Source: an uncultured Methanomicrobiaceae archaeon (GTDB lineage Archaea > Halobacteriota > Methanomicrobia > Methanomicrobiales > Methanoculleaceae). Taken from it: a DNA stretch of 64,000 nucleotides. The notes beneath the pieces were generated by a model. The model saw nothing but the letters and a program-made list of their open reading frames with translations. It was not told the DNA's origin and did not search any database. Made by a program: the position numbers and the translations under genes. Location: NCBI GenBank assembly GCA_963826525.1, contig CAWGXH010000004.1:768001-832000 (forward strand), given 5' to 3'. Position 1 is the first letter of the stretch; the number at the start of each line of letters is the position of its first letter. This document shows, one piece after another, positions 1-64,000 of the stretch.

Positions 1-328
1 TCCGGCTGCGGATCATGGTGCTGAGCCTGTTGTAGCGGTCGCGAAAATAGTGGATGGCGTCCTCGTAGCCGGCGACGCTGCCGGCTGTCCCGGGGCTGCC
101 CATGATGACCTCGAGCTCCGGGTCGGCGAGGAAGCGGGTACCGTCCCGCTCTTTCTTCAGCCCCGGTATATGCCGCACCGAGACGACGAGTGCATCGCCG
201 GGGATCTCTGCGAGGATCCGGTCTATCAGCGCAGGGTCGTCCTGTTCCCTGATGTAACTGACTACGTCCGGGTGGACCTGGAGGTTGATATCGAGGAACC
301 GCTGTACCATCTCCCGCTCAGCGAGCAT
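1..328 (-). CDS. polD1: DNA polymerase D (Pol II) small subunit DP1, N-terminal part; runs off the window
   Basis: Manual translation from ATG at 328: MLAEREMVQRFLDINLQVHPDVV...GYEDAIHYFRDRYNRLSTMIRSR. The 'YFRDRY.RL' motif is typical of DP1, which often neighbours an S26 peptidase in Euryarchaeota. Confidence 0.85.
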   Translation of the reverse strand, partial: MLAEREMVQRFLDINLQVHPDVVSYIREQDDPALIDRILAEIPGDALVVSVRHIPGLKKERDGTRFLADPELEVIMGSPGTAGSVAGYEDAIHYFRDRYNRLSTMIRSR

Positions 329-369
329 GGTGATACGTATTGTCACTCCGGAGAAATATGGCTTTATCT

Positions 370-392
370 TTCTCCCGGGCATCCCGGGAGAA
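370..392. promoter_or_regulatory. Perfect 10-bp inverted repeat in the divergent polD1/signal peptidase promoter region
   Basis: TTCTCCCGGG-cat-CCCGGGAGAA, just after an AT-rich tttatc element. Confidence 0.4.
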
Positions 393-472
393 GACGTTCG
401 CCGTCCCCCCGTGATCCCGCACCTTCGGGAAACGTATGTATACGAGCGGTCTGATACTCACTACCAGCAGAT

Positions 473-1135
473 ATGTCAGCGTCTACCCGGTTGCAGAGCG
501 TCTCGGCAGCCATACGGAGACTCCGGACCAGCACCCATCCGGCGGCATCCCTGGTGCGGGATCTCGTCTGGGTTGTAGCGGTCGTCGGCGGTATAGCCCT
601 TCTCCTCTACCTTGTGGCGGGGACGTGGCCCGCCGTGGTCACGATCGAGTCGGAAAGCATGGTGCCGCACATGAACATCGGCGACCTGGTGCTGGTCGTG
701 GATGAAGACCGGTACGGGCAGCTCACTACCTGGGCTGAAGGGAACCGGACGGGGTATATGTCGTTTGGCGATTACGGGGATGTTGTGATCTACCGCCCGA
801 ACGGGCTGGAGGATATCCACCCGATCATCCACCGTGCGATGGCCTACGCCGATGAGGCGAGCATCGCGGCCTCACCCCTCGGTCAGTACTATACCGATCC
901 GCATGGTGGGTACATCACCAAAGGCGACAACAATCCGGTGATAGACCAGGGGACGTACTTCCAGGGGATCGGCGTGATCGAGCCCGTCAAAAAGGAGTGG
1001 ATCGTCGGAAAAGCCCTCTTCGCCATCCCGCTCATCGGGTATATCCCCCTGCATATCGTTGAATTCGCCATCCTCGTCATCGTCATTATCCTCATCCATG
1101 ACTTCGTGCTCGGGAGGCGAAAGGGCGATGACTAA
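473..1135 (+). CDS. sec11: Signal peptidase I (S26 / Sec11 type)
   Basis: TM helix, then SESMVPHMNIGD (catalytic Ser), PIIHRA, YITKGDNNP..D and a C-terminal TM helix. Confidence 0.92.
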   Translation: MSASTRLQSVSAAIRRLRTSTHPAASLVRDLVWVVAVVGGIALLLYLVAGTWPAVVTIESESMVPHMNIGDLVLVVDEDRYGQLTTWAEGNRTGYMSFGDYGDVVIYRPNGLEDIHPIIHRAMAYADEASIAASPLGQYYTDPHGGYITKGDNNPVIDQGTYFQGIGVIEPVKKEWIVGKALFAIPLIGYIPLHIVEFAILVIVIILIHDFVLGRRKGDD

Positions 1136-1176
1136 ATCCCGGGATACCAAGAACTACTGATACGGTGCTGATCTCA

Positions 1177-2253
1177 ATGCAACAGTTACTTGGCGATGTC
1201 CTTGCTGGCCACCGCCTCACCGAGGGTGAGGCCGTCCGGCTGATGAAGGTTAAGGATCGCGAGGTCTTTTCGATCGCGGCGGCGGCGGACGCGCTCCGCG
1301 AGGAGAAGGTCGGCAACCTCGTGACCTATGTCAGAAACCAGAATATCCATATCACCAATGTCTGCAAGAACCTCTGCGGATTCTGCAGTTTCGGCAAAAG
1401 GGTCGGCGACCCGGAGGCGTTCTGCAACGACCGCGAGGCGACGGTAGCGAAGGTCCTGCAGGCCGTGGAGCGGAACGTCACCGAGGTCTGTCTCCTCTCC
1501 GGGGTGCATCCGGACTATACCCTTGAGTCTTACGTCGACCTGATCGGCTGCGTCCACGAAGCGGCGCCGCAGGTGGATATCCACACCGCAAGCCCCGACG
1601 AGATCGCCTGGGCGGCGAAGCAGAGCGGCGTCTCCACGGCTGAGGCGATCGACCGGCTCCGCGAGGCGGGCCTCGGCACCCTGCAGGGGACCGCCGCCGA
1701 GATCCTGGTCGACGAGGTTCGGCGGGTGATCTGCCCGCGGAAGTGCGATACCGCGACATGGGTGCGGATCGTGAAGGAGGCGCACCGAAAGGGCATCCGG
1801 TCGACCGCGACGATCATGTACGGCTCTGCAGAGAGCGTCGAAGACCGCGTCCGGCACCTCGCTATCCTCCGGGAGATCCAGGACGAGACCGGCGGCTTCA
1901 CCGAGCTCGTGCCCCTCTCTTACCTCCACGAGAACACCGCGCTCTACCGCCGCGGGCTTGCCCCCGCCGGTGCGACGGGGCGGGAGGATATCCTCCTCTT
2001 CGCGGTCGCCCGGCTCTTCCTCGACAACTTCGACCACATCCAGATCTCCTGGGGCAAGGTCGGGCCGAAGATGGCGCAGATGGGGCTTCTCGCCGGCGGG
2101 GACGATCTCGGCGGGACGATGTTCTGCGACGACGTCAGCGTGACCGCCGGCGGTACAGGTGCCGATTACCTCGATCCCGCGGAGATGGAGCGAATAGCCA
2201 CAGATATCGGCCGACGGCTCGTCCAGCGGACGACGACCTACGGGCGAGTCTGA
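1177..2253 (+). CDS. cofH: FO synthase subunit CofH (radical SAM), paralog 1
   Basis: VTYVRNQNI, CKNLCGFC (CxxxCxxC), GTAAEIL, STATIMYG, QDETGGFTELVPL, DLGGTM. Confidence 0.88.
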   Translation: MQQLLGDVLAGHRLTEGEAVRLMKVKDREVFSIAAAADALREEKVGNLVTYVRNQNIHITNVCKNLCGFCSFGKRVGDPEAFCNDREATVAKVLQAVERNVTEVCLLSGVHPDYTLESYVDLIGCVHEAAPQVDIHTASPDEIAWAAKQSGVSTAEAIDRLREAGLGTLQGTAAEILVDEVRRVICPRKCDTATWVRIVKEAHRKGIRSTATIMYGSAESVEDRVRHLAILREIQDETGGFTELVPLSYLHENTALYRRGLAPAGATGREDILLFAVARLFLDNFDHIQISWGKVGPKMAQMGLLAGGDDLGGTMFCDDVSVTAGGTGADYLDPAEMERIATDIGRRLVQRTTTYGRV

Positions 2254-4080
2254 CGGCGGCGGCCGCGGCCGGTCCCGCCCTCGTATTCTTCTCTTCCCCG
2301 GGGTGATCGATCGCCCACGCCGCGAGCACGTGCGAAAGATGCGTGAGCGCCTGTGGGAAGTTGCCGAGCATTACCCGGCCGACCCCGTCGATCTCCTCTG
2401 AGAAGAGGCCGAGGGGGCTTGCGGCGCGGTAGGCCCGTGCGTACCAGTCCCGGGCACTCTCGATATCGCCCTGGTTTGCTTTCACCGTCGCCATCCAGAA
2501 GCAGGCGGGGAGGAACGCGCCTTCCCTGCCCTGTAGGTTGTCGTCGATGATGTAGCGCTGCAGGTAGCCCTCCTCGTCGAGCTGGTCTTCGATGTAGCGC
2601 ACCGTCCCGGCGAACCGCTCGTGGCCGTACTCCGTCACCCCCACGATCGGGAAGAGGAGCATCGCCACGTCGGCATCGTTCCGGACGGTCATCTGGGTGT
2701 ATGCCCCGACCTCGGCGCTGTAGCCCTCGGTGTCCACGTAACTCCAGATATCGTCCCTGACACGCTCCCAGCGCTCCAGGGGTGCGGGAAACCCGTTCTC
2801 GGTCGCGATCTCGATCCCGCGGCGGACGGCCATGTACGCCATCGCTTTCGAGAAGATCTGCTGGTAGTTCCCGCCCCGGATCTCCCAGATCCCGGCATCG
2901 GGCCGCCGCCAGTTTTCGCAGACCCAGTCGACGAGCCGCCGGAGCGCCTCCCAAATCGCCGGCCCCTCCGGCCCCTGCATCAGCCGCGGCGCCCGGTGGA
3001 AGCAGAGCATCACCTCGCCGAAGGTGTCGAGCTGGAACTGCCTGCCCGCTCCGTTCCCGATGTGGACGGGCGTCGAGTGCCGGTAGCCTTCCGCCCGGTC
3101 GAGGTCACGCTCCTCGACCTCCCGGCCGAGATCGACACGGTAAAGCGGCTGGAGCCGCTCGGGCGGGTCCCGGCGGAGGAGCGAGGCGAGCCACCACCGG
3201 AATGCGTCGGCCTCCTCCGTATACCCCGTCGACTCGAACGCCATCACGATAAAGACCCCGTCGCGGAGCCAGACGTAGCGGTAGTCCCAGTTCCTCTTCC
3301 CGCCCGGCTGCTCGGGGAGCCCGAGCGATGGAGCGGCGACGAAGGTGCCTGTCGGCTGGTACTGAAGCAGCTTCAGTGTGAGGAGGCTTCGGAGGACGTC
3401 CGGCCGGTGCTCGCCGGTGTGGGTGCAGCGGCACGACCATTCCCGCCAGTATGTCCTGGTCGCTGCGAGCAGCTGCTTTGCATACCTGCGGGGATCGGGG
3501 CATTCCGCCCGGTGTCCATAGGCGAGGACGAAGGCGTGGACGTCCCCGTCGCCGAACCGGATCGTCGTCTCCGCTCGCTGCCCCGTGACCTCCGGCTCCG
3601 CCGTGCAGAAGAGCCGGAGGGTCTTGCTCTCTCCACGCGCAACGACGCCGTTTCCCTCCGCGGTGAGGACGGGTTCCTCCTCCCCATAGCGGAAGGCGGG
3701 AAAGAACTCCATGGTGACGTCGATGGGGAGCCCCTTCGACGAGACCAGGCGCACGAGGAGCGGCACGCTGCTGCGGGGGTAGGGCATGAACGTCGTCATC
3801 CGGACGGTGGCATCTGCCGTTCCGAGGTCAGAGACCAGAATGTTCGTCTCCTCCTCGTAGTACCGAAGAGATCTTGTGGTGCACGGGAAGCCCGGTCGCG
3901 AAGTAGCCGCCCTTCCGGACATCGACGAGGCGGGAAAAGACGGCTCGGCCCGTCGAACCGTTCGGGGCACCACCACTCCACGACCCCCTCGTCCGTGACG
4001 AGTGCGGCGGTATGTCCGTCCCCGACCATCCCGATCTGTGAGAGGTCGGGATACGGTGTGAGTGTGAGCGGTCGAATCAT
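2135..4080 (-). CDS. Glycoside hydrolase family 15 (trehalase/glucoamylase-like); frameshift near 3945
   Basis: N-term IGMVGDGHTAALV...WWCPERFDGPS joins a frame with RNWDYRYVWLRD, QLDTFGE, PDAGIWEIRG, EGAFLPACFW, GNFPQALTHL. The 3' end is uncertain because it overlaps cofH. Confidence 0.88.
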
Positions 4081-4296
4081 GCTCCCCATTCCATGTTTCG
4101 CATCAGCCCGCCCCCGCCCGTGCGAATGCCACGGCGGCCGCATGCCCTGTTCCCTGGCCGGAACCGGTGACGACCGCTATCGCTCCTTTCAGTCTTCCGG
4201 CCATACTGTTCACCGCTCCCGCTCGGAGTTTATCGCACTTAAGGGTATGTGCCCTGCCGGGACGGGGCGCGGGCTCGTAGATAAATAGAAGATTTT

Positions 4297-4329
4297 TCTG
4301 GTTGCAGGAAGACCATTACTGCAACCAGA
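4297..4329. promoter_or_regulatory. Perfect 11-bp inverted repeat (operator or 5' UTR hairpin) upstream of the TPR gene
   Basis: TCTGGTTGCAG-N11-CTGCAACCAGA, about 10 bp downstream of TATA-like ATAAATA (4281-4287). Confidence 0.5.
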
Positions 4330-4387
4330 TCGTATTTCACCCGGTCAGGGAGCGGGCGGTGCGGTCTTTGGGATAGTTTGGTGGAGC

Positions 4388-5546
4388 ATGGGCATTCTGG
4401 ATGCATTCTTCGGATCGAGTCCGGAGGCTCTGATCGGCCAGGGACGCGTGTACGCCGGGAAGGGGGTGTATGAGGAGGCACTCCGCTGCTTCGACGAGGC
4501 GCTCGGGCTCGACCCGAAAGCGACCGCCGCGTGGTACGAAAAAGGATGCGTCCTCAGCCTGACCGGCCGGCACCGCGAGGCGCTCCAGTGCCTGTACACC
4601 GTTATCAGAAGCGACCCGAAGCATACGGCGGCCTGGAACCGGATGGGGCTTGCTCACCGGGAGCTCGGAAGTCACCAGGACGCCCTGCAGTGCTTCGAGA
4701 GGGCCGCCCGTATCGCCCCCGAGGATGCTGAGGCCTGGAACAATATGGGTCTTGTCCTGATGGAGATGGGGAAGAACGAGGATGCGCTCCGCTGTTTTGG
4801 CAGGAGGGTCGCCATCACCCCCGGGAGCGCTGCGTCGTGGTATCGGAAAGCAGATGCCCTTCGTGCCCTCGGCCGCTACGAGGACGCGATCGAGTGCTAC
4901 TCGGCGTACCTCGGCCTCTTCCCGAAGGACGGCGGTGCATGGGTTCGTCTTGGGTGCACCCTCCGGACGGTGCACCGCTATGCGGAAGCCGTCTCCTGCT
5001 TCGACCGTGCGATCAAGATTGATCGCGGCGATGCCGGCGCCTGGAATGAGAGGGGTGTCACCCTCAAGAAGGCAGGGGATATCCGGCAGGCGCTCCGATC
5101 CTTTGACCGCTCGCTGAAGGCCGATCCGGAGAACGCCGTGGTCTGGGCTAACAAAGCCCTGGTTCTCCATGACCTTTCCCGGGACGAGGAGGCCGCTGAC
5201 TGCTACCTGCACGCCCTCGGGCTCGACCCTGAGAACACCGACCTCCTCTACCGGCTCGGGACGACCTACGACGGTCTCGGGCAGCGAAGCGAGGCGCTCG
5301 CGTACTATACCCGGTACCTGAACGTTCGACCGGAGAACGGCTATGCCTGGCTCCGCACAGGTATCGCCTTCCAGCAGGAGGGGGATCACGCCATGGCACT
5401 CCGCTGTTTTAAGAAGGCGCTCTCTATCGACGGGAATGATGCCGATGCCTGGCACTACCGGGGTCTTACGCACCAGAGTCTCGGTGAAGAGGCGAAGGCG
5501 GAGGCGTGTTTCCGGAAAGCACGCGAGGCGATGCTGAAGTACCTGA
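4388..5546 (+). CDS. Tetratricopeptide repeat protein (about 11 TPRs)
   Basis: Repeated AW.xKG...EAL.CF..AL..DP units. The likely true stop is AAG TAC (c) TGA at 5544-5546; the ORF-track read-through to 5812 overlaps the opposite-strand gene. Confidence 0.85.
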
Positions 5547-5556
5547 TCGCTGCCGC

Positions 5557-5868
5557 TTACATCCTGTTTACGGCCTCTCTTCCGGTCATCCCGGGTTCGA
5601 CACGGTGCTGGACGGCATGCAGGTTGGCCGCCTTGACCTCGCCGTCGAGGAGGTCGTCGATGCTCTCGATTGCCATTCCTTCTCCGGCGTGCACGATCGC
5701 TGCAGGAACCCCGAGGTTCTCGAGCGCTTCGATATCGAATCCTGCCGTCCCGATCATCCCGGTCTCGGTGACGACCGCCATCAGTTTTGCCGGCCCTACC
5801 GGGATGACGTAGCTGTAGGCGTCTTTATACGCGAGCCTGATTCGCTCGTGCATCATCTCCTGTTGCAT
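5557..5868 (-). CDS. YunC/DUF1805 family protein, copy 1
   Basis: GMIGTAGFDIEAL...PAAIV...IDDLLDGEV...GMTGREAV pattern. Confidence 0.75.
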   Translation of the reverse strand: MQQEMMHERIRLAYKDAYSYVIPVGPAKLMAVVTETGMIGTAGFDIEALENLGVPAAIVHAGEGMAIESIDDLLDGEVKAANLHAVQHRVEPGMTGREAVNRM

Positions 5869-5996
5869 GGCCCCCGGGGTGGGTGCGCACGGTAATAAGC
5901 CTTATGCCCCGCCCGGTCCGGGACGGCAGCATCACTCTTATTACGTCTCCGGGCGCACGTTCGTGCGACCACACCGACGTGGCAGGCATCTGTGCT

Positions 5997-7082
5997 ATGA
6001 CACCAGTTTCGGAGATCCTCGACGACGTGCTCGCCGGCCACCGCCTCACCGAGGAGGAGGCCGCAGAGCTGATGCAGGTTCGTGGTCGGGACGTCTTTCT
6101 GATCGCGGCGGCAGCGGATACGCTCCGTGAGCGGATCGCCGGCGACCCGATCACCTACGTCAGAAACCAGAACATCAACGTTACCAACCTCTGCGTTAAC
6201 ACCTGCGGGTTCTGCGGTTTCTCAAAGAAGCCCGGCGACGAGGGGGTGTATGACTACGGCAGAGAGATCATCCGCGCAAAAGCAGAGCAGGCACGCGAGC
6301 GGGACGTGACCGAGATCTGCACAGTGAGCGGTCTGCACCCTGCTTTCTCCGCGCAGTCTTACATCGACATCATCGGCTGGCTCCGCGAAGGAGCCCCGGA
6401 TGTTCACATCCACGCGAGCAACCCGATGGAGGTTGCCTACGCCGCTGAAAAGAGCGGCATCTCCACGGAGGAGGTGCTCCGGGAACTGCAGAAGGCAGGT
6501 CTCGGGACGCTCTGCGGGACGGCGGCGGAAATTCTGGTCGACGATATTCGGCAGGTGATCTGCCCGGGAAAGATCGATACCGAGACCTGGATCCGGATAG
6601 TGAAGGAGGCGCACGCACTCGGCATCCGGTCGACCGCGACGATCATGTACGGCCATATCGAGTCCGCGGAGGATAGGGTCAGGCATCTTTCTATCCTCCG
6701 GGAGATACAGGATGAGACCGGCGGCTTTACCGAGTTTGTGCCGCTCTCCTTCATCCATATGAACACCCCTATCTATCGGGCGGGGCTCGCCCGCCCCGGC
6801 GCAACGGGCAGGGAAGACCTCCTGATGTACGCGGTTTCCCGGCTCTTTCTCGACAATATCAGGAATATCCAGGTCTCCTGGGTGAAGCTCGGGGTCAAGT
6901 TCTCCCAGCTCATGCTCCTTGCCGGCGCAAACGACCTCGGCGGCACGATGTTTGAGGAGAGCATCTCGAAGGGCGCCGGGGCGCGGGATACCGATTACCT
7001 CGACCCCGGGGTGATGCGGCGGATGGCCGAGGACATCGGCCGATCGCTCCGGCAGCGGACGACGCTCTACGAGCGGGTCTGA
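5997..7082 (+). CDS. cofH: FO synthase subunit CofH (radical SAM), paralog 2
   Basis: CVNTCGFC, GTAAEIL, STATIMYGHIE, NIQVSWVKLG, GANDLGGTMFEESIS. Confidence 0.92.
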   Translation: MTPVSEILDDVLAGHRLTEEEAAELMQVRGRDVFLIAAAADTLRERIAGDPITYVRNQNINVTNLCVNTCGFCGFSKKPGDEGVYDYGREIIRAKAEQARERDVTEICTVSGLHPAFSAQSYIDIIGWLREGAPDVHIHASNPMEVAYAAEKSGISTEEVLRELQKAGLGTLCGTAAEILVDDIRQVICPGKIDTETWIRIVKEAHALGIRSTATIMYGHIESAEDRVRHLSILREIQDETGGFTEFVPLSFIHMNTPIYRAGLARPGATGREDLLMYAVSRLFLDNIRNIQVSWVKLGVKFSQLMLLAGANDLGGTMFEESISKGAGARDTDYLDPGVMRRMAEDIGRSLRQRTTLYERV

Positions 7083-7090
7083 TCGCTGCC

Positions 7091-7374
7091 TTACGAGAGG
7101 AGATCGAGCGCTTCCTTCCCGGAGATCCCCTCGGTCACACCGAGCCTCCGGGCGGATTCGTTCGCCTCCCTGACGGCACGGTCGCCACGCTCGTCCCCTG
7201 CCCGGGCCGCACCCGTGCTGCCGGATAGCCGAAGGTTTGCAGGGCAGCGACATCGATGGCACCGCACCCGACAAGCCCGTGTACGGCAACGACGGCGACA
7301 AGATTGATACCCCCAAGGGGGATGACGTATCCGGCGCCCTCGGAACGCTCAAGCGGAACAGAAATCCTTTCCAT
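7091..7374 (-). CDS. YunC/DUF1805 family protein, copy 2 (frame break/short deletion near 7170; possibly a pseudogene)
   Basis: MERISVPL...GLVGCGAIDVAALQTFGYPAARV..., then VREANESARRLGVTEGISGKEALDLLS* in another frame. The expected 'DDLL' segment is missing. Confidence 0.65.
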
Positions 7375-7560
7375 TGCTACCCTGCAGCGGAGGCTTACCT
7401 GATAAGCATTCCCGGGACGCTTCGGCAGATCCAGTCGTAACCTTCCCATCCGGTCACCGGTGCAGTCCTGATTTTTATAATCCTGACAAAATTTAAATAC
7501 CCGCCCCCTGATACAGGGAAATCTCATCCGGCAGTAGGCCGGATAGGGAGGGGTGAAAAG

Positions 7561-7719
7561 ATGGTAAACGGTTTACTCGGGCTTGCGATCCTGTTTTTTA
7601 TCCTGGCATTGGTCTTTGCAGTGCTCGGTGCACGGGGCATCGCGGGCATCTCCATGTCGATAGCAAAGTGGTTGGTGATCATCTTCATTGTGCTTGCCAT
7701 TATAGCGCTCTTGCTCTAG
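7561..7719 (+). CDS. Small membrane protein DUF1328/UPF0391 family (52 aa, below the ORF-track cutoff)
   Basis: [52 protein letters not shown]; RBS GGAGGGGTGA and TATA-like TTTAAATA upstream. Confidence 0.85.
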
Positions 7720-7819
7720 TTGCTGCCTGGCTCCGGGCAGCGAGGGTCAGGAGATCCAATTTTTCTTTTCGGGGCGCCACAAGAAAAAAAGACGGGGATC
7801 GGTGGCAGGACGCCTATCA

Positions 7820-8371
7820 TCAGTCCGCCGGCTGGAGGAGATTGACGATGGTCTCTGCAACGTCCTTTGCTTTCTGCATCGCCCGCTTATCAAGCATGAT
7901 ATCCCCCGGAGCATACCCTTTCCCGCAGACGTAGCCGAGATATGCGAACTCGTGGGTGTTAAGGAACCCTTCGAGCGTTTCTAAAGCGCGTTCGCACCCC
8001 CGGTCTGCGCAGACGGTGACCGCAACCGCCTTTCTCCCGGCGAGCCTTCTGTCGTGGTAGAGAGAGTAGGTGCGGTCGATAAAGTTCTTCAGCTGCCCGC
8101 TCACGTCGTAGTAGTAGGTCGGCGACCCGAGCACCAGCACCTCACACTCGAGGATCCGATCGACGATCGAAGCCCAGTCGTCGTCTTCGGTGGCACACCA
8201 CTTCGCTGTCCGGCAGACCTCGCACCCGGTGCATGGGCGGATCTCCTTATCGGCAAGTGAGATGAACTCGGTCTCGATCCCCGCCTCTTTCACGTGATCG
8301 AGTATGACGTTGACGAGCTGTGCGGTATTCCCGCTCGCGCGCATGCTGCCTGAAATGCCGAGAACCTTCAT
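7820..8371 (-). CDS. Iron-sulfur flavoprotein (flavodoxin-like, Isf family)
   Basis: MKVLGISGSMRASGNT, CTGCEVC...C, LGSPTYY...LKNFIDR. Confidence 0.9.
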   Translation of the reverse strand: MKVLGISGSMRASGNTAQLVNVILDHVKEAGIETEFISLADKEIRPCTGCEVCRTAKWCATEDDDWASIVDRILECEVLVLGSPTYYYDVSGQLKNFIDRTYSLYHDRRLAGRKAVAVTVCADRGCERALETLEGFLNTHEFAYLGYVCGKGYAPGDIMLDKRAMQKAKDVAETIVNLLQPAD

Positions 8372-8383
8372 ACTGTATCCTTG

Positions 8384-8824
8384 TCACTCTCGTTCTTGAT
8401 AGTATTGATACCGGCATGCGAGCCCAAGCGCCCGGAACGCCGCGAAAACCTCGCCGGCCGGGTCATCCGGCCGCCGGAAGAGGTGCGATCGGCAGCGGCA
8501 GTCGCTGGAGCCGAATCCGGGTACCACCTCACCGCCGATCAGCCTTGCAAGATCGCACTCGACCCGCCGGTCGGTCGGGGCGGAGACGACGGCCGCGAGG
8601 GTAAACCCCGGATCGAGGAGCAGGTAGTCGACGTGCCACCGGGGAGATCGGTCACGCTCCCGGGAGAGGCGGACGTGCCGTTCCGCCCGGCCAAGGCCGC
8701 CGCTTCCGAGGGCCGAGCCGACGTAGCAGTGCCAGCCTCCCGGAAAGGCAATGGTACCCAGGCTGCCGATCCGGATCTCCCGGGGACGGTTTGCAAAGAG
8801 AAGGCAGTAGACCCCTTTATCCAT
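8384..8824 (-). CDS. GIY-YIG (Uri) superfamily protein, DUF123
   Basis: KGVYCL, YVGSALG, RWHVDYLL, EC.LA, GFGSSDCRCRSHLF. Confidence 0.85.
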   Translation of the reverse strand: MDKGVYCLLFANRPREIRIGSLGTIAFPGGWHCYVGSALGSGGLGRAERHVRLSRERDRSPRWHVDYLLLDPGFTLAAVVSAPTDRRVECDLARLIGGEVVPGFGSSDCRCRSHLFRRPDDPAGEVFAAFRALGLACRYQYYQERE

Positions 8825-9416
8825 AAGTCTTCATGAGATCGCGGGCGGCGGCGATATGCCGCTCTCCACCGCTTGCGACCGGCTCACCGTGCCCCGGGTA
8901 GAGGCCGTCGACCGGAAGGGCGGCGAGCCGTTCGAGGGATGCCGCAAGCGCGATCCGGTCGCCGCCCGGGAAGTCGTACCTGCCGAACGACCCGCCGGTA
9001 AAGACGGTATCGCCCGAGAAGAGGATCCGCGTTTCCCGGTCGTAGAGCGAGATGCACCCGGGCGTGTGCCCGGGGGTGTGGATGACCTCGAGGCTCCCGA
9101 TCCTCTCACCGTCCGTGAGGGTACGGTCCGGGACGATACCCTTTGTTCGCGCTCCAAAGAGCATGGCGAGGTTCCGCGTATCCTCGAGAAGCCCCGGTGC
9201 GTCGAGCTCGTGGATGCAGAGCGTTGCATCGCACATCCGGGCAATCTCGGCCGCATACGCGGTATGATCGTAGTGGCAGTGCGTGAGGACGATCGTCTCG
9301 ATCCGGTCCTTATACGCTTCGAGCGCCATCGGGGGAACGCCCGCATCAACGAGGATATTTCCGTATACAAATGAATTGGCAGCCTGTGCGCCGCTCGTTA
9401 TCCACCGGACTGGCAT
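8817..9416 (-). CDS. MBL-fold metallo-hydrolase
   Basis: THCHYDH, HTPGHTPG, FSGDTVF, PGHG. Confidence 0.9.
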   Translation of the reverse strand: MPVRWITSGAQAANSFVYGNILVDAGVPPMALEAYKDRIETIVLTHCHYDHTAYAAEIARMCDATLCIHELDAPGLLEDTRNLAMLFGARTKGIVPDRTLTDGERIGSLEVIHTPGHTPGCISLYDRETRILFSGDTVFTGGSFGRYDFPGGDRIALAASLERLAALPVDGLYPGHGEPVASGGERHIAAARDLMKTYG

Positions 9417-9450
9417 GTACACTAATAAGGATTCCAGACAAATGTGTCTT

Positions 9451-10722
9451 ATGCATACCCTGATCACAGCCTGCCTGAACGGAGTCCCCCCCGAGGTCGA
9501 GGCTATCGCGCGAGATGAAGGGCTGAATCCTCATCATGCGGCGAAAGCGGTCGCCCGCGGCCGTATCGTGATCCCGGCGAACCCCCACCGGCCGCACCGG
9601 CTCTGCGCCATCGGCGAGGGGTGCCGGGTACGGGTCAACGTCAACGTCGGGACGTCTGCGAACCTCTGCGACCCCGATCTTGAGGTCGCGAAGGGCAGGG
9701 CGGCGCTGGCACAGGGTGCCGATGCCCTCATGGACCTCTCCACCGCAGGCGACCTCTCGGAGATCAGAAAGCGTCTCCTCACGCTCGACGCCCCGCTCGG
9801 AACGGTGCCGATCTACGAGGCCGTCCGTCGTGCCGGCAGTGCCGCCGATATCGACGCGGACACCCTTTTTTCGGTCATCCGGGATCACTGCCGGCAGGGT
9901 GTCGATTTTCTGACGCTCCACTGCGGGGTGAACCGCGAGGCGTTCGAGGCGCTGAAGCTCGATCCCCGGGTTATGGGCGTTGTCAGCCGCGGCGGTGCGT
10001 TCCACATCGCGATGATGGCGGCGACGGGTGAAGAAAACCCGCTCTATGCGGAGTACGACTACCTGCTCGAGATCCTGGCGGAACACGACGTCGTCGTCAG
10101 CCTCGGAGACGGCATGCGGCCGGGCGCCTTCGTCGATGCGACCCGGCTTGCCAAAACGACGGAGTACCTCACGCTTGGCCGCCTCGCCCGCCGGGCGCTC
10201 TCCGCCGGTGTCCAGAGGATGATCGAAGGGCCCGGGCATATCCCGGTCGACCAGATCGGCTACAACGTCCAGATGCTCAAGGAACTGACCGAAGGAGCGC
10301 CCCTCTACCTCCTCGGCCCGCTCGTCACCGACCTCGCCCCCGGCTACGACCACGTGGTCGCGGCGATCGGCGGCGTCGTTGCCTGCCAGAACGGAGCGGA
10401 CTTCCTCTGCATGGTCTCACCGAGCGAACACCTCGCGCTCCCCCGCCTCCAGGATATCGAAGAGGGCACCCGGGTCGCCCGGATCGCCGCTCACGTCGGT
10501 GACCTGCTCCGGAACAACACGGGCAGCCGGAACCGGGAACATCGGATGGCAGAGGCGCGGCGGAGCCTCGACTGGGATGCACAGTTCGAAGCAGCGCTCT
10601 TCGGCGACATCGCCCGGAAGATCCACGAACGCGACGGCGAACTTGATACCTGCTCGATGTGCGGCGATCTCTGCGCCGTCAAGATGGTTCGGGATATCCT
10701 CAACCCGCCGTCGGACGATTAG
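9451..10722 (+). CDS. thiC: ThiC-family radical SAM enzyme (phosphomethylpyrimidine synthase or Bza-like paralog)
   Basis: VNVNVGTS, GADALMDLST, GTVPIYE, VSRGG, LGDGMRPG, EGPGH, GYDH, C-terminal CSMCGDLC. Confidence 0.85.
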   Translation: MHTLITACLNGVPPEVEAIARDEGLNPHHAAKAVARGRIVIPANPHRPHRLCAIGEGCRVRVNVNVGTSANLCDPDLEVAKGRAALAQGADALMDLSTAGDLSEIRKRLLTLDAPLGTVPIYEAVRRAGSAADIDADTLFSVIRDHCRQGVDFLTLHCGVNREAFEALKLDPRVMGVVSRGGAFHIAMMAATGEENPLYAEYDYLLEILAEHDVVVSLGDGMRPGAFVDATRLAKTTEYLTLGRLARRALSAGVQRMIEGPGHIPVDQIGYNVQMLKELTEGAPLYLLGPLVTDLAPGYDHVVAAIGGVVACQNGADFLCMVSPSEHLALPRLQDIEEGTRVARIAAHVGDLLRNNTGSRNREHRMAEARRSLDWDAQFEAALFGDIARKIHERDGELDTCSMCGDLCAVKMVRDILNPPSDD

Positions 10723-11387
10723 CGGATACGGTGCAGCTGATTTCCTCCCTTCTCCGCCCGCCGCTCTTTTATCTTTTTGATCCGGAGGAGCCGTGTCCGC
10801 TCCTCCCGCTCCATCTCGTCCCGCCGGAGTTCGATGGTCATCCGTTTCTCAAGGAGGTCGGGGATCACCTTGAACTCAAGTGCGTTCACCCGCCGCCGCA
10901 TCCGTTCGATCTCGACGACGAGCTTCGTGACGCTGCCCTCCGCCTCGGCGGTCGCGAGGATCTGCTCGATGAGATCCTCGAAGGCATCCGCCGCATCGTC
11001 AATGACCGACGCAGTGCCGAGGAGCCCGTACCCCCGCTCATCGAGGGTCTTGTGGATATTCTCGCCCTCGAGTTCGGGAAGGGGCACGCCGAAGACATTC
11101 CGGTGGGTAAGAAGGATGGTCGGGTACTCCTCAACCGAGAATGCGGCGAGCATCACGCCGGTCGCCCCCTCCATCATCGTCGCCGCCGCGATCTCCTCCC
11201 GTGCATCGCGGTAGCGCTCCTCAAGTTCGTCCCGGCGCCGTCTGGCCTCGCCCGCCCTCCGCGAGAGCTCGAGGATCAGGCCGTCGAGCTTGCGTTTCAG
11301 GACGGTATGCGCCCGGTCGGCGAGCGCGATCTGCCGCCGGGTAGCGAGCAGTTCGGAGCGTGTCGCCCTGACCTCCCCTATTGCCAT
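10719..11387 (-). CDS. atpD: A/V-type ATP synthase subunit D (orphan copy)
   Basis: TRSELL, LA.RAH..LKRK.D.L, NVFGVPLP, EIERMRRRVNALEFKVIP, EMEREE..RL..IK. Confidence 0.88.
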   Translation of the reverse strand: MAIGEVRATRSELLATRRQIALADRAHTVLKRKLDGLILELSRRAGEARRRRDELEERYRDAREEIAAATMMEGATGVMLAAFSVEEYPTILLTHRNVFGVPLPELEGENIHKTLDERGYGLLGTASVIDDAADAFEDLIEQILATAEAEGSVTKLVVEIERMRRRVNALEFKVIPDLLEKRMTIELRRDEMEREERTRLLRIKKIKERRAEKGGNQLHRIR

Positions 11388-11430
11388 CGCAGATCACCCT
11401 GCATCCGTATCATCTCCCCCGTGCTGCCGG

Positions 11431-12557
11431 TCACAGCACCAGGTACCTCCGTATCCGCTCGAGAGGGAGATCAAACTCTTTGCCGCGGGCGATGGCGCGG
11501 AGGTTGCCGACCTCGTACCGTTTGTGTTCGAGATACGAGAGGATCGGAAGCGCCGAGAAGGCGTGTCGCCGCGCCATTCTGTCCATGCGGTGGAGCCGTA
11601 CCCGGGTTATGGCGACCTCGATCTCGTGACCGGTACGCTTCCGGGCATGCCACCGCTCCCAGATCCGTTCCGCCGCCGCCTCCTGGTCGAGCGACTCGTC
11701 CCCGCGGACCTCCCGCAGTGCACGGGTGAGGATCGGGAGGATATCGGTCTGTTTGAAGGCGTTGATGAACTCTTCGCGCCTTTCCATGCTGTACATCCGC
11801 TGGAAGACCTCGATCGGGATCTCCCCCCCCGGAATCATGCTCCTCCGGATAGTCCGTATGTCGCAGGCACCCTTCCCGCAGCGAAGCCGCATGAGGTTCT
11901 TCATGTTGGTGATATCGATCTCGAAGCGGAGGTAGCGGGCGAGAACATCGCCGCCTCTGACACCGCCTCTTATATCGGCGAGGAGATCGGCGTAGGTACC
12001 TGCTTGTAGAGTTCGTTCTCGAGTTCTGCAAAGGCACCCTTCTCCTCGCACGACCGGTAGTTTTCGGCGATGACCGGGGCGAGCACCCAGCCCCCGAGCT
12101 CCTCCGCCACCCGGTCGCATGACGCCAGATCGAGGAGGTACTCGAGGTGCTGAGGGGGATCTCTCCTGCGGGGACGATGTACCTCCCGTATCTGCTCCCG
12201 TGGGATATCGTGCTCGATCCCCCGGAAGATCGCCATGACGTTTGAGATATCCCACCGGTTCAGGTACCGGGAGACGAGCGTGTGGAGGTCTCCCTGGCTG
12301 ATCCGGAGCGCGCTTCGAAAGGTGCGTGCCAGGTTCCGATTGAGGGCGGCCTCGATGAGATCGGTACCGGAGAGGGTCTGTGCAAGCCCGACGATCTCCT
12401 CGCCGTAGTCACCCTTGCTGAGAAAATGAGCGATCTCGGGGAGGCTCAGGTGAAGAATCCGTGTGTATTCCTCCCGGGGGTAGAGCAGCGTTTTGCGCAC
12501 CCTGAATCTGGTGCAGACATAGATGCACCCCGGACTCGGAAAACCGCCCGTTATCAT
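11431..12557 (-). CDS. atpC: A/V-type ATP synthase subunit C (AhaC; orphan copy, frameshifts near 12000 and 12150-12180)
   Basis: YVCTRFRVRKTLL, IEAALNRNLA, YLNRWDISNV, FEIDITNMKNLMR, YLEHKRYEVGNLRAIARGK. Confidence 0.82.
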
Positions 12558-12627
12558 CTCTTTTTCTCCTCCCTGACGGCGGTTTACTACGAAATGCCGT
12601 GGAAACCCCGCCTTCCGTCCACAGGGG

Positions 12628-13024
12628 TTACTTCCCGTCCGCGAGTGCGAGTATTCGTGCCGCAAGGTGAGCGGCATTTTCACCGTTATCCACGCCGACA
12701 CACGCAACCGGGACACCTTTCGGCATCTGAACGATGGAGAGGAGTGCGTCAAACCCCATTAAAGTACCGCTCACCGGGACACCGATCACCGGCCGGGTGG
12801 TCTTCGACGCGACCACGCCGGGAAGCGCTGCCGAGAGCCCGGCAATAGCGATGAAGACCCGGCAGGGGCTCGACCGGATATACTCGTCGAGGCGGTCGGG
12901 GTCGCGGTGGGCGGAAACCACCTGGAAATCGTAAGAGATATGTTTCTCCTGCAGGACTGCAAAGACCTTCTCTGCGATCACCCGGTCCGATGCGGACCCA
13001 CACAGGTACTGCTACGTCAGCCAT
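12628..13024 (-). CDS. purE: PurE (AIR carboxylase / N5-CAIR mutase); indel at ~13005
   Basis: [54 protein letters not shown]. Confidence 0.93.
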
Positions 13025-13180
13025 ATGGTTCATGCATATCTGCTGATGGGTCATTAACGCTGCTCTTTGTCATCGCCCGTCATCCTGCGAATCTGTGGAA
13101 GGATGACCTTGATATGAAACGAGATCCAATTAGGTAACCTGAAGAGCTCCAAGACAATCGTATCTACGGACTGATCTGCA

Positions 13181-14766
<1,586 letters not shown>

Positions 14767-14826
14767 CGTAGAAACGTGAAGGATATCAGCAATAAGATGC
14801 CAAACGATACCAGAGGAAGATAGAGC

Positions 14827-15234
14827 ATGACCGTCAAACTGGGTTTTGTGGTGGCGGAGTTCAACCGGGACATCACCTACATGATGGAGATTGAGGCCCG
14901 GGAACACGCCGCGTTTTTGGGTGCGGAGGTAACGGAGACGATCTACGTCCCTGGTGCCTACGATATGCCGCTTGCGATCAAGAAGCTGCTTTCGGCGGGA
15001 AACGTCGATGCAGTGGTCACCGTCGGGTGCGTCATCGAGGGCGCCACCCAGCACGACGAGATAGTTGTGCAGCATGCGGCGCGAAAGATCATCGACCTCT
15101 CGCTTGAGTTCGGAAAGCCTGTCGCCCTCGGTATCTCAGGGCCGGGGATGACCAGGCTCGAGGCGACCGAGCGGATCGATTATGCAAAGCGTGCCGTTGA
15201 ATCTGCCGTGAAGATGGTACAGCGATTGCAATGA
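14827..15234 (+). CDS. ribH: 6,7-dimethyl-8-ribityllumazine synthase
   Basis: [43 protein letters not shown]. Confidence 0.95.
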
Positions 15235-16361
15235 GGAGGCTCTCCGAGAAGGTTGCCGGTATTGCACCGTCCGCCACGATTGAGATCTCGAATGCGGCGA
15301 AACGGATGGTGCAGGAGGGCATCGATGTGATCAGTCTCAGTATCGGAGAACCTGACTTCGATACCCCGAAGCATATCACCGATGCCTGTATCGATGCCCT
15401 GCGCCGGGGGGAGACGCACTACGCCCCAAGCCAGGGCATCCCCGAACTGACGGCGGCTATCGCCGGGAAGATCACGAGGGAGAATGGGTTTCCCGCCTCG
15501 CCCGACCAGGTGATCGTCACCTGCGGGGCGAAGGATGCGATCTACGAGGCGATGGAGGCGGTAATCAACCCCTGTGACGAAGTGCTCATCCTCGATCCCG
15601 CATGGGTCTCGTACGAACCCTGCGTCCAACTTGCGGGAGGGACGACACGGCACCACGCCGTCGACCCGGAGACATTCCAGCTCGACGACTCCCTTCTCGA
15701 GGCGGTGAATGGGAACACCCGCATGATCGTGGTGAACTCGCCCTCGAACCCATCGGGAGCGGTGCTTGACGAGCGTTCCCTGCGGCTCGTCGCCGATATC
15801 TGCACGGACCACGATATCATCGCACTCTCCGACGAGATCTACGAAAAACTCGTCTACGAAAAAGAGCACATCTCGCTCGCAAGCCTCGGCAATATGGTCG
15901 AGCGGACGATCACGATCAACGGCTTTTCCAAGGCCTACGCCATGACCGGGTGGCGGGTAGGGTATGCCGTCGCTCCCGAACGGATCATCCGCCAGATGAA
16001 CAAGGTACAGCAGCATACCATCTCGCACCCGGCCACATTTGCGATGTTCGGGGCTGTGGCGGCGCTGACGGGAGATCAGCGCTGTATTGAGGAGATGCGG
16101 CGTGAGTTTCTGCAGCGGCGCGATTACGTCATCGCCGCACTGCACGGGATGGGGTATCGGACGGCTCCGGCAGACGGAGCGTTCTACGCCTACGTGAAGG
16201 TGGAGGGCGACGATACGGAGATCGCCCGCCGGTGGCTCCGGGAGGCGCATGTCGCGGTCACGCCGGGCTCCGCGTTCGGGACACCGGGCTGGGAGCGGCT
16301 CTCCTATGCGACGTCGATGGCAAACCTCAAAGAAGCGATGTACCGGATCAGCACGGTCTGA
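15231..16361 (+). CDS. Class I/II PLP aminotransferase (aspartate aminotransferase-like)
   Basis: [38 protein letters not shown]. Confidence 0.92.
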
Positions 16362-16374
16362 TCCGGATCTTTTT

Positions 16375-18037
16375 TTACCCCTGCGGCGAAGGAGCGGAGC
16401 TCAGACGTTCAAAGCACCGGTCTGCCTCCTCGGTTCTGCCGAGACGCATGAGCGCAAGACCCTTCACCCCGATCAGGAAGAGATTGTCGGGGTCGTGCGT
16501 GAGCGATTGCGTATAGCACTCGACGGCAGGTTCGTACCGCCGGAGCATCATCAGCGTATTGCCCCGAGCGGCGAGGGCGCCTGCATGCCACCTGTCCAGG
16601 GCCAGTGCACGGCCGAAGCTCGTGATCGCCTCGTCGGTACTGCCTGAGGATATGCAGCACGAGCCCCCTCCGGTACCACGCATCCACGTTTTCCGGGTTT
16701 CTGCCGAGTTCCCGGTCGTAGCAGGCGAGTGCCTCGTCGTACTGCTCCGTGATACAGAGCAGGTCGGCTCTGTTCTTCCGGACGCCGGGGCTCTCCGGGT
16801 TCATCTCGAGCGCCTGGTCGTAACAGGTGATCGCCTCGTCGAAGCGTCCGAGATGGCAGAGGGCGTTTCCACGGTTGTTCCATGCCGCGATACTCCCCGG
16901 GCTCCGCTGGAGCCCCTCTTCGTAGGCGGCTGCCGCCCGGTCGTAGTGCCCGGTGAGGAGGAGTGCCTCCGCTATGGTCAGCAGCGCTCCGGCGTGGTTC
17001 CGGTCGATCTTCAGAGCATGGTCGCAGCATGCGATCGCCTCATCGTAGCGCTTCAGTTGGAGCAGGGCCAGGCTCTTGTGATGCCAGATATCGGGGTTCG
17101 CCTGCTCAATCTTCAGGGCATGGTCGTAACTGCCGATTGCCCCGTTATACCGTTGCAGGCGTGCAAACGCGAGGCCGCGGTGGTGCCAGGCAGCAGCAGC
17201 ATAACCCGTATCGATCCGGAGGATGCGGTCGAAGCAGGCGATCGCCTCCTCGTCCCGCCCGAGGTGCTGGAGCACGAGTCCCTTATGATACCATGCCCTG
17301 ATATCTCCCGAGTTGAGAGCGAGCACCTGCTCGAGGCTGGTTATCGCCTCGTCCGAGCACTGCAGGCGTTCTGCAGCGACTCCCCTGCCGTACCAGGCAC
17401 CCGGATGGTCGGGCTGTATCCTCACGACCTGATCGAACGATCGGATCGCCGCCTCGTCCTGTTGCAGGATGAGCTGGAGTTTCCCCTTCTGGAACCACGC
17501 CTCCGTATGATCCGGATTGATCGTTGTCACTGCATCGAAGCAGGCGACGGCATGGCCGTACTGTTTCGCCAGGATAAGCGCCGACCCCTTCTCGAACCAC
17601 GCATCGATGCAGTCCGGCCGTATCCCGATCGCCCGGTCAAGGGAGAGGAGTGCCTCCTCGTGGCGCATAAGGCAGGTGAGCGCTTTTCCTCTGGCGCACC
17701 AGGAGGCAGCGTCCTCGGGGTTTCCTTTGAGCACCTGATCGTAGGCTGCTATCGCATCGGCATACTGCCGCTGCCGGTGGAGGTGCTGGCCTCTGCCCCG
17801 CCACGCCTCTGCAAGGCCCGGATCGATCTCGACCGCCCGATCGAACGAGACTCCGGCGTCGTCGAACCGGCCGAGAGACCGGAGCGCTGCTCCCCGGGCG
17901 GACCATGCCTCTGCGTGCTCCGGGTCTTTCTCGAGCACTCTGTCGTAGCACCGGACCGCCTCTTCGTATTGTCCCTGGCCGGCATGCTCGAGACCTCTGC
18001 TCTGCCATGCGTCGGCACCCCTCCGGGAGAAGACCAT
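16375..18037 (-). CDS. Tetratricopeptide repeat protein (about 16 TPRs); indel at ~16637
   Basis: Continuous TPR units. The frame continues DEAITSFGRAL... after CAG TAC (c) GAC. Confidence 0.87.
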
Positions 18038-18270
18038 GAGTATGTGGTGACATAAGCTCATGAGTATAAATAGATATCAGTATCCGGGCGCCGTTCGCAT
18101 CGGCTCGTTCCGGATCCTGCCCCCGGGGAGAGGGCGCCTGTCTCTCTGGAGACCTTCGGGCGTCTTTACGGTCCTGAAGCGCATCTCCCGGCTCCCCGAT
18201 GCATTTGGTAACCTATACTATCTTCTGCGACAAAACCGACTATAAGGAGGGCCATTTCCGGCTGGTATCC

Positions 18271-18936
18271 ATGAAGCGAATCCGTGAACTCCCCGATCTC
18301 GACCGTCCCCGCGAGAAGCTGGCGAAAAACGGGCCTGCATTCCTTTCAGAGACGGAACTTGTGGCGGCGATCATAGGAAAGGGCACCCGGGGGCGGGACG
18401 TCTTCCTGGTCGCCTCCGAGATCGCCCGGCATCTGCAGGCGACGGCTGCCGCTCTCTCGTATGACGATCTGATGACGATCCAGGGGGTGGGATCGGCGAA
18501 AGCCTGCCAGATCGTGGCCTCTTTCGAGCTTGCCCGGCGATACCTGGATGCCGATCCTCGGGGGCGGAGGATCGGGTCTCCCTCGGACGTGCTCCCACTG
18601 GTCGCCGACCTCGCGGAGAAACGTCAGGAGTACTTCGTCTGCGTCACCCTCAACGGGGCCGGGGAGGTGATCTCCCGGCGGACGGTCACCGTCGGGCTGC
18701 TCAACCAGAGTCTCGTCCACCCTCGCGAGGTCTTTGCCGATGCCATCACCGACCGGGCAGCTTCGGTGATCCTGGTGCACAACCACCCTTCCGGCGCCCT
18801 CGAACCGAGCCAGCAGGATATCGCCATCACCCGCCAGCTCGCAGAAGCCGGATCAATCCTTGGTATTCGCGTTCTTGACCACCTTATCGTCTCGAGGAAA
18901 GGGTATGCAAGTTTGAAAGAACTCGGGCATCTCTGA
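18271..18936 (+). CDS. radC: RadC family (JAB/MPN domain) protein
   Basis: DRPREKL...G...LS..EL.A, GLLNQSLVHPREVF, ILVHNHPSG...PS.QD, VLDHLIV. Confidence 0.92.
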   Translation: MKRIRELPDLDRPREKLAKNGPAFLSETELVAAIIGKGTRGRDVFLVASEIARHLQATAAALSYDDLMTIQGVGSAKACQIVASFELARRYLDADPRGRRIGSPSDVLPLVADLAEKRQEYFVCVTLNGAGEVISRRTVTVGLLNQSLVHPREVFADAITDRAASVILVHNHPSGALEPSQQDIAITRQLAEAGSILGIRVLDHLIVSRKGYASLKELGHL

Positions 18937-19303
18937 ACTCCCGCTCTCGTTGGGCTACGGTATCGTGCGGAGATATATACCTTCGGTCATGCAGATCTTC
19001 AGGGAGCCGGGCGTTTCTGCAATAGTACCAGACCACGCCTCAGGAGGGAGAGAAATTCTCTCGAATAATGCCTCTTTTTCGGGATATTCGGCATGGAAGA
19101 AGATTCTTTTGGGGAGAATGGTCAATTTATATCATCTGCCCGATATAATCGGATGTGTATCCGGCCGAAAGGTACGATGTCGCATCCGATCGGATTACCT
19201 GCAGATATATGGGAAAGAACCGGGTTTCCGGGGCGGCCGCCCCGGTCATCCCGTCGAAGGGGAGAGATGTACGATAGACAGGCGCGGATCCGTTGAGAGA
19301 GCA

Positions 19304-22300
19304 ATGAATGCACGGCCGCTTGAAGAGGAGATCGAGTCCGTTCGAAGACGGCTGGATACGCTGAGCCGAGGGCCATATCCCGATAGGTCGGAGGGTCTCG
19401 CAGGAAAGGTTTCCGGCCTCCTTGAGGCACTGATAGCGGAGCGGGATGAGCTCAAGGAGATGAACGCCGGACTCGAGCGTTCCCTGGATGCCGCGGAGAA
19501 AGCGCTGCAGCATTACCACGATCTCTTCACCTCAGCTCCAGAGGTCTATCTCGAAACCGATTCGTTCGGAATTATCACGGCGGCAAATGCGGCGGCAGAG
19601 ACCTTTTTTGGTCTTTCGGGCGATACGCTGGTCGGAAAGCACCTTCTCCTCTATATCTCGCCGGAGAGCCGCAAATCCCTCCTCTCTGCGATCACCCGGA
19701 TACACGGCGGCGCGGAGAAGCCGTCATGGGAAGGGACGCTTCGACAGCCAAACCGGGAGCCGGTAGCGGTCGCCGGAACGGTCGCCGCCGCCTATGCCCC
19801 CGACGGTGCGCTCTCGAGCCTTCGCTGGATATTGCGTGATATCACCCGAGAACGGGCGTCCCGCGAGAATGCCAGGGAGAGCCTCGATCTCCTTGAGGGA
19901 ATCTTCGAAAACCTCGGTGATATCGTCGGGATTCAGACGCCCGAGCGGAGGATCATCCGCTACAACCGTGCGGGGTACGAGAGCCTCGGCGTGAAACCCG
20001 AGGAGATCATCGGCAGGAAGTGCTACGAGGTGATCGGGCGCTCCTCTCCCTGCGCGATCTGTGCAAGCGCCCGGGTGCTCGAGACCAGGAAGGCCGAAGT
20101 CGTCGAGAAGTACGTTCCCGAGCTTGGACGGCACCTTGAATGCCGGGCAAGTCCTGTGCTGAACGCCGAGGGCGAGGTGACGATGATCATCGAGCAGATC
20201 ATCGATATCACCGATCGCGTCTCGGCGGCCGAGGCGCTCGAGCGGGCGAATGCCTATAATCGGAGCCTCATTGAGGCGAGCCCCGATCCGATGGCGGTCG
20301 TCGACCCTGATGGGATCGTTACGGACGTGAATGCTGCGGCGGAGACCATCACCGGGAAGACCAGGGACGAGATTATCGGGACAGAGTTTACCGGGCACTT
20401 CACCGATCCCGGGGTTGCCCGCACCGGTTTCGAGACGATTTTTGAGGCCGGAACGGTGCGGGACTACCCGCTCGAGATCCGGCACCGGGACGGGCACATA
20501 ACCCCCGTCCTCTGCAATGCCTCGGTCTTTCGGGGTGGAAACGGCAGTATTGTCGGAATAGTTGCTGCTGCACGGGACGTCACCGAGCTTCGTCGGGCTG
20601 AGGAGGCCGTCAGGGAGAGCGAGCGGCGGTACCGGCAACTCATCGAAAATCTCAACGAGGGGATCTGGCAGACCGACCCGGAGGGTGTCACGACCTATGT
20701 CAACCCGCAGATGGCGGCACTCCTCGGCTATACCGTCGAGGAGATGCACGGGATGCATCTGTTTGTGTTCATGGACGAGGCCGGCGTCGAACAGGCGAAG
20801 GCAGGGCTTGATCGGAGAAGCCGGGGCATTCGGGATCAGCGCGAATTCACCTTCCTCCGGAAGGATAAAAGCCATGTGCGGACGCTTGTATCGGCCGCCC
20901 CGCTCATCGACGATGAGGGAGTCTACCGCGGGTCTATAGCGGCCGTCCTCGATGTTACCGAGCTGCACCGGGCGGAGAGGGCTCTCCGGGAGAGCGAAGA
21001 GCGGTACCGCTCCTTCGTCCAGAACCTCCAGGGGATTGCGTTCTACGGGACTCTCGATTTCCGGCCGCTCTTTCTTCACGGGAGCGTCCTTGAGATCACC
21101 GGGTATACCGAGGGAGAGATCGTCGGGGGCGTTAAACGCTGGGAGCTGTTAATCCACCCGGACGACCGCGAGCGGATGGCGGAGAGCACCCAACAGCTCA
21201 CCACTACCCCGGGGTACATCTCGAACCGGGAGTACCGGATCATCCGCAAAGACGGCGCTATCCGGTGGCTTCGGGAACTTGCCCGCAACGTCTGCGACGA
21301 AGAAGGGTATCCGGTCAGGATTGAAGGGACGTTCTACGACATCACGGATCGGAAGGAGGCGGAAGAGGCGCTCCGGGAGAGCGAGAAGAAGTACCGGGAT
21401 ATCACCCGGCGAAGCTTCGACATGATCTACACCTGCTACCACCGGGAGGGGATTACCTTCATTACCCCGGCGGTGGAGCGGATCCTGGGCTACACGCCGG
21501 AGGAGGTGGTCGGGACCGTCTGCAGGGATTACGTCGCCCCCGAGAGCAGGCTGGTCTGGGAGAAGGCCTACCGGACGATCACCGCCGGCATCCCGGTCGA
21601 GGGTGTTCGGATCAGGTTCCGCCGAAAGGACGGGACATATGCGTTCGTCGAGCCTGAATGAGTCCCCCATCTTCAGGGACGGAACGGTCGTCGGCGTCCA
21701 GGCGGTCGGCAGGGATATCACCGAGCGAAAAAAGGCGGAAGAGGCGCTCCGGGAGAGTGAAGAGCGGTTCCGGAGTATCTTCGAAGAGTCTCCGATCGGC
21801 ATTCAGGTCTACGACGCGGGGGGCAGGCTGCTCACCCTCAACAATGCCTGCATCGGCATATTCGGTTTCTACGACTGCAATGACCTGCAGGAGTTCAACT
21901 TCTTTGGAGACCCGAACCTGCCGGAGGCGGAGATCCGGCACCTGATGGGCGGCGAGGTCGTCCGGTGCAGGATACCCTATGACTTTGAGGAGGTGAAGCG
22001 GCGGAACCTCTATAATACGACGCGGTCGGGGTGCATCTTCCTCGATGTGCTGATCACGCCGATCAGTCCGCCGGAGGGGGACGGGGCACCGGAGTCCTAT
22101 CTGCTTCAGGTTCAGGACGTCACCGAGCAGGTCAGGATGGAGGCGCTCAAACAGGAGGCGTATGAGCGGATCAATAAGAACATCGAGCAGTTTGCCATCC
22201 TCGGCGATCACGTCCGCCAGCCGCTTCAGGTGATTCTGGGTCTCTCGGAGCTGATCGAGGACGATCGGACGGAGAAAATTATTGACGAGGTACGGAGAAT

Positions 22301-22380
22301 CAATGGGATCATTAAACAGGCTCGATCAGGGCTGGGTCGAGTCGAGGAAGGTTCGGGAGTTTCTGCAGAGAAATGAATAG
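19304..22380 (+). CDS. Cytoplasmic multi-PAS sensor with terminal HisKA-like helix, no HATPase (indels ~21652, ~22320)
   Basis: N-terminal coiled coil, about 7 PAS/PAC units (DITE/DVTE...ALRESE linkers), ending NIEQFAILGDHVRQPLQVILG...LDQGWVESRKVREFLQRNE*. Confidence 0.8.
21350..21745 (+). repeat. PAS-encoding cassette, copy A (near-identical to 24643-25035)
   Basis: Shared text such as TTCGACATGATCTACACCTGCTACCACCGGGAGGGGATTACCTTCAT...GGCGTCCAGGCGGTCGGCAGGGATATCACC. Confidence 0.92.
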
Positions 22381-22418
22381 GAGTTGCCGGACGATGGCCA
22401 TGTCGTCGGGGGTGCATA

Positions 22419-22907
22419 ATGCGTGATCCGGAACGCCTCGAAAAGGCGTTGCACCATCCGGACTCCGAAGTCCGGTGGACGGCGGTCCTGCTGCTCGAAG
22501 AGGCGCATACCGACCGGGCGACCGAGCTGCTTACCGAAGCACTGAAAGACGATTATCTCAGCATCCGCTGGCGCTCAGCCGTGGCCCTCGGAAATATCGG
22601 CGACCCGCGGACAGTCGGGCCTCTTGTGGAAGCCCTTGAGGATGAGAGCAAACACGTCCGGGAGGAGGCGGCGGTGAGTCTCGGGAAGATCGGCGATCCC
22701 CGGGCGGTCGACCCGCTCGTCCGGCGCCTGCAGGATCGCGCTCTTGCCGTCAGGATCGCGGCGGCACGGGCGCTGGTGACCATCGGGGGGCCTGCACGCC
22801 CGGCGCTCGTCGGCCTCTCGATAACGGGCGACGAACCGCTGCGGCTGGCCGCTGCTGACATCCTGCAGGAGATGGAGGAGCGGAGGCTCCGGCAGAGAGC
22901 CCGGTGA
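22419..22907 (+). CDS. HEAT/PBS-lyase repeat protein
   Basis: L.D....VR..AA..LG.IGDPRAV.PL repeats. Confidence 0.85.
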   Translation: MRDPERLEKALHHPDSEVRWTAVLLLEEAHTDRATELLTEALKDDYLSIRWRSAVALGNIGDPRTVGPLVEALEDESKHVREEAAVSLGKIGDPRAVDPLVRRLQDRALAVRIAAARALVTIGGPARPALVGLSITGDEPLRLAAADILQEMEERRLRQRAR

Positions 22908-23257
22908 GGATGATCGGTATGGAAGGCGAGGTGTTGATCGAATGGAGGCGGCCGGCGCCTTCCCGGTCTCCCGAGAGGGCTGTGGCGTTCCGGGCGGTGC
23001 TCGAAGATCTCCGGAGCCGGCTTGAGGAGCGGGGTATCGGGGTGACGGTAACGGAGACGCTGCTTTCCGGGGATGCCGCGGGGCAGGTGCTGATGAACGG
23101 TATTCCCTTAGAAGACCTCGTCCCGGTGCAGGGGCGGGAGGAGGGGTGCAGCAGGTGTATGGGCGGCGGTGCCGGGTGCGGCCAGCCTGTCTATGAAGCG
23201 GTGTCCGCACCCCTCCTCCGCCTCGCGGCACTGCGGGCATCCGGCGTGAATCAGTGA
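22904..23257 (+). CDS. DUF2703-like small protein
   Basis: LIEWR, L.ERGI.V...ET, VLMNGIPLEDL, CxxC...C...YEAV...LLR.AAL. Confidence 0.55.
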   Translation: MRMIGMEGEVLIEWRRPAPSRSPERAVAFRAVLEDLRSRLEERGIGVTVTETLLSGDAAGQVLMNGIPLEDLVPVQGREEGCSRCMGGGAGCGQPVYEAVSAPLLRLAALRASGVNQ

Positions 23258-23369
23258 AACGACAGGACTATCCCGGATTCTCTTTGGATAGGCTCTTCTG
23301 AGGTGGTTTTCCAAGCGACATTATTTTATATCGATTAACGTCGTTTCCACTATTTAGGTGTCTGTCCGC

Positions 23370-26300
23370 ATGCCCTCCACGTCCACCGCCGTTCCCGGTC
23401 GTGTCCTCTACGTCGACGACGAACTTCAGCTGCTCGAGTCTGACGAAACTCTTCCTCGAGCGGACAGGGGATATCGCCGTCGATACCACCAACAGCCCGG
23501 AGGAGGCTCTTGAGAAGGTCGTGTCCGGGCGGTACGATGCGATCGTATCCGACTACCAGATGCCGGGGATGGATGGTATCATGCTCCTTGAGCGGATCCG
23601 CTCGGGAGGGTCGGATATTCCGTTCATCATCTTCACCGGCAGGGGGCGGGAGGAGGTGGCGATCCGGGCGCTGAACGCCGGTGCCGACTTCTATCTCCAG
23701 AAAGGCGGCGATCCAAAGGCGCAGTTCGCCGAGCTTGCGAACGCGATCAGGCAGGCGGTCGGGAGGCGGCGAGCGGAAGTGGCGGTGCGCGAGAGGGAGG
23801 CGGTACCTGTACAAGACGCAGGCTCTTGCCAGCCTCGGCAGCTGGAGCTCGATCTCGAGACCGGCCGGCTGATCTGGTCGGACGAGACCTATCGCATCTT
23901 CGGCCTGGATCCGCAGGAGTTCCCGGCAACGTACGAAGCCTTCCTTGACACCGTCCACCCGGACGACCGGGCTTTCGTCGACGCCGCGTACTCGGGATCG
24001 ATCGCGGACGGGAAGGACAGCTGCGAGATCGAGCACCGGCTTGTGCGAGGGTCTGCCGGGGAGATCCGCTACGTCCACGAGAAGTGCGAGCATCAGCGTG
24101 GTGAATCCGGCAGGGTCATACGTTCTCTCGGGATGGTGCACGATATCACCGACCGCAAACGGGCAGAGATTGAGCTGCAACGAAAACATGCCGAACTCGT
24201 GGCCGCGTATGAAGATCTCACCGCCATCGGGGAGGAGCTCCGGTCGAGTTTCGACGCACTTGCCGCAAACCAGCAGCGCCTTCGGGAGAACGAGGAGCGC
24301 TACCGGCGTATCTCCGACAGCATCTCCGACGTCGCGTTCTCCTGTCTTCGCAAGGATACGGGCGAGTACGCGCTCGACTGGCTGGCCGGCGCCGTCCACG
24401 AGATCACCGGGTATACCACCGACGAGATCCTTGCGGAGGGGTGCTGGAAGTGCATTGTCTACCCAGAGGATCTTCCCCTCTTTGAGCGGGAGGTTCTCTC
24501 CCTCTCTCCCGGGGACTCATCCGCCTGCGAGCTGCGGATAGTCCGCCCGGACGGGTCGGCACGGTGGCTGCACATCTCCACGAGCTGCACCGGAGACGGG
24601 AACGCCACCCGGCTGCATGGCGGGTGGCAGGATATCACCGGCCGGAAGGATGCGGAGGAGGCGCTCCGGGAGAGCGAGAAGAAGGACCCGGGATATCACC
24701 CGGCGAAGTTTCGACATGATCTACACCTGCTACCACCGGGAGGGGATTACCTTCATCACCCCGGCGGTGGAGCGGATCCTGGGCTACACGCCGGAGGAGG
24801 TGGTCGGCACCGTCTGCAGGGATTATGTCGCCCCCGAGAGCAGGCTGGTCTGGGAGAAGGCCTACCGGACGATCGTCGCCGGCATCCCGGTCGAGGGTGT
24901 CCGGATCAGGTTCCGCCGAAAGGACGGGACATATGCGCTTGTCGAGGCTCGAACGAGTCCCCCATCTTCAGGGACGGAACGGTCGTCGGCGTCCAGGCGG
25001 TCGGCAGGGATATCACCGCGCGGAAAAAGGCGGAGGACGCCCTGCGGGAGCGGGAGCATCTCCTCAATAAGGTATTCGAGATCCTGCCGATAGGGGTCTG
25101 GCTGGCGGACCGGGAGGGCAGGCTCGTGATGGGCAACCCGGCGGGCAAGAGGATCTGGGGTGCCGAACCCCTGGTCGCCCCGGAGGAGTACGGCGTCTTC
25201 AGGGCTCGACGGCTGCCGTCCGGGAAAGAGGTCGCTGCCGATGACTGGGCGCTCGTCCACACGATCGAGCGAGGTGCGACGGTCGCCGACGAGCTGCTGG
25301 AGATCGATGCCCTCGACGGTAAGAAGCGGGTCATCCTGAACTATACCAGCCCCGTCCTCGACGAAGATGGTGGGATCGCGGGTGCGGTCATCGTCAACCA
25401 GGAGATCACCGATCACTGGCTCGCGGAGAAGGCGCTACGGGAGAGCGCTGAGAAGATGGAGAGCATCTTCCGTGCCGCACCCGCCGGGATAGGAGTGGCG
25501 GTCGACCGTATCTTCACGGAGGTCAACCTGGGCTTCTGCGAGCTCGTCGGCTACGCCCGCGACGAGCTCGTCGGCCGGTCGGTACGGCTGGTCTATCCGA
25601 GCGATGATGATTTCGGATTGATCGGCGAGATGAAGAGCAGTCAGATTGAGAGAGACGGGGCAAGCCGGGTGGAGACACGTTTCCGGCGAAAGGACGGCAG
25701 CCTCATCGATGTGCTGCTCTGCAGCACACCCCTCGATCCTTCGGACCTCTCCCGGGGCGTGACGTTCACCGTGCTGGATATCACCGAACGCAGAGTGATG
25801 GAGCTCGAGATCGCGTTCCATGCCGAAGAGCTCGCCCGGTATTCGAACAGTCTCGCCATGGCGAATCGGAAACTCAACCTGATGAGCAGCATCACCCGAC
25901 ATGACGTCTTAAACCAGCTGATGGTCCTGCAGGGCAACCTTGCGTTTGCGGAGGAGTCGGTACCGGGCGGGGACGTCTCAGGTTACCTTGCAAAGGTGAG
26001 GGATGCGGCTCGCCGGATCCAGCGCCAGATCGAGTTCACCCGGGACTACACGGAGACTCGGTGTCCGGTCGCCTGAGTGGCAGCGGGTCTCGGATGTGAT
26101 CCGGGATGCGGAGCTCGATGCTCTCCCGGTCATCGACGAGACCGGAGGGCTTGTCATCTGCGCCGACCCGATGCTCGGAACCGTCTTTGCAAACCTGATG
26201 GACAACACGATCCGGCACGGGGAGTCGGCGACCCGGATCCGTCTCTCCTGCCGCCCTGAGGAGAACGGCGATATCACTCTCATCTGGGAGGACAACGGTG

Positions 26301-26500
26301 TCGGTATCCCGGCCGGGGAGAAGGAGCGGATCTTTGAGAGGAATGTCGGGAAGAATACGGGGCTCGGCCTCTTCCTGATCCAGGAGATCCTCTCGATAAC
26401 CGGGATCGGCATCATCGAGACGGGCGAAGAGGGGCGGGGGGCGCGGTTTGAGATGCGTGTGCTCCGGGAAGCCTGCCGGGTCGACCGGGAAGAGGCGTGA
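23370..26500 (+). CDS. Hybrid sensor histidine kinase REC-(PAS)n-HisKA-HATPase (several indels)
   Basis: VLYVDDE, IVSDYQMPGMDG, FTGRGREEVAI.ALN.GADFYLQKGG; about 5 PAS; SITRHDVLNQL; NLMDNTIRHG, EDNGVGIP, GLGLFL. Confidence 0.88.
24643..25035 (+). repeat. PAS-encoding cassette, copy B (near-identical to 21350-21745)
   Basis: Direct comparison shows only scattered substitutions and indels over ~390 bp. Confidence 0.92.
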
Positions 26501-26534
26501 GATCGGCTCTCTACCGCTTGGACGCACGCCGGGC

Positions 26535-26810
26535 AGCGGTTGCACTCCTGTTGCACCGCTAGCCGTCATGGTCATAAGGAAAAGGGGTTGTAACGCCCGA
26601 ATATCACTGACGTTTGCACCCATATCGGATTCACAGAGACTCACACGCCCGCCGCCCGCATGCCTGGTGTGCCCTGTGTTCTCCCGGACTGATGCAAAAT
26701 TCTTGTATCTGATTCTACTGTCTTCGTTACAAGAATCATCCGGAAAGGGTCTTCCGGATTTGCACTCTGCCCGTTTTTCGGGCGCAAATGGGGTGCAAAG
26801 GTGCAAACAC
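26535..26810. other. Hairpin-dense intergenic element with six TTGCAC/GTGCAA motifs
   Basis: Inverted repeats at 26535-26560, 26699-26736, 26738-26759 and 26759-26799. Confidence 0.45.
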
Positions 26811-27102
26811 CGGGGCCTGATTCGTCCCGGTCATCGGTGTCACCCGTCTGTTCCTCCATCCGGATATCCCCCTTCGTTGGCCAATTGCGAGAGAGCTCAT
26901 ACTCGAAACGGGGCGTCTCACTCCCGCTCCCGGGAATGTATCCGGGATACCGGAACCGGACGAAAGAATCGTGGCATCCTTCTGTTCTCCCCGCAAACCC
27001 TCCCGGTTTCCGCGAAAGTCTCCCGTCTCCCCGGTGCGCCGGAGGGCCGCCGGACCAGTCTAATATAGAAGGTGTGACATATCTGATCAACACGTGGTTG
27101 TC

Positions 27103-27738
27103 ATGGCTGCAACAACAATTGACCTATTCCTCAATCCGAGGGCATTCTTTGACGCAAAGATGGCCGAAGGCGAGAGCCTGAAGTACCGGCACTGATCGTG
27201 CTTATCATCGGGGTTATCAGTGGGGTCTCGGCCTATCTGGTCTCCGGGCTGACTGTCCACTGCTCCCTCCGGAGGCAGCGTCATTCGGCTCTTTGATTGC
27301 TATCTTCGGCGTAACTGCGGCACTGATTGGTGCCTTCGTGATGTGGGCTGTCATTACGGCGATCTTCTACGGTATCTCATCCCTCTTCGGCGGCGAGGGT
27401 TCGTTCAGGCGTACCCTCGCGTTCGTCGGTTATGGGTATGCACCGCAGATCCTTGGCGGACTCATCTCAATGGTCTTCACATTTCTCTTCGTATCCAGTT
27501 TCCAGGTGCCGAGGGTTGCCGACCCGAATGAGATTGCGAACGTCGCTATGCAGCCTGATGCAGGATCCTCTTCTCCAGGTCGCTACGCTCATCGGCATTC
27601 TCTTCATGCTCTGGAGCGCGAATATCTGGATCTTCGGTGTCAGATCCGCACGGATCTCTCTCGCTGAAGAACGCCGCGATCACGGTCGGCGTTCCGGTGG
27701 CGCTCTATGTCCTCTATGTCCTCTTCAACCTGTTCTGA
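27103..27738 (+). CDS. Yip1 domain membrane protein (indels)
   Basis: LFLNPRAFFDAK...SL..PAL.V; GGEGSFRRTLAFVGYGYAPQI; WSANIWIFGV. Confidence 0.75.
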
Positions 27739-27748
27739 GGTCTACTCT

Positions 27749-28882
27749 ATGAAACTCTCACATCTTTTCATCATTGCCGTTCTCCTCGCCGCCGGGTTTC
27801 TGATCCCTGCGGCCAGCGCCGGGACGGCGGACGTAACGGTTACCTCCTACCAGATCGATCCCCCCTCGCTGATGCGCTGGGATACCGGCACGCTCACCGT
27901 CACCGTCAAGAATAACGGTGCCGAGAGCGTCGCCATCAGGAGCGCCCGCCTCTTCGGAGACGATATCCAGGTCCTGAGCGATGCCTACTCCTCGGTCGGC
28001 GATATCGGGGCAGGCACTACCAAGGAGTTTACCTTCACCGTCCGGGCAAACGCCCCCGACGCCACCTACTACCCGAAATTCGTCATCGACTTCAGGGATG
28101 GCGGGAGCCTCCGCTACCCGATACCGGTTCGGGTGGAGAACACCGGGGTGCAGGTCGCCGTCGCGGCACAGCCGAGTGCTTTTGCAGAAGGACGGGAAGC
28201 GGACGTCACCCTCACAATCGGCAACCCCCGCTCCACCCGGGTGACCGGGGTTACGGTCGTACCCGAAGGTGACGGCTTTACCTCCACACCGTCGAGCGCT
28301 TTTGTCGGGACACTCGATCCCGACCAGGCTGCGCGGGTGATCTTCAACCTCACTCCCAATACACCGACGGATATTGCGTTTCGCGTCATCTTCCGGAACG
28401 GTGTGAATACCCACGAGACCGTGCTCACGCTCCCGATCGCCTTCACGAGCGATAAGCGGCGTGCCGTTCCCGTGCTCACGAACATCGAAGTGGAACCGGT
28501 CGCCGGCGGCTACCGGGTGACGGGCGACGTGACCAACGCCGGCCTTGAGTCGGCACGGTCGGTGATCGTCACGAGCGGCGAGCCCGCGACACCGATCGAT
28601 CCCTTCCGGGTCTACGTCGTCGGGACGCTCGACTCCGACGACTTCTCGAGTTTCGAGGTGACCTTCAGGGCGGAGACGGGCGCGACGGAGATACCGCTCG
28701 TCATCGAGTACCGTGACGGCGACGGCAACGTCTATACGGAGCAGGCTATGGTGAATATCGGCACGACGACCGTTCTGCCGCAGCAGCAGAACGAGACGCT
28801 CCCCGGGGTTGCCATCGCCGTTCTCGCCCTTGTGGCAATCGGGATAGCGGGCGCCGTCATCTATTCGTGGAGAAGGGCCTAA
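27749..28882 (+). CDS. COG1361 S-layer-like exported protein with C-terminal TM anchor
   Basis: Signal peptide, Ig-like beta repeats (VG.L.PD/DSDDFSSFEVTF), C-terminal TM plus RR. Confidence 0.8.
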   Translation: MKLSHLFIIAVLLAAGFLIPAASAGTADVTVTSYQIDPPSLMRWDTGTLTVTVKNNGAESVAIRSARLFGDDIQVLSDAYSSVGDIGAGTTKEFTFTVRANAPDATYYPKFVIDFRDGGSLRYPIPVRVENTGVQVAVAAQPSAFAEGREADVTLTIGNPRSTRVTGVTVVPEGDGFTSTPSSAFVGTLDPDQAARVIFNLTPNTPTDIAFRVIFRNGVNTHETVLTLPIAFTSDKRRAVPVLTNIEVEPVAGGYRVTGDVTNAGLESARSVIVTSGEPATPIDPFRVYVVGTLDSDDFSSFEVTFRAETGATEIPLVIEYRDGDGNVYTEQAMVNIGTTTVLPQQQNETLPGVAIAVLALVAIGIAGAVIYSWRRA

Positions 28883-28887
28883 TATCC

Positions 28888-29555
28888 ATGGCAGTCATTC
28901 AGTTTCAGGACGTCACGAAGGTCTATCCGCTCCCGGCGGGAGATGTCGTCGCACTCGACGGCGTCTCCCTCGATATCGAGGCCGGGGAGTTCGTCTCCGT
29001 CATGGGGCCGTCCGGCTCCGGGAAGTCCACCCTGCTGAATATCATGGGATCTCTCGACGTCCCGACTTCCGGCGACGTATACATCAGCGGCTCGCGGATC
29101 GGCGTCATGAACGACGACGAGCTGACCCTGCTGCGGCGGGATCACATCGGGTTCATCTTCCAGCACTTCAACTTGATCCCGCTCCTCTCGGCGGTCGAGA
29201 ACGTCGAGTACCCGATGATCCTCCGGGGCAGGAAGAGCGACGCCCGGAAGCGGGCGCTCGAGGTGCTTGCAGCGGTCGGGCTTGAAGAGCGGCTTTATAC
29301 CCACAAGCCGAGCGAGCTCTCCGGCGGCCAGCAGCAGCGGGTCGCCATTGCCCGGGCACTCGTCAACGACCCCGACTTCCTCCTCTGCGACGAACCGACC
29401 GGCAACCTCGATACGGTGACCGGAACCGGGATCATGAACCTTCTTTCCCGGATGAACGAGGAAGGAACGACCGTCGTCGTGGTCACCCACGATCCGAGAA
29501 TGGCCGAGGTACCTCGAACCGGACGATCCAGATCGTCGACGGGAGACTGGCATGA
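28888..29555 (+). CDS. ABC transporter ATP-binding protein (LolD/MacB family; indels ~29510)
   Basis: GPSGSGKST, LSGGQQQRVAIARAL, DEPTGNLD, VTHD. Confidence 0.92.
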
Positions 29556-30727
29556 CCTTCTTCGACCTGGCCCGGCGCAACACTCGAGCGTCACATGTTC
29601 CGCTCGGCGCTCGCCATCATCGGGATCGTCATCGGTGTGGTTGCGATCGCCTCGATGGGCGTTCTCGGCAACAGTATCAACCTCATGGTCGGGGACATGG
29701 TCACGGATGTCGGTGACACCATCGTGGTCTCACCCGCTGTCGGCGGCGGCGGTATCTTCGGGGGTGGTGGTGGAGCCAGCACCGGCCTTTCGGAACGACA
29801 GGTCGAGGATATCCGCCGGGCCATCGGGACGAACCGCGCTATACCGGTCATCAGCGGAGCGGATCGGATGACGGTCGGCGATACGACCGGCGGCGTGATG
29901 ATCTACGCGATGCATGCCGATGATATTCCCTACCTCCTCGAGAAGGAGTCCGGGGCATACGTCAAGGAGACCGCCGCGGCCTGCATGATCGGGAAGGGGC
30001 TCGCCGACTCCTGGAAGGATGAGGGCCTCAAGCTCGGCAGCAGGATACAGATCGGCGGCGAGACGCTCAGGGTCGTGGGGATACTCGAAGAGCGCGGGAT
30101 GAGCTTCGACGTCAATCCCGACAACGCTATCGTCGTCCCGTACCGGTGGTACTCCGACCGCTACGATACCGATGAGGTACAGCCAGGTGATCGTGAAGGT
30201 CCGGGACGTCAATGACATCGATGCGGTGAAGGATGCCATCGACGGGCGCATGAACCGGCGTGACGACGTTGTCAACGTCATGGACACCCGCCGGATCCTC
30301 GAGAGCATCTTCTCGATGTACGAATCGGTGACGGTCTTCCTGATGGGGATCGGAGCGATCTCGCTCCTCGTCGCCGGCGTCTCCATCTTAAACGTCATGA
30401 TGATGTCGGTGACCGAACGCACCCGTGAAATCGGCGTTCTGCGGAGTATCGGCACCCGCAGGAGCGAGTTGATGCGGATCTTCATCTACGAGTCGCTGAT
30501 CTTAGGATCCATCGGCGCCGTCACCGGCGGGCTGTTAAGTCTTCGGGGCAGGCTACCTTATGACGGGAGTCTTCCTCGGCAACGCCGCATACCTCCTCAA
30601 CCCGACAAGCCTCTCCTACATCGCTTTCGGGATGAGTTTCGGGGTCGTGACGAGCGTTCTCTGTGGCCTCTATCCGGCATGGAAAGCGGCGAAGCTCAAC
30701 CCTATTCAGGCGCTGCGGCACGAGTGA
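29552..30727 (+). CDS. ABC transporter permease (MacB/FtsX family; indels)
   Basis: RSALAIIGIVIGVVAI, IGAISLLVAGVSILNVMMMSVTERTREIGVLRSIG, GLYPAWKAAKLNPIQALRHE*. Confidence 0.9.
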
Positions 30728-30789
30728 GATAATCACCTATCTCCGCCTTTTTTTGAGAGTGTCCGAACGACGCAGCGTCCCCTGCCGGT

Positions 30790-31110
30790 CACGCATTCGG
30801 TATGACGGGTGTACCTGTGCGGTCGCTGCGGACGAGTTCGTCTCCGAGATCTTCACGAACCTGATCGGCAACGCCGCCAAGTTCGGCGGCCATGAGACAG
30901 AGATCGGTACCCTCGTCGAGGATTCGGGGCCTGGGATCTCCGACGCCATGAAGGCGAAGTTCTCCCGCCGGTTCTGCCGGGGAGAAGGGTTGAAGAGCGG
31001 GAAGGGTTTCGGACTGTATATGTCCCGCCTGCTTGTGGGTGCTACGGCGGGAGCATCGTAGCGCGTGATCGGGTTGCCGGCAACTCCGAGCTCGGTGCGG
31101 CGATGGTCAT
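30790..31110 (+). pseudogene. Degenerate HATPase_c fragment of a histidine kinase
   Basis: ADEFVSEIFTNLIGNAAKFGG, EDSGPGISD, GKGFGLY; no start or sensor region; internal deletion relative to the 57540-57900 paralog. Confidence 0.65.
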
Positions 31111-31156
31111 CACGCTCCCGGGATACTCCGGGAGCCGGGAAGAAGAGAACTCTTCG

Positions 31157-31450
31157 TCAGAGCGAACCGGACGGGCGCGCCCTCGTGCGGGTGGCCTCTC
31201 TGCAGAGCGCCTCGATCTCCGTTCGGAGTTCTTCGGAGTCGCTCTCCCCGGACAGATACACGATCTGCTCTGCATCGCCGTTGATGACGATGAGAGCGAC
31301 CGGGACTACCGAGACGTAGCCTCCGGCGCACCCGGTGATCGTCGAGAGGCTGATGACCGGAATGATGCAGCGGTCGTCGACCGTCTGCATGCCTCCGGCC
31401 ACGAGCTCCCGGGAAAATCCTGCCGCTTCGGGGCTACGCACCGGACGCAC
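31157..31450 (-). CDS. Small protein, divergent YtfJ/GerW-like
   Basis: VDDRCIIPV...GGYVSVVPVALIVI.G...QIVYL resembles the YtfJ core; RBS upstream; overlaps the DUF2953 gene end. Confidence 0.5.
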   Translation of the reverse strand: MRPVRSPEAAGFSRELVAGGMQTVDDRCIIPVISLSTITGCAGGYVSVVPVALIVINGDAEQIVYLSGESDSEELRTEIEALCREATRTRARPSGSL

Positions 31451-32103
31451 CTCTCCCTGAGAGCATCTTCAGCCGGTCCCTGACTGTTCTATGCATCAGC
31501 GCAGCGATGATCGGTATGATGATCGTGAGCGGCCGCTCGATATTCACCTTTACATCCACCTTCCCTTCGAGGATCTCATCGCCGAAGACCGGATGCATGA
31601 TGAGATCGATCCGCTCCGCCGGCCAGAGCGCGTAGCGAAGAGCGGTCATATAGCCGTATACTCGTCCGGTCGCCGCGGGGCTCGCAAGGCCGAGCGTAAC
31701 CTCCCCGATGCACCGCTCGAGCGAGAGCGATCGGAGAAATGCATCGAGCACACGGCGGACGTACGGCCAGAGATCGGTGCCGGCGCTGATATACTCTCCG
31801 ATACCAAGACGCGGCCGCCGTTCTGCCGGTTTTTCCGGTTTTTCCCCCTCAGCGATCGCTACGAGGTCGCGTTTCAGCACCGCACGCCCGGCGAGCAGCA
31901 CCTCGATCTTCCGGTCATCACCGAGAATCCGGAGCCGCACCCCGAGAATACCCCAGGTGACCACGCCGAGGAGCAGCAAAATCTCGCCGGTCTTCTCGGC
32001 AACGAACGTCAGCACGATAGGGATGAGGTAGAGTGCGGCGATGAGGCCGAGTACCGAGGAGTGCAGCAATGAGCAGGATAGCGAGCAGGAGCGATGCGGC
32101 CAT
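31434..32103 (-). CDS. DUF2953 (YtfI-like) membrane protein (indel ~32052)
   Basis: N-terminal hydrophobic segment; LGLASPAATGRVYG...I.MHPVF motif. Confidence 0.7.
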
Positions 32104-32126
32104 AGAAGAAGGAGTGGGCAGGGAAC

Positions 32127-32579
32127 CTACTGTTCTCCTTCACCCTTGATATGGATCTCTTTTGATTCTCCGGAAGGCTGTGCTTCTTTGTGGCGTTTCA
32201 TCATCATCTCGGAGCCTTTCTCCATCGCTCTCCCGATATGCGGGCCGACGGTCTCGCCGAGCGTGGTGATCACCTCCGCTAGTTCGCTCCTCTTCTTGAG
32301 CGAGATGACCTGGACGCCCTCGGGGCCGGTAACGCTTCTGTTGATGATCACGAGTGCCACGACATAGACACCGCCGCCCCCGCCCGTGCCGGCTCCACCG
32401 CCCCGATTTGCCTCCGTAGTTCCCCCGCTTCCCTCTCCTGCGCCGAAACCGAATCCGAACTCGGCTACCGGAAGTATCACCCGGTCGCCCGCTTCGATCG
32501 GTTCACCGATAACGGTGCTCGCACAGAGCATTTTGCCGAGCTGGTCGACGGTCAATTGCAGCATTGATTCGCCAGTCAT
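32127..32579 (-). CDS. ytfJ: GerW/YtfJ family protein
   Basis: TVIGEPIEAGDRVILPVAEFGFGFGAGEG...GGGAGTGGGGGV..VALVII. Confidence 0.88.
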   Translation of the reverse strand: MTGESMLQLTVDQLGKMLCASTVIGEPIEAGDRVILPVAEFGFGFGAGEGSGGTTEANRGGGAGTGGGGGVYVVALVIINRSVTGPEGVQVISLKKRSELAEVITTLGETVGPHIGRAMEKGSEMMMKRHKEAQPSGESKEIHIKGEGEQ

Positions 32580-32716
32580 ACGTTCACCACAGCTACCACT
32601 CTCAGGTATCGTATATAACCGTTGGGGTAATCGGATGCGTTCTCCTGCCTGTTCCGCCGGTACTATCATAACAGCCCCTGGATGAGGTACTGGACGGTTG
32701 CCTCTCTGTCCGGCTC

Positions 32717-33280
32717 TCAGCGGCCGCAAGGAGGTGTGGTGAGGAGTGTGACGACGGCACGGATCAGCCTCCGGAAGGGGACGGCGAGACTTCTTGCGTA
32801 GAACTCCCGCAGCTCGCGGTGGTAGAAGAGGCCTAGGATGAGGGCAGCCGCCACGAAGAGGAACCACTCGGACGGCTCCGAGATCTCACTCCAGAATGCG
32901 TTCCAGAAGTAGTCGGTATAGTGATGCTGCGGATACGGCCCGAGCAGCGGCCAGTACCACTCGACGGGATGAAGCCACATCCCGTCCATGATCTGGTGCG
33001 AAAAGATGCCGGCTGCGAGCACGATACCGAGGAGAACCCCGCGGTATCGCCAGAGGACGAGCCCCAGGATAAGCAGCACGAGCAGGACGATGAGGCCGTG
33101 AAAGTAGATCCTGCCGTAGTCCACGCTGCCTTTCAGGAAGATGTGCCCGAGCGGTTTGTCGATAACGTCGGAGAGCACCCCTCCGACGGCGCCGACGACG
33201 ACCGCCCGTCGGTCGCCCGATATTTTCCAGAATACCAGCCCGATGAGCAGTCCTGCGACGAGGTGGGCGAGGACGAACAT
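32717..33280 (-). CDS. Membrane-bound metal-dependent hydrolase (YdjM/DUF457-like)
   Basis: H near N-terminus, LSDVIDKPLG, GRIYFHG, SHQIMDGMW, WPL. Confidence 0.75.
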   Translation of the reverse strand: MFVLAHLVAGLLIGLVFWKISGDRRAVVVGAVGGVLSDVIDKPLGHIFLKGSVDYGRIYFHGLIVLLVLLILGLVLWRYRGVLLGIVLAAGIFSHQIMDGMWLHPVEWYWPLLGPYPQHHYTDYFWNAFWSEISEPSEWFLFVAAALILGLFYHRELREFYARSLAVPFRRLIRAVVTLLTTPPCGR

Positions 33281-33414
33281 TGCTCCCTGTTATCGGGGGT
33301 GCATGTTATACTCTTCGGCGCCGTGCCGCAGCGCGAGGTGGAGAGCGGCTGGCCGGTCTGTCTCCGTCCGTTGTTGCAACAGAGGGTACTTCGTAACGCA
33401 CATGTGAACCACAA

Positions 33415-33430
33415 TGTATATTACTGTACA
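33415..33430. promoter_or_regulatory. Tandem TRP boxes (putative TrpY operator) overlapping the trp promoter
   Basis: TGTATA-ttac-TGTACA, 16 bp upstream of the trpB2 ATG; matches the euryarchaeal TRP box consensus TGTACA with 4-bp spacing. Confidence 0.7.
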
Positions 33431-33446
33431 TGGCTTACGGTGATCC

Positions 33447-34805
33447 ATGCAGACGAAGTTCCTCCTTGACGAAGGGGAGATGCCGAAGCGATGGTATAAC
33501 ATCCAGGCAGACCTGCCGACGCCGATGGATCAGGTCCTCCACCCGGCCACCGGCAAGCCGGTCACCCCCGACGACCTCCACGCCATCTTCCCGATGGAAC
33601 TGATCCGGCAGGAGGTCAGTACGGAGCGCTATATCGATATCCCCGAGGAGGTACGCGATATCCTCACTCTCTGGAGACCGAGTCCCCTCTACCGGGCGCA
33701 CCGGCTCGAGCAGCACCTCAAGACGCCGGCGAAGATCTACTACAAGTGGGAAGGCGTCAGCCCGGCCGGCTCCCACAAGCCGAACACCGCCATCCCGCAG
33801 GCGTACTACAACCGGCAGGAGGGGATAGAGCGGCTCGCCACCGAGACCGGTGCGGGACAGTGGGGTTCGTCGCTCGCATTCGCCACGAGTCTCTTCGATA
33901 TGGCGTGCACCGTCTACATGGTCAGGGCGAGCTACGAGCAGAAGCCCTACCGCAAGATCATGATGCAGACCTACGGTGCCGAGTGCCTGCCGAGCCCGAC
34001 GATGCAGACGAAGTCGGGGCGTGCGGTGCTCGAGCGCGACCCCGAAACATCGGGATCCCTCGGCATCGCTATCTCCGAGGCGGTCGAGGATGCGGCGACC
34101 CACGAGAACACCAACTACGCGCTCGGCTCGGTGCTCAACCACGTCTGTCTCCACCAGACGATCATCGGGCAGGAGGCACAGGCGCAGCTTGCCATGGCGG
34201 ATGTATACCCGGACGTCGTGATCGGAAGCGTTGGCGGCGGGTCGAACTTCGCGGGCCTGAGTTTCCCGTTCGCCGGAGAGAAGATGACCGGGAAGCACCC
34301 GGAGATCGATCTCATCGCCGTCGAACCCTCTGCATGCCCGACCCTGACGAAAGGTCTGTACGCCTACGACTTCGGCGATGTGGCAGGGTTGACGCCGATC
34401 ATGAGGATGTTCACGCTCGGGCATGACTTCGTCCCGCCGGCCATTCACGCAGGCGGCCTGCGCTACCATGGGGCGTCGCCGCTGGTCTCACGGCTTGTGC
34501 AGGACGGCGTCGTCCGGGCGACTTCCTGCCACCAGAACGAGGTCTTCGCCGCAGCCGTGCTGTTTGCGAGGACGGAAGGGATCATCGTCGCCCCCGAGGC
34601 CGCACATGCGGTGAAGGTAACCGTCGACGAGGCGCTCCGCTGCCGGGAGACGGGTGAGGAGAAGGTCATTCTCTTCAACAACTCGGGCCACGGGAACTTC
34701 GACCTCTCGTCCTACGACGCTTACTTCGCGGGAAAGCTGGTCGACTACGAGTATCCGGCCGACCTGATCAAGGAAGCGCTCGGACGACTGCCGGTGGTGG
34801 GGTGA
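33447..34805 (+). CDS. trpB2: Tryptophan synthase beta chain type 2 (TrpB2)
   Basis: [49 protein letters not shown]. Confidence 0.95.
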
Positions 34806-34878
34806 TGCCGGTGGACTGGACGGCGCTCGAAGAGAGCCATTTATAGAACTGAACCTGACCCCTGCGGAGTTTTGTGCT

Positions 34879-36351
34879 GTGGCAGAGCGGCGGGACGGAG
34901 CCCTGCTCATCCCCCTCTTCTGCAGGGTCCCGCTTCCGAACTGCTCCCCCTCGACGATCTACCGGCACCTGCGCCAGGCTCGCGGCTGTCTGCTCGAATC
35001 GCTCGAAGGAAGCGAGAAGGTCGCCCGCTACTCCTTCATCTGCACTGATCCCGGTCTCTTCGTCTCCGTCGGAAACGACGGAGCCGTCAGCCTCACGGGC
35101 GATCCGCGACTGACGGCGATCGCCGCATCGCCGGGAGGGAACGATCCGGTCGATCTGATCCGGTCGATCATGGCGCGGTTCAAGGTCGCAGCGGTCGATC
35201 TCCCCCGGTACTTCGGCGGGATGGTGGGCTACTTTGCCTACGACATCGTCTCCTCGCTCGCACCGACGGTGCGATCGTGCGCCCGCGACGATCTCCTGAT
35301 GCCGGTCGCCCGGTTCATGCTCGCAACGGACTGCCTGATCATCGATCACCGCGAGCGCGAGGCCTTCATCGTCAGGACGCCGCTGCTGACGGAGAACTCC
35401 GATCCGGCAGGGGTCTACGAGGAGAGCAGCCGCGCGATCGCCGCGACGGTGAGCCGGATCGCGTCCCTGGCAGGCGAGACCGAGACTCCGGGGGCAGCAC
35501 CCGCTTCGCAGGAACCTCCCCCCCGGACGGTATCGTCACTCTCACGGGAGGAGTACATGCAGGCGGTGCTCCGGATCAAGGAGCATATCTTCGCCGGCGA
35601 TATCTTCCAGGCCGTCATCTCCCGGCGGATCGAGGCACCGGCTCCGGCCGATCCCTTCGCCGTATACCGGGCGCTCCGGTCAGGCAACCCGAGCCCGTAC
35701 ATGTACTATCTCGACTTTGGCGATACCTCGCTTGTCGGGAGTAGTCCGGAGATGCTGGTGCGGGTTGAGGACGGCCGGGTGACGACCGTCCCGATAGCGG
35801 GGACACGCCCCCGGGGTGTCACGCTGGAGGAAGACGAATTTCTTGCCGCAGAACTCCTCGCAGACGAGAAGGAACGGGCGGAGCATATCATGCTCGTCGA
35901 CCTTGCGCGTAATGATGTCGGTGCGGTTACAGCCTACGGTTCCGTCCGGCTCGACGAGTTCATGGGTATTGAACGGTTCTCGCACGTCCAGCATATCGTC
36001 TCGACGGTCAGCGGAGCCCTCCGGCCGGAGTGCGACTGCTTCGACGTCCTGAAAACCTGCTTCCCGGCAGGCACCGTCAGCGGCGCTCCGAAGGTTCGGG
36101 CGATGCAGCTCATCGACGAGGTGGAGGGGACACGGCGCGGCCCTTATGCCGGCGCCGTCGGGCACATCGGATTTTCGGGTGCAATGGACATGGCCATCAC
36201 CATCCGGACCGTCGTCGTCCGGGGGAATACGGCATACACCCAGGTCGGAGCGGGGATCGTCGCCGACTCCGATCCCGAGAGCGAATGGTACGAGACGGAG
36301 CGAAAGGCAGCGGCTATGCTCCGTGCGCTCGGTCCGGGAGGCGGCATATGA
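34879..36351 (+). CDS. trpE: Anthranilate synthase component I
   Basis: LLES, GDIFQAV.S, NPSPYMY, SSPEML, PIAGTRPRG, EHIMLVDLARND, PAGTVSGAPK. Confidence 0.95.
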   Translation: MAERRDGALLIPLFCRVPLPNCSPSTIYRHLRQARGCLLESLEGSEKVARYSFICTDPGLFVSVGNDGAVSLTGDPRLTAIAASPGGNDPVDLIRSIMARFKVAAVDLPRYFGGMVGYFAYDIVSSLAPTVRSCARDDLLMPVARFMLATDCLIIDHREREAFIVRTPLLTENSDPAGVYEESSRAIAATVSRIASLAGETETPGAAPASQEPPPRTVSSLSREEYMQAVLRIKEHIFAGDIFQAVISRRIEAPAPADPFAVYRALRSGNPSPYMYYLDFGDTSLVGSSPEMLVRVEDGRVTTVPIAGTRPRGVTLEEDEFLAAELLADEKERAEHIMLVDLARNDVGAVTAYGSVRLDEFMGIERFSHVQHIVSTVSGALRPECDCFDVLKTCFPAGTVSGAPKVRAMQLIDEVEGTRRGPYAGAVGHIGFSGAMDMAITIRTVVVRGNTAYTQVGAGIVADSDPESEWYETERKAAAMLRALGPGGGI

Positions 36352-36929
36352 AGGTTCTTGTCATCGATACCTACGATAGTTTCACGTTCAACCTCTGCCA
36401 GCAGATCGGTGCGCTCGGCGCCGATCCGATAGTGGTGAAGAGCGATGCGCCCTTCGAGCACGTCTGCGCCATCCCCTGCGATCGCATCGTGCTCTCGCCG
36501 GGGCACGGCCACCCGCGTGATTCCTCCCTCTACCGTCGGGTTCTCGCCACCATGAGCCGGACGATCCCGACGCTCGGGGTCTGCCTCGGTCACCAGGCGA
36601 TCGGGCTTGCTTTCGGCGCGGACGTCGTACGGGCGAACCGCGTGATGCACGGCAGGACGTCTCTGATCCGGCATGACGGAAAGACCATCTTTGCGGGTCT
36701 CGCCGACCCGCTCACTGCCACCCGCTACCACTCGCTCATCCTCGATGCCGGAACCATACCGCCGGATCTCGTGGTCACTGCACAGAGCGCGGACGACGGC
36801 GTGGTCATGGGCGTCCGGCATACCATCTACCCGATCGAAGGGGTGCAGTTCCACCCGGAGAGCATCCTCACCCCCGAAGGGTCTCGGCTGATGGAGAACT
36901 TCCTCGACTATCCGGAGGGAGTGGCATGA
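36348..36929 (+). CDS. trpG: Anthranilate synthase component II (glutamine amidotransferase)
   Basis: [33 protein letters not shown]. Confidence 0.95.
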
Positions 36930-37942
36930 TCCGCGAGGCGATTGCACAGGTCGCGGGCGGTGGTGATCTCTCGCCCGACGATGCCGCGACGGTGATGTGC
37001 GAGATCGTGGAAGGAAAGGCTACTGCGGCACAGATCGGGAGTTTCCTCACGGCCATGCGGATGAAGGGAGAGACGGCCGCCGAGATCGCGGCCTTCGCCC
37101 GCGTGATGCGGAGCGCTGCGGTCACGGCCCCGGTTCCCGGGCCAGGCAGGCTCGTCGATACCTGCGGCACGGGCGGCGACGGGCTCGGCACCTTCAATAT
37201 CAGCACGGCTGCGGCGTTCGTCGCTGCGGGTGCCGGGGTGCCGGTGGTGAAGCACGGCAACCGGAGCGTCTCAAGCCGGTGCGGTTCTGCAGACGTGCTC
37301 GAAGCGCTCGGCGTCCGTATCGGGACGCCCCCCGAAGAGATCGGTGAGGTGCTTCGGGCGGCGGGGATCGCCTTCCTCTTCGCGCCGGTGTACCACCCGG
37401 CGCTGCTCCACGCCCGCGACGTCCGGCAGGAGATTGGCATCCGGACGCTCTTCAACCTCCTTGGGCCGCTCGCAAACCCGGCCGGGGCGCAGGCACAGCT
37501 CATGGGCGTCTACGCTCCAGGGCTCGTCGGCACGCTGGCGGAGGTGCTCGCTCTGCTTGGTCTCGAGCGGGCGATGGTGGTGCACGGATCGGGGATCGAC
37601 GAGTTCACGACGACCGGGACAACGCTCGTCGCGGAGCTCGAGGGCGGCCGGATCCGGACGAGCCTGATCGACTGCGAGGAGTTCGGGATCCCACGGGCGA
37701 ATGCTGCGGCGCTCCGCGGGGGAGACGTCCGGGAGAACGCCCGGATCCTCCGCGGGGTGCTGGCCGGCGTTCAGAGCCCCGCCCGCGATATCGTCCTCCT
37801 CAACGCGGGTGCGGCCGTGTACCTCGGTGGCAGGGCGTCCGACCTCATGGACGGGATCGCCCGGGCTGCAGATGCGATCGACTCCGGCAGGGCTGTGGAA
37901 AGGCTCTATCGCTTGATAGAGGCTACCGGAGGTGCCGTGTGA
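36926..37942 (+). CDS. trpD: Anthranilate phosphoribosyltransferase
   Basis: [39 protein letters not shown]. Confidence 0.96.
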
Positions 37943-38697
37943 TACTCGACGAGATCATCAGGTCCACCGGCAAGCGCATCGGCAACCTTGGTTCTTTTCC
38001 GGCTGTCGATCCTGCGGGTATGCCTCACCGGAGCCTTGATGCGGCGATACGGGCGTGCCGGGAGAAGAATGCGATCATCGCCGAGGTGAAGTACGCCTCC
38101 CCCTCACGCGGCAGGATTCACGACGGCTGCACCCCCGAAGAAATCGCCCGGGAGTTCGCCGCTGCCGGAGCTGCCGGCCTCTCGGTGCTCACCGAACCCA
38201 CCTTCTTCGGGGGGAGTGTCGAGAACCTCATCCGGGCACGGCATGCGGTATCGGTGCCGATCCTCCGGAAGGACTTCATCATCGACGAACGCCAGCTCGC
38301 GGAGACCAGGCTGCTCGGCGCCGACGCAGTCCTCCTTATCACCCGGGTGCTCGGCGATCGGCTCGCCGCATTCGTCGACGAGGCACGGCTGCTCGGCCTC
38401 GAGCCGCTCGTCGAGGTCCATGACCAGAGCGAGATGGAGTCAGCCCTCGCCACCGAGGCGGGCCTCATCGGGGTCAACAACCGCGATCTCCGAACGCTGA
38501 CGATCGATCTCTCCACCACGATCCGCCTTGCGGAGGCGGCACGCGACGACGGGAGGCTGGTGGTCTCCGAGAGCGGCATCATCTGGCCATACGACGTTCG
38601 GAGCCTGCGGAAGCACTGCGACGCGTTCCTGATCGGTTCGGCCCTCATGTCGGCCCGGGACCGCCGGCGAAAGCTGGAGGGATTCGTATTCGCGTGA
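37939..38697 (+). CDS. trpC: Indole-3-glycerol phosphate synthase
   Basis: [36 protein letters not shown]. Confidence 0.96.
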
Positions 38698-39266
38698 AGA
38701 TCTGTGGGATCACCACCGTCGATGACGCCCGCGCCGCCGCAGCGGCGGGAGCCGACGCCATAGGGGTGGTGATGAGAAGCCCGTCGCCGCGATCCGTGAT
38801 GCCCGACCTGGCACGGGCGATATTTGCGGCGGTTTCGCCGTTTGTGACCACGGTCGCCGTCACGTCGACCGACCGGGAGGAAGACCTTGCGGCGATCCTC
38901 GACTGCCGGCCGGATGCGGTGCAGGTAGGGGGCGACCTCGACCTACCCCGGGGTGCGGCGGTGCGTCTCCTCCGGGTGCTCAGGCCCGGCGACGCCCTCC
39001 GGGACGACTGCGATGCGGTGGTCGTCGATGGCAGTCATGGCACCGGACAGGCATTCGACCGTGCGTATGCCGAAAAGTGCGTGGCCTCCTCGCCGGTGCC
39101 GGTCATCCTCGCGGGCGGACTGACCTGTGGGAATGTGGGGGAGGCGATACGGGCGGTGCGGCCGTATGCCGTCGACGTCTCTTCGGGCGTCGAGACGGCG
39201 CCGGGGCGAAAGGACGATCGGCTCATGAGAGCGTTTGTGAAGATATGCAGGACGACATACCTATGA
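38694..39266 (+). CDS. trpF: Phosphoribosylanthranilate isomerase
   Basis: KICGIT, SPR.V, LAGGL...[14 protein letters not shown]. Confidence 0.94.
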
Positions 39267-40434
39267 AAGCAGGACGATACGGAGTATATGGCGGGCAGTA
39301 CGTGCCCGAGACGCTGATGAGTGCACTGGTTGAACTTGAGGAGACCTATGGGCGGGTCCGTGCCGACCCGGAGTTCTCGCGACGGCTCGGCTGGTACCTG
39401 CGTGAGTATGCCGGCAGGGAGACGCCGCTTTCCTACTGCACCAACCTCTCCCGCGAACTCGGCTGCCGTGTCTACTTAAAACGCGAGGACCTCCTCCACG
39501 GCGGTGCGCACAAACTGAACAACACCCTCGGCCAGGCGCTCATGGCGAAGTTCATGGGCAAGCGCCGGCTGATCGCCGAGACCGGCGCCGGACAGCACGG
39601 CGTGGCGACGGCTATCGCGGGTGCGGCTCTCGGCCTTCCCGTCGATGTCTACATGGGCGAGGTGGATACACGGCGGCAGGCGCTGAACGTCTTCCGGATG
39701 GAGCTCCTCGGAGCTCGGGTCATTCCGGTTGCCTCTGGAACGCGGACCCTTAAAGACGCCATCAACGCAGCGATGCGCGACTGGGTGGCAAATCTCCGGG
39801 AGACCCACTACCTGCTTGGCTCCTGCGTCGGCCCGCACCCCTTCCCCCGGATCGTCCGGGATTTCCAGTCGGTCATCGGCGAGGAGGCGAGACGGCAGAT
39901 ACTCGAACGGGAAGGACGGCTCCCCGATACCGTCGTCGCCTGCGTCGGCGGGGGTTCGAACGCGATCGGCATCTTCTACCCGTTCGTGAACGACGACGTG
40001 ACGCTTGTGGGTGTAGAGGCGGGCGGCGAGGGGCTCGATACGCCTCGTCACGGGGCGTCGCTCTCTGCCGGTTCGGTCGGGGTCTTCCAGGGGGCGCTCT
40101 CCTACCTCCTCCAGGACGACGACGGTCAGGCGCTCGAGACACACTCCATCGCCGCAGGTCTCGACCACCCCTCCGTCGGTCCCGAGCACGCTATGCTGAA
40201 AGATCCGGGCGGGTCCGCTACGAGGCGGTCACCGACCGGGAGGCACTCGAGGCCTTCCGCTACCTCTCCCGCACCGAGGGGATCATCCCGGCACTCGAAT
40301 CCGCCCATGCGGTTGCCTACGCTCTCCGGGCTGCAGGCGACCTCGACCGGGACGGCATCCTCGTCGTCAACCTCTCGGGACGGGGCGACAAAGACGTCGC
40401 CGACGTCGCGAAGATCCCCGGAGGAGCGGCATGA
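39263..40434 (+). CDS. trpB: Tryptophan synthase beta chain TrpB1 (indel ~40205)
   Basis: [40 protein letters not shown]; after the frameshift [21 protein letters not shown]. Confidence 0.95.
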
Positions 40435-41267
40435 GCCGAATCGCCGAGCTTTTTGCCCGGAAGAATCCGGTCTTCATCGGCTTTACCGTCGCCGGAGACC
40501 CGGATATCAAAACGTCACTCCGGATTGCGGAAACGATGATCGATGCGGGTGTCGATCTCCTCGAGATTGCCGTTCCCTACTCCGACCCCGTGGCGGACGG
40601 CCCCGTGATAGAGCGGGCGCATGTCCGCGCTCTCCACGCCGGTACCACGCCGGATGATGTCTTCGCCCTTGTCCGGCAGGTCAGGGAGTACGCACCGGCA
40701 CTGCCGATCGTCCTCTTCACCTACTACAACATCATTTACCGTCGGAGCCCCGAGCGGTTCTTTGCGGAGGCTGCCGCCGCCGGTGCGGACGGCGTCCTCA
40801 TCGTCGATCTCCCCGTCGAAGAGTCGGGTGAGGTCGCGCTGCCTGCCGTGCGGCATGGCATCGACCGGATCATGCTCGTCGCCCCGACAACATCGCCGGA
40901 GCGCCGAAGGGCGATCCTCCGGGAGGCAGCAGGTTTCGTCTACCTGATCTCGCTCGAAGGGGTGACCGGCGAGCGCGACCGGCTCTCGCCCGATATCGCC
41001 GGGCTGATCGGTGCGGTGCGGGCGGATACCGATCTCCCGCTTGCGGTGGGGTTCGGGGTTTCAAGCCCCGAGCATGTCCGGACAGTTGCGGCCGCCGGTG
41101 CGGACGGCGTCATCGTGGGGAGCGCGCTCGTCCGGATCATCGAAGAGCATCTCAGTGACGAGGCAGGGATGCACGACACGCTCCGCACCACGATCGGAGC
41201 GATGCGGCGTGCGCTCCTCCCCGGCCCCGGGCCTGATATACCCGGACGAGAAAGAATAGAGGGATGA
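40431..41267 (+). CDS. trpA: Tryptophan synthase alpha chain
   Basis: [39 protein letters not shown]. Confidence 0.96.
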
Positions 41268-42367
41268 CGTGGACTATCGGATTCCTCGTTAACCCGATCG
41301 CCGGCATGGGTGGTGCCGTCGGGCTGAAGGGGACGGACGGGCAGCTCGCCGAAGCCGTCCGGCGGGGGGCGGTCCCGCATGCCTGCGACCGGGCAGTGCA
41401 GACCCTCTCTCTTCTCCGGGACGACGATATCAGTTTTGTCACCTGTGCCGGAGCGATGGGCGAGGACGTCCTCCTGCGTGCGGGCATCTCTGGGTATACT
41501 GTCCTCTACCGGCCGTGCAACTCCACCACTGCTGCCGATACGAAGGCTGCGTGCCGGGCATTCCTCGACGCCGGGGTCGACCTGATTCTCTTCTGCGGCG
41601 GGGACGGAACGGCTCGGGACGTCTACGACGCCGCCCGGCAGGAGGTGCCGATCCTGGGGATTCCTGCCGGAGTGAAGATGTACTCGGCCGTCTTCGCCGT
41701 CAATCCTGTGGCGGCAGCCGGTCTCGTCCGGCAGGCGGGTCGGGTCGGGTGTCGGGACTCCGAGGTCATGGACATAGACGAGGAGGTCTACCGTTCCGGC
41801 CGCCTCACTGCCCGGCTCTATGGGTATGCACGTGTTCCGTATATCCCGGAGCGGACGCAGGGTGGGAAACAGGTCTTCGAACAGCAGGACGAAGAGCGGG
41901 CGAAAGACGAGATCGCCGCATTCATCACCGAGATCATGATCCCCGGGACGCTTTACATCATCGGCGCCGGGAGCACGACGGCGCGGATTATGGAGCGAAT
42001 GGGGCTTTCTCCGACGCTCCTCGGTGTCGACGTCGTCCGGGACGGGAAGGTCGTCGCCCGCGATGCCGACGAACGGACGCTTCTTGCCCTCTTCGATGAA
42101 CGCCCGCGGGCGAAGATCATTATCAGCCCCATCGGTGCGCAGGGCTTCGTCCTCGGGAGGGGGAACCAGCAGATAAGCCCTGCAGTGCTCCGGAAGGCCG
42201 GATTACAGAATCTCATCGTGGTTGCCACGCCCGCCAAGCTCGCCGCCACGCCCCTCCTGTACGTCGACTCCGGGGATGCGGTGCTGGACCGGCGGATCGG
42301 CGACTCCCTGCCGGTCATCTCCGGGTACCGGATTGCGCAGCGGAAACGGGTCGTCAACACCGGGTGA
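41264..42367 (+). CDS. ATP-NAD kinase family protein (AcoX-like)
   Basis: NPIAGMGGAVGLKGTDG, GGDGTARD, GIPAGVKMYSAVF, GRGNQQIS. Confidence 0.85.
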   Translation: MTWTIGFLVNPIAGMGGAVGLKGTDGQLAEAVRRGAVPHACDRAVQTLSLLRDDDISFVTCAGAMGEDVLLRAGISGYTVLYRPCNSTTAADTKAACRAFLDAGVDLILFCGGDGTARDVYDAARQEVPILGIPAGVKMYSAVFAVNPVAAAGLVRQAGRVGCRDSEVMDIDEEVYRSGRLTARLYGYARVPYIPERTQGGKQVFEQQDEERAKDEIAAFITEIMIPGTLYIIGAGSTTARIMERMGLSPTLLGVDVVRDGKVVARDADERTLLALFDERPRAKIIISPIGAQGFVLGRGNQQISPAVLRKAGLQNLIVVATPAKLAATPLLYVDSGDAVLDRRIGDSLPVISGYRIAQRKRVVNTG

Positions 42368-43982
42368 CGGGGGCTCGCTCTTCTTCTGCACGGAATACTG
42401 CTCGGCGAGCTTGCGAAGATCCCGCACTTTCGCGTTGGCCGCCTCGATGATGGAGAGGACTTCGAGGTAGCGGCTGTCCGCAAGATCGCCTTCTCCGCGG
42501 AGACTCGTGAGCTGCTCGCGGTACTGCTCGTTGATGGCGCGCTGCAGGTCGATATCCCGGGCGCGGAGTTCCGTGACCGTTGTATCGAGGATCTCGGGGA
42601 AGAAGAGCCCGAGCCCGACAATATTTTCTTCGAGGATCCGGTAAACGCTCTCCGTCCGCGCCGCCAGGGCAGCAGGGGTAGTCTTTCCGTTCCGGGACGC
42701 TCGGTGGAAGAACTCGCCGAGCTCCACCCCGAGGTCGCCGAGCCGCTCGATCTCGTTCGACATCCGGACCAGGAAGACCACCTCCTGAGCCTCCCGGTCG
42801 GAGAGCGATCGCTTGGAGATCGTCCGGAGCGCCTGCTCGATCCGGCCATCCAGATAGTCGTTCAGGCTATCGAGTCTCTCGACCATCTGGTAGTCTGCCT
42901 CTTTTCCCGTGGCGAGGTAGGTCATCGCCGCCCGGAAGAGGTCGAGCGTGACCTCGTGGGCATGTTTGAGCTCCTTTCTTATCAGGTCGAACCCGTGGTG
43001 CGTATCGGCGGGGACGCCGCCCTCAAGGTAGCGTGTCCGCATCAGGATCTCAGGCTCGCTGCCGGGCACCGCCCATTCCACAACCCGTTTGAACTGCCCG
43101 ATGATGATGAGGAAGACCGCCGCCGCTATCAGGTTGAAGATGAGGTGGGCGTTTGCCACCATCTGCGCCTCGGTCCCGCCGATCATCTCCACAAGGCCGG
43201 TGAACGGCACGAGGAACGGCAGGATCAGGAGCACGCCCCCGAGGTTGAAGATGAAGTGGGCTGCCGCCGCCCGCCGGGAGTAGAGGTTCATCCGGGCGGA
43301 GGCGATGAGCGTCGTCGTGGTCGACCCGATGTTTGCGCCGAGCAGGATCGGGATCGCCTGCGGGAGGGTGAGCAGCCCCTGCTGGGCGAGGACGACGACG
43401 ATGCCGGTCGTGACGGAGCTCGACTGCACCAGAGTGGTGAAGAGAAACCCTATCAGGATAGCGAGCGGGAGCGCCGAGAACTCGGTGATAAGTCCGATGA
43501 TCTCGGGATCGCTCTGGAACGGCGCGAGCGCCGTCGATATGAGGTTTAAGGCTGAAGAAGACGAGGCCGAAGTAGAAGAGGGGCTTACCCAGGAACTTAT
43601 ACCGGCCGCCGAAGATCCCGATGAGAAAGCCGACCGGGATCAGCACCTGCCCGAAGGCCGTCATCTTGAAGGCGACGAGCTGGGCGGTGACGGTCGTCCC
43701 GATGTTCGAGCCGATGATGATTCCGAGGCTCTGGAGAAACGAGAGCGTCCCGGCGTTGACGAGCCCGATGGTGATGATCGTCGTCGCCGCGCTCGACTGG
43801 ACGAGGGCGGTGACGCCGGCGCCGAGGAGCGCACCGAGAACCGGCCGCTTCGTCACTCTGCCGAGGATCCTGTTGAAACTTCCCTTCGCGACTGCCAGGA
43901 TCTCACGGGAGAAGTTCTCTATCCCGTAGAAGAAGAGGATCAGGCCGGGAATGATGGCGAATACGAGCTCCCACGGAACCAT
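42203..43982 (-). CDS. Na+/Pi cotransporter family protein with PhoU-like C-terminus (indel ~43550; 3' end overlaps convergent gene)
   Basis: Two QSS repeats (VQSSAATT; QSSSVTT), GSNIGTT / GANIGST, EIERLGD. Confidence 0.88.
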
Positions 43983-44051
43983 GGCATACTCGGAAAGGTA
44001 CTAGGAGATGCAGACGGAAAAAGGGAGATGAATTGCACCGGTGCGGTATTG

Positions 44052-44540
44052 CTATTCTATCCGCTTCGCAATCGTCTCGATCGCCTCCAGTAGCGTTCGC
44101 TTCCTCGGCTTGATGAGTGCGACCGGGCAGTCGACGATCTTCTCGACGATGGGCGCGAGGATAGGAGCGCAGATGATCCCGAGCGCTCCCTCTTTGTCCG
44201 CCCGGACGGCGGCGATGATGCACTCGTCGAGCGACTCCGCCGAGTAGCCGCGGATCCGGTAGGTCGCATTGCCGACCGGGATCTCCCGGTTGTCGAGTTC
44301 ATCGAGGAGGAACCGGGCGGCGATCACCGCGATGAAACTCTGCTCGCGGGGTTCGAGGACACCGACGATCTTCTTCACGGTGGAGAGCCGGGGGTCGGCT
44401 TTGCCGCTCGTCAGCTTGTAGAGGGTCGCCACCGGGATCTCTGCGAGATCCGCAAGCTCCCTGATGCTCATATCCCGGCGCCGGAGTTCCTCCTCGAGAG
44501 CCGTCGAAAAGTCGGCCTCGAAGATCCTTCTCGAGAACAT
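44052..44540 (-). CDS. XRE-family HTH transcriptional regulator with C-terminal sensor-like domain
   Basis: MSIRELADLAEIPVATLYKLTSGKADPRLSTVKKI; divergent from the CoM operon. Confidence 0.85.
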   Translation of the reverse strand: MFSRRIFEADFSTALEEELRRRDMSIRELADLAEIPVATLYKLTSGKADPRLSTVKKIVGVLEPREQSFIAVIAARFLLDELDNREIPVGNATYRIRGYSAESLDECIIAAVRADKEGALGIICAPILAPIVEKIVDCPVALIKPRKRTLLEAIETIAKRIE

Positions 44541-44543
44541 TAC

Positions 44544-44557
44544 TCTACTTTAGTAGA
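44544..44557. promoter_or_regulatory. Palindromic operator candidate TCTACT-N2-AGTAGA
   Basis: Lies 3 bp upstream of the regulator ATG in the divergent promoter region; TATA-like TTAATATA at ~44587-44594. Confidence 0.6.
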
Positions 44558-44645
44558 ATTATTGTGGATAAACATTTCCTTGGTGGTTAATATATGGCGA
44601 CAACAAAGCGAATCATTATGCCTGATCTGCGATCATTGAACAGCT

Positions 44646-45425
44646 ATGAGGACCGGGACGATCCGGGAGATCACCATCCTGCCGGGAAGGAACCGGGCGG
44701 GAGATCCCGAAAACTTCGGATCACTTGTGATCCGGCCGGGCGAGACCATCTCCATCGTCGGCCCGACCGGCTCGGGGAAGAGCGCATTCATAAGCGACAT
44801 CGAGATATTCGCGAGGAACGACACCGTCACCGGGAGGACGGTGCTGGTGAACGGCGAGCTCCCGCCGGAGGAGTTTGTCCGCGACCCGGCAAAGAAACCC
44901 GTCGCCCTGATAACCCAGAACACCAAGTGCCTCGCCGACCTGACGGTTGCCGCATTCCTCGAGATGCACGTCCGTTCCCGGAAGATCGAGGACGAAACGC
45001 TCGTTCGAAAGACGATCGATCTCGCCAACGAGTTTACGGGCGAAAAGATCCATGGTGAGACACGGATGACATCGCTCTCGGGTGGGCAGACCCGTTCGCT
45101 GCTGGTGGCGGATGCCATCACCGTCAGCAACGCTCCTATACTCCTCCTCGACGAGGTGGAGAACGCCGGGATCTTCAAAGACCGGGTGATCGAGATCCTG
45201 CGGGAGTACGGGAAGGCAGTGATCTTCGTCACCCACGACCCCCTCGTCTCGCTCCTCTCCACCCGCCGGATCGTGATGAAGAACGGCGCGGTCGAGAGCG
45301 TGCTCGAACCCGGCGACCGTGAAGCGGAGGCGCTCGCGGCAGCGCTGCGGCTTGACGGGATCCTGGCCCGGATGCGGGAGCGGATCCGGGCAGGCGAGTT
45401 GATCACCGATCCGGCATTTGCATGA
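44646..45425 (+). CDS. ABC-type ATPase without cognate permease
   Basis: GPTGSGKS, LSGGQ, ILLLDE, VTHD. Confidence 0.85.
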   Translation: MRTGTIREITILPGRNRAGDPENFGSLVIRPGETISIVGPTGSGKSAFISDIEIFARNDTVTGRTVLVNGELPPEEFVRDPAKKPVALITQNTKCLADLTVAAFLEMHVRSRKIEDETLVRKTIDLANEFTGEKIHGETRMTSLSGGQTRSLLVADAITVSNAPILLLDEVENAGIFKDRVIEILREYGKAVIFVTHDPLVSLLSTRRIVMKNGAVESVLEPGDREAEALAAALRLDGILARMRERIRAGELITDPAFA

Positions 45426-46130
45426 AGCTCGATCATCATCGCCGGCCCGCCGTCATCCGGGAAGACGGCGGTCGTCAGGCAGATCGTCAGGGGACTGCAG
45501 AGGGAGCATGCGATCGCATACCTCAAGATCGATGTCGTCCGGGCGTTCGAGGACGAGGAGATCCGGGCTGAGTTCTCGCTCCCCACCCGGAAGGTCTACT
45601 CCGGTGACCTCTGCCCCGATCACGCGGGCGTGACGGTGATGCGGGATGCAATCGCCTGGGCGGAGAGCGAGGGCGCAGACCTTTTGATCGTCGAGAGCGC
45701 CGGCCTCTGCCTCCGCTGCTCGCCCTACACCACCCAGGCGCTTGGGGTCGTGGTCATATCCGCTGTTTCGGGGACGAACACCCCTTTAAAGATGGCGGCC
45801 ATGCTGGCGCTCGCCGATTGTGCGGTCGTCACCCGGATCGATCTCGTCTCTCAGGCTGAGAAAGAGGTCTTCCGCGAAAGAATACGGGAGGTAAACCCCG
45901 CGCTCGATATCGTGGAGACGAACGCCGTCCAGGGCACCGGAATGCGGTATCTCCTCCGGGCGATCGAGGAGTTTCCGGAGATCGACGACCCGGATGCGAT
46001 CGTCCTCCGGGGTGTTCCGCCGCTCGGTGTCTGCACCATCTGCATCGGCAGGACCGAGATCGGGTGGCAGCATCACTTCGGCGTCGTCAGGAAGCTCGAG
46101 GGCGCCGACTATCTCTATCGGGGGGAGTAG
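45422..46130 (+). CDS. G3E-family (HypB/UreG-like) GTPase (indel ~45430)
   Basis: AGPPSSGKT, SGDLCPDH, ESAGLCLRCSPY, TRID, C-terminal CTIC. Confidence 0.82.
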
Positions 46131-46133
46131 CGG

Positions 46134-46754
46134 ATGGCGTGGACACCCCCGGGGAAAGACTGCGGCGCCTGCGGCGCCCCGACCTGCGAAGCGTTCCTCG
46201 CCCTGGTCAGGACCGGGGAGCGGGAGCGTGCGGACTGCATCTTCTATGAGGAAGCACCGGTCAGGCCTGGGTATGCCCCGGAAGCGCGGCATGCGGAGAG
46301 AGATATTCTTGGGGGAGGCTACGACTTCATCCTCGAACCGCTCCCCGGCGAAGTCTCCGCGAGGAAGATCGTCCTCCCGTTCCGCCCCGACCTCGTCGAG
46401 GCCTGGAATATTCATGAGGGCGACATCGTCGTCGGGAGACCCGTGGGCGCCGGCTGTCCGGTCCAGCACGTCCTCCGCGTCATTCACGCAAGCCCCGTAT
46501 CGGGGCTCCTCACCTGCTTCGTCGTCGGGCCGCAGGCATCCCGGGGCGGAGAGTTTAAGGATATAGAGGCCTACCACATGGTCGGCTTTGAGGGAATCGC
46601 CCGCCCGGTTCTCCGGGAACCGGTCTTCGGGATGCGGCAGCGGTTCCTGCCCGGGTACTGCATGATGAATCTGGCGCACACGGGAGTCGTCAATATGATC
46701 CTCGGGAAGTCGTACGGGCTCCACGTGCGGGTGGAGGATATCAGGTTTCTATGA
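46134..46754 (+). CDS. Fe-S binding protein (N-terminal FeS domain)
   Basis: PGKDCGACGAPTCEAF...C; GAGCPVQH; C-terminal CMM...HTG. Confidence 0.8.
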   Translation: MAWTPPGKDCGACGAPTCEAFLALVRTGERERADCIFYEEAPVRPGYAPEARHAERDILGGGYDFILEPLPGEVSARKIVLPFRPDLVEAWNIHEGDIVVGRPVGAGCPVQHVLRVIHASPVSGLLTCFVVGPQASRGGEFKDIEAYHMVGFEGIARPVLREPVFGMRQRFLPGYCMMNLAHTGVVNMILGKSYGLHVRVEDIRFL

Positions 46755-47992
46755 AGACGGTTCAGGAGATTCAAGAGAAGATATGGAAGGGCGAGGCGGT
46801 CGTGTACACCGCTGCCGAGTTCAAGGGGCTCGTCCGCGAAGGGCAGACGCTCTCGGCGGCCGACGTCGACGTGGTTACCACCGGGACCTGCGGGGTGGTA
46901 TCGGGCACTGCTGCCATCCTCTCGGTGCCGGTCGCTCCCCCGGGGAGCTTTGAGCGGGCGGAGAAGGTCTGGCTCAACGGTGTGCCGTGCTTCCCCGGCC
47001 CCTGCCCGAACGAACGGCTCGGCCTCGTCGACCTCATCGTTTCGGGCACCGCCCATGCCGGGATGGACTACGGGGGGGGCCACCTCCTCCGCGATATCAT
47101 CGCCGGAAACCCGGTCGAGGTCGTCGTCGAGGCGAGAGACCAGACCTTTGAGGCAACGGTCACGCTCGGCGATCTCCCCTTCGCCCGGATGTTTACGACC
47201 AGGAGCGCCTTTAAAAACTATACGGCGTTCGTGAACCGCCGGTCGACGACCGTCGCCACCATCTTCTCGGTGCGGGGGCTCGCCGGGCCGTGCCGCGAGG
47301 TCTCGGTGAGCGGCTGCGGTGAGATAAATCCCCTGCAGAACGACCCTGCCCGGCTCTCCATTCTGACGGGCTCGCCGATCCTCCTGAACGGGGCGGCCGG
47401 GATAGTCGTCGGAGAGGGGACGCGGAGCAGTCCCGAGAGGCCGAACCTCTCCGTCAGCGCCGACATCGCGGGGATGCAGCCGCAGTACCTCGGCGGTTTT
47501 CGGACGTCGGCATCGCCGGAGTGCTTCATCAGCATCGCCGCTCCCATCCCGGTCCTCGACGACCGGCAGATTGCAATGCTCTCCGTCCTCGACGAGGAGA
47601 TATCCCTCCCGATCGCCGATATCAACGACCGGGCGGTTCTCGGAGAGGGAACCTACGGGGAGGTCTGGCAGAAGACAGATATGTGCGTGCAGTACTACCC
47701 CGACTGGTGCGAGGACTGCTCCGTCTGCGTTGCCGGCGAGACCTGTCCGACCGGGGCATTCTCGAAAGGGAAGGGTATCGACCGGAGCCGCTGCCTCGAC
47801 TGCGGCACCTGCCTCTCTGTCTGTCCGGGCAGCGCCTTTGAGGGCGATTACGGCGCTCTCCGGATCCGCGGCCGGAAGATTCCAATCACGCTCCGGCAGT
47901 CCAGCCGCCGGAGGGCGGAGGAGATCTGCAGCGATCTGAAGGAACAGATCCTGGAGGGGCGGTTCCTGCTCACCGGAGGTGAGCGGTCGTGA
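46751..47992 (+). CDS. comF: Methanogenesis marker 16 metalloprotein (DUF39 + ferredoxin), putative coenzyme M synthase
   Basis: VDVVTTGTCG..SGT, GPCPNERLG, SVSGCGEINPLQNDP, two C-terminal CxxCxxC..CP motifs; directly upstream of cysteate synthase. Confidence 0.82.
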   Translation: MKTVQEIQEKIWKGEAVVYTAAEFKGLVREGQTLSAADVDVVTTGTCGVVSGTAAILSVPVAPPGSFERAEKVWLNGVPCFPGPCPNERLGLVDLIVSGTAHAGMDYGGGHLLRDIIAGNPVEVVVEARDQTFEATVTLGDLPFARMFTTRSAFKNYTAFVNRRSTTVATIFSVRGLAGPCREVSVSGCGEINPLQNDPARLSILTGSPILLNGAAGIVVGEGTRSSPERPNLSVSADIAGMQPQYLGGFRTSASPECFISIAAPIPVLDDRQIAMLSVLDEEISLPIADINDRAVLGEGTYGEVWQKTDMCVQYYPDWCEDCSVCVAGETCPTGAFSKGKGIDRSRCLDCGTCLSVCPGSAFEGDYGALRIRGRKIPITLRQSSRRRAEEICSDLKEQILEGRFLLTGGERS

Positions 47993-49263
47993 CGGAGAAG
48001 TACCGGCTGCAGTGCCCCGGGTGCTGGGTCTCGTTTGACGACCACTACACTCTCGACTGCCCGATGGGGTGCCGTGCGCTGATCCGGACGTACTACCAGA
48101 AGCGGCAGCTCGACGTCAAAGAGCTCCCCGGGATCTTCCGCTACATCGACTGGCTTCCTATCGAGCACCCGCTCCCGCTCGATGCGGGCCCCGTCTCCTA
48201 CCGGAGCGAAGCGTTTGCGCGGGAGCTCGGCCTTGATCATCTTATTGTGACGTTCTCGGGCTACTGGCCGGAACGGGGGGGAAGATCCTGACCTGTTCGT
48301 TCAAGGAGCTTGAGGCCATACCGACCATCATCCGCCTGCGGGAGAAGGGTGCGGGCATCCTGCAGATCTCCTCGGCAGGCAACACGGGACGGGCGTTCTG
48401 CCAGATGTCGGCATTGACCGGGGTGCCGGTCGTGGTCGTCGTTCCTGCTTCATGCCGTGATCGCCTCTGGACGACCGAAGAGGCAGAGAATGTCTGCATG
48501 ATCACGATCGAGGGCGATTACACCGACGCTATCGCCCTCGGAAGGGAGGTATGCACCCTCCCCGGCCTCGTCCCCGAAGGCGGCGCGAGGAACGTCGCCC
48601 GCCGCGACGGGATGGGGACGACGATGCTCGACGGCACGCTGGCGGCCGGCAGGCTGCCTGAATATTACTTCCAGGCCGTCGGGAGCGGAACCGGCGGGAT
48701 CGCCGCATGGGAGGCTGCCGAACGGCTGATCGGCGACGGGCGGTTCGGCACGCACCGGCCGGAGCTGCACCTCTCCCAGAACGTCCCCTTCATCCCGATG
48801 GTGCGGGCGTGGGAGGCCGGGCGCGATCGGATAACCCCTGCGGACATGCCCGATGCAGAGCGGGCGATCGCATCGGTCTCTGCCGATGTGCTCACGAACC
48901 GCGATCCGCCCTACGCCGTGAAGGGCGGGGTGTACGACGCCCTCACCGCGACTTCCGGAAGGATGTATGCGGTCACCAACGACGAGGCGAGGGCTGCCGG
49001 GGCGCTCTTCACCGCCCTTGAGGGGATTGACCTCGACCCGGCGGCCGCCGTCGCCGTCGGCTCGCTCGTCCGGGCGGTCGACGAGGGCACTATCGACCCC
49101 GCGAAAGTCGTCCTTCTCAATATCACCGGCGGCGGTTACGACCGCGTCCGGGAAGATTTCACGCAGCACCGGATCGAACCGTTCCTCCGCCTCTCCGCCG
49201 GAGCCGGGATTGAGGAGGAGGTGCGGGGCGAGGCTTGAAGGGTGGGTGGCTTCCCATGCATGA
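47989..49263 (+). CDS. Cysteate synthase (threonine synthase-like PLP enzyme; indels ~48280, ~49232)
   Basis: N-terminal CxxC..C..C, FSGYWPE.G, TCSFKELEA, SAGNT.RAF, NVARRDGMGT, YFQAVGSGTG; adjacent to comDE. Confidence 0.88.
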
Positions 49264-50383
49264 GACCTGCGTCCTCGACCGGCTCTCCGGTCAGGGGGTC
49301 GAGACCGTGGTATCCCTCCCCTGCGACAGGACGCAGGATCTCTGCTTCCTCTTTCCGGAACGGTTCCACACGGTCGATCTCACCCGGGAGGAGGACGGTG
49401 TCGGTATCTGCGCCGGGCTCGTCCTCGCCGGAGGACGGCCGGTGCTCCATATGCAGAGTTCGGGTCTCGGGAACTCCCTGAATGCGATCATGTCCCTGAC
49501 GGTAACCTTCGGTCTGCCGCTTCCGATCCTCGCGAGCTGGCGGGGCGTCTACAAAGAGGCGATCCCCGCCCAGATCCCGTTTAACAGGGCGGTTCCGGGA
49601 GTGCTCGATGCGCTCGGCATCCCCTATACGATCATCCGCGATAGCAGAGAGGATGACCTGATCGACGCCGTCATCGAGAACGCTTACGGGGAGATGCGCC
49701 CGCACGTGGCTCTCATCTCGCCCGCTTTCTGGGAGGGGGCGGAGGATGCCTGCCCGGCCGCGAAGCGACCGCTCCCGCCCCGGGGCCGAGAGTCTCTGGT
49801 GGAGTACCGCCGGACTATCAGGGAGCCTGTCATGACCCGGTACGACGCGATCCGGGTGATCGCCGCTCTCCTCGGGGATGAAGCGGTGGTCTCCAACATC
49901 GGTGTCCCGTCAAAGGAGCTCTATGCCGCCCGCGACCGGCCCGAGAACTTCTACATGCTCGGGAGCTACACCCAGGCGACGCCGATCGGCCTCGGCCTCG
50001 CGCTGAAAACCGATCGCGACGTGGTGGTGCTCGACGGTGACGGCAGCCTGCTTGGGACGGCCGTCCTCCCGGTGGTGGCGGCGGAGTCTCCCGGGAATCT
50101 CACTATCGTCTGTCTGGACAACGGTGCCTTCGGCAGCACCGGCAACCAGCCGACGAACGCCTACGGCCAGGTGGACATGGAGTTTCTCGCGATCGCTGCC
50201 GGTATCAGGAATACCGCGAAAGTGCATACGCCGGATGAGCTCCGTGATGCGTGGGAGATGCGGGGGAAGGGCCCGGCCTTCCTGCACGTGATCGTACAAC
50301 CGGGCAACGCACCGGTGCCGAACATCCCGTATGCTCCCGAAGATATCCGGGACCGGTTTATGCAGGCTCTCCGGAGCCCCTGA
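49256..50383 (+). CDS. comDE: Sulfopyruvate decarboxylase, fused alpha/beta (ComDE)
   Basis: SLPCD, TREEDGVGICAG, MQSSGLGNS; SNIGVPSKEL, NFYMLGS, TPP motif DGDGS...DNG. Confidence 0.92.
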   Translation: MHETCVLDRLSGQGVETVVSLPCDRTQDLCFLFPERFHTVDLTREEDGVGICAGLVLAGGRPVLHMQSSGLGNSLNAIMSLTVTFGLPLPILASWRGVYKEAIPAQIPFNRAVPGVLDALGIPYTIIRDSREDDLIDAVIENAYGEMRPHVALISPAFWEGAEDACPAAKRPLPPRGRESLVEYRRTIREPVMTRYDAIRVIAALLGDEAVVSNIGVPSKELYAARDRPENFYMLGSYTQATPIGLGLALKTDRDVVVLDGDGSLLGTAVLPVVAAESPGNLTIVCLDNGAFGSTGNQPTNAYGQVDMEFLAIAAGIRNTAKVHTPDELRDAWEMRGKGPAFLHVIVQPGNAPVPNIPYAPEDIRDRFMQALRSP

Positions 50384-50390
50384 ACTCTTT

Positions 50391-51323
50391 TTAGACCAGC
50401 ACCGTCGTGATCAGCGGGATCGTCAGGAGCGATCCGATGGTCGAGACGAAGACGACCTGCGAGGCGAGGCGTGAGTCGGAGCCGTACTGCTCGGCGAAGA
50501 TGACGGTGTTCGCGGCGACGGGCATCGCGGCGAGGGTGATCAGGACGCCGAGGATGAGCGGGTCCGAGACGAAGGGCCGTGCGAGGAACCAGAATATGAC
50601 CGGCACGATGAGGAGCCTGATGGCGCTGACGGCGGCGGTTCGCCAGTTCCCGACCATCTCTCGCGCCGGGAACGTGGCGAGCAGCGCCCCGACGATGATC
50701 ATGGCGAGCGGCGTGGTCACCTCGCCGAGGATCGCGAGCGAGTCGATGAAGGGTGAGGGGATCTCGATCGACCAGAGGAAGAGGAGAAACCCGATCACCG
50801 ACGCGGCGATACCGGGGTTTGCGAGCATCTTCGGGTCGAACCCCTCGCGTCGCCCCTCGGTCATCAGTGCTATCCCGACCGAGAAGACGAGGATGTTGAA
50901 GAGCAGGTTGAAGATGGCGACGAAGAAGAGGGCCTCGGCACCGTAGATCGCCCCGATGACGGGAAAGCCCATGAACCCGACGTTCCCGAAGACGATGGCG
51001 AACTGGAAGACTCCCCTCTCCACAGCCTTGCGGGAGAGCGCCCGGGAGACGAGGTACGCGACGGCGAACGAGAGGAGGTAGAGCGCCCCGCTCAGGAGCA
51101 GCAGTTCCTCGGTGTTCGCGAGGCGGTCAGGGGAGAAGGGTACCTGCATCGAGACGATGATGAGAGCGGGGATCGTGACATTGATGAGCAGTGCCGAGAT
51201 CCGTCCGGTCGAGTGCCGGTCGAGGATGCCGGCGGCGAGGGCGATGTAGCCCGCCGCGATCAGGAGGACGAGGATGAATATCCGGTCCGCCACCGTCAGA
51301 AACTCCGCGATCATCCCGTCCAT
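50391..51323 (-). CDS. AEC (auxin efflux carrier) family transporter
   Basis: About 10 TM helices; FGNVGFMGFP, TTPLAMIIVG, AMPVAAN. Confidence 0.88.
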   Translation of the reverse strand: MDGMIAEFLTVADRIFILVLLIAAGYIALAAGILDRHSTGRISALLINVTIPALIIVSMQVPFSPDRLANTEELLLLSGALYLLSFAVAYLVSRALSRKAVERGVFQFAIVFGNVGFMGFPVIGAIYGAEALFFVAIFNLLFNILVFSVGIALMTEGRREGFDPKMLANPGIAASVIGFLLFLWSIEIPSPFIDSLAILGEVTTPLAMIIVGALLATFPAREMVGNWRTAAVSAIRLLIVPVIFWFLARPFVSDPLILGVLITLAAMPVAANTVIFAEQYGSDSRLASQVVFVSTIGSLLTIPLITTVLV

Positions 51324-51436
51324 ACCGTCACCCTCCGCCTGTTCCTCAAAGGTGTGCTCCTTATCACCCATTACGCTTCTGTTCGATGCCGCAAGGACGG
51401 GCAGAGTTTTTCCGTCGGTATCGCCACATCTTTTTC

Positions 51437-51861
51437 ATGTTTGAAAGACCGTGGTACCTCGCCGTATCGGCGCTGATCCGGAACGGTGAGGGGAAGGTGC
51501 TGCTTCTGAAACGCTCGCTCGACGACGAGATCAATCCGGGTAAGTGGGATCTGCCCGGTGGAAAACCCGACCCGGGCGAAACCTTCGAACGTGCTCTTCG
51601 GCGAGAGGTCTACGAGGAAACCGGGATGCACGTTGCGCTCGCGCATGTTGCCGGTGCCGGTGAGTCCGAGCTGCCTGACAAACGGATCGCCTACCTGATC
51701 CTCGCGTGCGACGCCGACACCGGGGGCGTCAGGCTCAGCCCTGAACATTCGGAGTACGCCTGGCTTGCCCCCGGGGAGATTCTCAGCTCGATCTTGCGGA
51801 GCAGTTCGTGCGGTTGTTTGCCAGCCGTGCCATGGAGAGTGCTCCAGAGAATTGCGAGTAG
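51437..51861 (+). CDS. NUDIX hydrolase (indel ~51786)
   Basis: WDLPGGKPDPGETFERALRREVYEETG Nudix box; LSPEHSEYAW. Confidence 0.9.
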
Positions 51862-52075
51862 CCCGCTTCTCTCAGAGCCGCCCAATGGTACAACCGCCAA
51901 AGACTGTGGCCATACACCGTTATGAATGCCAGGCCTCACGTTGATGAACGCGCAAGCAACGAACCTGAAGATCTACCCTCTGGTAGCGTACTTCCGGAGA
52001 TGCTCCCAGGAGGCGAAGGCTGCGCCCCGCCACCACGATAACCCTTATCTCCCTCTCGCAAGAGAGATACTATTC

Positions 52076-52981
52076 ATGCTGGATCAGTTCAAAGGCTGTC
52101 TGTTGGGGGCCGCGATCGGTGACGCGCTCGGAATGGCGGGCGAGAGCGGCCCGCCGAGTCTCCAGCGGCTCGGGGAAGGATATCGGCGGGCGTGGCGGGG
52201 ACACCCGAACGCCGGCTTAAAACCCGGACAGTTCACCGACGACACTCAGATGATGCTCATGGTCGCGGAGATGCTCGCCGACGGGACATACACGGACGAG
52301 GCTTACTCCGCCGAGCTCGCCCGGATGTATATGAAAGGGGAGATGCGGTTCCCCGACGGCTCCGTCGGGGCGGCCTGCGAACACCTCCTCTTAAAAGGCC
52401 CGAAGGGTAGTGGGGTGAACTCGAACACCGCCGGGTGCATTAGTATCGGGATTCCGTTCGCTCTGCTCTACGACGACCCCGTCGAGGTCACCGAACGGGT
52501 GGCCACGGCATGTAGCATCACCCATACCCACCCGGCCGCTCACGCCGGGGCGATCACCGTTGCCATGCTGATCCACTACACTATCCGCGGGTATCCCGAC
52601 ACCCTCGAGCTCGCCCAGAGGAACGCCACATTCGAGGATGTCGTCCTCGGCAACAAGATCCGCGACGCCCTCCGGATCGAGCGGGAGGGTATCAGCCTCG
52701 ATAGTGCGCTCTCGGTGCTTGGGAACGACGTCACCGTCTACCAGACCGTGCCGCTTGCCTTCTTCCTCGCGAGCCGGATCACCGATATCGACGACCTGCT
52801 CTCCACGGCTTCGAACGTCGGCGGCAACACCGATACGATCGCGCTCATCTGTGGTGCGTATGCCGGGGCAAAATACGGAAAGGGAATATTCCGGTCGGAT
52901 CTCACGGATGGGCTCGAGGATAGAGAGCGCATTGAAAATATCGCAAACCGGCTCTACCAACGCTACACCGAAAAGGGTTAA
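52076..52981 (+). CDS. ADP-ribosylglycohydrolase family protein
   Basis: GCLLGAAIGDALG, FTDDTQM, ITH.HP, GGNTDTIALICGA.AGA.YG. Confidence 0.85.
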   Translation: MLDQFKGCLLGAAIGDALGMAGESGPPSLQRLGEGYRRAWRGHPNAGLKPGQFTDDTQMMLMVAEMLADGTYTDEAYSAELARMYMKGEMRFPDGSVGAACEHLLLKGPKGSGVNSNTAGCISIGIPFALLYDDPVEVTERVATACSITHTHPAAHAGAITVAMLIHYTIRGYPDTLELAQRNATFEDVVLGNKIRDALRIEREGISLDSALSVLGNDVTVYQTVPLAFFLASRITDIDDLLSTASNVGGNTDTIALICGAYAGAKYGKGIFRSDLTDGLEDRERIENIANRLYQRYTEKG

Positions 52982-53007
52982 GTTTTTAAAAAAGCCACAT
53001 GTGTTTC

Positions 53008-53994
53008 ATGCACATTGCGATCATCGGAGCCTCCGGGTACACCGGCGGCGAGCTGATGCGGCTGCTCGCGAACCATCCCTCCGCAGAGGTCGTCTGCGCC
53101 ACGTCCCGCAAACAGGGCGGCCTCCCCGTCGCGGCCGTCCACCCGCACCTCCGCGGCCTGACCGATCTGGTGTTTCAGAATGCCGATATCGATGATATCG
53201 ACGCCGACTTTGCCTTTCTGGCCGTCCCCCATACTGCCGCCATGAAGGTGGCGGGCGCTCTGCTCGAGCGCGGCATCAAGACCGTCGACCTCTCCGCCGA
53301 CTACCGCCTGCCGAAGGATATCTTCGAGAAGGTCTACGGCGTTCCCCACGAGGCCTACTTCGACGCACCCTACGGCCTTCCCGAACTGCACCGGGACGAG
53401 GTGCGGGATGCCGCATTCGTGGCGAACCCCGGCTGCTTCCCCACGGGCGCCACGCTCGCCGCCGCCCCGCTCGCAAAGCACGCCCACACCATCATCTTCG
53501 ACTCGAAGACCGGCGTGACCGGGGCGGGCAACACCCCCTCGGAGACGACGCACTACCCGAATGTCGGCGATACCTTCAGCGCCTACAAGTGGACGACGCA
53601 CCGGCATCTCGCGGAGATGAAGCAGGAGGTCGCGAAGCTCGGGTCGGGTGCCCGTTGTTACTTCACGCCGCATCTCCTCCCCGTCAACCGCGGCATCCTC
53701 ACCACCGCTCACATCCTGCTCAACGAGCCGATGGAGCAGAGCGAGGTCGAGGCACTCTACAAGAAGTACTATCAGGACGAATTCTTCGTCCGCTACCAGA
53801 AACCGACGCTCGCTGCGGTGCGGGGCACGAACTTCTGCGACGTTGCGGTGGAGAGCGAAGGAGATCGCGTCGTCGTCGTCTCGGCGATCGACAACCTGGT
53901 GAAGGGTGCGAGCGGCCAGGCAATCCAGAATATGAATCTTATGTGCGGGCTCTCTGAGACTACTGGTCTCCGCCTCGCAGGGATGTTTCCATAG
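53008..53994 (+). CDS. argC: N-acetyl-gamma-glutamyl-phosphate reductase
   Basis: [43 protein letters not shown]. Confidence 0.96.
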
Positions 53995-54486
53995 GTGATG
54001 CTCATGCAGGTACGCGATGTTATGACAAAGAATCCCGTGGTCGTGCCGGTCGAGGCACCGATCCGGGAGGCGGCACGGCTGCTCCGGACCTACCGGATCG
54101 GCGGACTGCCGGTGATGAAGGGCGACCATATTGAAGGGATCATCACCGAGAGCGACGTGCTCTCCCTCCTCGATACCGGGAACCTCTCCGACGACCTCTG
54201 GCTCCCTTCCCCCCTCGAGATCATCGAGGTGCCCATCCGTGAGTTCATCAACTGGGAGCGGACGAAGAACGCCCTCTCCGATATCGGCGATATGCCCGTC
54301 GGCGAGGTGATGAGCAGCCCCGCTATTACCATTCGCGAGGATGCGGATATCGAGGCGGCGGCGGCCCTGATGCTCCGCGAGGGGATCGCCCGTCTCCCGG
54401 TGGTGCGGGAGCACCAACTTGTCGGAATCGTGACCCGGGCCGATATCGTCCGCGGCGTCGGGGAAGGTGCGGAGGAGTCGACGTGA
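53995..54486 (+). CDS. CBS domain protein
   Basis: VRDVMT, GLPV...GIITESD, RLPVV...GIVTRAD. Confidence 0.9.
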   Translation: MMLMQVRDVMTKNPVVVPVEAPIREAARLLRTYRIGGLPVMKGDHIEGIITESDVLSLLDTGNLSDDLWLPSPLEIIEVPIREFINWERTKNALSDIGDMPVGEVMSSPAITIREDADIEAAAALMLREGIARLPVVREHQLVGIVTRADIVRGVGEGAEEST

Positions 54487-55634
54487 AGAGCATCTGCGCC
54501 GTCGAAGGCGTGACCGCCTGGGGGGTGAAAGAAGGGAAGTACGGCCTCGCCCTCATCCGCGCGAGTGGGAACGCAGCAGGCGTCTTCACCTCGAACCGGG
54601 TGCGGGCCGCACCGGTCGAGCTGATGATGGAGCGGATGCACCGCGGGACGCTCGACGCGATCGTTGTGAACAGCGGGTGTGCCAATGCCTATACAGGTGA
54701 ACGGGGCTACCGCGACGCCGTGGAGATGTGCGAGATTGCCGGATCTGCCCTGCACCTCGATCCGGAGGCGGTCGGGGTAGCGAGCACCGGCGTCATCGGG
54801 CGATACCTCGACCTCGACCGTATCCGCCTGCAGACGGGAGAGGTCGCCAAAAACCTCCGGCGTACCGGCGAAGCGGAGGACGCGGCCGCCCATGCTATCA
54901 TGACCACCGATCTCTTCCCGAAGCATGCCGTCGTGAAGACGGAGTCGTTCACGGTCGGGGGTATTACCAAGGGGAGCGGCATGATCGCCCCGAATATGGG
55001 AACGATGCTCGCGTTCATCTATACCGATGCGGAGATGGAGACACCCGGTCTGCACGGTCTTCTCCGCCAGGCGACCCGGAGGACTTTCAACCGTATCGTT
55101 GTCGACGGGGATACGAGCACCAACGACGTGGCCTTCTGCACCGCCACCGGCGAGGCCGGCCCGGTCGACCAGCACGACCTTGAGACGGCACTCGAAGAGG
55201 TCTGCCGCCGGCTCGCCGTCCAGATTGCGAGGGACGGCGAGGGCGCGACGAAGCTTCTGGAGGTCACCGTCCGCGGTGCTCCCGATGAAGAAGCGGCGGC
55301 CGAGGTCGCACGGACAGTGATAGCATCCCCGCTCGTCAAGACCGCCATCTACGGAGAAGACCCGAACTGGGGCAGGGTCGTTGCCGCAGCGGGTCGGGCG
55401 GGCGTCGAGTTCGACCCCTATGCCGTATCGCTTTCTGTCGGCCGTGGAGGCGAGCGGACGGCGCTTGTTGCGCGGGGCGCGATTGTCGCCGACCTTCAGC
55501 GGGCGAAAGCGGCGATGCACGGTGATACCGTGGCCTTCGAGCTTGACCTCGCCGCCGGCGAGGGCGAGGCGACGGCCTGGGGCTGCGACCTCACCGAGAA
55601 GTACGTGGAGATCAACGGGAAGTACACAACATGA
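54483..55634 (+). CDS. argJ: Ornithine acetyltransferase / N-acetylglutamate synthase
   Basis: [56 protein letters not shown]. Confidence 0.96.
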
Positions 55635-56500
55635 AGCGAGAAGACGTTCTGATGGAGGCACTGCCCTATATCCAGAAGTTCCATGGCAAGACGATCGTCA
55701 TCAAACTCGGCGGCCATGCGATGGTCGATGCGAAGATCCTTGAGACCGTCATCCAGGATGCCGTCCTGCTCCACTACGTGGGCATGAAGGTCGTGCTGGT
55801 CCATGGCGGCGGCCCTGAGATCACCGAGAAGATGAAGGCGATGGGGAAAGAACCCAAGTTCGTTGCGGGTCTCCGGATCACCGACCAGGAGACCCTCGAG
55901 ATCGCCCAGATGGTGCTCGTCGGCAAGATCAACGACGGGATTGTCTCCCTCATTGCCAACTGCGGCGCCCGGGCGGTCGGCCTCTCGGGGAACGACGGCA
56001 ATCTGCTGATCGCCCGGAAGATGGATCTCCAGAAGGTCAAAGTCGGCGGCGTCGAGCAGGAGGTCGACCTCGGCCACGTCGGTGAGATCGAGGAGGTCGA
56101 TCCGCGGGTGCTCCACTGCCTGCTCGAGCAGGGGTATATGCCGGTCGTCGCTCCCATCGCCATAGACCGATCGGGAAAGAGCCTGAATATCAACGCCGAC
56201 ACCGCCGCAGCAGAGATAGCAACGGCACTCGGGGCGTTCAAACTCTTCAACCTCACCGACGTCGACGGCGTGATGAACGCTGATCGCTCGCGGATCTACC
56301 ACCGCTTAAAACTCCACGAGGTGGAGGCGATGATAGAGGACGGGATCATCGTCGGCGGGATGATCCCAAAACTCCTCGGATGCATGAAAGCGGTCGGGAG
56401 CGGTGTTGCGAGCGCTCATATCGTGAACGGGAACAAGGGGCACAACCTCCTCCTCGAGCTCTTCACCGACGAGGGCGTTGGGACGATGCTCTCGGCATAA
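55631..56500 (+). CDS. argB: Acetylglutamate kinase
   Basis: [44 protein letters not shown]. Confidence 0.96.
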
Positions 56501-56503
56501 AAC

Positions 56504-56511
56504 CTTTTTTT
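56504..56511 (+). terminator. Oligo-T archaeal terminator after argB
   Basis: T8 tract directly after the argB stop, between convergent genes. Confidence 0.5.
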
Positions 56512-56516
56512 CGCCG

Positions 56517-56802
56517 CTACGGTAGGTTCCCGTCCCCGCTGCATTCACGCTGCCGCTCTTCGTTCATATCGATGAGGATCTCGAAGATCTTCCGGACAGC
56601 GGTCGGATCGATCCGGCTCTCCACGGCATAGGTGAAGACCCGTTCGAGCACCAGCGTCTTCTGCTGTTCGTCGTGGATAGGGAGGTCTGCCTCATACTTG
56701 AGGTGAGCGTACGGTTCCTGCAAGGTTCTGCCGCCGTGCGATGAGATCGATGATCGCCTCGTCGATCTCCCGGATCTCTTCCCGCACCGTCTCAAGGGAC
56801 AT
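56517..56802 (-). CDS. Chorismate mutase type II (indel ~56710)
   Basis: MSLETVREEIREIDEAIIDLIARR...K....LPIHD...VRKIFEILI. Confidence 0.85.
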
Positions 56803-56908
56803 GGTACTACAGTATCGTGCCGATGAGCGAGATAAATCTGATGCTTTATCCGCCTCCCGGTGCAGGGAGGGGAAGAATATTAAGATGCCGTGGCATACCG
56901 GTTACTGA

Positions 56909-57499
56909 ATGTTGGAACGTATTCCCCTGCGGGAACGCCGGGATCTCGTCATTGCATGGCTGGCAATATCCGTCGCGTTCACCCTGATCTACGTCCGGGG
57001 CGGTGTGACCGTCGAAAACTTTATCCTGCTCTTCGTGATGTCGCTCGGAACGGTCGGTCTCGCATTCGTCCTCCACGAACTCGCCCATAAATTCGTCGCG
57101 ATGCGCTACGGTTACTGGGCGGAGTTCCGGAAGGATAATCAGATGCTCCTCGTCGCCGTGGTGCTCGCGGCACTCGTCGGCGTGGTCTTTGCCGCACCGG
57201 GTGCGACCTACGTCTACGGTAATGCTACCCGCCGGGAGAACGGCTGGATATCGGCATCGGGCCCTATCACGAACCTTCTGCTCTGCATCCCGTTCATCGC
57301 CCTCGTCTTCCTGGGAGCAGATAGCATCCTCGGGCTCTTCGGTATCCTCGGTCTCCGGATAAACGCAATGATTGCCGCTTTCAATATGCTCCCGGTCAGC
57401 GTCCTCGACGGGCGGAAGGTGCTTGCCTGGAACCCGGCCGTCTTCGGCATCCTCATCGCTGCTGCGGTCGGCATGCTGATCTGGTCGCTATCGCTCTGA
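56909..57499 (+). CDS. M50 family membrane metalloprotease
   Basis: HELAHK, FAAPGA, GP..N, FNMLP...LDG.KV. Confidence 0.9.
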   Translation: MLERIPLRERRDLVIAWLAISVAFTLIYVRGGVTVENFILLFVMSLGTVGLAFVLHELAHKFVAMRYGYWAEFRKDNQMLLVAVVLAALVGVVFAAPGATYVYGNATRRENGWISASGPITNLLLCIPFIALVFLGADSILGLFGILGLRINAMIAAFNMLPVSVLDGRKVLAWNPAVFGILIAAAVGMLIWSLSL

Positions 57500-57539
57500 T
57501 GCCCGGCATCAAAATCTCTTTTTCCCGGCATCACCCTGC

Positions 57540-60500
57540 TCAGGGGGAGGGAGCTTTGTGAAGCGTGAATAGAAACGCTACTCCCTCCTCCGGACGCCCG
57601 GGTACACGGTCCTTGATCCAGACCCTGCCGCCATAGCGCTCGATAAGCATCTTGACGATGAAGAGCCCGAGCCCCTCCCCGCGCCCCTTCTGCTTCCCCC
57701 GCTCGAAGCGGCGGAACACCTCTTCTTTCGCCTCGTCGGGGATGCCGGGGCCGGTATCCGCGACGGCCACGACCACTTCGCTCCCCTGTTCCTCCACGGT
57801 GATGGTGATCAGAGTGTCGGGCCCGCCGAACTTGACGGCGTTGCCGATGAGGTTTGTGAAGACCTCGGAGAGGAGGTCGTCGGCGAGGACGGTACACGAT
57901 GCGGGGCAGTGCATCGTGACGGAGGCCTCGGGGAAGTGCTCTCGCTCGCCCTCAATGATCCGTTCGAGCGGGAGCGGGGTAAGCGGGACAGCTTTTCGTG
58001 GATCTTTCGGATCGTCGAGACGTTCACGAGGATATCGACGCTCTTTCTGATGGTCTTCTTCAGCTTGTCTGCGTATTCTGCCGCCTGCCCCTCGAGCATA
58101 TCGCTGAGGAGATCGGTGTACAGGGTGGCGACGTTCTCCGCATTCCGAATGTCGTGAGTGAGAATGTCCAGGTACAGGTTTGCCTCGCGGTGCGCCGCCT
58201 CGAGCTGGCAGTTCAGGAGAGCCCGTTCGAGAGCGATCCCGATCTCCCTGCCTATCTGGGCGAGGATGTACCGCTCGGCCTCCGAGAAATGCTGTCCCGG
58301 TGCTCCGATGATGTTGAGGGCACCGAGAACCCGGGTATGCGCCACAATCGGGACACTGGCACAGGCGTACATCGTCTCATCGGGATCGCCCGGGTACCGG
58401 AGCGGCATCGCCTCGAAGAAGAGAGGTATGCCCCGGACGAGGACGGTCTTGTAGGGTTCGTTCTGGATATCCTCGATACACCGCCTGGGCGGGAAGCCTT
58501 CCGGGAGATTCTGTGTGGAAACAAGTTTTGCCCGGCCATTCTCCGTATCGATACGGTATATTCCCCCGCCTTTGAGGTGCAGAAGATCGATGGTCGCTCC
58601 AAGCACCGCCTCAAGCAAAGTGTCGGGATCGGTAGACTCCACGGTTATGCCGATGATCCTGTTGAGGGCGGAGAGGTGCCGGTTCTGTTTTTCGAGTCCT
58701 TCCTCAGCCTGTTTGCGCTCGACCCCCTGCGAAACGACGTTTGCGACCGCCTGCACGAAATAGGCATCATCCTCTCCGAACCGGTGCGGCGTGGTCGAAT
58801 GGACGCCGAGGACCCCGTACGGTTCGGTTCTGCCGTAGATCACGACACTGACACCGCTCATGATCCCATGCTCGTGGAGAATGGCGGGTCCGTGGAACCG
58901 GGTCTCGGTGCGGAGATCGTCGACGACGACCGGTCTGTTCGTCTGGAGGGTATACCCGGCCTGTGAGCCCTCGGCCTCCACCAGGGCATGCCCGACGAGC
59001 CCGTCTTTCCAGCCCACCCCTGCCGCCAGGAGCAGGCCCTGCTCCCCGGGAAGCAGGCGCAGCACCTTGCAGTACCTCGGCGCCGAGAACCCCGGCGACG
59101 GTTCTGACCGTCTCGTCAAGCAGCATGGTAAGGTCGTTGCCGGCAAGGGCGTACTGTCCGAGTCCGGCTATCGCAGCCTGCTGCGCTGCACGGGTCTTTA
59201 CCGTATCCTCGGCCCGCTTGCGCTCGGTGATGTCGTTGTTCGTCTCAAGGATCGTCTCCGGCCGGCCGTCCCGGCTACGCACCAGCGCCCAGCGGCTCGC
59301 CACTACAAGAGTCGATCCGTCGCGGCGGGTATGCGTGAGTTCTCCCTCCCACCGGCCGTCGCGGAACAGGCAGTCCTCTGATCCGCTCGAGCGGTTCGGG
59401 AAAGACCGTCTGCAGCAGGAGATGGGAGTCCCTGCCGAGCACCTCGTCCCGCCGCCATCCGTACTGCTCCTCGGCACCCCGGTTCCAGAAGACGATCCGG
59501 TTCTCCATATCCCGGACGAAGATGGTGTCGTGCGTGAGGTCGAGGAGACTGGCCTGCTTTCGGAGGACGGCCTCCGCTGTTTTGAGATCGGTGATGTCAC
59601 GCGCAGCGGCGAAGACGCCGATCACCCGGCCGGACTCGTCGCGGTAGACTGAGGCGTTGTAGAGTACCGGTGTTACCCGGCCGCCCCTGTGCCGGATCTC
59701 CAGCGGATAATCGCGTACTTCTCCTGCCTCGAAGACCCGGCGATAGCCTGCCCGTGCCCGTTCCGGGTCGGTGAAGTAGTCTGAAAAGTCGGTGCCGATC
59801 AGTTCCTCCCGTGAGTATCCCGTCGCCGCTTCGGTTGCAGTATTGACGTCGGTGATCCGCCCGTCGGGGGAGATGGTGACGAGGGGGTCGGGGTTTGCCT
59901 CGATGAGGCTCCGGTTATAGGCGTTTGCATCCCGGATCGCCTTATCCGCCTCTCGCTGTTTTGTGACGTCTCGTGCCGCTGCAAAGACGCCGGCAACCTC
60001 TCCCTTATCATCACGGTAGACCGAGGCGTTATAGAGGACGGGCGTGGTTCGACCGTCCCTGCGCCGGATCTCAAGTGCATAGTCGCGGACCTCCCCTTCG
60101 TTGAATGCCTGCCGGTAGACTGCCCGTGCCTGTCCCGGGTCGGTGAAGTAGTCTGAAAAGTCGGTGCCGATGAGTTCCTCCCGCGCATAGCCGGTCACCG
60201 CTTCGGTGGCGGAGTTGACGTCGGTGATCCTGCCGTCGGGGCTGATGGTGACGAGGGGGTCAGGGCTTGCCTCGATGAGGCCGCGGGTATAGGAGATCGC
60301 CGCGTAAAGAGCATCTTCCATCCGTCTCTGCCCGGTGATCTCCGTTCCGAACTCGATGATCCCGATCAGCTCACCTGCGTCATCGACCACGGGCTGGCCA
60401 CGAATCCTCCAGGTCCTCCCGTCCGGGGTGGTGACCTCTCCGGCTTTCGGCTCCCCGGTCGCAAGTGCCTCGAGCACCGGGCAGCACTCGCACGGCTCGG

Positions 60501-63345
60501 TTCTGGAGTGCCAGATCTCGTAGCACCTGCCGGTTGTCAGGTCGTCGATCGTCCGTCCGACACTCTCTGCAGCAGCCCGGTTCGCCCACCGGATCGAGAG
60601 GTTCGTATCATAATAGACGAAGAGTTCTCCGGTGGAATCGAGGATGAGGGATTTTTCCCGCTCCGACCGGATGAGTTCCTCTTCCGCCCGCTTCTGTTCG
60701 GTTATGTCGATTCCCGAACCCATCATGCAGAGCGGTTTCCCTGCGCCGTCCGCGACGAGGGTGACCGAGGCCTGCACGGGGAAGGTGGAGCCGTCCTTCC
60801 GTCTGGCTGTAAGCTCCCCCGTCCAGCTGCCGCGCTCCCGCACAGTCTCCGGAACCTGCCTGTACCGCTCCGGATCCGCCCAGAACCGGGATGTCGGGCT
60901 GCCGACCATCTCGTCCGGGTTCGAGTAGCCCCACATATCGAGGGTTGCCTGGTTCACGTAGGTGACGCTTCCCGCAAGGTCGGTAAGCGTGATGGCGTTC
61001 AGAGAAGAGGCTATTGCCATATCCTTGATCCGGAGTTCCTTCTCGGTCAGCCGCTGCTCCGTAATATCGCGGGCTATGGAGAGAATCTGGTCGACCGTCC
61101 CGTCCCGGGAAAAGACCGGAATGGACCGGGAGTCGTAGTAGTGCGTCTCGCCGTCGCGTGCGTAGGTGAGTTCCTGGATATGCGGTCTTCCCGATGCGAC
61201 CACCGCATCGATGATCCGGAGTCTCTCGGAACCCCCCTCCGGGGGAAGATCTCTCTGATACTCTTTCCTATGATATCTTCGGGGTTCTTTCCGAGCCCTT
61301 CTGCTCCTCTCGCATTGAGATAGAGCAGCGTCCCGTCCCGGCCAGTTAATGAGATGATGTCGGGCGATGCCTCCGCAAGCGTCCGATATCGCCTTTCGCT
61401 CTCTATGAGAGCCAACTCCGCCTTTTTGCGCTCGGTAATATCCCGGCCGACCGCCTGCACGCCGATGAGCGTTCCGTCCTGCATTATCGGGGTTTCAGAG
61501 AGATCAATTACGGCAACAGTCCCATCTTTGCGCCGGAACTCGATCTCGGCGCCCGCAATACTTCGACCCTGTTTAACCGCATCTGCGCACCGCTGCCAGG
61601 CGGGGAGGCTTGAGGGCATGACATACTCACGGCACTGGGTGCCGACGATCTCTTCGGGCGCGTAGCCGAGGATCTTCTCCACCGCCGGTGAGATGTAGGT
61701 CACTCCTTCGCTTCGGTAGCAGGTGTAGATCATATTGGAGTGGCGCTGAGCCATTCCCCGGAATTTCTCTTCGCTCTCTCTGAGAGCGGTCTCCATCCGC
61801 TTTCGGTCGGTGATGTCGGCGCCGGATGCCATAAAGCAGATCGGCTCTCCTGCCTCATCGGCAACAACACTGGCGGAAACCTGCACGTCAAAGAGCGTGC
61901 CGTCCTTTCTCCTGGCGGTCAGCTCGCCACACCAGGCATGGTTTCGCCGAATCGCTCCGATGACGTCCCTGGTCTGATCTTCGTCCGGCCAGAGTTCCGC
62001 GGGCGGTCTGCCCCGGATCTCATCGAGATCCGTATAGCCCCACATATCGAGCGCGGATCGGTTCGCGTAGATCAGGTTCCCGCCGGTATCGACAATAGCA
62101 ATGGCATCAAGCGCCGTAGCGATCGCTTTATCCTTGATCCGGAGTTCCTCTTCCACCCGCTTCCGCTTCGTGATATCACGGCTGATCCCCATCAGGCACC
62201 GGATCGCTCCGTCTCGTCCCGGCACCGGGATCAGCCGGGTATCGATCCACATGTCGCCGCCGGGCAGAGGCAGCCCGGTCTCCTCGGTCACCGGCATACC
62301 GGATGCTGTCGCGTGCTCCACCTGCCGCATCCACGATTCGGCTACCTCCGGAGGGAAGATCTCGCGGATGTGCTTCCTCCCGATGAGGCGGGCAGGTTCT
62401 GTCTGCAGCCATGCCGCTCCGTACTCGTTTACATACAGGACATCCCCGCCCGTCGTGATCAGGAAGACGGCGTCGTGCGCCGACTCCGCGAGCGTCCGGT
62501 AGAGGCGTTCGCTCTCTGAAAGTGTCTCTGCAATCCGCCTTTGTGGCGTAATATCAATGCAGGATGAGAGAAAGCAGAGCGGGTTGCCGGCTTCATCTGT
62601 TACCCTGTGCACAGCGAGCTGGACGTCCATCGGCTCTCCGTCCTTCGTCCTGCCCTGCAGTTCTCCAAACCATTCGCCTTTCTGGTGTAACTCCTGGATT
62701 GCCGCTGCTGTCTGCTCACCATCGGACCAGTACCTGCAGACCCTGGGTACCAATAAGTTCACCGGGATCGGTGTATCCTCCCATCTCGAGCAGAGCACGG
62801 TTGACGTAGACGATCCTGCCCGCGAGATCGGTGATGACAATGCCGCTCTTTGCCGTGCTCATCGCCGTTTCAAGGATGCGCAGGTAATCTTCGGCACTTT
62901 TGCTGCCCGTGCTCTCCGTCCCGATGCCGGGGATTCGCATTGTTCGCTCGCCCTCCTCGCCTTCGCAGGTCAGGAACCATAGGAGCCAGTACGTGTGGCC
63001 GGGCGCGGTTTCAACAAGCCTTCCCGAAAAATCGTAGCATCGCCTCGTCCCTGACGAATCCGTCTGGAATATCCCGCGAAATTCCTTCTCTCCCCTCTGC
63101 AGCCGTTCTGTTACAGTTGTGGCCCACCCTTCGCCGCCGGGAGTGTCGGGTTCGTGGGGAGAAGAGAGCGCTCCGAGATCCATCCCGATGAGTTCTTCTC
63201 TCCGGGTTCTGGTGATCTCCTCCATGGCGACACTCATCCAGGCAATCTGCATAGACTCGTCTACGAGGAGCAGCTTCTCGCTATCCAGTGCTTCAAGCAG
63301 TGTGAACGCAGGATTGACGGGTTCACGGGTGTCCAACCGGCGCAT
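57540..63345 (-). CDS. Giant cytoplasmic histidine kinase: about 10 PAS + 2 GAF + HisKA + HATPase (several indels)
   Basis: Consecutive ORF pieces join at indels; YLDILTHDIRN H-box, NLIGNAVKFG, DTGPGIP, GEGLGL; no TM or REC seen. Confidence 0.85.
59560..60310 (-). repeat. Tandem duplicated PAS units inside the giant kinase
   Basis: Two units LIEA(S/N)PDPLVTISPDGRITDVN.ATEA.TGY.REELIGTDFSDYFTDP...VRDY.LEIR...PVLYNASVYRD; shared nucleotides such as GGGTCGGTGAAGTAGTCTGAAAAGTCGGTGCCGAT. Confidence 0.88.
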
Positions 63346-63484
63346 ACCGTCACCATCTTCAGGATACCGGTTCGGAAGGTCCTGAATAACAGGGGGAATG
63401 CAATGGATCTATATAAAATATGTGTATCGGCACCGGGAGCGGTTCTCCGATGCCGTTCTTTTTTAGGCCGCATGCAGGCAGGGT

Positions 63485-64000
63485 TCAGGACGAATCTCGC
63501 TGTTCCGGTGCGGCATCCTTCTCTATGAGGTGCTCCAGAACACCGACGACCTCGCTTCCCTTCTCCCGCGCCTCGGCAAGCGCCGTCGGGTGGCCACGGA
63601 TGCCCCCGTAGCGATCCATATCGTTTGCGATGATATTGTCGTAGGTACTCAAACCCGGTGGTGTTGAAGAAGGCAGTCATGGCCGGGAAAGCGGCGTCGA
63701 AGACGTTATCCCACCCAAGGCCAGCCGTTGAGAGAAAGATGCCCTTGTGCCGCATGATATGGGCGTGGGAGAAATACAGATCCTTTACGATGAACTTGCG
63801 CGCCCAGAGATACTGCGCCCGGTCGATCACCCCCTTGAGTTCGGCCGTAATGCCCATCGAATAGATCGGGGAGGCGACGGCCAGGCAGTCGGCGGCGAGG
63901 ATCTTCGCAAAGAGGTCGTCGAGGGCGTCGTGGACAGTGCACGCTCCGGTCTTGTGGCAGACATTGCACCCTCTGCAGGAGGAGTAGTCCAGGCTCTTTA
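63485..64000 (-). CDS. Iron-sulfur flavoprotein (Isf/flavodoxin family), 5' end beyond the window; indel ~63645
   Basis: CRGCNVC..TG.C, ASPIYSMGITAELKGVIDRAQ. Confidence 0.85.

Follow-up and report, generated by a model that had tools for sequence, protein, structure and literature searches.

Single-base frameshifts at GTAC and AGCT in a Methanoculleus assembly: probable long-read consensus errors at motifs predicted to carry N4-methylcytosine

Genes in the 64,000-nucleotide stretch of Methanoculleus DNA analysed here (the window) are interrupted by single-base indels, which the original prediction placed mostly at two palindromes, GTAC and AGCT. Are these frameshifts mutations, or are they assembly errors that reveal methylated motifs? 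As a reference, we used G001, a collinear genome of the same genus with about 87% identity, aligned by blastn; the indel count covers the 52.6 kb of window DNA aligned to G001 coding sequence. Relative to G001, this DNA had 28 insertions and 9 deletions of a single base. Once removed, 18 of the 28 inserted bases restored or abutted GTAC (12 cases) or AGCT (6 cases), against 0.79 expected (p 1.3e-21), and the clustering at the two palindromes is thus confirmed. G001 and the source organism belong to different species, so that some of the indels may be genuine where conservation is weak.

The predicted GTAC sites are all present in the window, and 12 of the 13 listed positions have an insertion of 1–2 nt relative to G001. 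An extra C follows GTAC at 5542 (AGTAC[C]T; the G001 gene has its stop codon 3 nt further on), at 12183 in the gene for A-type ATPase subunit C (AC39), at 32055 in a DUF2953 protein gene, where removal raised the single-frame coverage from 0.86 to 0.99, and at 59075 and 62733 in a gene for a 1940-aa PAS/GAF histidine kinase. A further motif-touching insertion of this type, outside the range that the prediction covered, lies at 3863 (AGTAC[C]G) in a GH15 glucoamylase-like gene. An extra G precedes GTAC at 13006 in purE (AIR carboxylase; coverage 0.87 to 0.99 on removal), at 16636 in a TPR-repeat protein gene (0.84 to 1.00), at 30176 in a MacB/FtsX permease gene (0.51 to 0.90) and at 63644. Both bases were added at 11996..12000, again in the ATPase subunit C gene, where GTAC became GGTACC, and at 29508..29513, an ABC-transporter gene junction that reads GGTACC against TTACT in G001. 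At 24686..24689, in a second partial copy of a PAS-domain gene, GTAC appears as GGACC plus an extra C; as predicted, this is a corrupted GTAC, which is intact in both the other window copy and G001. Two listed positions proved to be of another kind. At 27184, the window has a 1-nt deletion adjoining GTAC (GGTACC in G001), in a G001 ORF so short (82 aa) that its coding status is uncertain, and at 56709, in the chorismate mutase gene, removal of the extra G from AGCGTAC restores AGCT rather than GTAC and raises the coverage from 0.57 to 0.98.

The list of 11 AGCT positions stood in part, with insertions at six of them. In the gene for a 1025-aa PAS-domain protein, AGCT became AGCCT at 21653, where the tblastn frame changes from 2 to 3 exactly at the site, and AGGCT at 22319, where it changes from 3 to 1. 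The second copy of this gene has AGGCTC, with two extra bases, at 24946..24950. The remaining three are AGTCT at 30541 in the MacB/FtsX permease gene, probably AGCT with a spurious base, AGCTC at 45430 (coverage 0.81 to 1.00 on removal) and AGGCT at 49232 in a TPP-enzyme gene (0.78 to 0.99). At 51785, a 1-nt deletion immediately precedes AGCT. The position near 43550 is unsupported as an AGCT error, as the gap lies at 43543, and AGGCT stands in G001 as well. Positions 23437 and 26055 fall in a stretch with no G001 counterpart, outside the comparison, and 27552 falls within poorly aligned DNA. Another 1-nt deletion, at 12156, lies within a G run away from both motifs.

Deletion of the 18 motif-touching bases increased the number of window orthologues of G001 that are readable in one frame from 37/50 to 45/50. 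The 13 broken orthologues include A-type ATPase subunit C, purE, a PALP enzyme and chorismate mutase; as expected, housekeeping genes are affected, and the recovery of single frames on base removal fits the expectation that true inactivation is unlikely. In the PAS-domain gene, flanking codons are conserved across the shifted frames (tblastn), and its two window copies, 96% alike, are corrupted differently at one AGCT site, AGCCT in the first and AGGCTC in the second. The completeness of the source genome is 87.6%, compared with 99% for G001. The insertion excess, the restored frames, the differing corruptions of the two copies and the low completeness all give indirect support to the view that the indels are assembly errors. 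The shape of the assembly (16 contigs, one of them 1.86 Mb, 87.6% complete) points to long reads. X1, the one public run located, contained 0.07 of the sampled words and spanned no site on both sides; a short independent contig from it matches 30541–30675 without difference, only from its 17th letter, the fit ending at 30541.

For an independent test, we used a 349-kb alignment to G001 from the same contig, beyond the window. One-base insertions in coding sequence outnumbered deletions by 170 to 46. When the insertions were counted against all 136 canonical 4-mers, AGCT ranked first (24/170, 2.28 expected, 10.5-fold, p 1.7e-17) and GTAC second (23/170, 2.75 expected, 8.4-fold, p 1.0e-14), and both kept the top two ranks against a null limited to G/C runs. 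With a tolerance of ±2 nt, 69 of the 137 isolated insertions were compatible with GTAC or AGCT, against 15.1 expected. The other 68 lie away from both motifs and are unexplained; among them, no other 4- or 5-mer was prominent. Only about 3–6% of the motif sites were affected (866 GTAC and 652 AGCT sites in 305 kb of coding sequence), and GTAC/AGCT substitutions were symmetric between the source genome and G001. Five of 34 isolated deletions were within runs of 4 or more.

GATC, which had also been suggested, fared differently. Indels do occur at 59377 and at 40205, the latter a 1-nt deletion that creates GATCC (GATGCC in G001) in the PALP-enzyme gene, which remains broken even after the motif corrections. 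The motif itself was unenriched in the 349-kb region (13/170, with 7.06 expected; p 0.026, uncorrected for the 136 tests, not significant). Methylation is also predicted for GATC, yet it has no significant error footprint.

The position of the extra base is distinctive. At GTAC, 32 of 35 events doubled an outer base, the G in 16 and the C in 16; equal shares are what one would expect at a palindrome if the error strikes both strands alike. At AGCT, the extra base lies between G and C in 21/30 events. The cytosine of GTAC is reported as N4-methylcytosine (m4C) for M.MjaV and M.MhuII, and that of AGCT for M.MhuIV (PMC11033074), and in both motifs the position of the extra base coincides with the reported m4C position. 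The GTAC events are biased to AGTAC/GTACT flanks (31/35), which needs either a context-dependent effect of the base-caller or a narrower motif. In a further-reaching reading, which we consider unlikely, the footprint would carry more than the motif: the position of the spurious base would mark the modified cytosine, so that long-read assemblies in public databases would yield both the motif and its modified position even where raw data are missing. The restriction to AGTAC/GTACT might then reflect, beyond base-caller context, a GTAC methyltransferase whose specificity in this lineage is truly narrower or biased by context.

Which enzymes could modify these motifs? A REBASE survey (PMC10609329, including its Table S3) lists the orphan methyltransferase groups HG10 (GTAC, m4C), HG16 (AGCT, m4C) and HG3 (GATC, m6A) in 6/6 complete Methanoculleus genomes, in agreement with the proposed GTAC and AGCT methylome. 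The same survey describes the three groups as persistent orphan methyltransferases of Methanomicrobiales, and persistent AGCT-m4C groups in ammonia-oxidising archaea. The enzymes had been expected to be encoded outside the window, and a search of the source genome indeed located two intact candidate genes elsewhere, both of the SPPY-type PF01555 family, at C3:214067-215038 and C4:525210-526112. Their N6_N4_Mtase domains (C3:214094-214807, 153 bits; C4:525381-526040, 135 bits) score far above the Pfam cut-off of 26.7, and the two translations have the motif IV sequences TSPPYNIG and TSPPYNFG. An SPPY-type catalytic motif IV is typical of m4C enzymes. A third intact PF01555 gene (C4:1217545-1218570) has DPPF instead of SPPY; the genome also has two D12-class genes, and the profile search found no PF00145 C5 methyltransferase in it. 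Both SPPY-type genes are conserved in G001 and G002. The C3 candidate is 68% identical to a protein of Methanogenium organophilum, which has HG10 and lacks HG16 according to Table S3 of PMC10609329, and the C4 candidate is 68–71% identical to proteins of Methanoregula, for which the same table gives HG16 and no HG10. By this phyletic pattern, the C3 and C4 genes are putative members of HG10 and HG16, respectively. Homology and literature thus predict methylation of the two motifs in this organism, with m4C as the most likely modified base.

Taken together, we consider it highly probable that the frameshifts are not mutations but long-read consensus errors, most likely from nanopore sequencing of native DNA, at m4C-modified GTAC and AGCT. 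The methylation of the two motifs, the m4C identity and the nanopore platform are each what we infer. In the proposed mechanism, GTA(m4C) and AG(m4C)T would be made by two conserved orphan methyltransferases of the beta class whose genes lie outside the window; the modified base would disturb the sequencing signal, and one base would be added at the methylated position during base-calling or polishing, in certain contexts only, yielding GGTAC or GTACC, and AG[N]CT. Errors at about 3–6% of the sites would be sufficient to break about a quarter of the window genes. The premise that modified bases cause motif-specific nanopore errors is documented, methylation motifs being an established main source of consensus errors (PMC6591954).

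The same artefact could have arisen on another long-read platform (PacBio CLR/HiFi) or during polishing, if the extra base stemmed from polymerase kinetics that depend on m4C or from a badly trained polisher. m4C is detectable by SMRT kinetics, and PacBio methylomes were used in PMC10609329; moreover, errors in long homopolymers were few (the 5/34 isolated deletions), which is atypical for old nanopore chemistry. We know of no tie between PacBio consensus errors and motifs. Motif-bound consensus errors are, on the other hand, documented for nanopore (PMC6591954, PMC11610603), and we regard another platform as unlikely. Alternatively, GTAC and AGCT might simply be hard to base-call whatever their modification, in which case the clustering would be silent on methylation. 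The strong flank dependence and the few percent of affected sites fit this idea, but it leaves to coincidence that both motifs are exactly those of the persistent m4C groups in the 6/6 complete Methanoculleus genomes (PMC10609329), that candidate methyltransferase genes are present and intact, that the extra base coincides with the reported m4C position in GTAC and AGCT alike and that enrichment extends to no further palindrome or 4-/5-mer; we consider it very improbable. That the indels are genuine, by motif-targeted mutagenesis or pseudogenisation in the lineage, is scarcely credible even though no single site is contradicted by read data, as it would inactivate 13/50 orthologues in 64 kb, including A-ATPase subunit C, purE and chorismate mutase, and is opposed by the near-identical copies corrupted differently at one site, the confinement of the excess to insertions and the conservation of flanking codons in shifted frames.

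Consensus errors at methylated motifs are a known kind of artefact, and the methylome involved has already been predicted for Methanoculleus; no new biology is implied. The practical value of the result is mainly a quality warning for the genome record, since about a quarter of the window genes are broken. Extrapolation, rather than a count, from 47–69 events per 305 kb of coding sequence to 3.06 Mb gives several hundred motif-linked frameshifts genome-wide. Therefore, gene calls, pseudogene counts and the completeness of 87.6% are unreliable until the assembly is polished. The error footprint also leads, independently, to the GTAC and AGCT methylome predicted by REBASE homology for the genus, and such artefacts can therefore indicate m4C motifs, indirectly and at no cost. 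An insertion-type error, unlike the substitutions usual for modified bases, may also help in training base-callers and polishers.

The literature searched gave no account of insertions at AGCT or GTAC with m4C. Among the closest known cases are the nanopore errors at the Dcm motif (CCWGG, 5mC; Wick et al. 2019, PMC6591954). Those are likewise systematic consensus errors at a short methylated motif, which the base-calling model had not learned, and as described there they dominate the residual errors and outlast polishing. The present case differs in the motifs (GTAC and AGCT), in the presumed modification (m4C, not 5mC), in the frame-shifting one-base insertion, in the archaeal source and in the platform, here presumed to be nanopore. 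The modification-linked errors described for R10.4.1 are strand-specific and mainly C-to-T and G-to-A substitutions (PMC11610603). As there, modification would leave error-prone sites in nanopore-only assemblies that are usable for de novo motif finding; here, in contrast, the footprint is an inserted base, and the substitutions that fall in the motifs favour neither genome. Compared with the orphan methyltransferase groups surveyed in Methanomicrobiales (PMC10609329), GATC, the motif of HG3, stands apart in having no significant error footprint; the two motifs of the footprint are the two m4C motifs, those of HG10 and HG16. The frameshifts are thus probably nanopore consensus errors at motifs whose methylation had been predicted for Methanoculleus before.

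We compared the window with G001, a 99% complete genome of the same genus that is collinear with window bases 3–63998 at about 87% nucleotide identity; two stretches of the window have no counterpart in it. The source genome (hereafter G000; 3.06 Mb in 16 contigs, the largest of 1.86 Mb; completeness 87.6%, contamination 5.3%) belongs to Methanoculleus by the source names of its close homologues, the best hit being a protein of M. taiwanensis with 94% identity. The gapped blastn alignment contained 82 gaps, 40 of which fell in coding sequence as judged from crude ORF calls in G001 (longest ORFs with GC3 exceeding both GC1 and GC2), by which a few coding or intergenic labels may be wrong. The original prediction held that the frameshifts cluster at GTAC and AGCT and are assembly errors exposing the methylome. 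Every GTAC site that it named is present in the window, and 12 of its 13 GTAC positions carry one or two extra bases relative to G001, whereas the 13th carries a one-base deletion. The usual change is from GTAC to GGTAC or GTACC, with both at once in two cases, and an additional GTACC insertion lies at 3863, beyond the range originally considered. The extra G at 56709 was confirmed, but its removal gives back AGCT rather than the claimed GTAC. Six of the 11 AGCT positions have an insertion at the site (AGCCT, AGGCT, AGCTC or AGTCT) and one has an adjacent deletion, whereas that at about 43550 is unsupported, G001 also reading AGGCT there; another falls in poorly aligned DNA, and positions 23437 and 26055 lie within 23259–26947, where a G001 counterpart is absent except for a paralogous piece (24631–25055).

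To evaluate the motif association quantitatively, we deleted each inserted base by script and scored the 4-mers that spanned or abutted the resulting junction, allowing for ambiguity within runs and using all positions of the same CDS-aligned DNA as the null. In the window, 18 of the 28 one-base insertions touched GTAC (12) or AGCT (6), against 0.79 expected (p = 1.3e-21). Because the hypothesis arose from the window itself, we repeated the analysis on DNA outside it, a 400-kb region of G001 (C1:400001-800000) that aligned over 349 kb to G000 contig C4:894721-1283056; in all, the comparison with G001 took in 449 kb. In the outside region, 24 of 170 insertions touched AGCT, where 2.28 were expected (p = 1.7e-17), and 23 touched GTAC, against 2.75 (p = 1.0e-14). 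In this 4-mer count, of the kind proposed in the original prediction, the two words ranked first and second among the 136 canonical 4-mers and were followed directly by the overlapping words AGTA, CAGC and GAGC; their enrichment survived a null limited to G/C runs. When gap placement was allowed to vary by ±2 nt, 69 of the 137 isolated insertions in this region were motif-compatible, as compared with 15.1 expected. Deletions showed only a weak excess at the motifs, 3 of 34 where 0.70 would be expected (p = 0.03). GATC, suggested originally as a possible third motif, was dropped: it was touched by 13 insertions where chance would give 7.06, and the uncorrected p of 0.026 is not significant over 136 tests.

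The other 68 isolated one-base CDS insertions in G000 C4:894721-1283056 lay off GTAC and AGCT and shared no common motif; 46 of them were outside any run. No other 4- or 5-mer was convincing among them, the best p values being 0.006–0.014 over 134 and 512 tests. These insertions may be chance errors of the consensus, true differences between the genomes or noise in the alignment.

The anatomy of the events was examined by pooling 35 GTAC and 30 AGCT events from the window and the independent region. At GTAC, 32 of the 35 events doubled one of the two outer bases, G and C 16 times each, and at AGCT the extra base, which could be any of the four, stood between G and C in 21 of the 30. In the 29 events oriented on the doubled C, the following base was always T (18 events) or G (11), and the 5′ flank was A in 17; because of these flank preferences, 31 of the 35 GTAC events lie in an AGTAC or GTACT context. 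The 305 kb of coding sequence contain GTAC 866 times and AGCT 652 times, so that only some 3–6% of the sites are affected. Long homopolymers played a small role, with 5 of 34 isolated deletions in runs of at least four.

Are these frameshifts genuine mutations or errors of the consensus? A reverse reading, in which G001 had lost bases at the motifs and G000 is correct, was rejected, as the intact ORFs are those of G001 and the low completeness is that of G000. A tblastn search with a 1025-aa PAS-domain protein of G001 showed two changes of reading frame in the window, one at 21653 and another near 22319. When only the 18 motif-touching bases were removed from a scratch copy of the window, 45 of 50 G001 orthologues reached a single-frame coverage of at least 90%, up from 37. 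The broken genes in the window number 13 and include, as predicted, housekeeping genes such as purE; others encode A-type ATPase subunit C, a PALP enzyme, chorismate mutase, an Na/Pi transporter and a TPP enzyme. Two window copies of one segment, 96% alike, differ at the motifs: the GAGCTG of G001 appears as GAGCCTG in copy 1 and as GAGGCTCG in copy 2, and one GTAC site is corrupted in copy 2 only. In the coding part of the independent region, 170 one-base insertions in G000 stood against 46 deletions. The frame switches, the restored frames, the broken genes, the differences between copies, the predominance of insertions over deletions and the low completeness score, taken together, argue for consensus errors, and so support the assembly-error interpretation as originally put forward.

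A search for public reads found one run, which held a fraction of 0.07 of the sampled words. Its short Logan contigs covered thinly 17 of 30 bins of 11501–31500, and no contig spanned an indel site. A contig of 151 nt matched 30541–30675 exactly, from its 17th letter only, and the fit ends at the putative AGTCT error.

Two loci deserve separate mention. Across 57524–61248, a gene for a 1940-aa PAS/GAF histidine kinase is still fragmented after the motif corrections, its best single-frame coverage rising no further than from 0.28 to 0.36; further indels occur at 57524, 57537, 57992, 59377 and 61248, and only some of them are at AGCT or GATC. The stretch 23259–26947, without a counterpart in the collinear region of G001, contains a partial second copy (24665–25000), 96% alike, of a portion of the gene for the 1025-aa PAS-domain protein (19304–22377); this copy may be a genuine duplication or one introduced in assembly.

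A survey of REBASE covering 519 complete genomes of archaea (PMC10609329) describes Methanomicrobiales as rich in persistent orphan m4C methyltransferases and assigns GTAC to homology groups HG10 and HG18 and AGCT to HG11, HG16 and HG19. Its Table S3 enters clusters 358 (HG3, GATC m6A), 301 (HG10) and 357 (HG16) for six of six Methanoculleus genomes, in keeping with the GTAC and AGCT methylome proposed in the original prediction; cluster 301 is entered for Methanocaldococcus jannaschii too. The m4C enzymes named in PMC11033074 are M.MjaV and M.MhuII for GTAC, and M.MhuIV and M.Mma5219II for AGCT. Given these reports and the positions of the doubled or extra base, the extra base falls on the reported methylated cytosine, of either strand, in each motif. 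The modified base is likely to be m4C, and we infer that the source organism is methylated at GTAC and AGCT and that its assembly came from a nanopore platform. As to word usage, a second-order Markov estimate puts the observed/expected ratio of CTAG at 0.24 in the whole of G000 and 0.16 in 500 kb of G001, a strong avoidance; AGCT is under expectation (0.68 and 0.79, respectively), as are GGCC and CGCG.

G000 encodes no C5 methyltransferase (PF00145) but has five PF01555 genes, three intact and two split. Two intact candidates carry an SPPY motif IV (C3:214067-215038 and C4:525210-526112) and the third a DPPF motif IV (C4:1217545-1218570). The two SPPY proteins share 28% identity, and the other two genomes of the genus retain both genes. 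The C3 protein has 68% identity with one from Methanogenium organophilum, and the C4 protein 68–71% with Methanoregula proteins. Table S3 of PMC10609329 gives M. organophilum HG10 without HG16, and Methanoregula HG16 without HG10; on this phyletic distribution, HG10 (GTAC) is the probable group of the C3 gene and HG16 (AGCT) that of the C4 gene. NCBIfam gave generic ‘adenine-specific DNA-methyltransferase’ matches only, far under the cut-offs, and the homologue source names are generic as well, so that target specificity is not readable from annotation. The split PF01555 genes, both outside the window, are a long DPPY-type gene on a 23.7-kb contig (C9:13589-15305) and an SPPY-type gene with motif I upstream (C3:585432-587055; jointly loci L037–L040). 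Both D12-class (Dam-like, PF02086) genes, the expected makers of GATC m6A, are split into two frames outside the window (C4:904245-905053 and C3:530686-531388; jointly loci L041–L044), and these splits are probably further assembly errors.

Thus the observation behind the original prediction was confirmed, and its reading was supported and refined: the modification is likely m4C, GATC has no significant footprint and a minority of sites is affected. The main use of the finding is as a quality warning for the G000 genome record. It is established that consensus errors in nanopore assemblies arise mainly at methylation motifs, with Dcm CCWGG accounting for about 70% of them in Wick et al. 2019 (PMC6591954). 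The modification-linked errors described for R10.4.1 are mainly C-to-T and G-to-A substitutions (PMC11610603), whereas here a base is inserted; substitutions between G000 and G001 removed and created GTAC and AGCT about equally often, and neither word was among the 15 most asymmetric 4-mers. A search of the available papers for insertions at m4C AGCT or GTAC found no description, and the insertion type of error may be a small addition to knowledge. The footprint itself mirrors the methylome already predicted for Methanoculleus and belongs to a known class of artefact.

Follow-up and report, generated by a model that had tools for sequence, protein, structure and literature searches.

A possible sulfite-supplying metalloprotein module beside the coenzyme M biosynthesis genes of methanogens and in bacteria

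What do the three genes at the head of the coenzyme M (CoM) operon of an uncultured Methanomicrobiaceae archaeon contribute to sulfonate metabolism? The first-pass annotation of the window (the whole 64,000-nucleotide stretch of contig CAWGXH010000004.1 analysed here) proposed that they form a nucleotide-driven machine that matures the last CoM enzyme, ComF, and knew of no assigned function for them. Their co-localisation has already been published in a figure legend (Fig 2) of Chadwick et al. 2025, where the genes are said to be such that "their putative role remains unknown", in agreement with the latter statement; the annotation had been made without knowledge that the association with CoM genes was in print. 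The locus comprises the following features:

44052..44540, minus strand: divergent HTH_3 (Cro/C1-type) regulator (PF01381, 31.8 bits)
44539..44562, no strand: imperfect inverted repeat ATTACTCTACT/AGTAGAATTAT in the A+T-rich intergenic region
44646..45425, plus strand: A, permease-less, very divergent ABC-type ATPase of 259 aa (PF00005, 50.1 bits)
45422..46130, plus strand (open frame 45426-46130): B, predicted G3E (HypB/UreG-fold) NTPase (PF02492, 52.3 bits)
46134..46754, plus strand: C, COG2000-type Fe-S protein of 206 aa (PF04060, 38 bits)
46751..47992, plus strand: D, methanogenesis marker 16 (MMP16)/ComF (TIGR03287, 531 bits)
47989..49238, plus strand: E, cysteate synthase in two frames, 47989-48291 and 48237-49238 (TIGR03844)
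49235..50383, plus strand: F, fused sulfopyruvate decarboxylase ComDE (TIGR03845 and TIGR03846)

All six genes of the plus-strand operon A-B-C-D-E-F are present, with the overlapping or nearly abutting junctions originally described: A and B share an ATGA, 3 nt separate B from C, the stop codon of C overlaps the start of D in another shared ATGA, and D/E and E/F overlap as well. The span 44052..50383 had been ascribed to these six genes, but it starts at 44052 because it also includes a seventh, the divergent regulator. This regulator (162 aa, the C-terminal half being uncharacterised) has a homologue in the same divergent position upstream of A in most archaeal loci; in one genome, G038, a gene for an SsuA-like sulfonate-binding protein lies beyond it. 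The inverted repeat has 11-nt arms that are 82% complementary and spaced by 2 nt, and we infer that it is a candidate operator. Two genes of the operon are frameshifted. B lacks a usable start in its own frame, the ATG at 45422 overlapping the stop codon of A, and comparison with 18 orthologue loci, where the N-terminus reads M-(K/R)-L-x-(I/V)-(I/V)-A-G-P-P-S, reveals one extra base after codon 3. In E, residues 1-93 and 90-396 match TIGR03844 in different frames (121.7 and 500.2 bits, respectively), the shift falling in a G7 run (about 48274-48281) that is one base short; a ~92% identical contig assembled from a different sample carries an additional G at precisely this run (behind 48274). 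Given that trpB and a Na/Pi transporter gene nearby also appear frameshifted and that genome completeness is 87.6%, both frameshifts are probably assembly indel errors.

A exceeds the PF00005 cut-off of 25 bits and its Walker A (GPTGSGKS), LSGGQ, Walker B (LLLDE) and THD motifs are invariant among 18 orthologues; its highest scores against NCBIfam and the PDB stop at about 50-60 bits, and no NCBIfam transporter model comes near its own cut-off. The description of A as permease-less holds, no ABC permease or solute-binding gene being present within about 5 kb of the trio. SufC, which drives Fe-S cluster assembly in the SufBC2D complex, is likewise a permease-less ABC ATPase, and A shares with it the complete set of nucleotide-binding motifs, the absence of a membrane partner and an Fe-S protein encoded alongside; however, SufB and SufD homologues are absent beside A, the 50-60 bits of A are its ceiling against ABC models and solved chains of every kind, and its best 25 NCBIfam matches do not include SufC.

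B passes the PF02492 (CobW/HypB/UreG) cut-off of 20.7 bits, and its AlphaFold2 model (pLDDT 74.9) retrieves UreG (4hi0) and HypB (2hf8, 2wsm, 4lps) as top folds, superposing with a TM-score of 0.62-0.68 of the query. Its invariant residues are GPPSxGKT, DLCPDH, ESAGLCLRC, T(K/R)xD and a CTxC...H tail; the motifs reported earlier, DLCPDH, CLRC and CTIC in B and CGACGAPTC and GCPVQH in C, are all found in the translations. Thus, the likeness to HypB and UreG that had been noticed is borne out by a model-predicted HypB/UreG-fold NTPase with putative Cys/His metal sites. HypB (with HypA) and UreG (with UreE/F/H) are G3E metallochaperones for [NiFe]-hydrogenase and urease, with which B shares the P-loop, the ExxG Walker B and neighbouring invariant Cys/His residues. 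Yet B falls below both equivalog cut-offs (70.5 versus 121.2 bits for HypB, TIGR00073; 26.1 versus 204.2 bits for UreG), its C-terminal tail is an addition, its operon contains no HypA, UreE/F/H, hydrogenase or urease genes, and the proteins with which it is consistently encoded are an ABC ATPase and an Fe-S protein.

C combines an N-terminal four-cysteine domain of the [4Fe-4S] type (PF04060 cut-off, 23 bits) with an all-beta C-terminal domain bearing conserved Cys, His and Arg residues: among 28 sequences, C10, C13, C18, C35, R77 and R102 are invariant, whereas GCPxxH (C108, H112) and CMM..H (C176, H182) are nearly so. The first ~40 residues, with the four invariant cysteines, resemble the PF04060 domains of CdhE/AcsC (the corrinoid iron-sulfur protein large subunit), RnfB and MobB-FeS proteins, with 30% identity to RnfB (9eri_B) over residues 1-43 and weak NCBIfam matches to ACDS gamma and the MobB/FeS protein. 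Residues ~60-206, by contrast, form a predicted beta barrel, and the trio operon has no corrinoid, Rnf or molybdopterin genes. A Foldseek search with the AlphaFold2 model of C (pLDDT 90) returned no PDB match at E<=0.001 (best VIA Z = 3.9), and matches to C were limited to 130 representative clusters in a set of 1.84 billion proteins. As modelled, the barrel has no clear solved relative and carries two invariant arginines and a Cys2His2 set. Collectively, these features fit a redox metalloprotein encoded with its own chaperones.

The HypB/UreG fold of B and its invariant Cys/His sites would also suit a system handling Ni, Co, Zn or Fe without any sulfur chemistry, in which A and B are a generic metal-insertion pair, C is an adaptor and the linkage to sulfonate genes stems from shared regulation or from some unrecognised requirement for metal. 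Paralogous B'-A' pairs (39-46% identity) indeed adjoin DUF364/DUF4213 "heavy-metal chelation" proteins, an SBP_bac_6 protein and MtrA/MtrH corrinoid-type paralogues, and the A-B-C genes of Dethiobacter come after those for two MinD-Fer4 ATPases and a DUF364 protein. We nevertheless consider this improbable: to our knowledge, neither ComA nor cysteate synthase needs such a metal centre, the complementarity with AprA described below is not predicted, and C, always co-inherited with A and B and carrying its own conserved candidate metal site, therefore looks like a client rather than an adaptor.

The claim that the three genes form one unit withstood a survey of 80 loci (59 archaeal and 21 from bacterial records) and 41 related Methanomicrobiales genomes. 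The A-B-C gene order is conserved in 24 of these genomes, and A adjoins B in all 79 loci showing more than C; C follows the pair except at three bacterial loci, where it comes before. The genes are found together and lost together, and their arrangement is far beyond chance.

Downstream, D matches the MMP16 model (TIGR03287 cut-off, 364 bits; PF01837, 326 bits), with a COG1900 domain and a C-terminal ferredoxin-like domain (Fer4 motifs at residues 310-376), and F matches both sulfopyruvate decarboxylase models (TIGR03845, 210 versus 148 bits; TIGR03846, 246 versus 221.5 bits). ComF, or COG1900 enzymes at large, might be the target of metal or Fe-S insertion, reductive activation, or sulfur or electron delivery by the trio. 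Besides the C/D overlap, D directly follows C, with translational coupling, in 56 of the 59 archaeal loci, it also follows C directly in 23 of 24 trio-bearing relatives, presence of D correlates with that of the trio (present/absent, 23/1 with the trio and 4/13 without), and MMP16 is annotated as a metalloprotein. However, four archaeal loci (G038/L015, L052, L054 and L055) have the trio and E without D, three of them also keeping F while the contig of L054 ends after E, and four relatives (G002, G016, G021, G024) have D without the trio. D also carries a two-cluster ferredoxin domain of its own. Cysteate synthase accompanies the trio in 23 of 24 Methanomicrobiales, the 24th locus stopping at a contig edge, and is also absent from 14 of the 17 genomes lacking the trio; two loci (L051, L065) read A-B-C-D-ComA-ComB...ComDE. 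The trio thus follows cysteate synthase or ComA, not ComF, and its constant partner across lineages is a sulfite-using sulfonate synthase: cysteate synthase in Methanomicrobiales, ComA in Methanosarcinales-type archaea and Firmicutes.

Nor is the trio confined to archaea. It is co-inherited, with A beside B, in methanogens, Firmicutes and a third bacterial group, the bacterial proteins being 49-55% (A), 56-63% (B) and 57-63% (C) identical, and D, E and F are absent within 6 kb at all 21 bacterial loci carrying A-B-C or parts of it. Hence the occurrence of the trio mostly without CoM genes, named at the outset as grounds for abandoning the ComF interpretation, is what is seen outside archaea and to some extent inside them. 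Instead, ComA or ComA-ComB lies directly upstream of the trio in L071, L076, L084, L093 and L097. In the class of a Peptococcia MAG (88 genomes), C is present in 11, all with ComA, as opposed to 12 of the 77 others, and in 10 of the 11 the contig with the trio also carries ComA, 1.6-3.2 kb upstream. A COG1900 protein is encoded elsewhere in each of the five trio-bearing bacterial genomes tested, one per genome, which is compatible with a COG1900 target, although in G041 this gene (HcyBio) is on contig C3 and the trio on C8, and bacterial trio operons incorporate ComA, not COG1900. A COG1900 sulfurtransferase with dedicated helpers has a precedent in L-ASST (MA1821-MA1822), for which MA1715 is discussed as a sulfur-trafficking partner (Chadwick et al. 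2025); yet these helper families are unlike the trio, and the bacterial distribution of the trio does not track COG1900 genes. We therefore judge ComF maturation unlikely and weaker than a role in sulfite supply, and the earlier interpretation as a whole is partly supported: A-B-C is one autonomous, self-contained and horizontally mobile module, and its link to ComF is secondary.

In the class of a Pelotomaculum MAG, ComA is within 8 kb at only 5 of 24 trio loci, five adjoin CysE, CysK, MetY or MetA, and 14 have no gene of the panel nearby, a distribution that speaks against a role in sulfite supply. CysE, CysK, MetY and MetA flank the trio in L082 and L109, CysE or MetY in L121 and L125, and in L109 and L125 the neighbouring Met/Cys genes are preceded by SAM riboswitches. 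These enzymes use sulfide, not sulfite. The trio might be a general trafficking system that takes up or activates reduced sulfur (sulfide or persulfide) and passes it to enzymes incorporating sulfur, such as CysK, MetY, ComF and L-ASST, a notion with which the archaeal neighbour D and the Cys-rich B and C would agree. We regard it as rather improbable: the substrate of ComA and cysteate synthase is sulfite, not sulfide, so that neither the tight ComA-A-B-C operons (10 of 11 in one class) nor retention of the trio with cysteate synthase in D-less loci is explained, and none of the three proteins matches a rhodanese, cysteine desulfurase or TusA-like domain in family-profile searches.

A third arrangement, C-SDR-A-B, is embedded in a sugar cluster of the pseudaminic-acid-like kind (L062, L067, L077, L100), and ComA was not found in one genome with this arrangement, G045. 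The SDR there is a generic extended SDR, and nothing among its 40 PDB matches at E<=1e-10 points to SQD1. The block that contains the trio in L106-L108 also encodes ComA, along with a GltB-like FMN protein, a TPP enzyme, a GFO/IDH/MocA oxidoreductase and an MFS transporter. Sulfolactate or sulfopyruvate is where both CoM routes and the ComA-ComB route of bacteria converge, and C could conceivably be an oxidoreductase or sensor acting on such a shared intermediate or the product, with A and B as its assembly factors; the two invariant arginines might bind a sulfonate or carboxylate, and the L106-L108 block would be in keeping with this. This is the least probable reading, in that the cysteate route of Methanomicrobiales requires no extra redox step ahead of ComDE and the sugar-cluster and Cys/Met contexts are left unexplained.

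The cellular source of sulfite for CoM has been described as unclear, a reverse alSir being one proposal (Yu et al. 2018, PMC6286981), and we compared the trio with known sulfite-forming routes. In the class of the Pelotomaculum MAG, ComA is present in 133 of 151 genomes, and 108 of these 133 lack C. C without an AprA hit was found in 23 genomes, the reverse in 100 and the two together in 2; the remaining 26, among them 12 that also lack ComA, have neither. Both double-positive genomes are marginal, with a weak C match in G130 (1e-23) and an AprA below the cut-off in G172. Thus, the trio and APS reductase are almost mutually exclusive in this one class, in which most genomes have ComA. The related genomes are not independent, and those bearing the trio may be one clade in each bacterial class; the complementarity may therefore reflect a single loss and gain. 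AprA was also missing from ten further trio-bearing bacterial genomes of other taxa and from five trio-bearing Methanomicrobiales, and the ATP sulfurylase domain PF01747 from five Firmicutes and five Methanomicrobiales. Three ComA-bearing Firmicutes (G041, G043, G196) have no AprA, ATP sulfurylase, PAPS-reductase family match over the cut-off or NIR_SIR protein. An NIR_SIR protein persists in 18 of the 25 C-positive genomes of the Pelotomaculum MAG's class and occurs in G000, so the trio does not simply replace siroheme sulfite reductase. Sat-AprAB, PAPS reductase and reverse alSir/Dsr-LP would share the proposed role, delivering sulfite to ComA or cysteate synthase, but have no homology with the trio; profile and structure searches show no resemblance of A, B or C to known sulfite-forming enzymes.

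The co-inheritance of the trio, the fold of B, the domains of C, the recurring sulfonate-synthase partner and the near-exclusion of APS reductase lead us to propose, with a probability of roughly 40%, that the trio is an NTP-driven metallocentre module with C as its client, making or handing over sulfite for sulfonate synthesis in anaerobes without the APS route. All support for this proposal is associative. A (using ATP) and B (using GTP and metal) would build or recharge a metal or Fe-S centre on C, the working redox protein, and hydrolysis of the nucleotides would cover the energetic cost of assembly or of an uphill redox step. The product would be sulfite or an equivalent oxidised sulfur species, made from, or passed on from, a source such as sulfide, thiosulfate or sulfate, and destined for the biosynthesis of CoM or sulfolactate in strict anaerobes lacking the ATP-sulfurylase/APS-reductase route. 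What is new is the self-contained nature of the trio and its tie to cysteate synthase or ComA rather than ComF, its presence in bacteria without D, E or F nearby and, in one class, directly downstream of ComA, and its near-exclusion with APS reductase in a second, ComA-rich class. Given its bacterial occurrence next to further sulfite-using enzymes, the module may serve to provide sulfite and not to mature the final enzyme of CoM biosynthesis.

The coenzyme M (CoM) gene cluster of the window opens with three genes, A, B and C (hereafter the trio), which precede the genes for methanogenesis marker 16 (MMP16, the putative ComF; D), cysteate synthase (E) and fused ComDE (F). The first-pass annotation had described six genes with overlapping or nearly abutting start and stop codons, and this tight arrangement was confirmed on the plus strand, with a seventh, divergent gene lying within the same span:

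Features of the CoM gene cluster in the window.
44052-44540, minus strand: HTH_3 regulator (Pfam), divergent, the seventh gene
44539-44562: short intergenic inverted repeat between the HTH_3 regulator and A
44646-45425, plus strand: A, ABC-type ATPase (PF00005)
45422/45426-46130, plus strand: B, NTPase of the CobW/HypB/UreG family (PF02492)
46134-46754, plus strand: C, Fe-S protein (PF04060)
46751-47992, plus strand: D, methanogenesis marker 16/ComF (TIGR03287)
47989-49238, plus strand: E, cysteate synthase (TIGR03844)
49235-50383, plus strand: F, fused ComDE (TIGR03845 and TIGR03846)

Two of the six genes are interrupted. The own frame of B has no start codon, and B lies in frame with A, behind the TGA of the latter. 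At 18 orthologous loci B begins with M-(K/R)-L-x-(I/V)-(I/V)-AGPPS, its ATG overlapping the stop codon of A; compared with these loci, the window carries one extra base after codon 3, at ~45431. Read-through or fusion across the in-frame TGA was therefore rejected: in the orthologues A and B are distinct genes that overlap by ATGA, and a base is inserted in the window. E changes frame within a run of seven G (~48274-48281), exactly where a soil-metagenome contig of ~92% identity has one more G (G8 versus G7); its two pieces, in different frames, score 121.7 and 500.2 bits against TIGR03844 (cut-off 324.9). Together with the apparent frameshifts in trpB (39077-40657, which ends in an Arg/Ser/Pro-rich tail and overlaps trpA) and in a Na/Pi cotransporter gene (42203-43982, minus strand, split into two overlapping ORFs), at least four such breaks occur in 11 kb, and genome completeness is 87.6%, versus 98-99% in most relatives. 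For these reasons the breaks in B and E look like assembly indel errors rather than biology, and in such an indel-prone assembly gene breaks should not be called pseudogenes without reads. D contains a run of eight G (47071-47078) at which a 151-nt soil-metagenome contig, otherwise identical, is one base shorter; either this low-depth contig or the window, in which D is intact, is in error. Among the sequencing runs listed as containing the sequence there was no RNA run; two soil-metagenome runs contain 0.09 and 0.05 of the sampled words, their coverage excluding the start of B.

D is a clear marker 16/ComF protein (TIGR03287, 531.1 bits; cut-off 363.95), aligned over positions 1-390 of the 391-position profile. 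A belongs to the ABC ATPases (PF00005, 50.1 bits; cut-off 25), and its GPTGSGK, Q91, LSGGQ, LLDE and THD motifs are invariant among 18 orthologues. No transporter model or solved chain matches it beyond 50-60 bits, and it does not qualify as an ABC transporter, the best NCBIfam score being 52 bits against cut-offs of 220-780. The earlier description of this ATPase as permease-less held: genes for an ABC permease or binding protein were not found within ~5 kb in the window, nor in the conserved loci. SufC is not among the best 25 of 151 NCBIfam families for A, and SufB and SufD genes were not found in the operon. B is a member of the G3E P-loop family (PF02492, 52.3 bits versus 20.7), the top Foldseek matches of its AF2 model (pLDDT 74.9) being UreG and HypB (E 4e-10 to 2e-8, probability 1.00); it is neither HypB proper (TIGR00073, 70.5 bits, cut-off 121.2) nor UreG proper (TIGR00101, 26.1 bits, cut-off 204.2). 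Residues of B that do not vary comprise the P-loop, DLCPDH, ESAGLCLRC, T(K/R)xD and, at the C-terminus, a CTxC...H tail, the last modelled without confidence; all cysteine motifs reported at first pass, in B and elsewhere, were found in translations of the window. In G3E metallochaperones a metal site of Cys and His residues adjoins the switch region; the DLCPDH and ESAGLCLRC residues of B may be the counterpart of the Cys-His-Cys site of HypB and are a putative metal site. The specificity motif of B is T(K/R)xD rather than NKxD, the guanine-specificity motif.

C, a COG2000-type Fe-S protein, begins with a PF04060 domain (38 bits versus 23; Cx2Cx4Cx16C motif), a four-cysteine domain shared with RnfB and the corrinoid Fe-S protein. 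C10, C13, C18 and C35 are invariant among 28 family members, and the all-beta rear domain (AF2 pLDDT 90) contributes invariant R77 and R102 as well as near-invariant C108, H112, C176 and H182. Foldseek returned zero PDB matches to the C model at E<=0.001, and the highest Z that VIA-align reached among 48,161 chains was 3.9, to small generic barrels, with no clear solved relative. The family has few members (130 representative clusters in a set of 1.84 billion proteins), and in the ESM Atlas C matches only its own "(Fe-S)-binding protein" clusters. A prediction of the A+B+C complex, run without controls, gave C as a partner a score of 0.00 against a mark of 0.32. AprA (the APS reductase marker), ATP sulfurylase, PAPS reductase and NIR_SIR are absent from the Pfam lists of A, B and C (E<=0.01), and the sulfite-enzyme families are absent from the full NCBIfam lists of B and C and from the best 25 of 151 for A. 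This lowers the probability that the trio is a known sulfite enzyme and leaves unaffected the idea that it supplies sulfite.

Profiling across 41 Methanomicrobiales genomes recovered A, B and C side by side, in unchanged order, in 24. MMP16 orthologues are encoded in 27 of the 41 and cysteate synthase in 26, and ComA, another sulfite-using sulfonate synthase, was found in none. In all but one of the 24 trio genomes (23) D comes immediately after C; the 99%-complete genome G038 differs, having the order A-B-C-E-F, and an MMP16 orthologue was not found anywhere in it. D occurs without the trio in G002 (where only a C-terminal remnant of C persists), G016, G021 and G024, and E does so in G002, G021 and G040; about 12-13 genomes have neither D, E nor the trio. 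Within the order, the trio tracks D (present/absent 23/1 in trio genomes versus 4/13 in the others) and E (23/1 versus 3/14) equally. MMP16, cysteate synthase, ComA and a complete trio were all not found in 12 of the 41 genomes (G003, G005, G006, G007, G012, G017, G020, G025, G028, G030, G033 and G035), most of them 98-99% complete, G007 retaining just degraded remnants of A and B; the organisms may be CoM auxotrophs or may rely on another route. MMP16 orthologues are present in G016 (C1:456083-457312) and G024 (C86:11126-12355), genomes in which cysteate synthase, ComA and the trio were not found. In G038 the HTH regulator that precedes the trio is itself closely followed, on its far side, by a gene for an SsuA-family aliphatic-sulfonate-binding protein (L015:3104-4042); a CoM transporter role has been described for ssuA and ssuC of Methanosarcina acetivorans (Chadwick et al. 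2025, PMC12068725).

A wider search with C, using one genome per species and a narrow alignment, yielded 242 relatives, the best 80 loci of which were examined, so that distant members are under-sampled. Among the 59 archaeal loci, D follows C in 56; the remaining three (L052, L054 and L055) read A-B-C-E without D, with F next in L052 and L055. The L054 contig, on which an HTH gene accompanies A, B, C and cysteate synthase (51-68% identical to those of the window), comes from a record labelled Candidatus Nanohalarchaeota, probably through a binning error. At two Methanosarcinales-type loci (L051 and L065) the order is A-B-C-D-ComA-ComB...ComDE. The other 21 loci are bacterial (Pelotomaculum, Peptococcia, Dethiobacter, several Clostridia, a Desulfotomaculum-labelled MAG, Deltaproteobacteria HGW-19, Syntrophaceae, Auribacterota and UBP3), with identities to the window of 49-55% for A, 56-63% for B and 57-63% for C. 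In a paralogue-rooted tree of concatenated A+B+C, archaea, Firmicutes and members associated with a sugar cluster form separate clades, each with support of at least 0.99.

D, E and F were not found within 6 kb of the trio at any of the 21 bacterial loci. The first-pass annotation had inferred that the trio is a machine dedicated to ComF, building or reductively activating its metal site or delivering sulfur or electrons to it. A dedicated, nucleotide-driven machine remains a reasonable description, but the distribution points elsewhere than ComF for its target, and specificity to ComF is contradicted by the bacterial loci and by G038, L052, L054 and L055, which keep the trio without D. That the trio matures or supplies ComF or other COG1900 enzymes, the family of D, could draw on the frequent position of D behind C and on the COG1900 protein encoded somewhere in all five bacterial genomes tested, the latter also being counter to a role in sulfite supply; as the distribution of the trio points to sulfite-using enzymes instead, we regard this alternative as rather unlikely.

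Among the bacterial loci, ComA or ComA-ComB lies immediately upstream of A at L071, L076, L084, L093 and L097. Among the 88 genomes of the Peptococcia-MAG class, C occurs in 11 and ComA in 23, ComA being present in all 11 C-positive genomes versus 12 of the other 77, and in 10 of the 11 the two genes share a contig, with ComA 1.6-3.2 kb upstream. The sole feature common to the archaeal and bacterial contexts is a sulfite-adding enzyme, either cysteate synthase, which is PLP-dependent, or ComA; the two are not known to be homologous. That the trio instead acts on a sulfonate intermediate we consider very improbable, the least likely of the alternatives. At three loci (L106-L108, from G127, G154 and G153) the genes beside the trio encode a 474-aa GltB-like FMN protein, CotF, a GFO/IDH/MocA oxidoreductase, an MFS transporter and ComA, together with a three-domain TPP enzyme that is split in some genomes; this conserved block may be a sulfonate pathway.

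The trio turns up where the ATP-sulfurylase/APS-reductase route was not found, MAG incompleteness weakening all such negative results. In the Pelotomaculum-MAG class (151 genomes), ComA is encoded in 133, C in 25 (in G130 by a weak match, 1e-23) and AprA in 102 (96 over the cut-off). C alone occurs in 23 genomes, AprA alone in 100, both in two (G130 and G172, the AprA match of G172 being under the cut-off) and neither in 26, of which 12 are also without ComA. Because genomes of one class are related to each other, Fisher values for this table and for the Methanomicrobiales counts above are overstated, and each class may represent one evolutionary event. AprA was likewise found in none of 10 further trio-bearing bacterial genomes from other taxa and none of five trio-bearing Methanomicrobiales, and ATP sulfurylase in none of five Firmicutes and none of five Methanomicrobiales. 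In three ComA-bearing Firmicutes (G041, G043 and G196), AprA, ATP sulfurylase, an over-cut-off PAPS-reductase match and NIR_SIR were all not found. A trio that simply replaces siroheme sulfite reductase was rejected on the presence of a NIR_SIR protein in 18 of the 25 C-positive genomes of the Pelotomaculum-MAG class; this protein, also found in G000, runs counter to sulfite supply as well.

Other bacterial contexts fit sulfite supply poorly. In the Pelotomaculum-MAG class, ComA lies within 8 kb in only 5 of 24 trio loci, whereas 14 of the 24, two of them on very short contigs, are without any panel gene, and 5 of the 24 adjoin CysE, CysK, MetY or MetA. The last group would suit general reduced-sulfur trafficking, which does not explain the linkage to ComA in the Peptococcia-MAG class and which we judge improbable. 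In a scan of 21 loci, no riboswitch was found directly upstream of a bacterial trio; SAM riboswitches (L101:9267-9380, L109:11414-11522 and L125:13176-13285) head neighbouring Met/Cys genes, and cobalamin riboswitches just upstream of A (L066:4069-4233 and L091:4139-4302, minus strand) face a divergent gene, which in L091 encodes an SLH/DUF4430 protein. Also counter to sulfite supply, L067, L077, L100 and L062 (from a Deltaproteobacterium and from Auribacterota, UBP3 and Syntrophaceae MAGs) have the order C-SDR-A-B within a pseudaminic-acid-like sugar cluster comprising PseB/PseC-like genes, PseG, a cytidylyltransferase, GNAT and NeuB, and ComA was not found in one such genome. This cluster hints at an unknown modified nonulosonic sugar. 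For the SDR, a 330-aa protein of the extended type, a role as UDP-sulfoquinovose synthase akin to SQD1 was dropped, since sequence searches of NCBIfam and the PDB returned generic GalE/RmlB-type relatives only.

Several relatives carry a second, paralogous pair, B'-A', in reversed order and with 39-46% identity. Its neighbours are a DUF364/DUF4213 "heavy-metal chelation" protein, an SBP_bac_6 protein or MtrA/MtrH paralogues; thus, at L017 (G014:C1:1770000-1781000) it adjoins genes for MtrA/MtrH paralogues and for a DUF364/DUF4213 protein, and at L016 (G038:C1:2433000-2445000) beside a 426-aa DUF1858+SBP_bac_6 protein. B'-A' may be a sister system handling metal or corrinoid. In Dethiobacter, A-B-C comes after genes for two MinD-Fer4 ATPases and a DUF364 protein. 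These contexts suggest that ATPase and GTPase together act as a metal-insertion unit that is reused for varied clients, the client in the trio being C. Pure metal handling by the trio would agree with these neighbours and leaves aside the sulfite-adding enzyme common to its archaeal and bacterial contexts; we consider it slightly more improbable than reduced-sulfur trafficking.

CoM is essential to methane formation, and both archaeal routes to it start with the addition of sulfite to a carbon skeleton; methanogens, in turn, live on sulfide as their sulfur diet, and sulfite is toxic to them. The source of sulfite for CoM in the cell has been called unclear (Yu et al. 2018, PMC6286981). In M. 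acetivorans the main CoM synthase is MMP16, and the co-localisation of the trio with CoM genes has already been published (Chadwick et al. 2025, PLoS Genet, PMC12068725); that article adds nothing further on the trio and never mentions sulfite, and its S1 Fig and S1 Table may give the archaeal distribution. Searches of the literature on COG2000, sulfite source, cysteate synthase with sulfite, and CoM biosynthesis with sulfite returned no role for the trio. The shared sulfite-using partner, the APS route that was not found and this acknowledged gap lead us to favour sulfite supply, with a probability of roughly 0.4: A and B would assemble or recharge a metal or Fe-S centre on C, and C would make or hand over sulfite. 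A bolder version, which we consider doubtful, is that the trio is a hitherto unrecognised NTP-driven Fe-S/metal system for de novo production of sulfite, with sulfide, thiosulfate or even sulfate that has not been activated as the source, serving methanogen CoM and the sulfolactate of anaerobic Firmicutes as a non-homologous stand-in for the ATP-sulfurylase/APS-reductase route.

New here are the bacterial distribution, the linkage to ComA and the complementarity with APS reductase, which together make the trio a candidate, open to testing, for the source of sulfite that is missing. Should the trio turn out not to supply sulfite, the module is still not specific to ComF and is common to methanogens and their bacterial neighbours. 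With three genes whose neighbour is cysteate synthase in one lineage and ComA in others, the question of the sulfite source would become directly testable. If sulfite supply is true, it would account for sulfolactate synthesis in spore-forming syntrophs, extend the HypB/UreG chaperones to a client of a new kind and give inhibitors of methanogenesis one more target.
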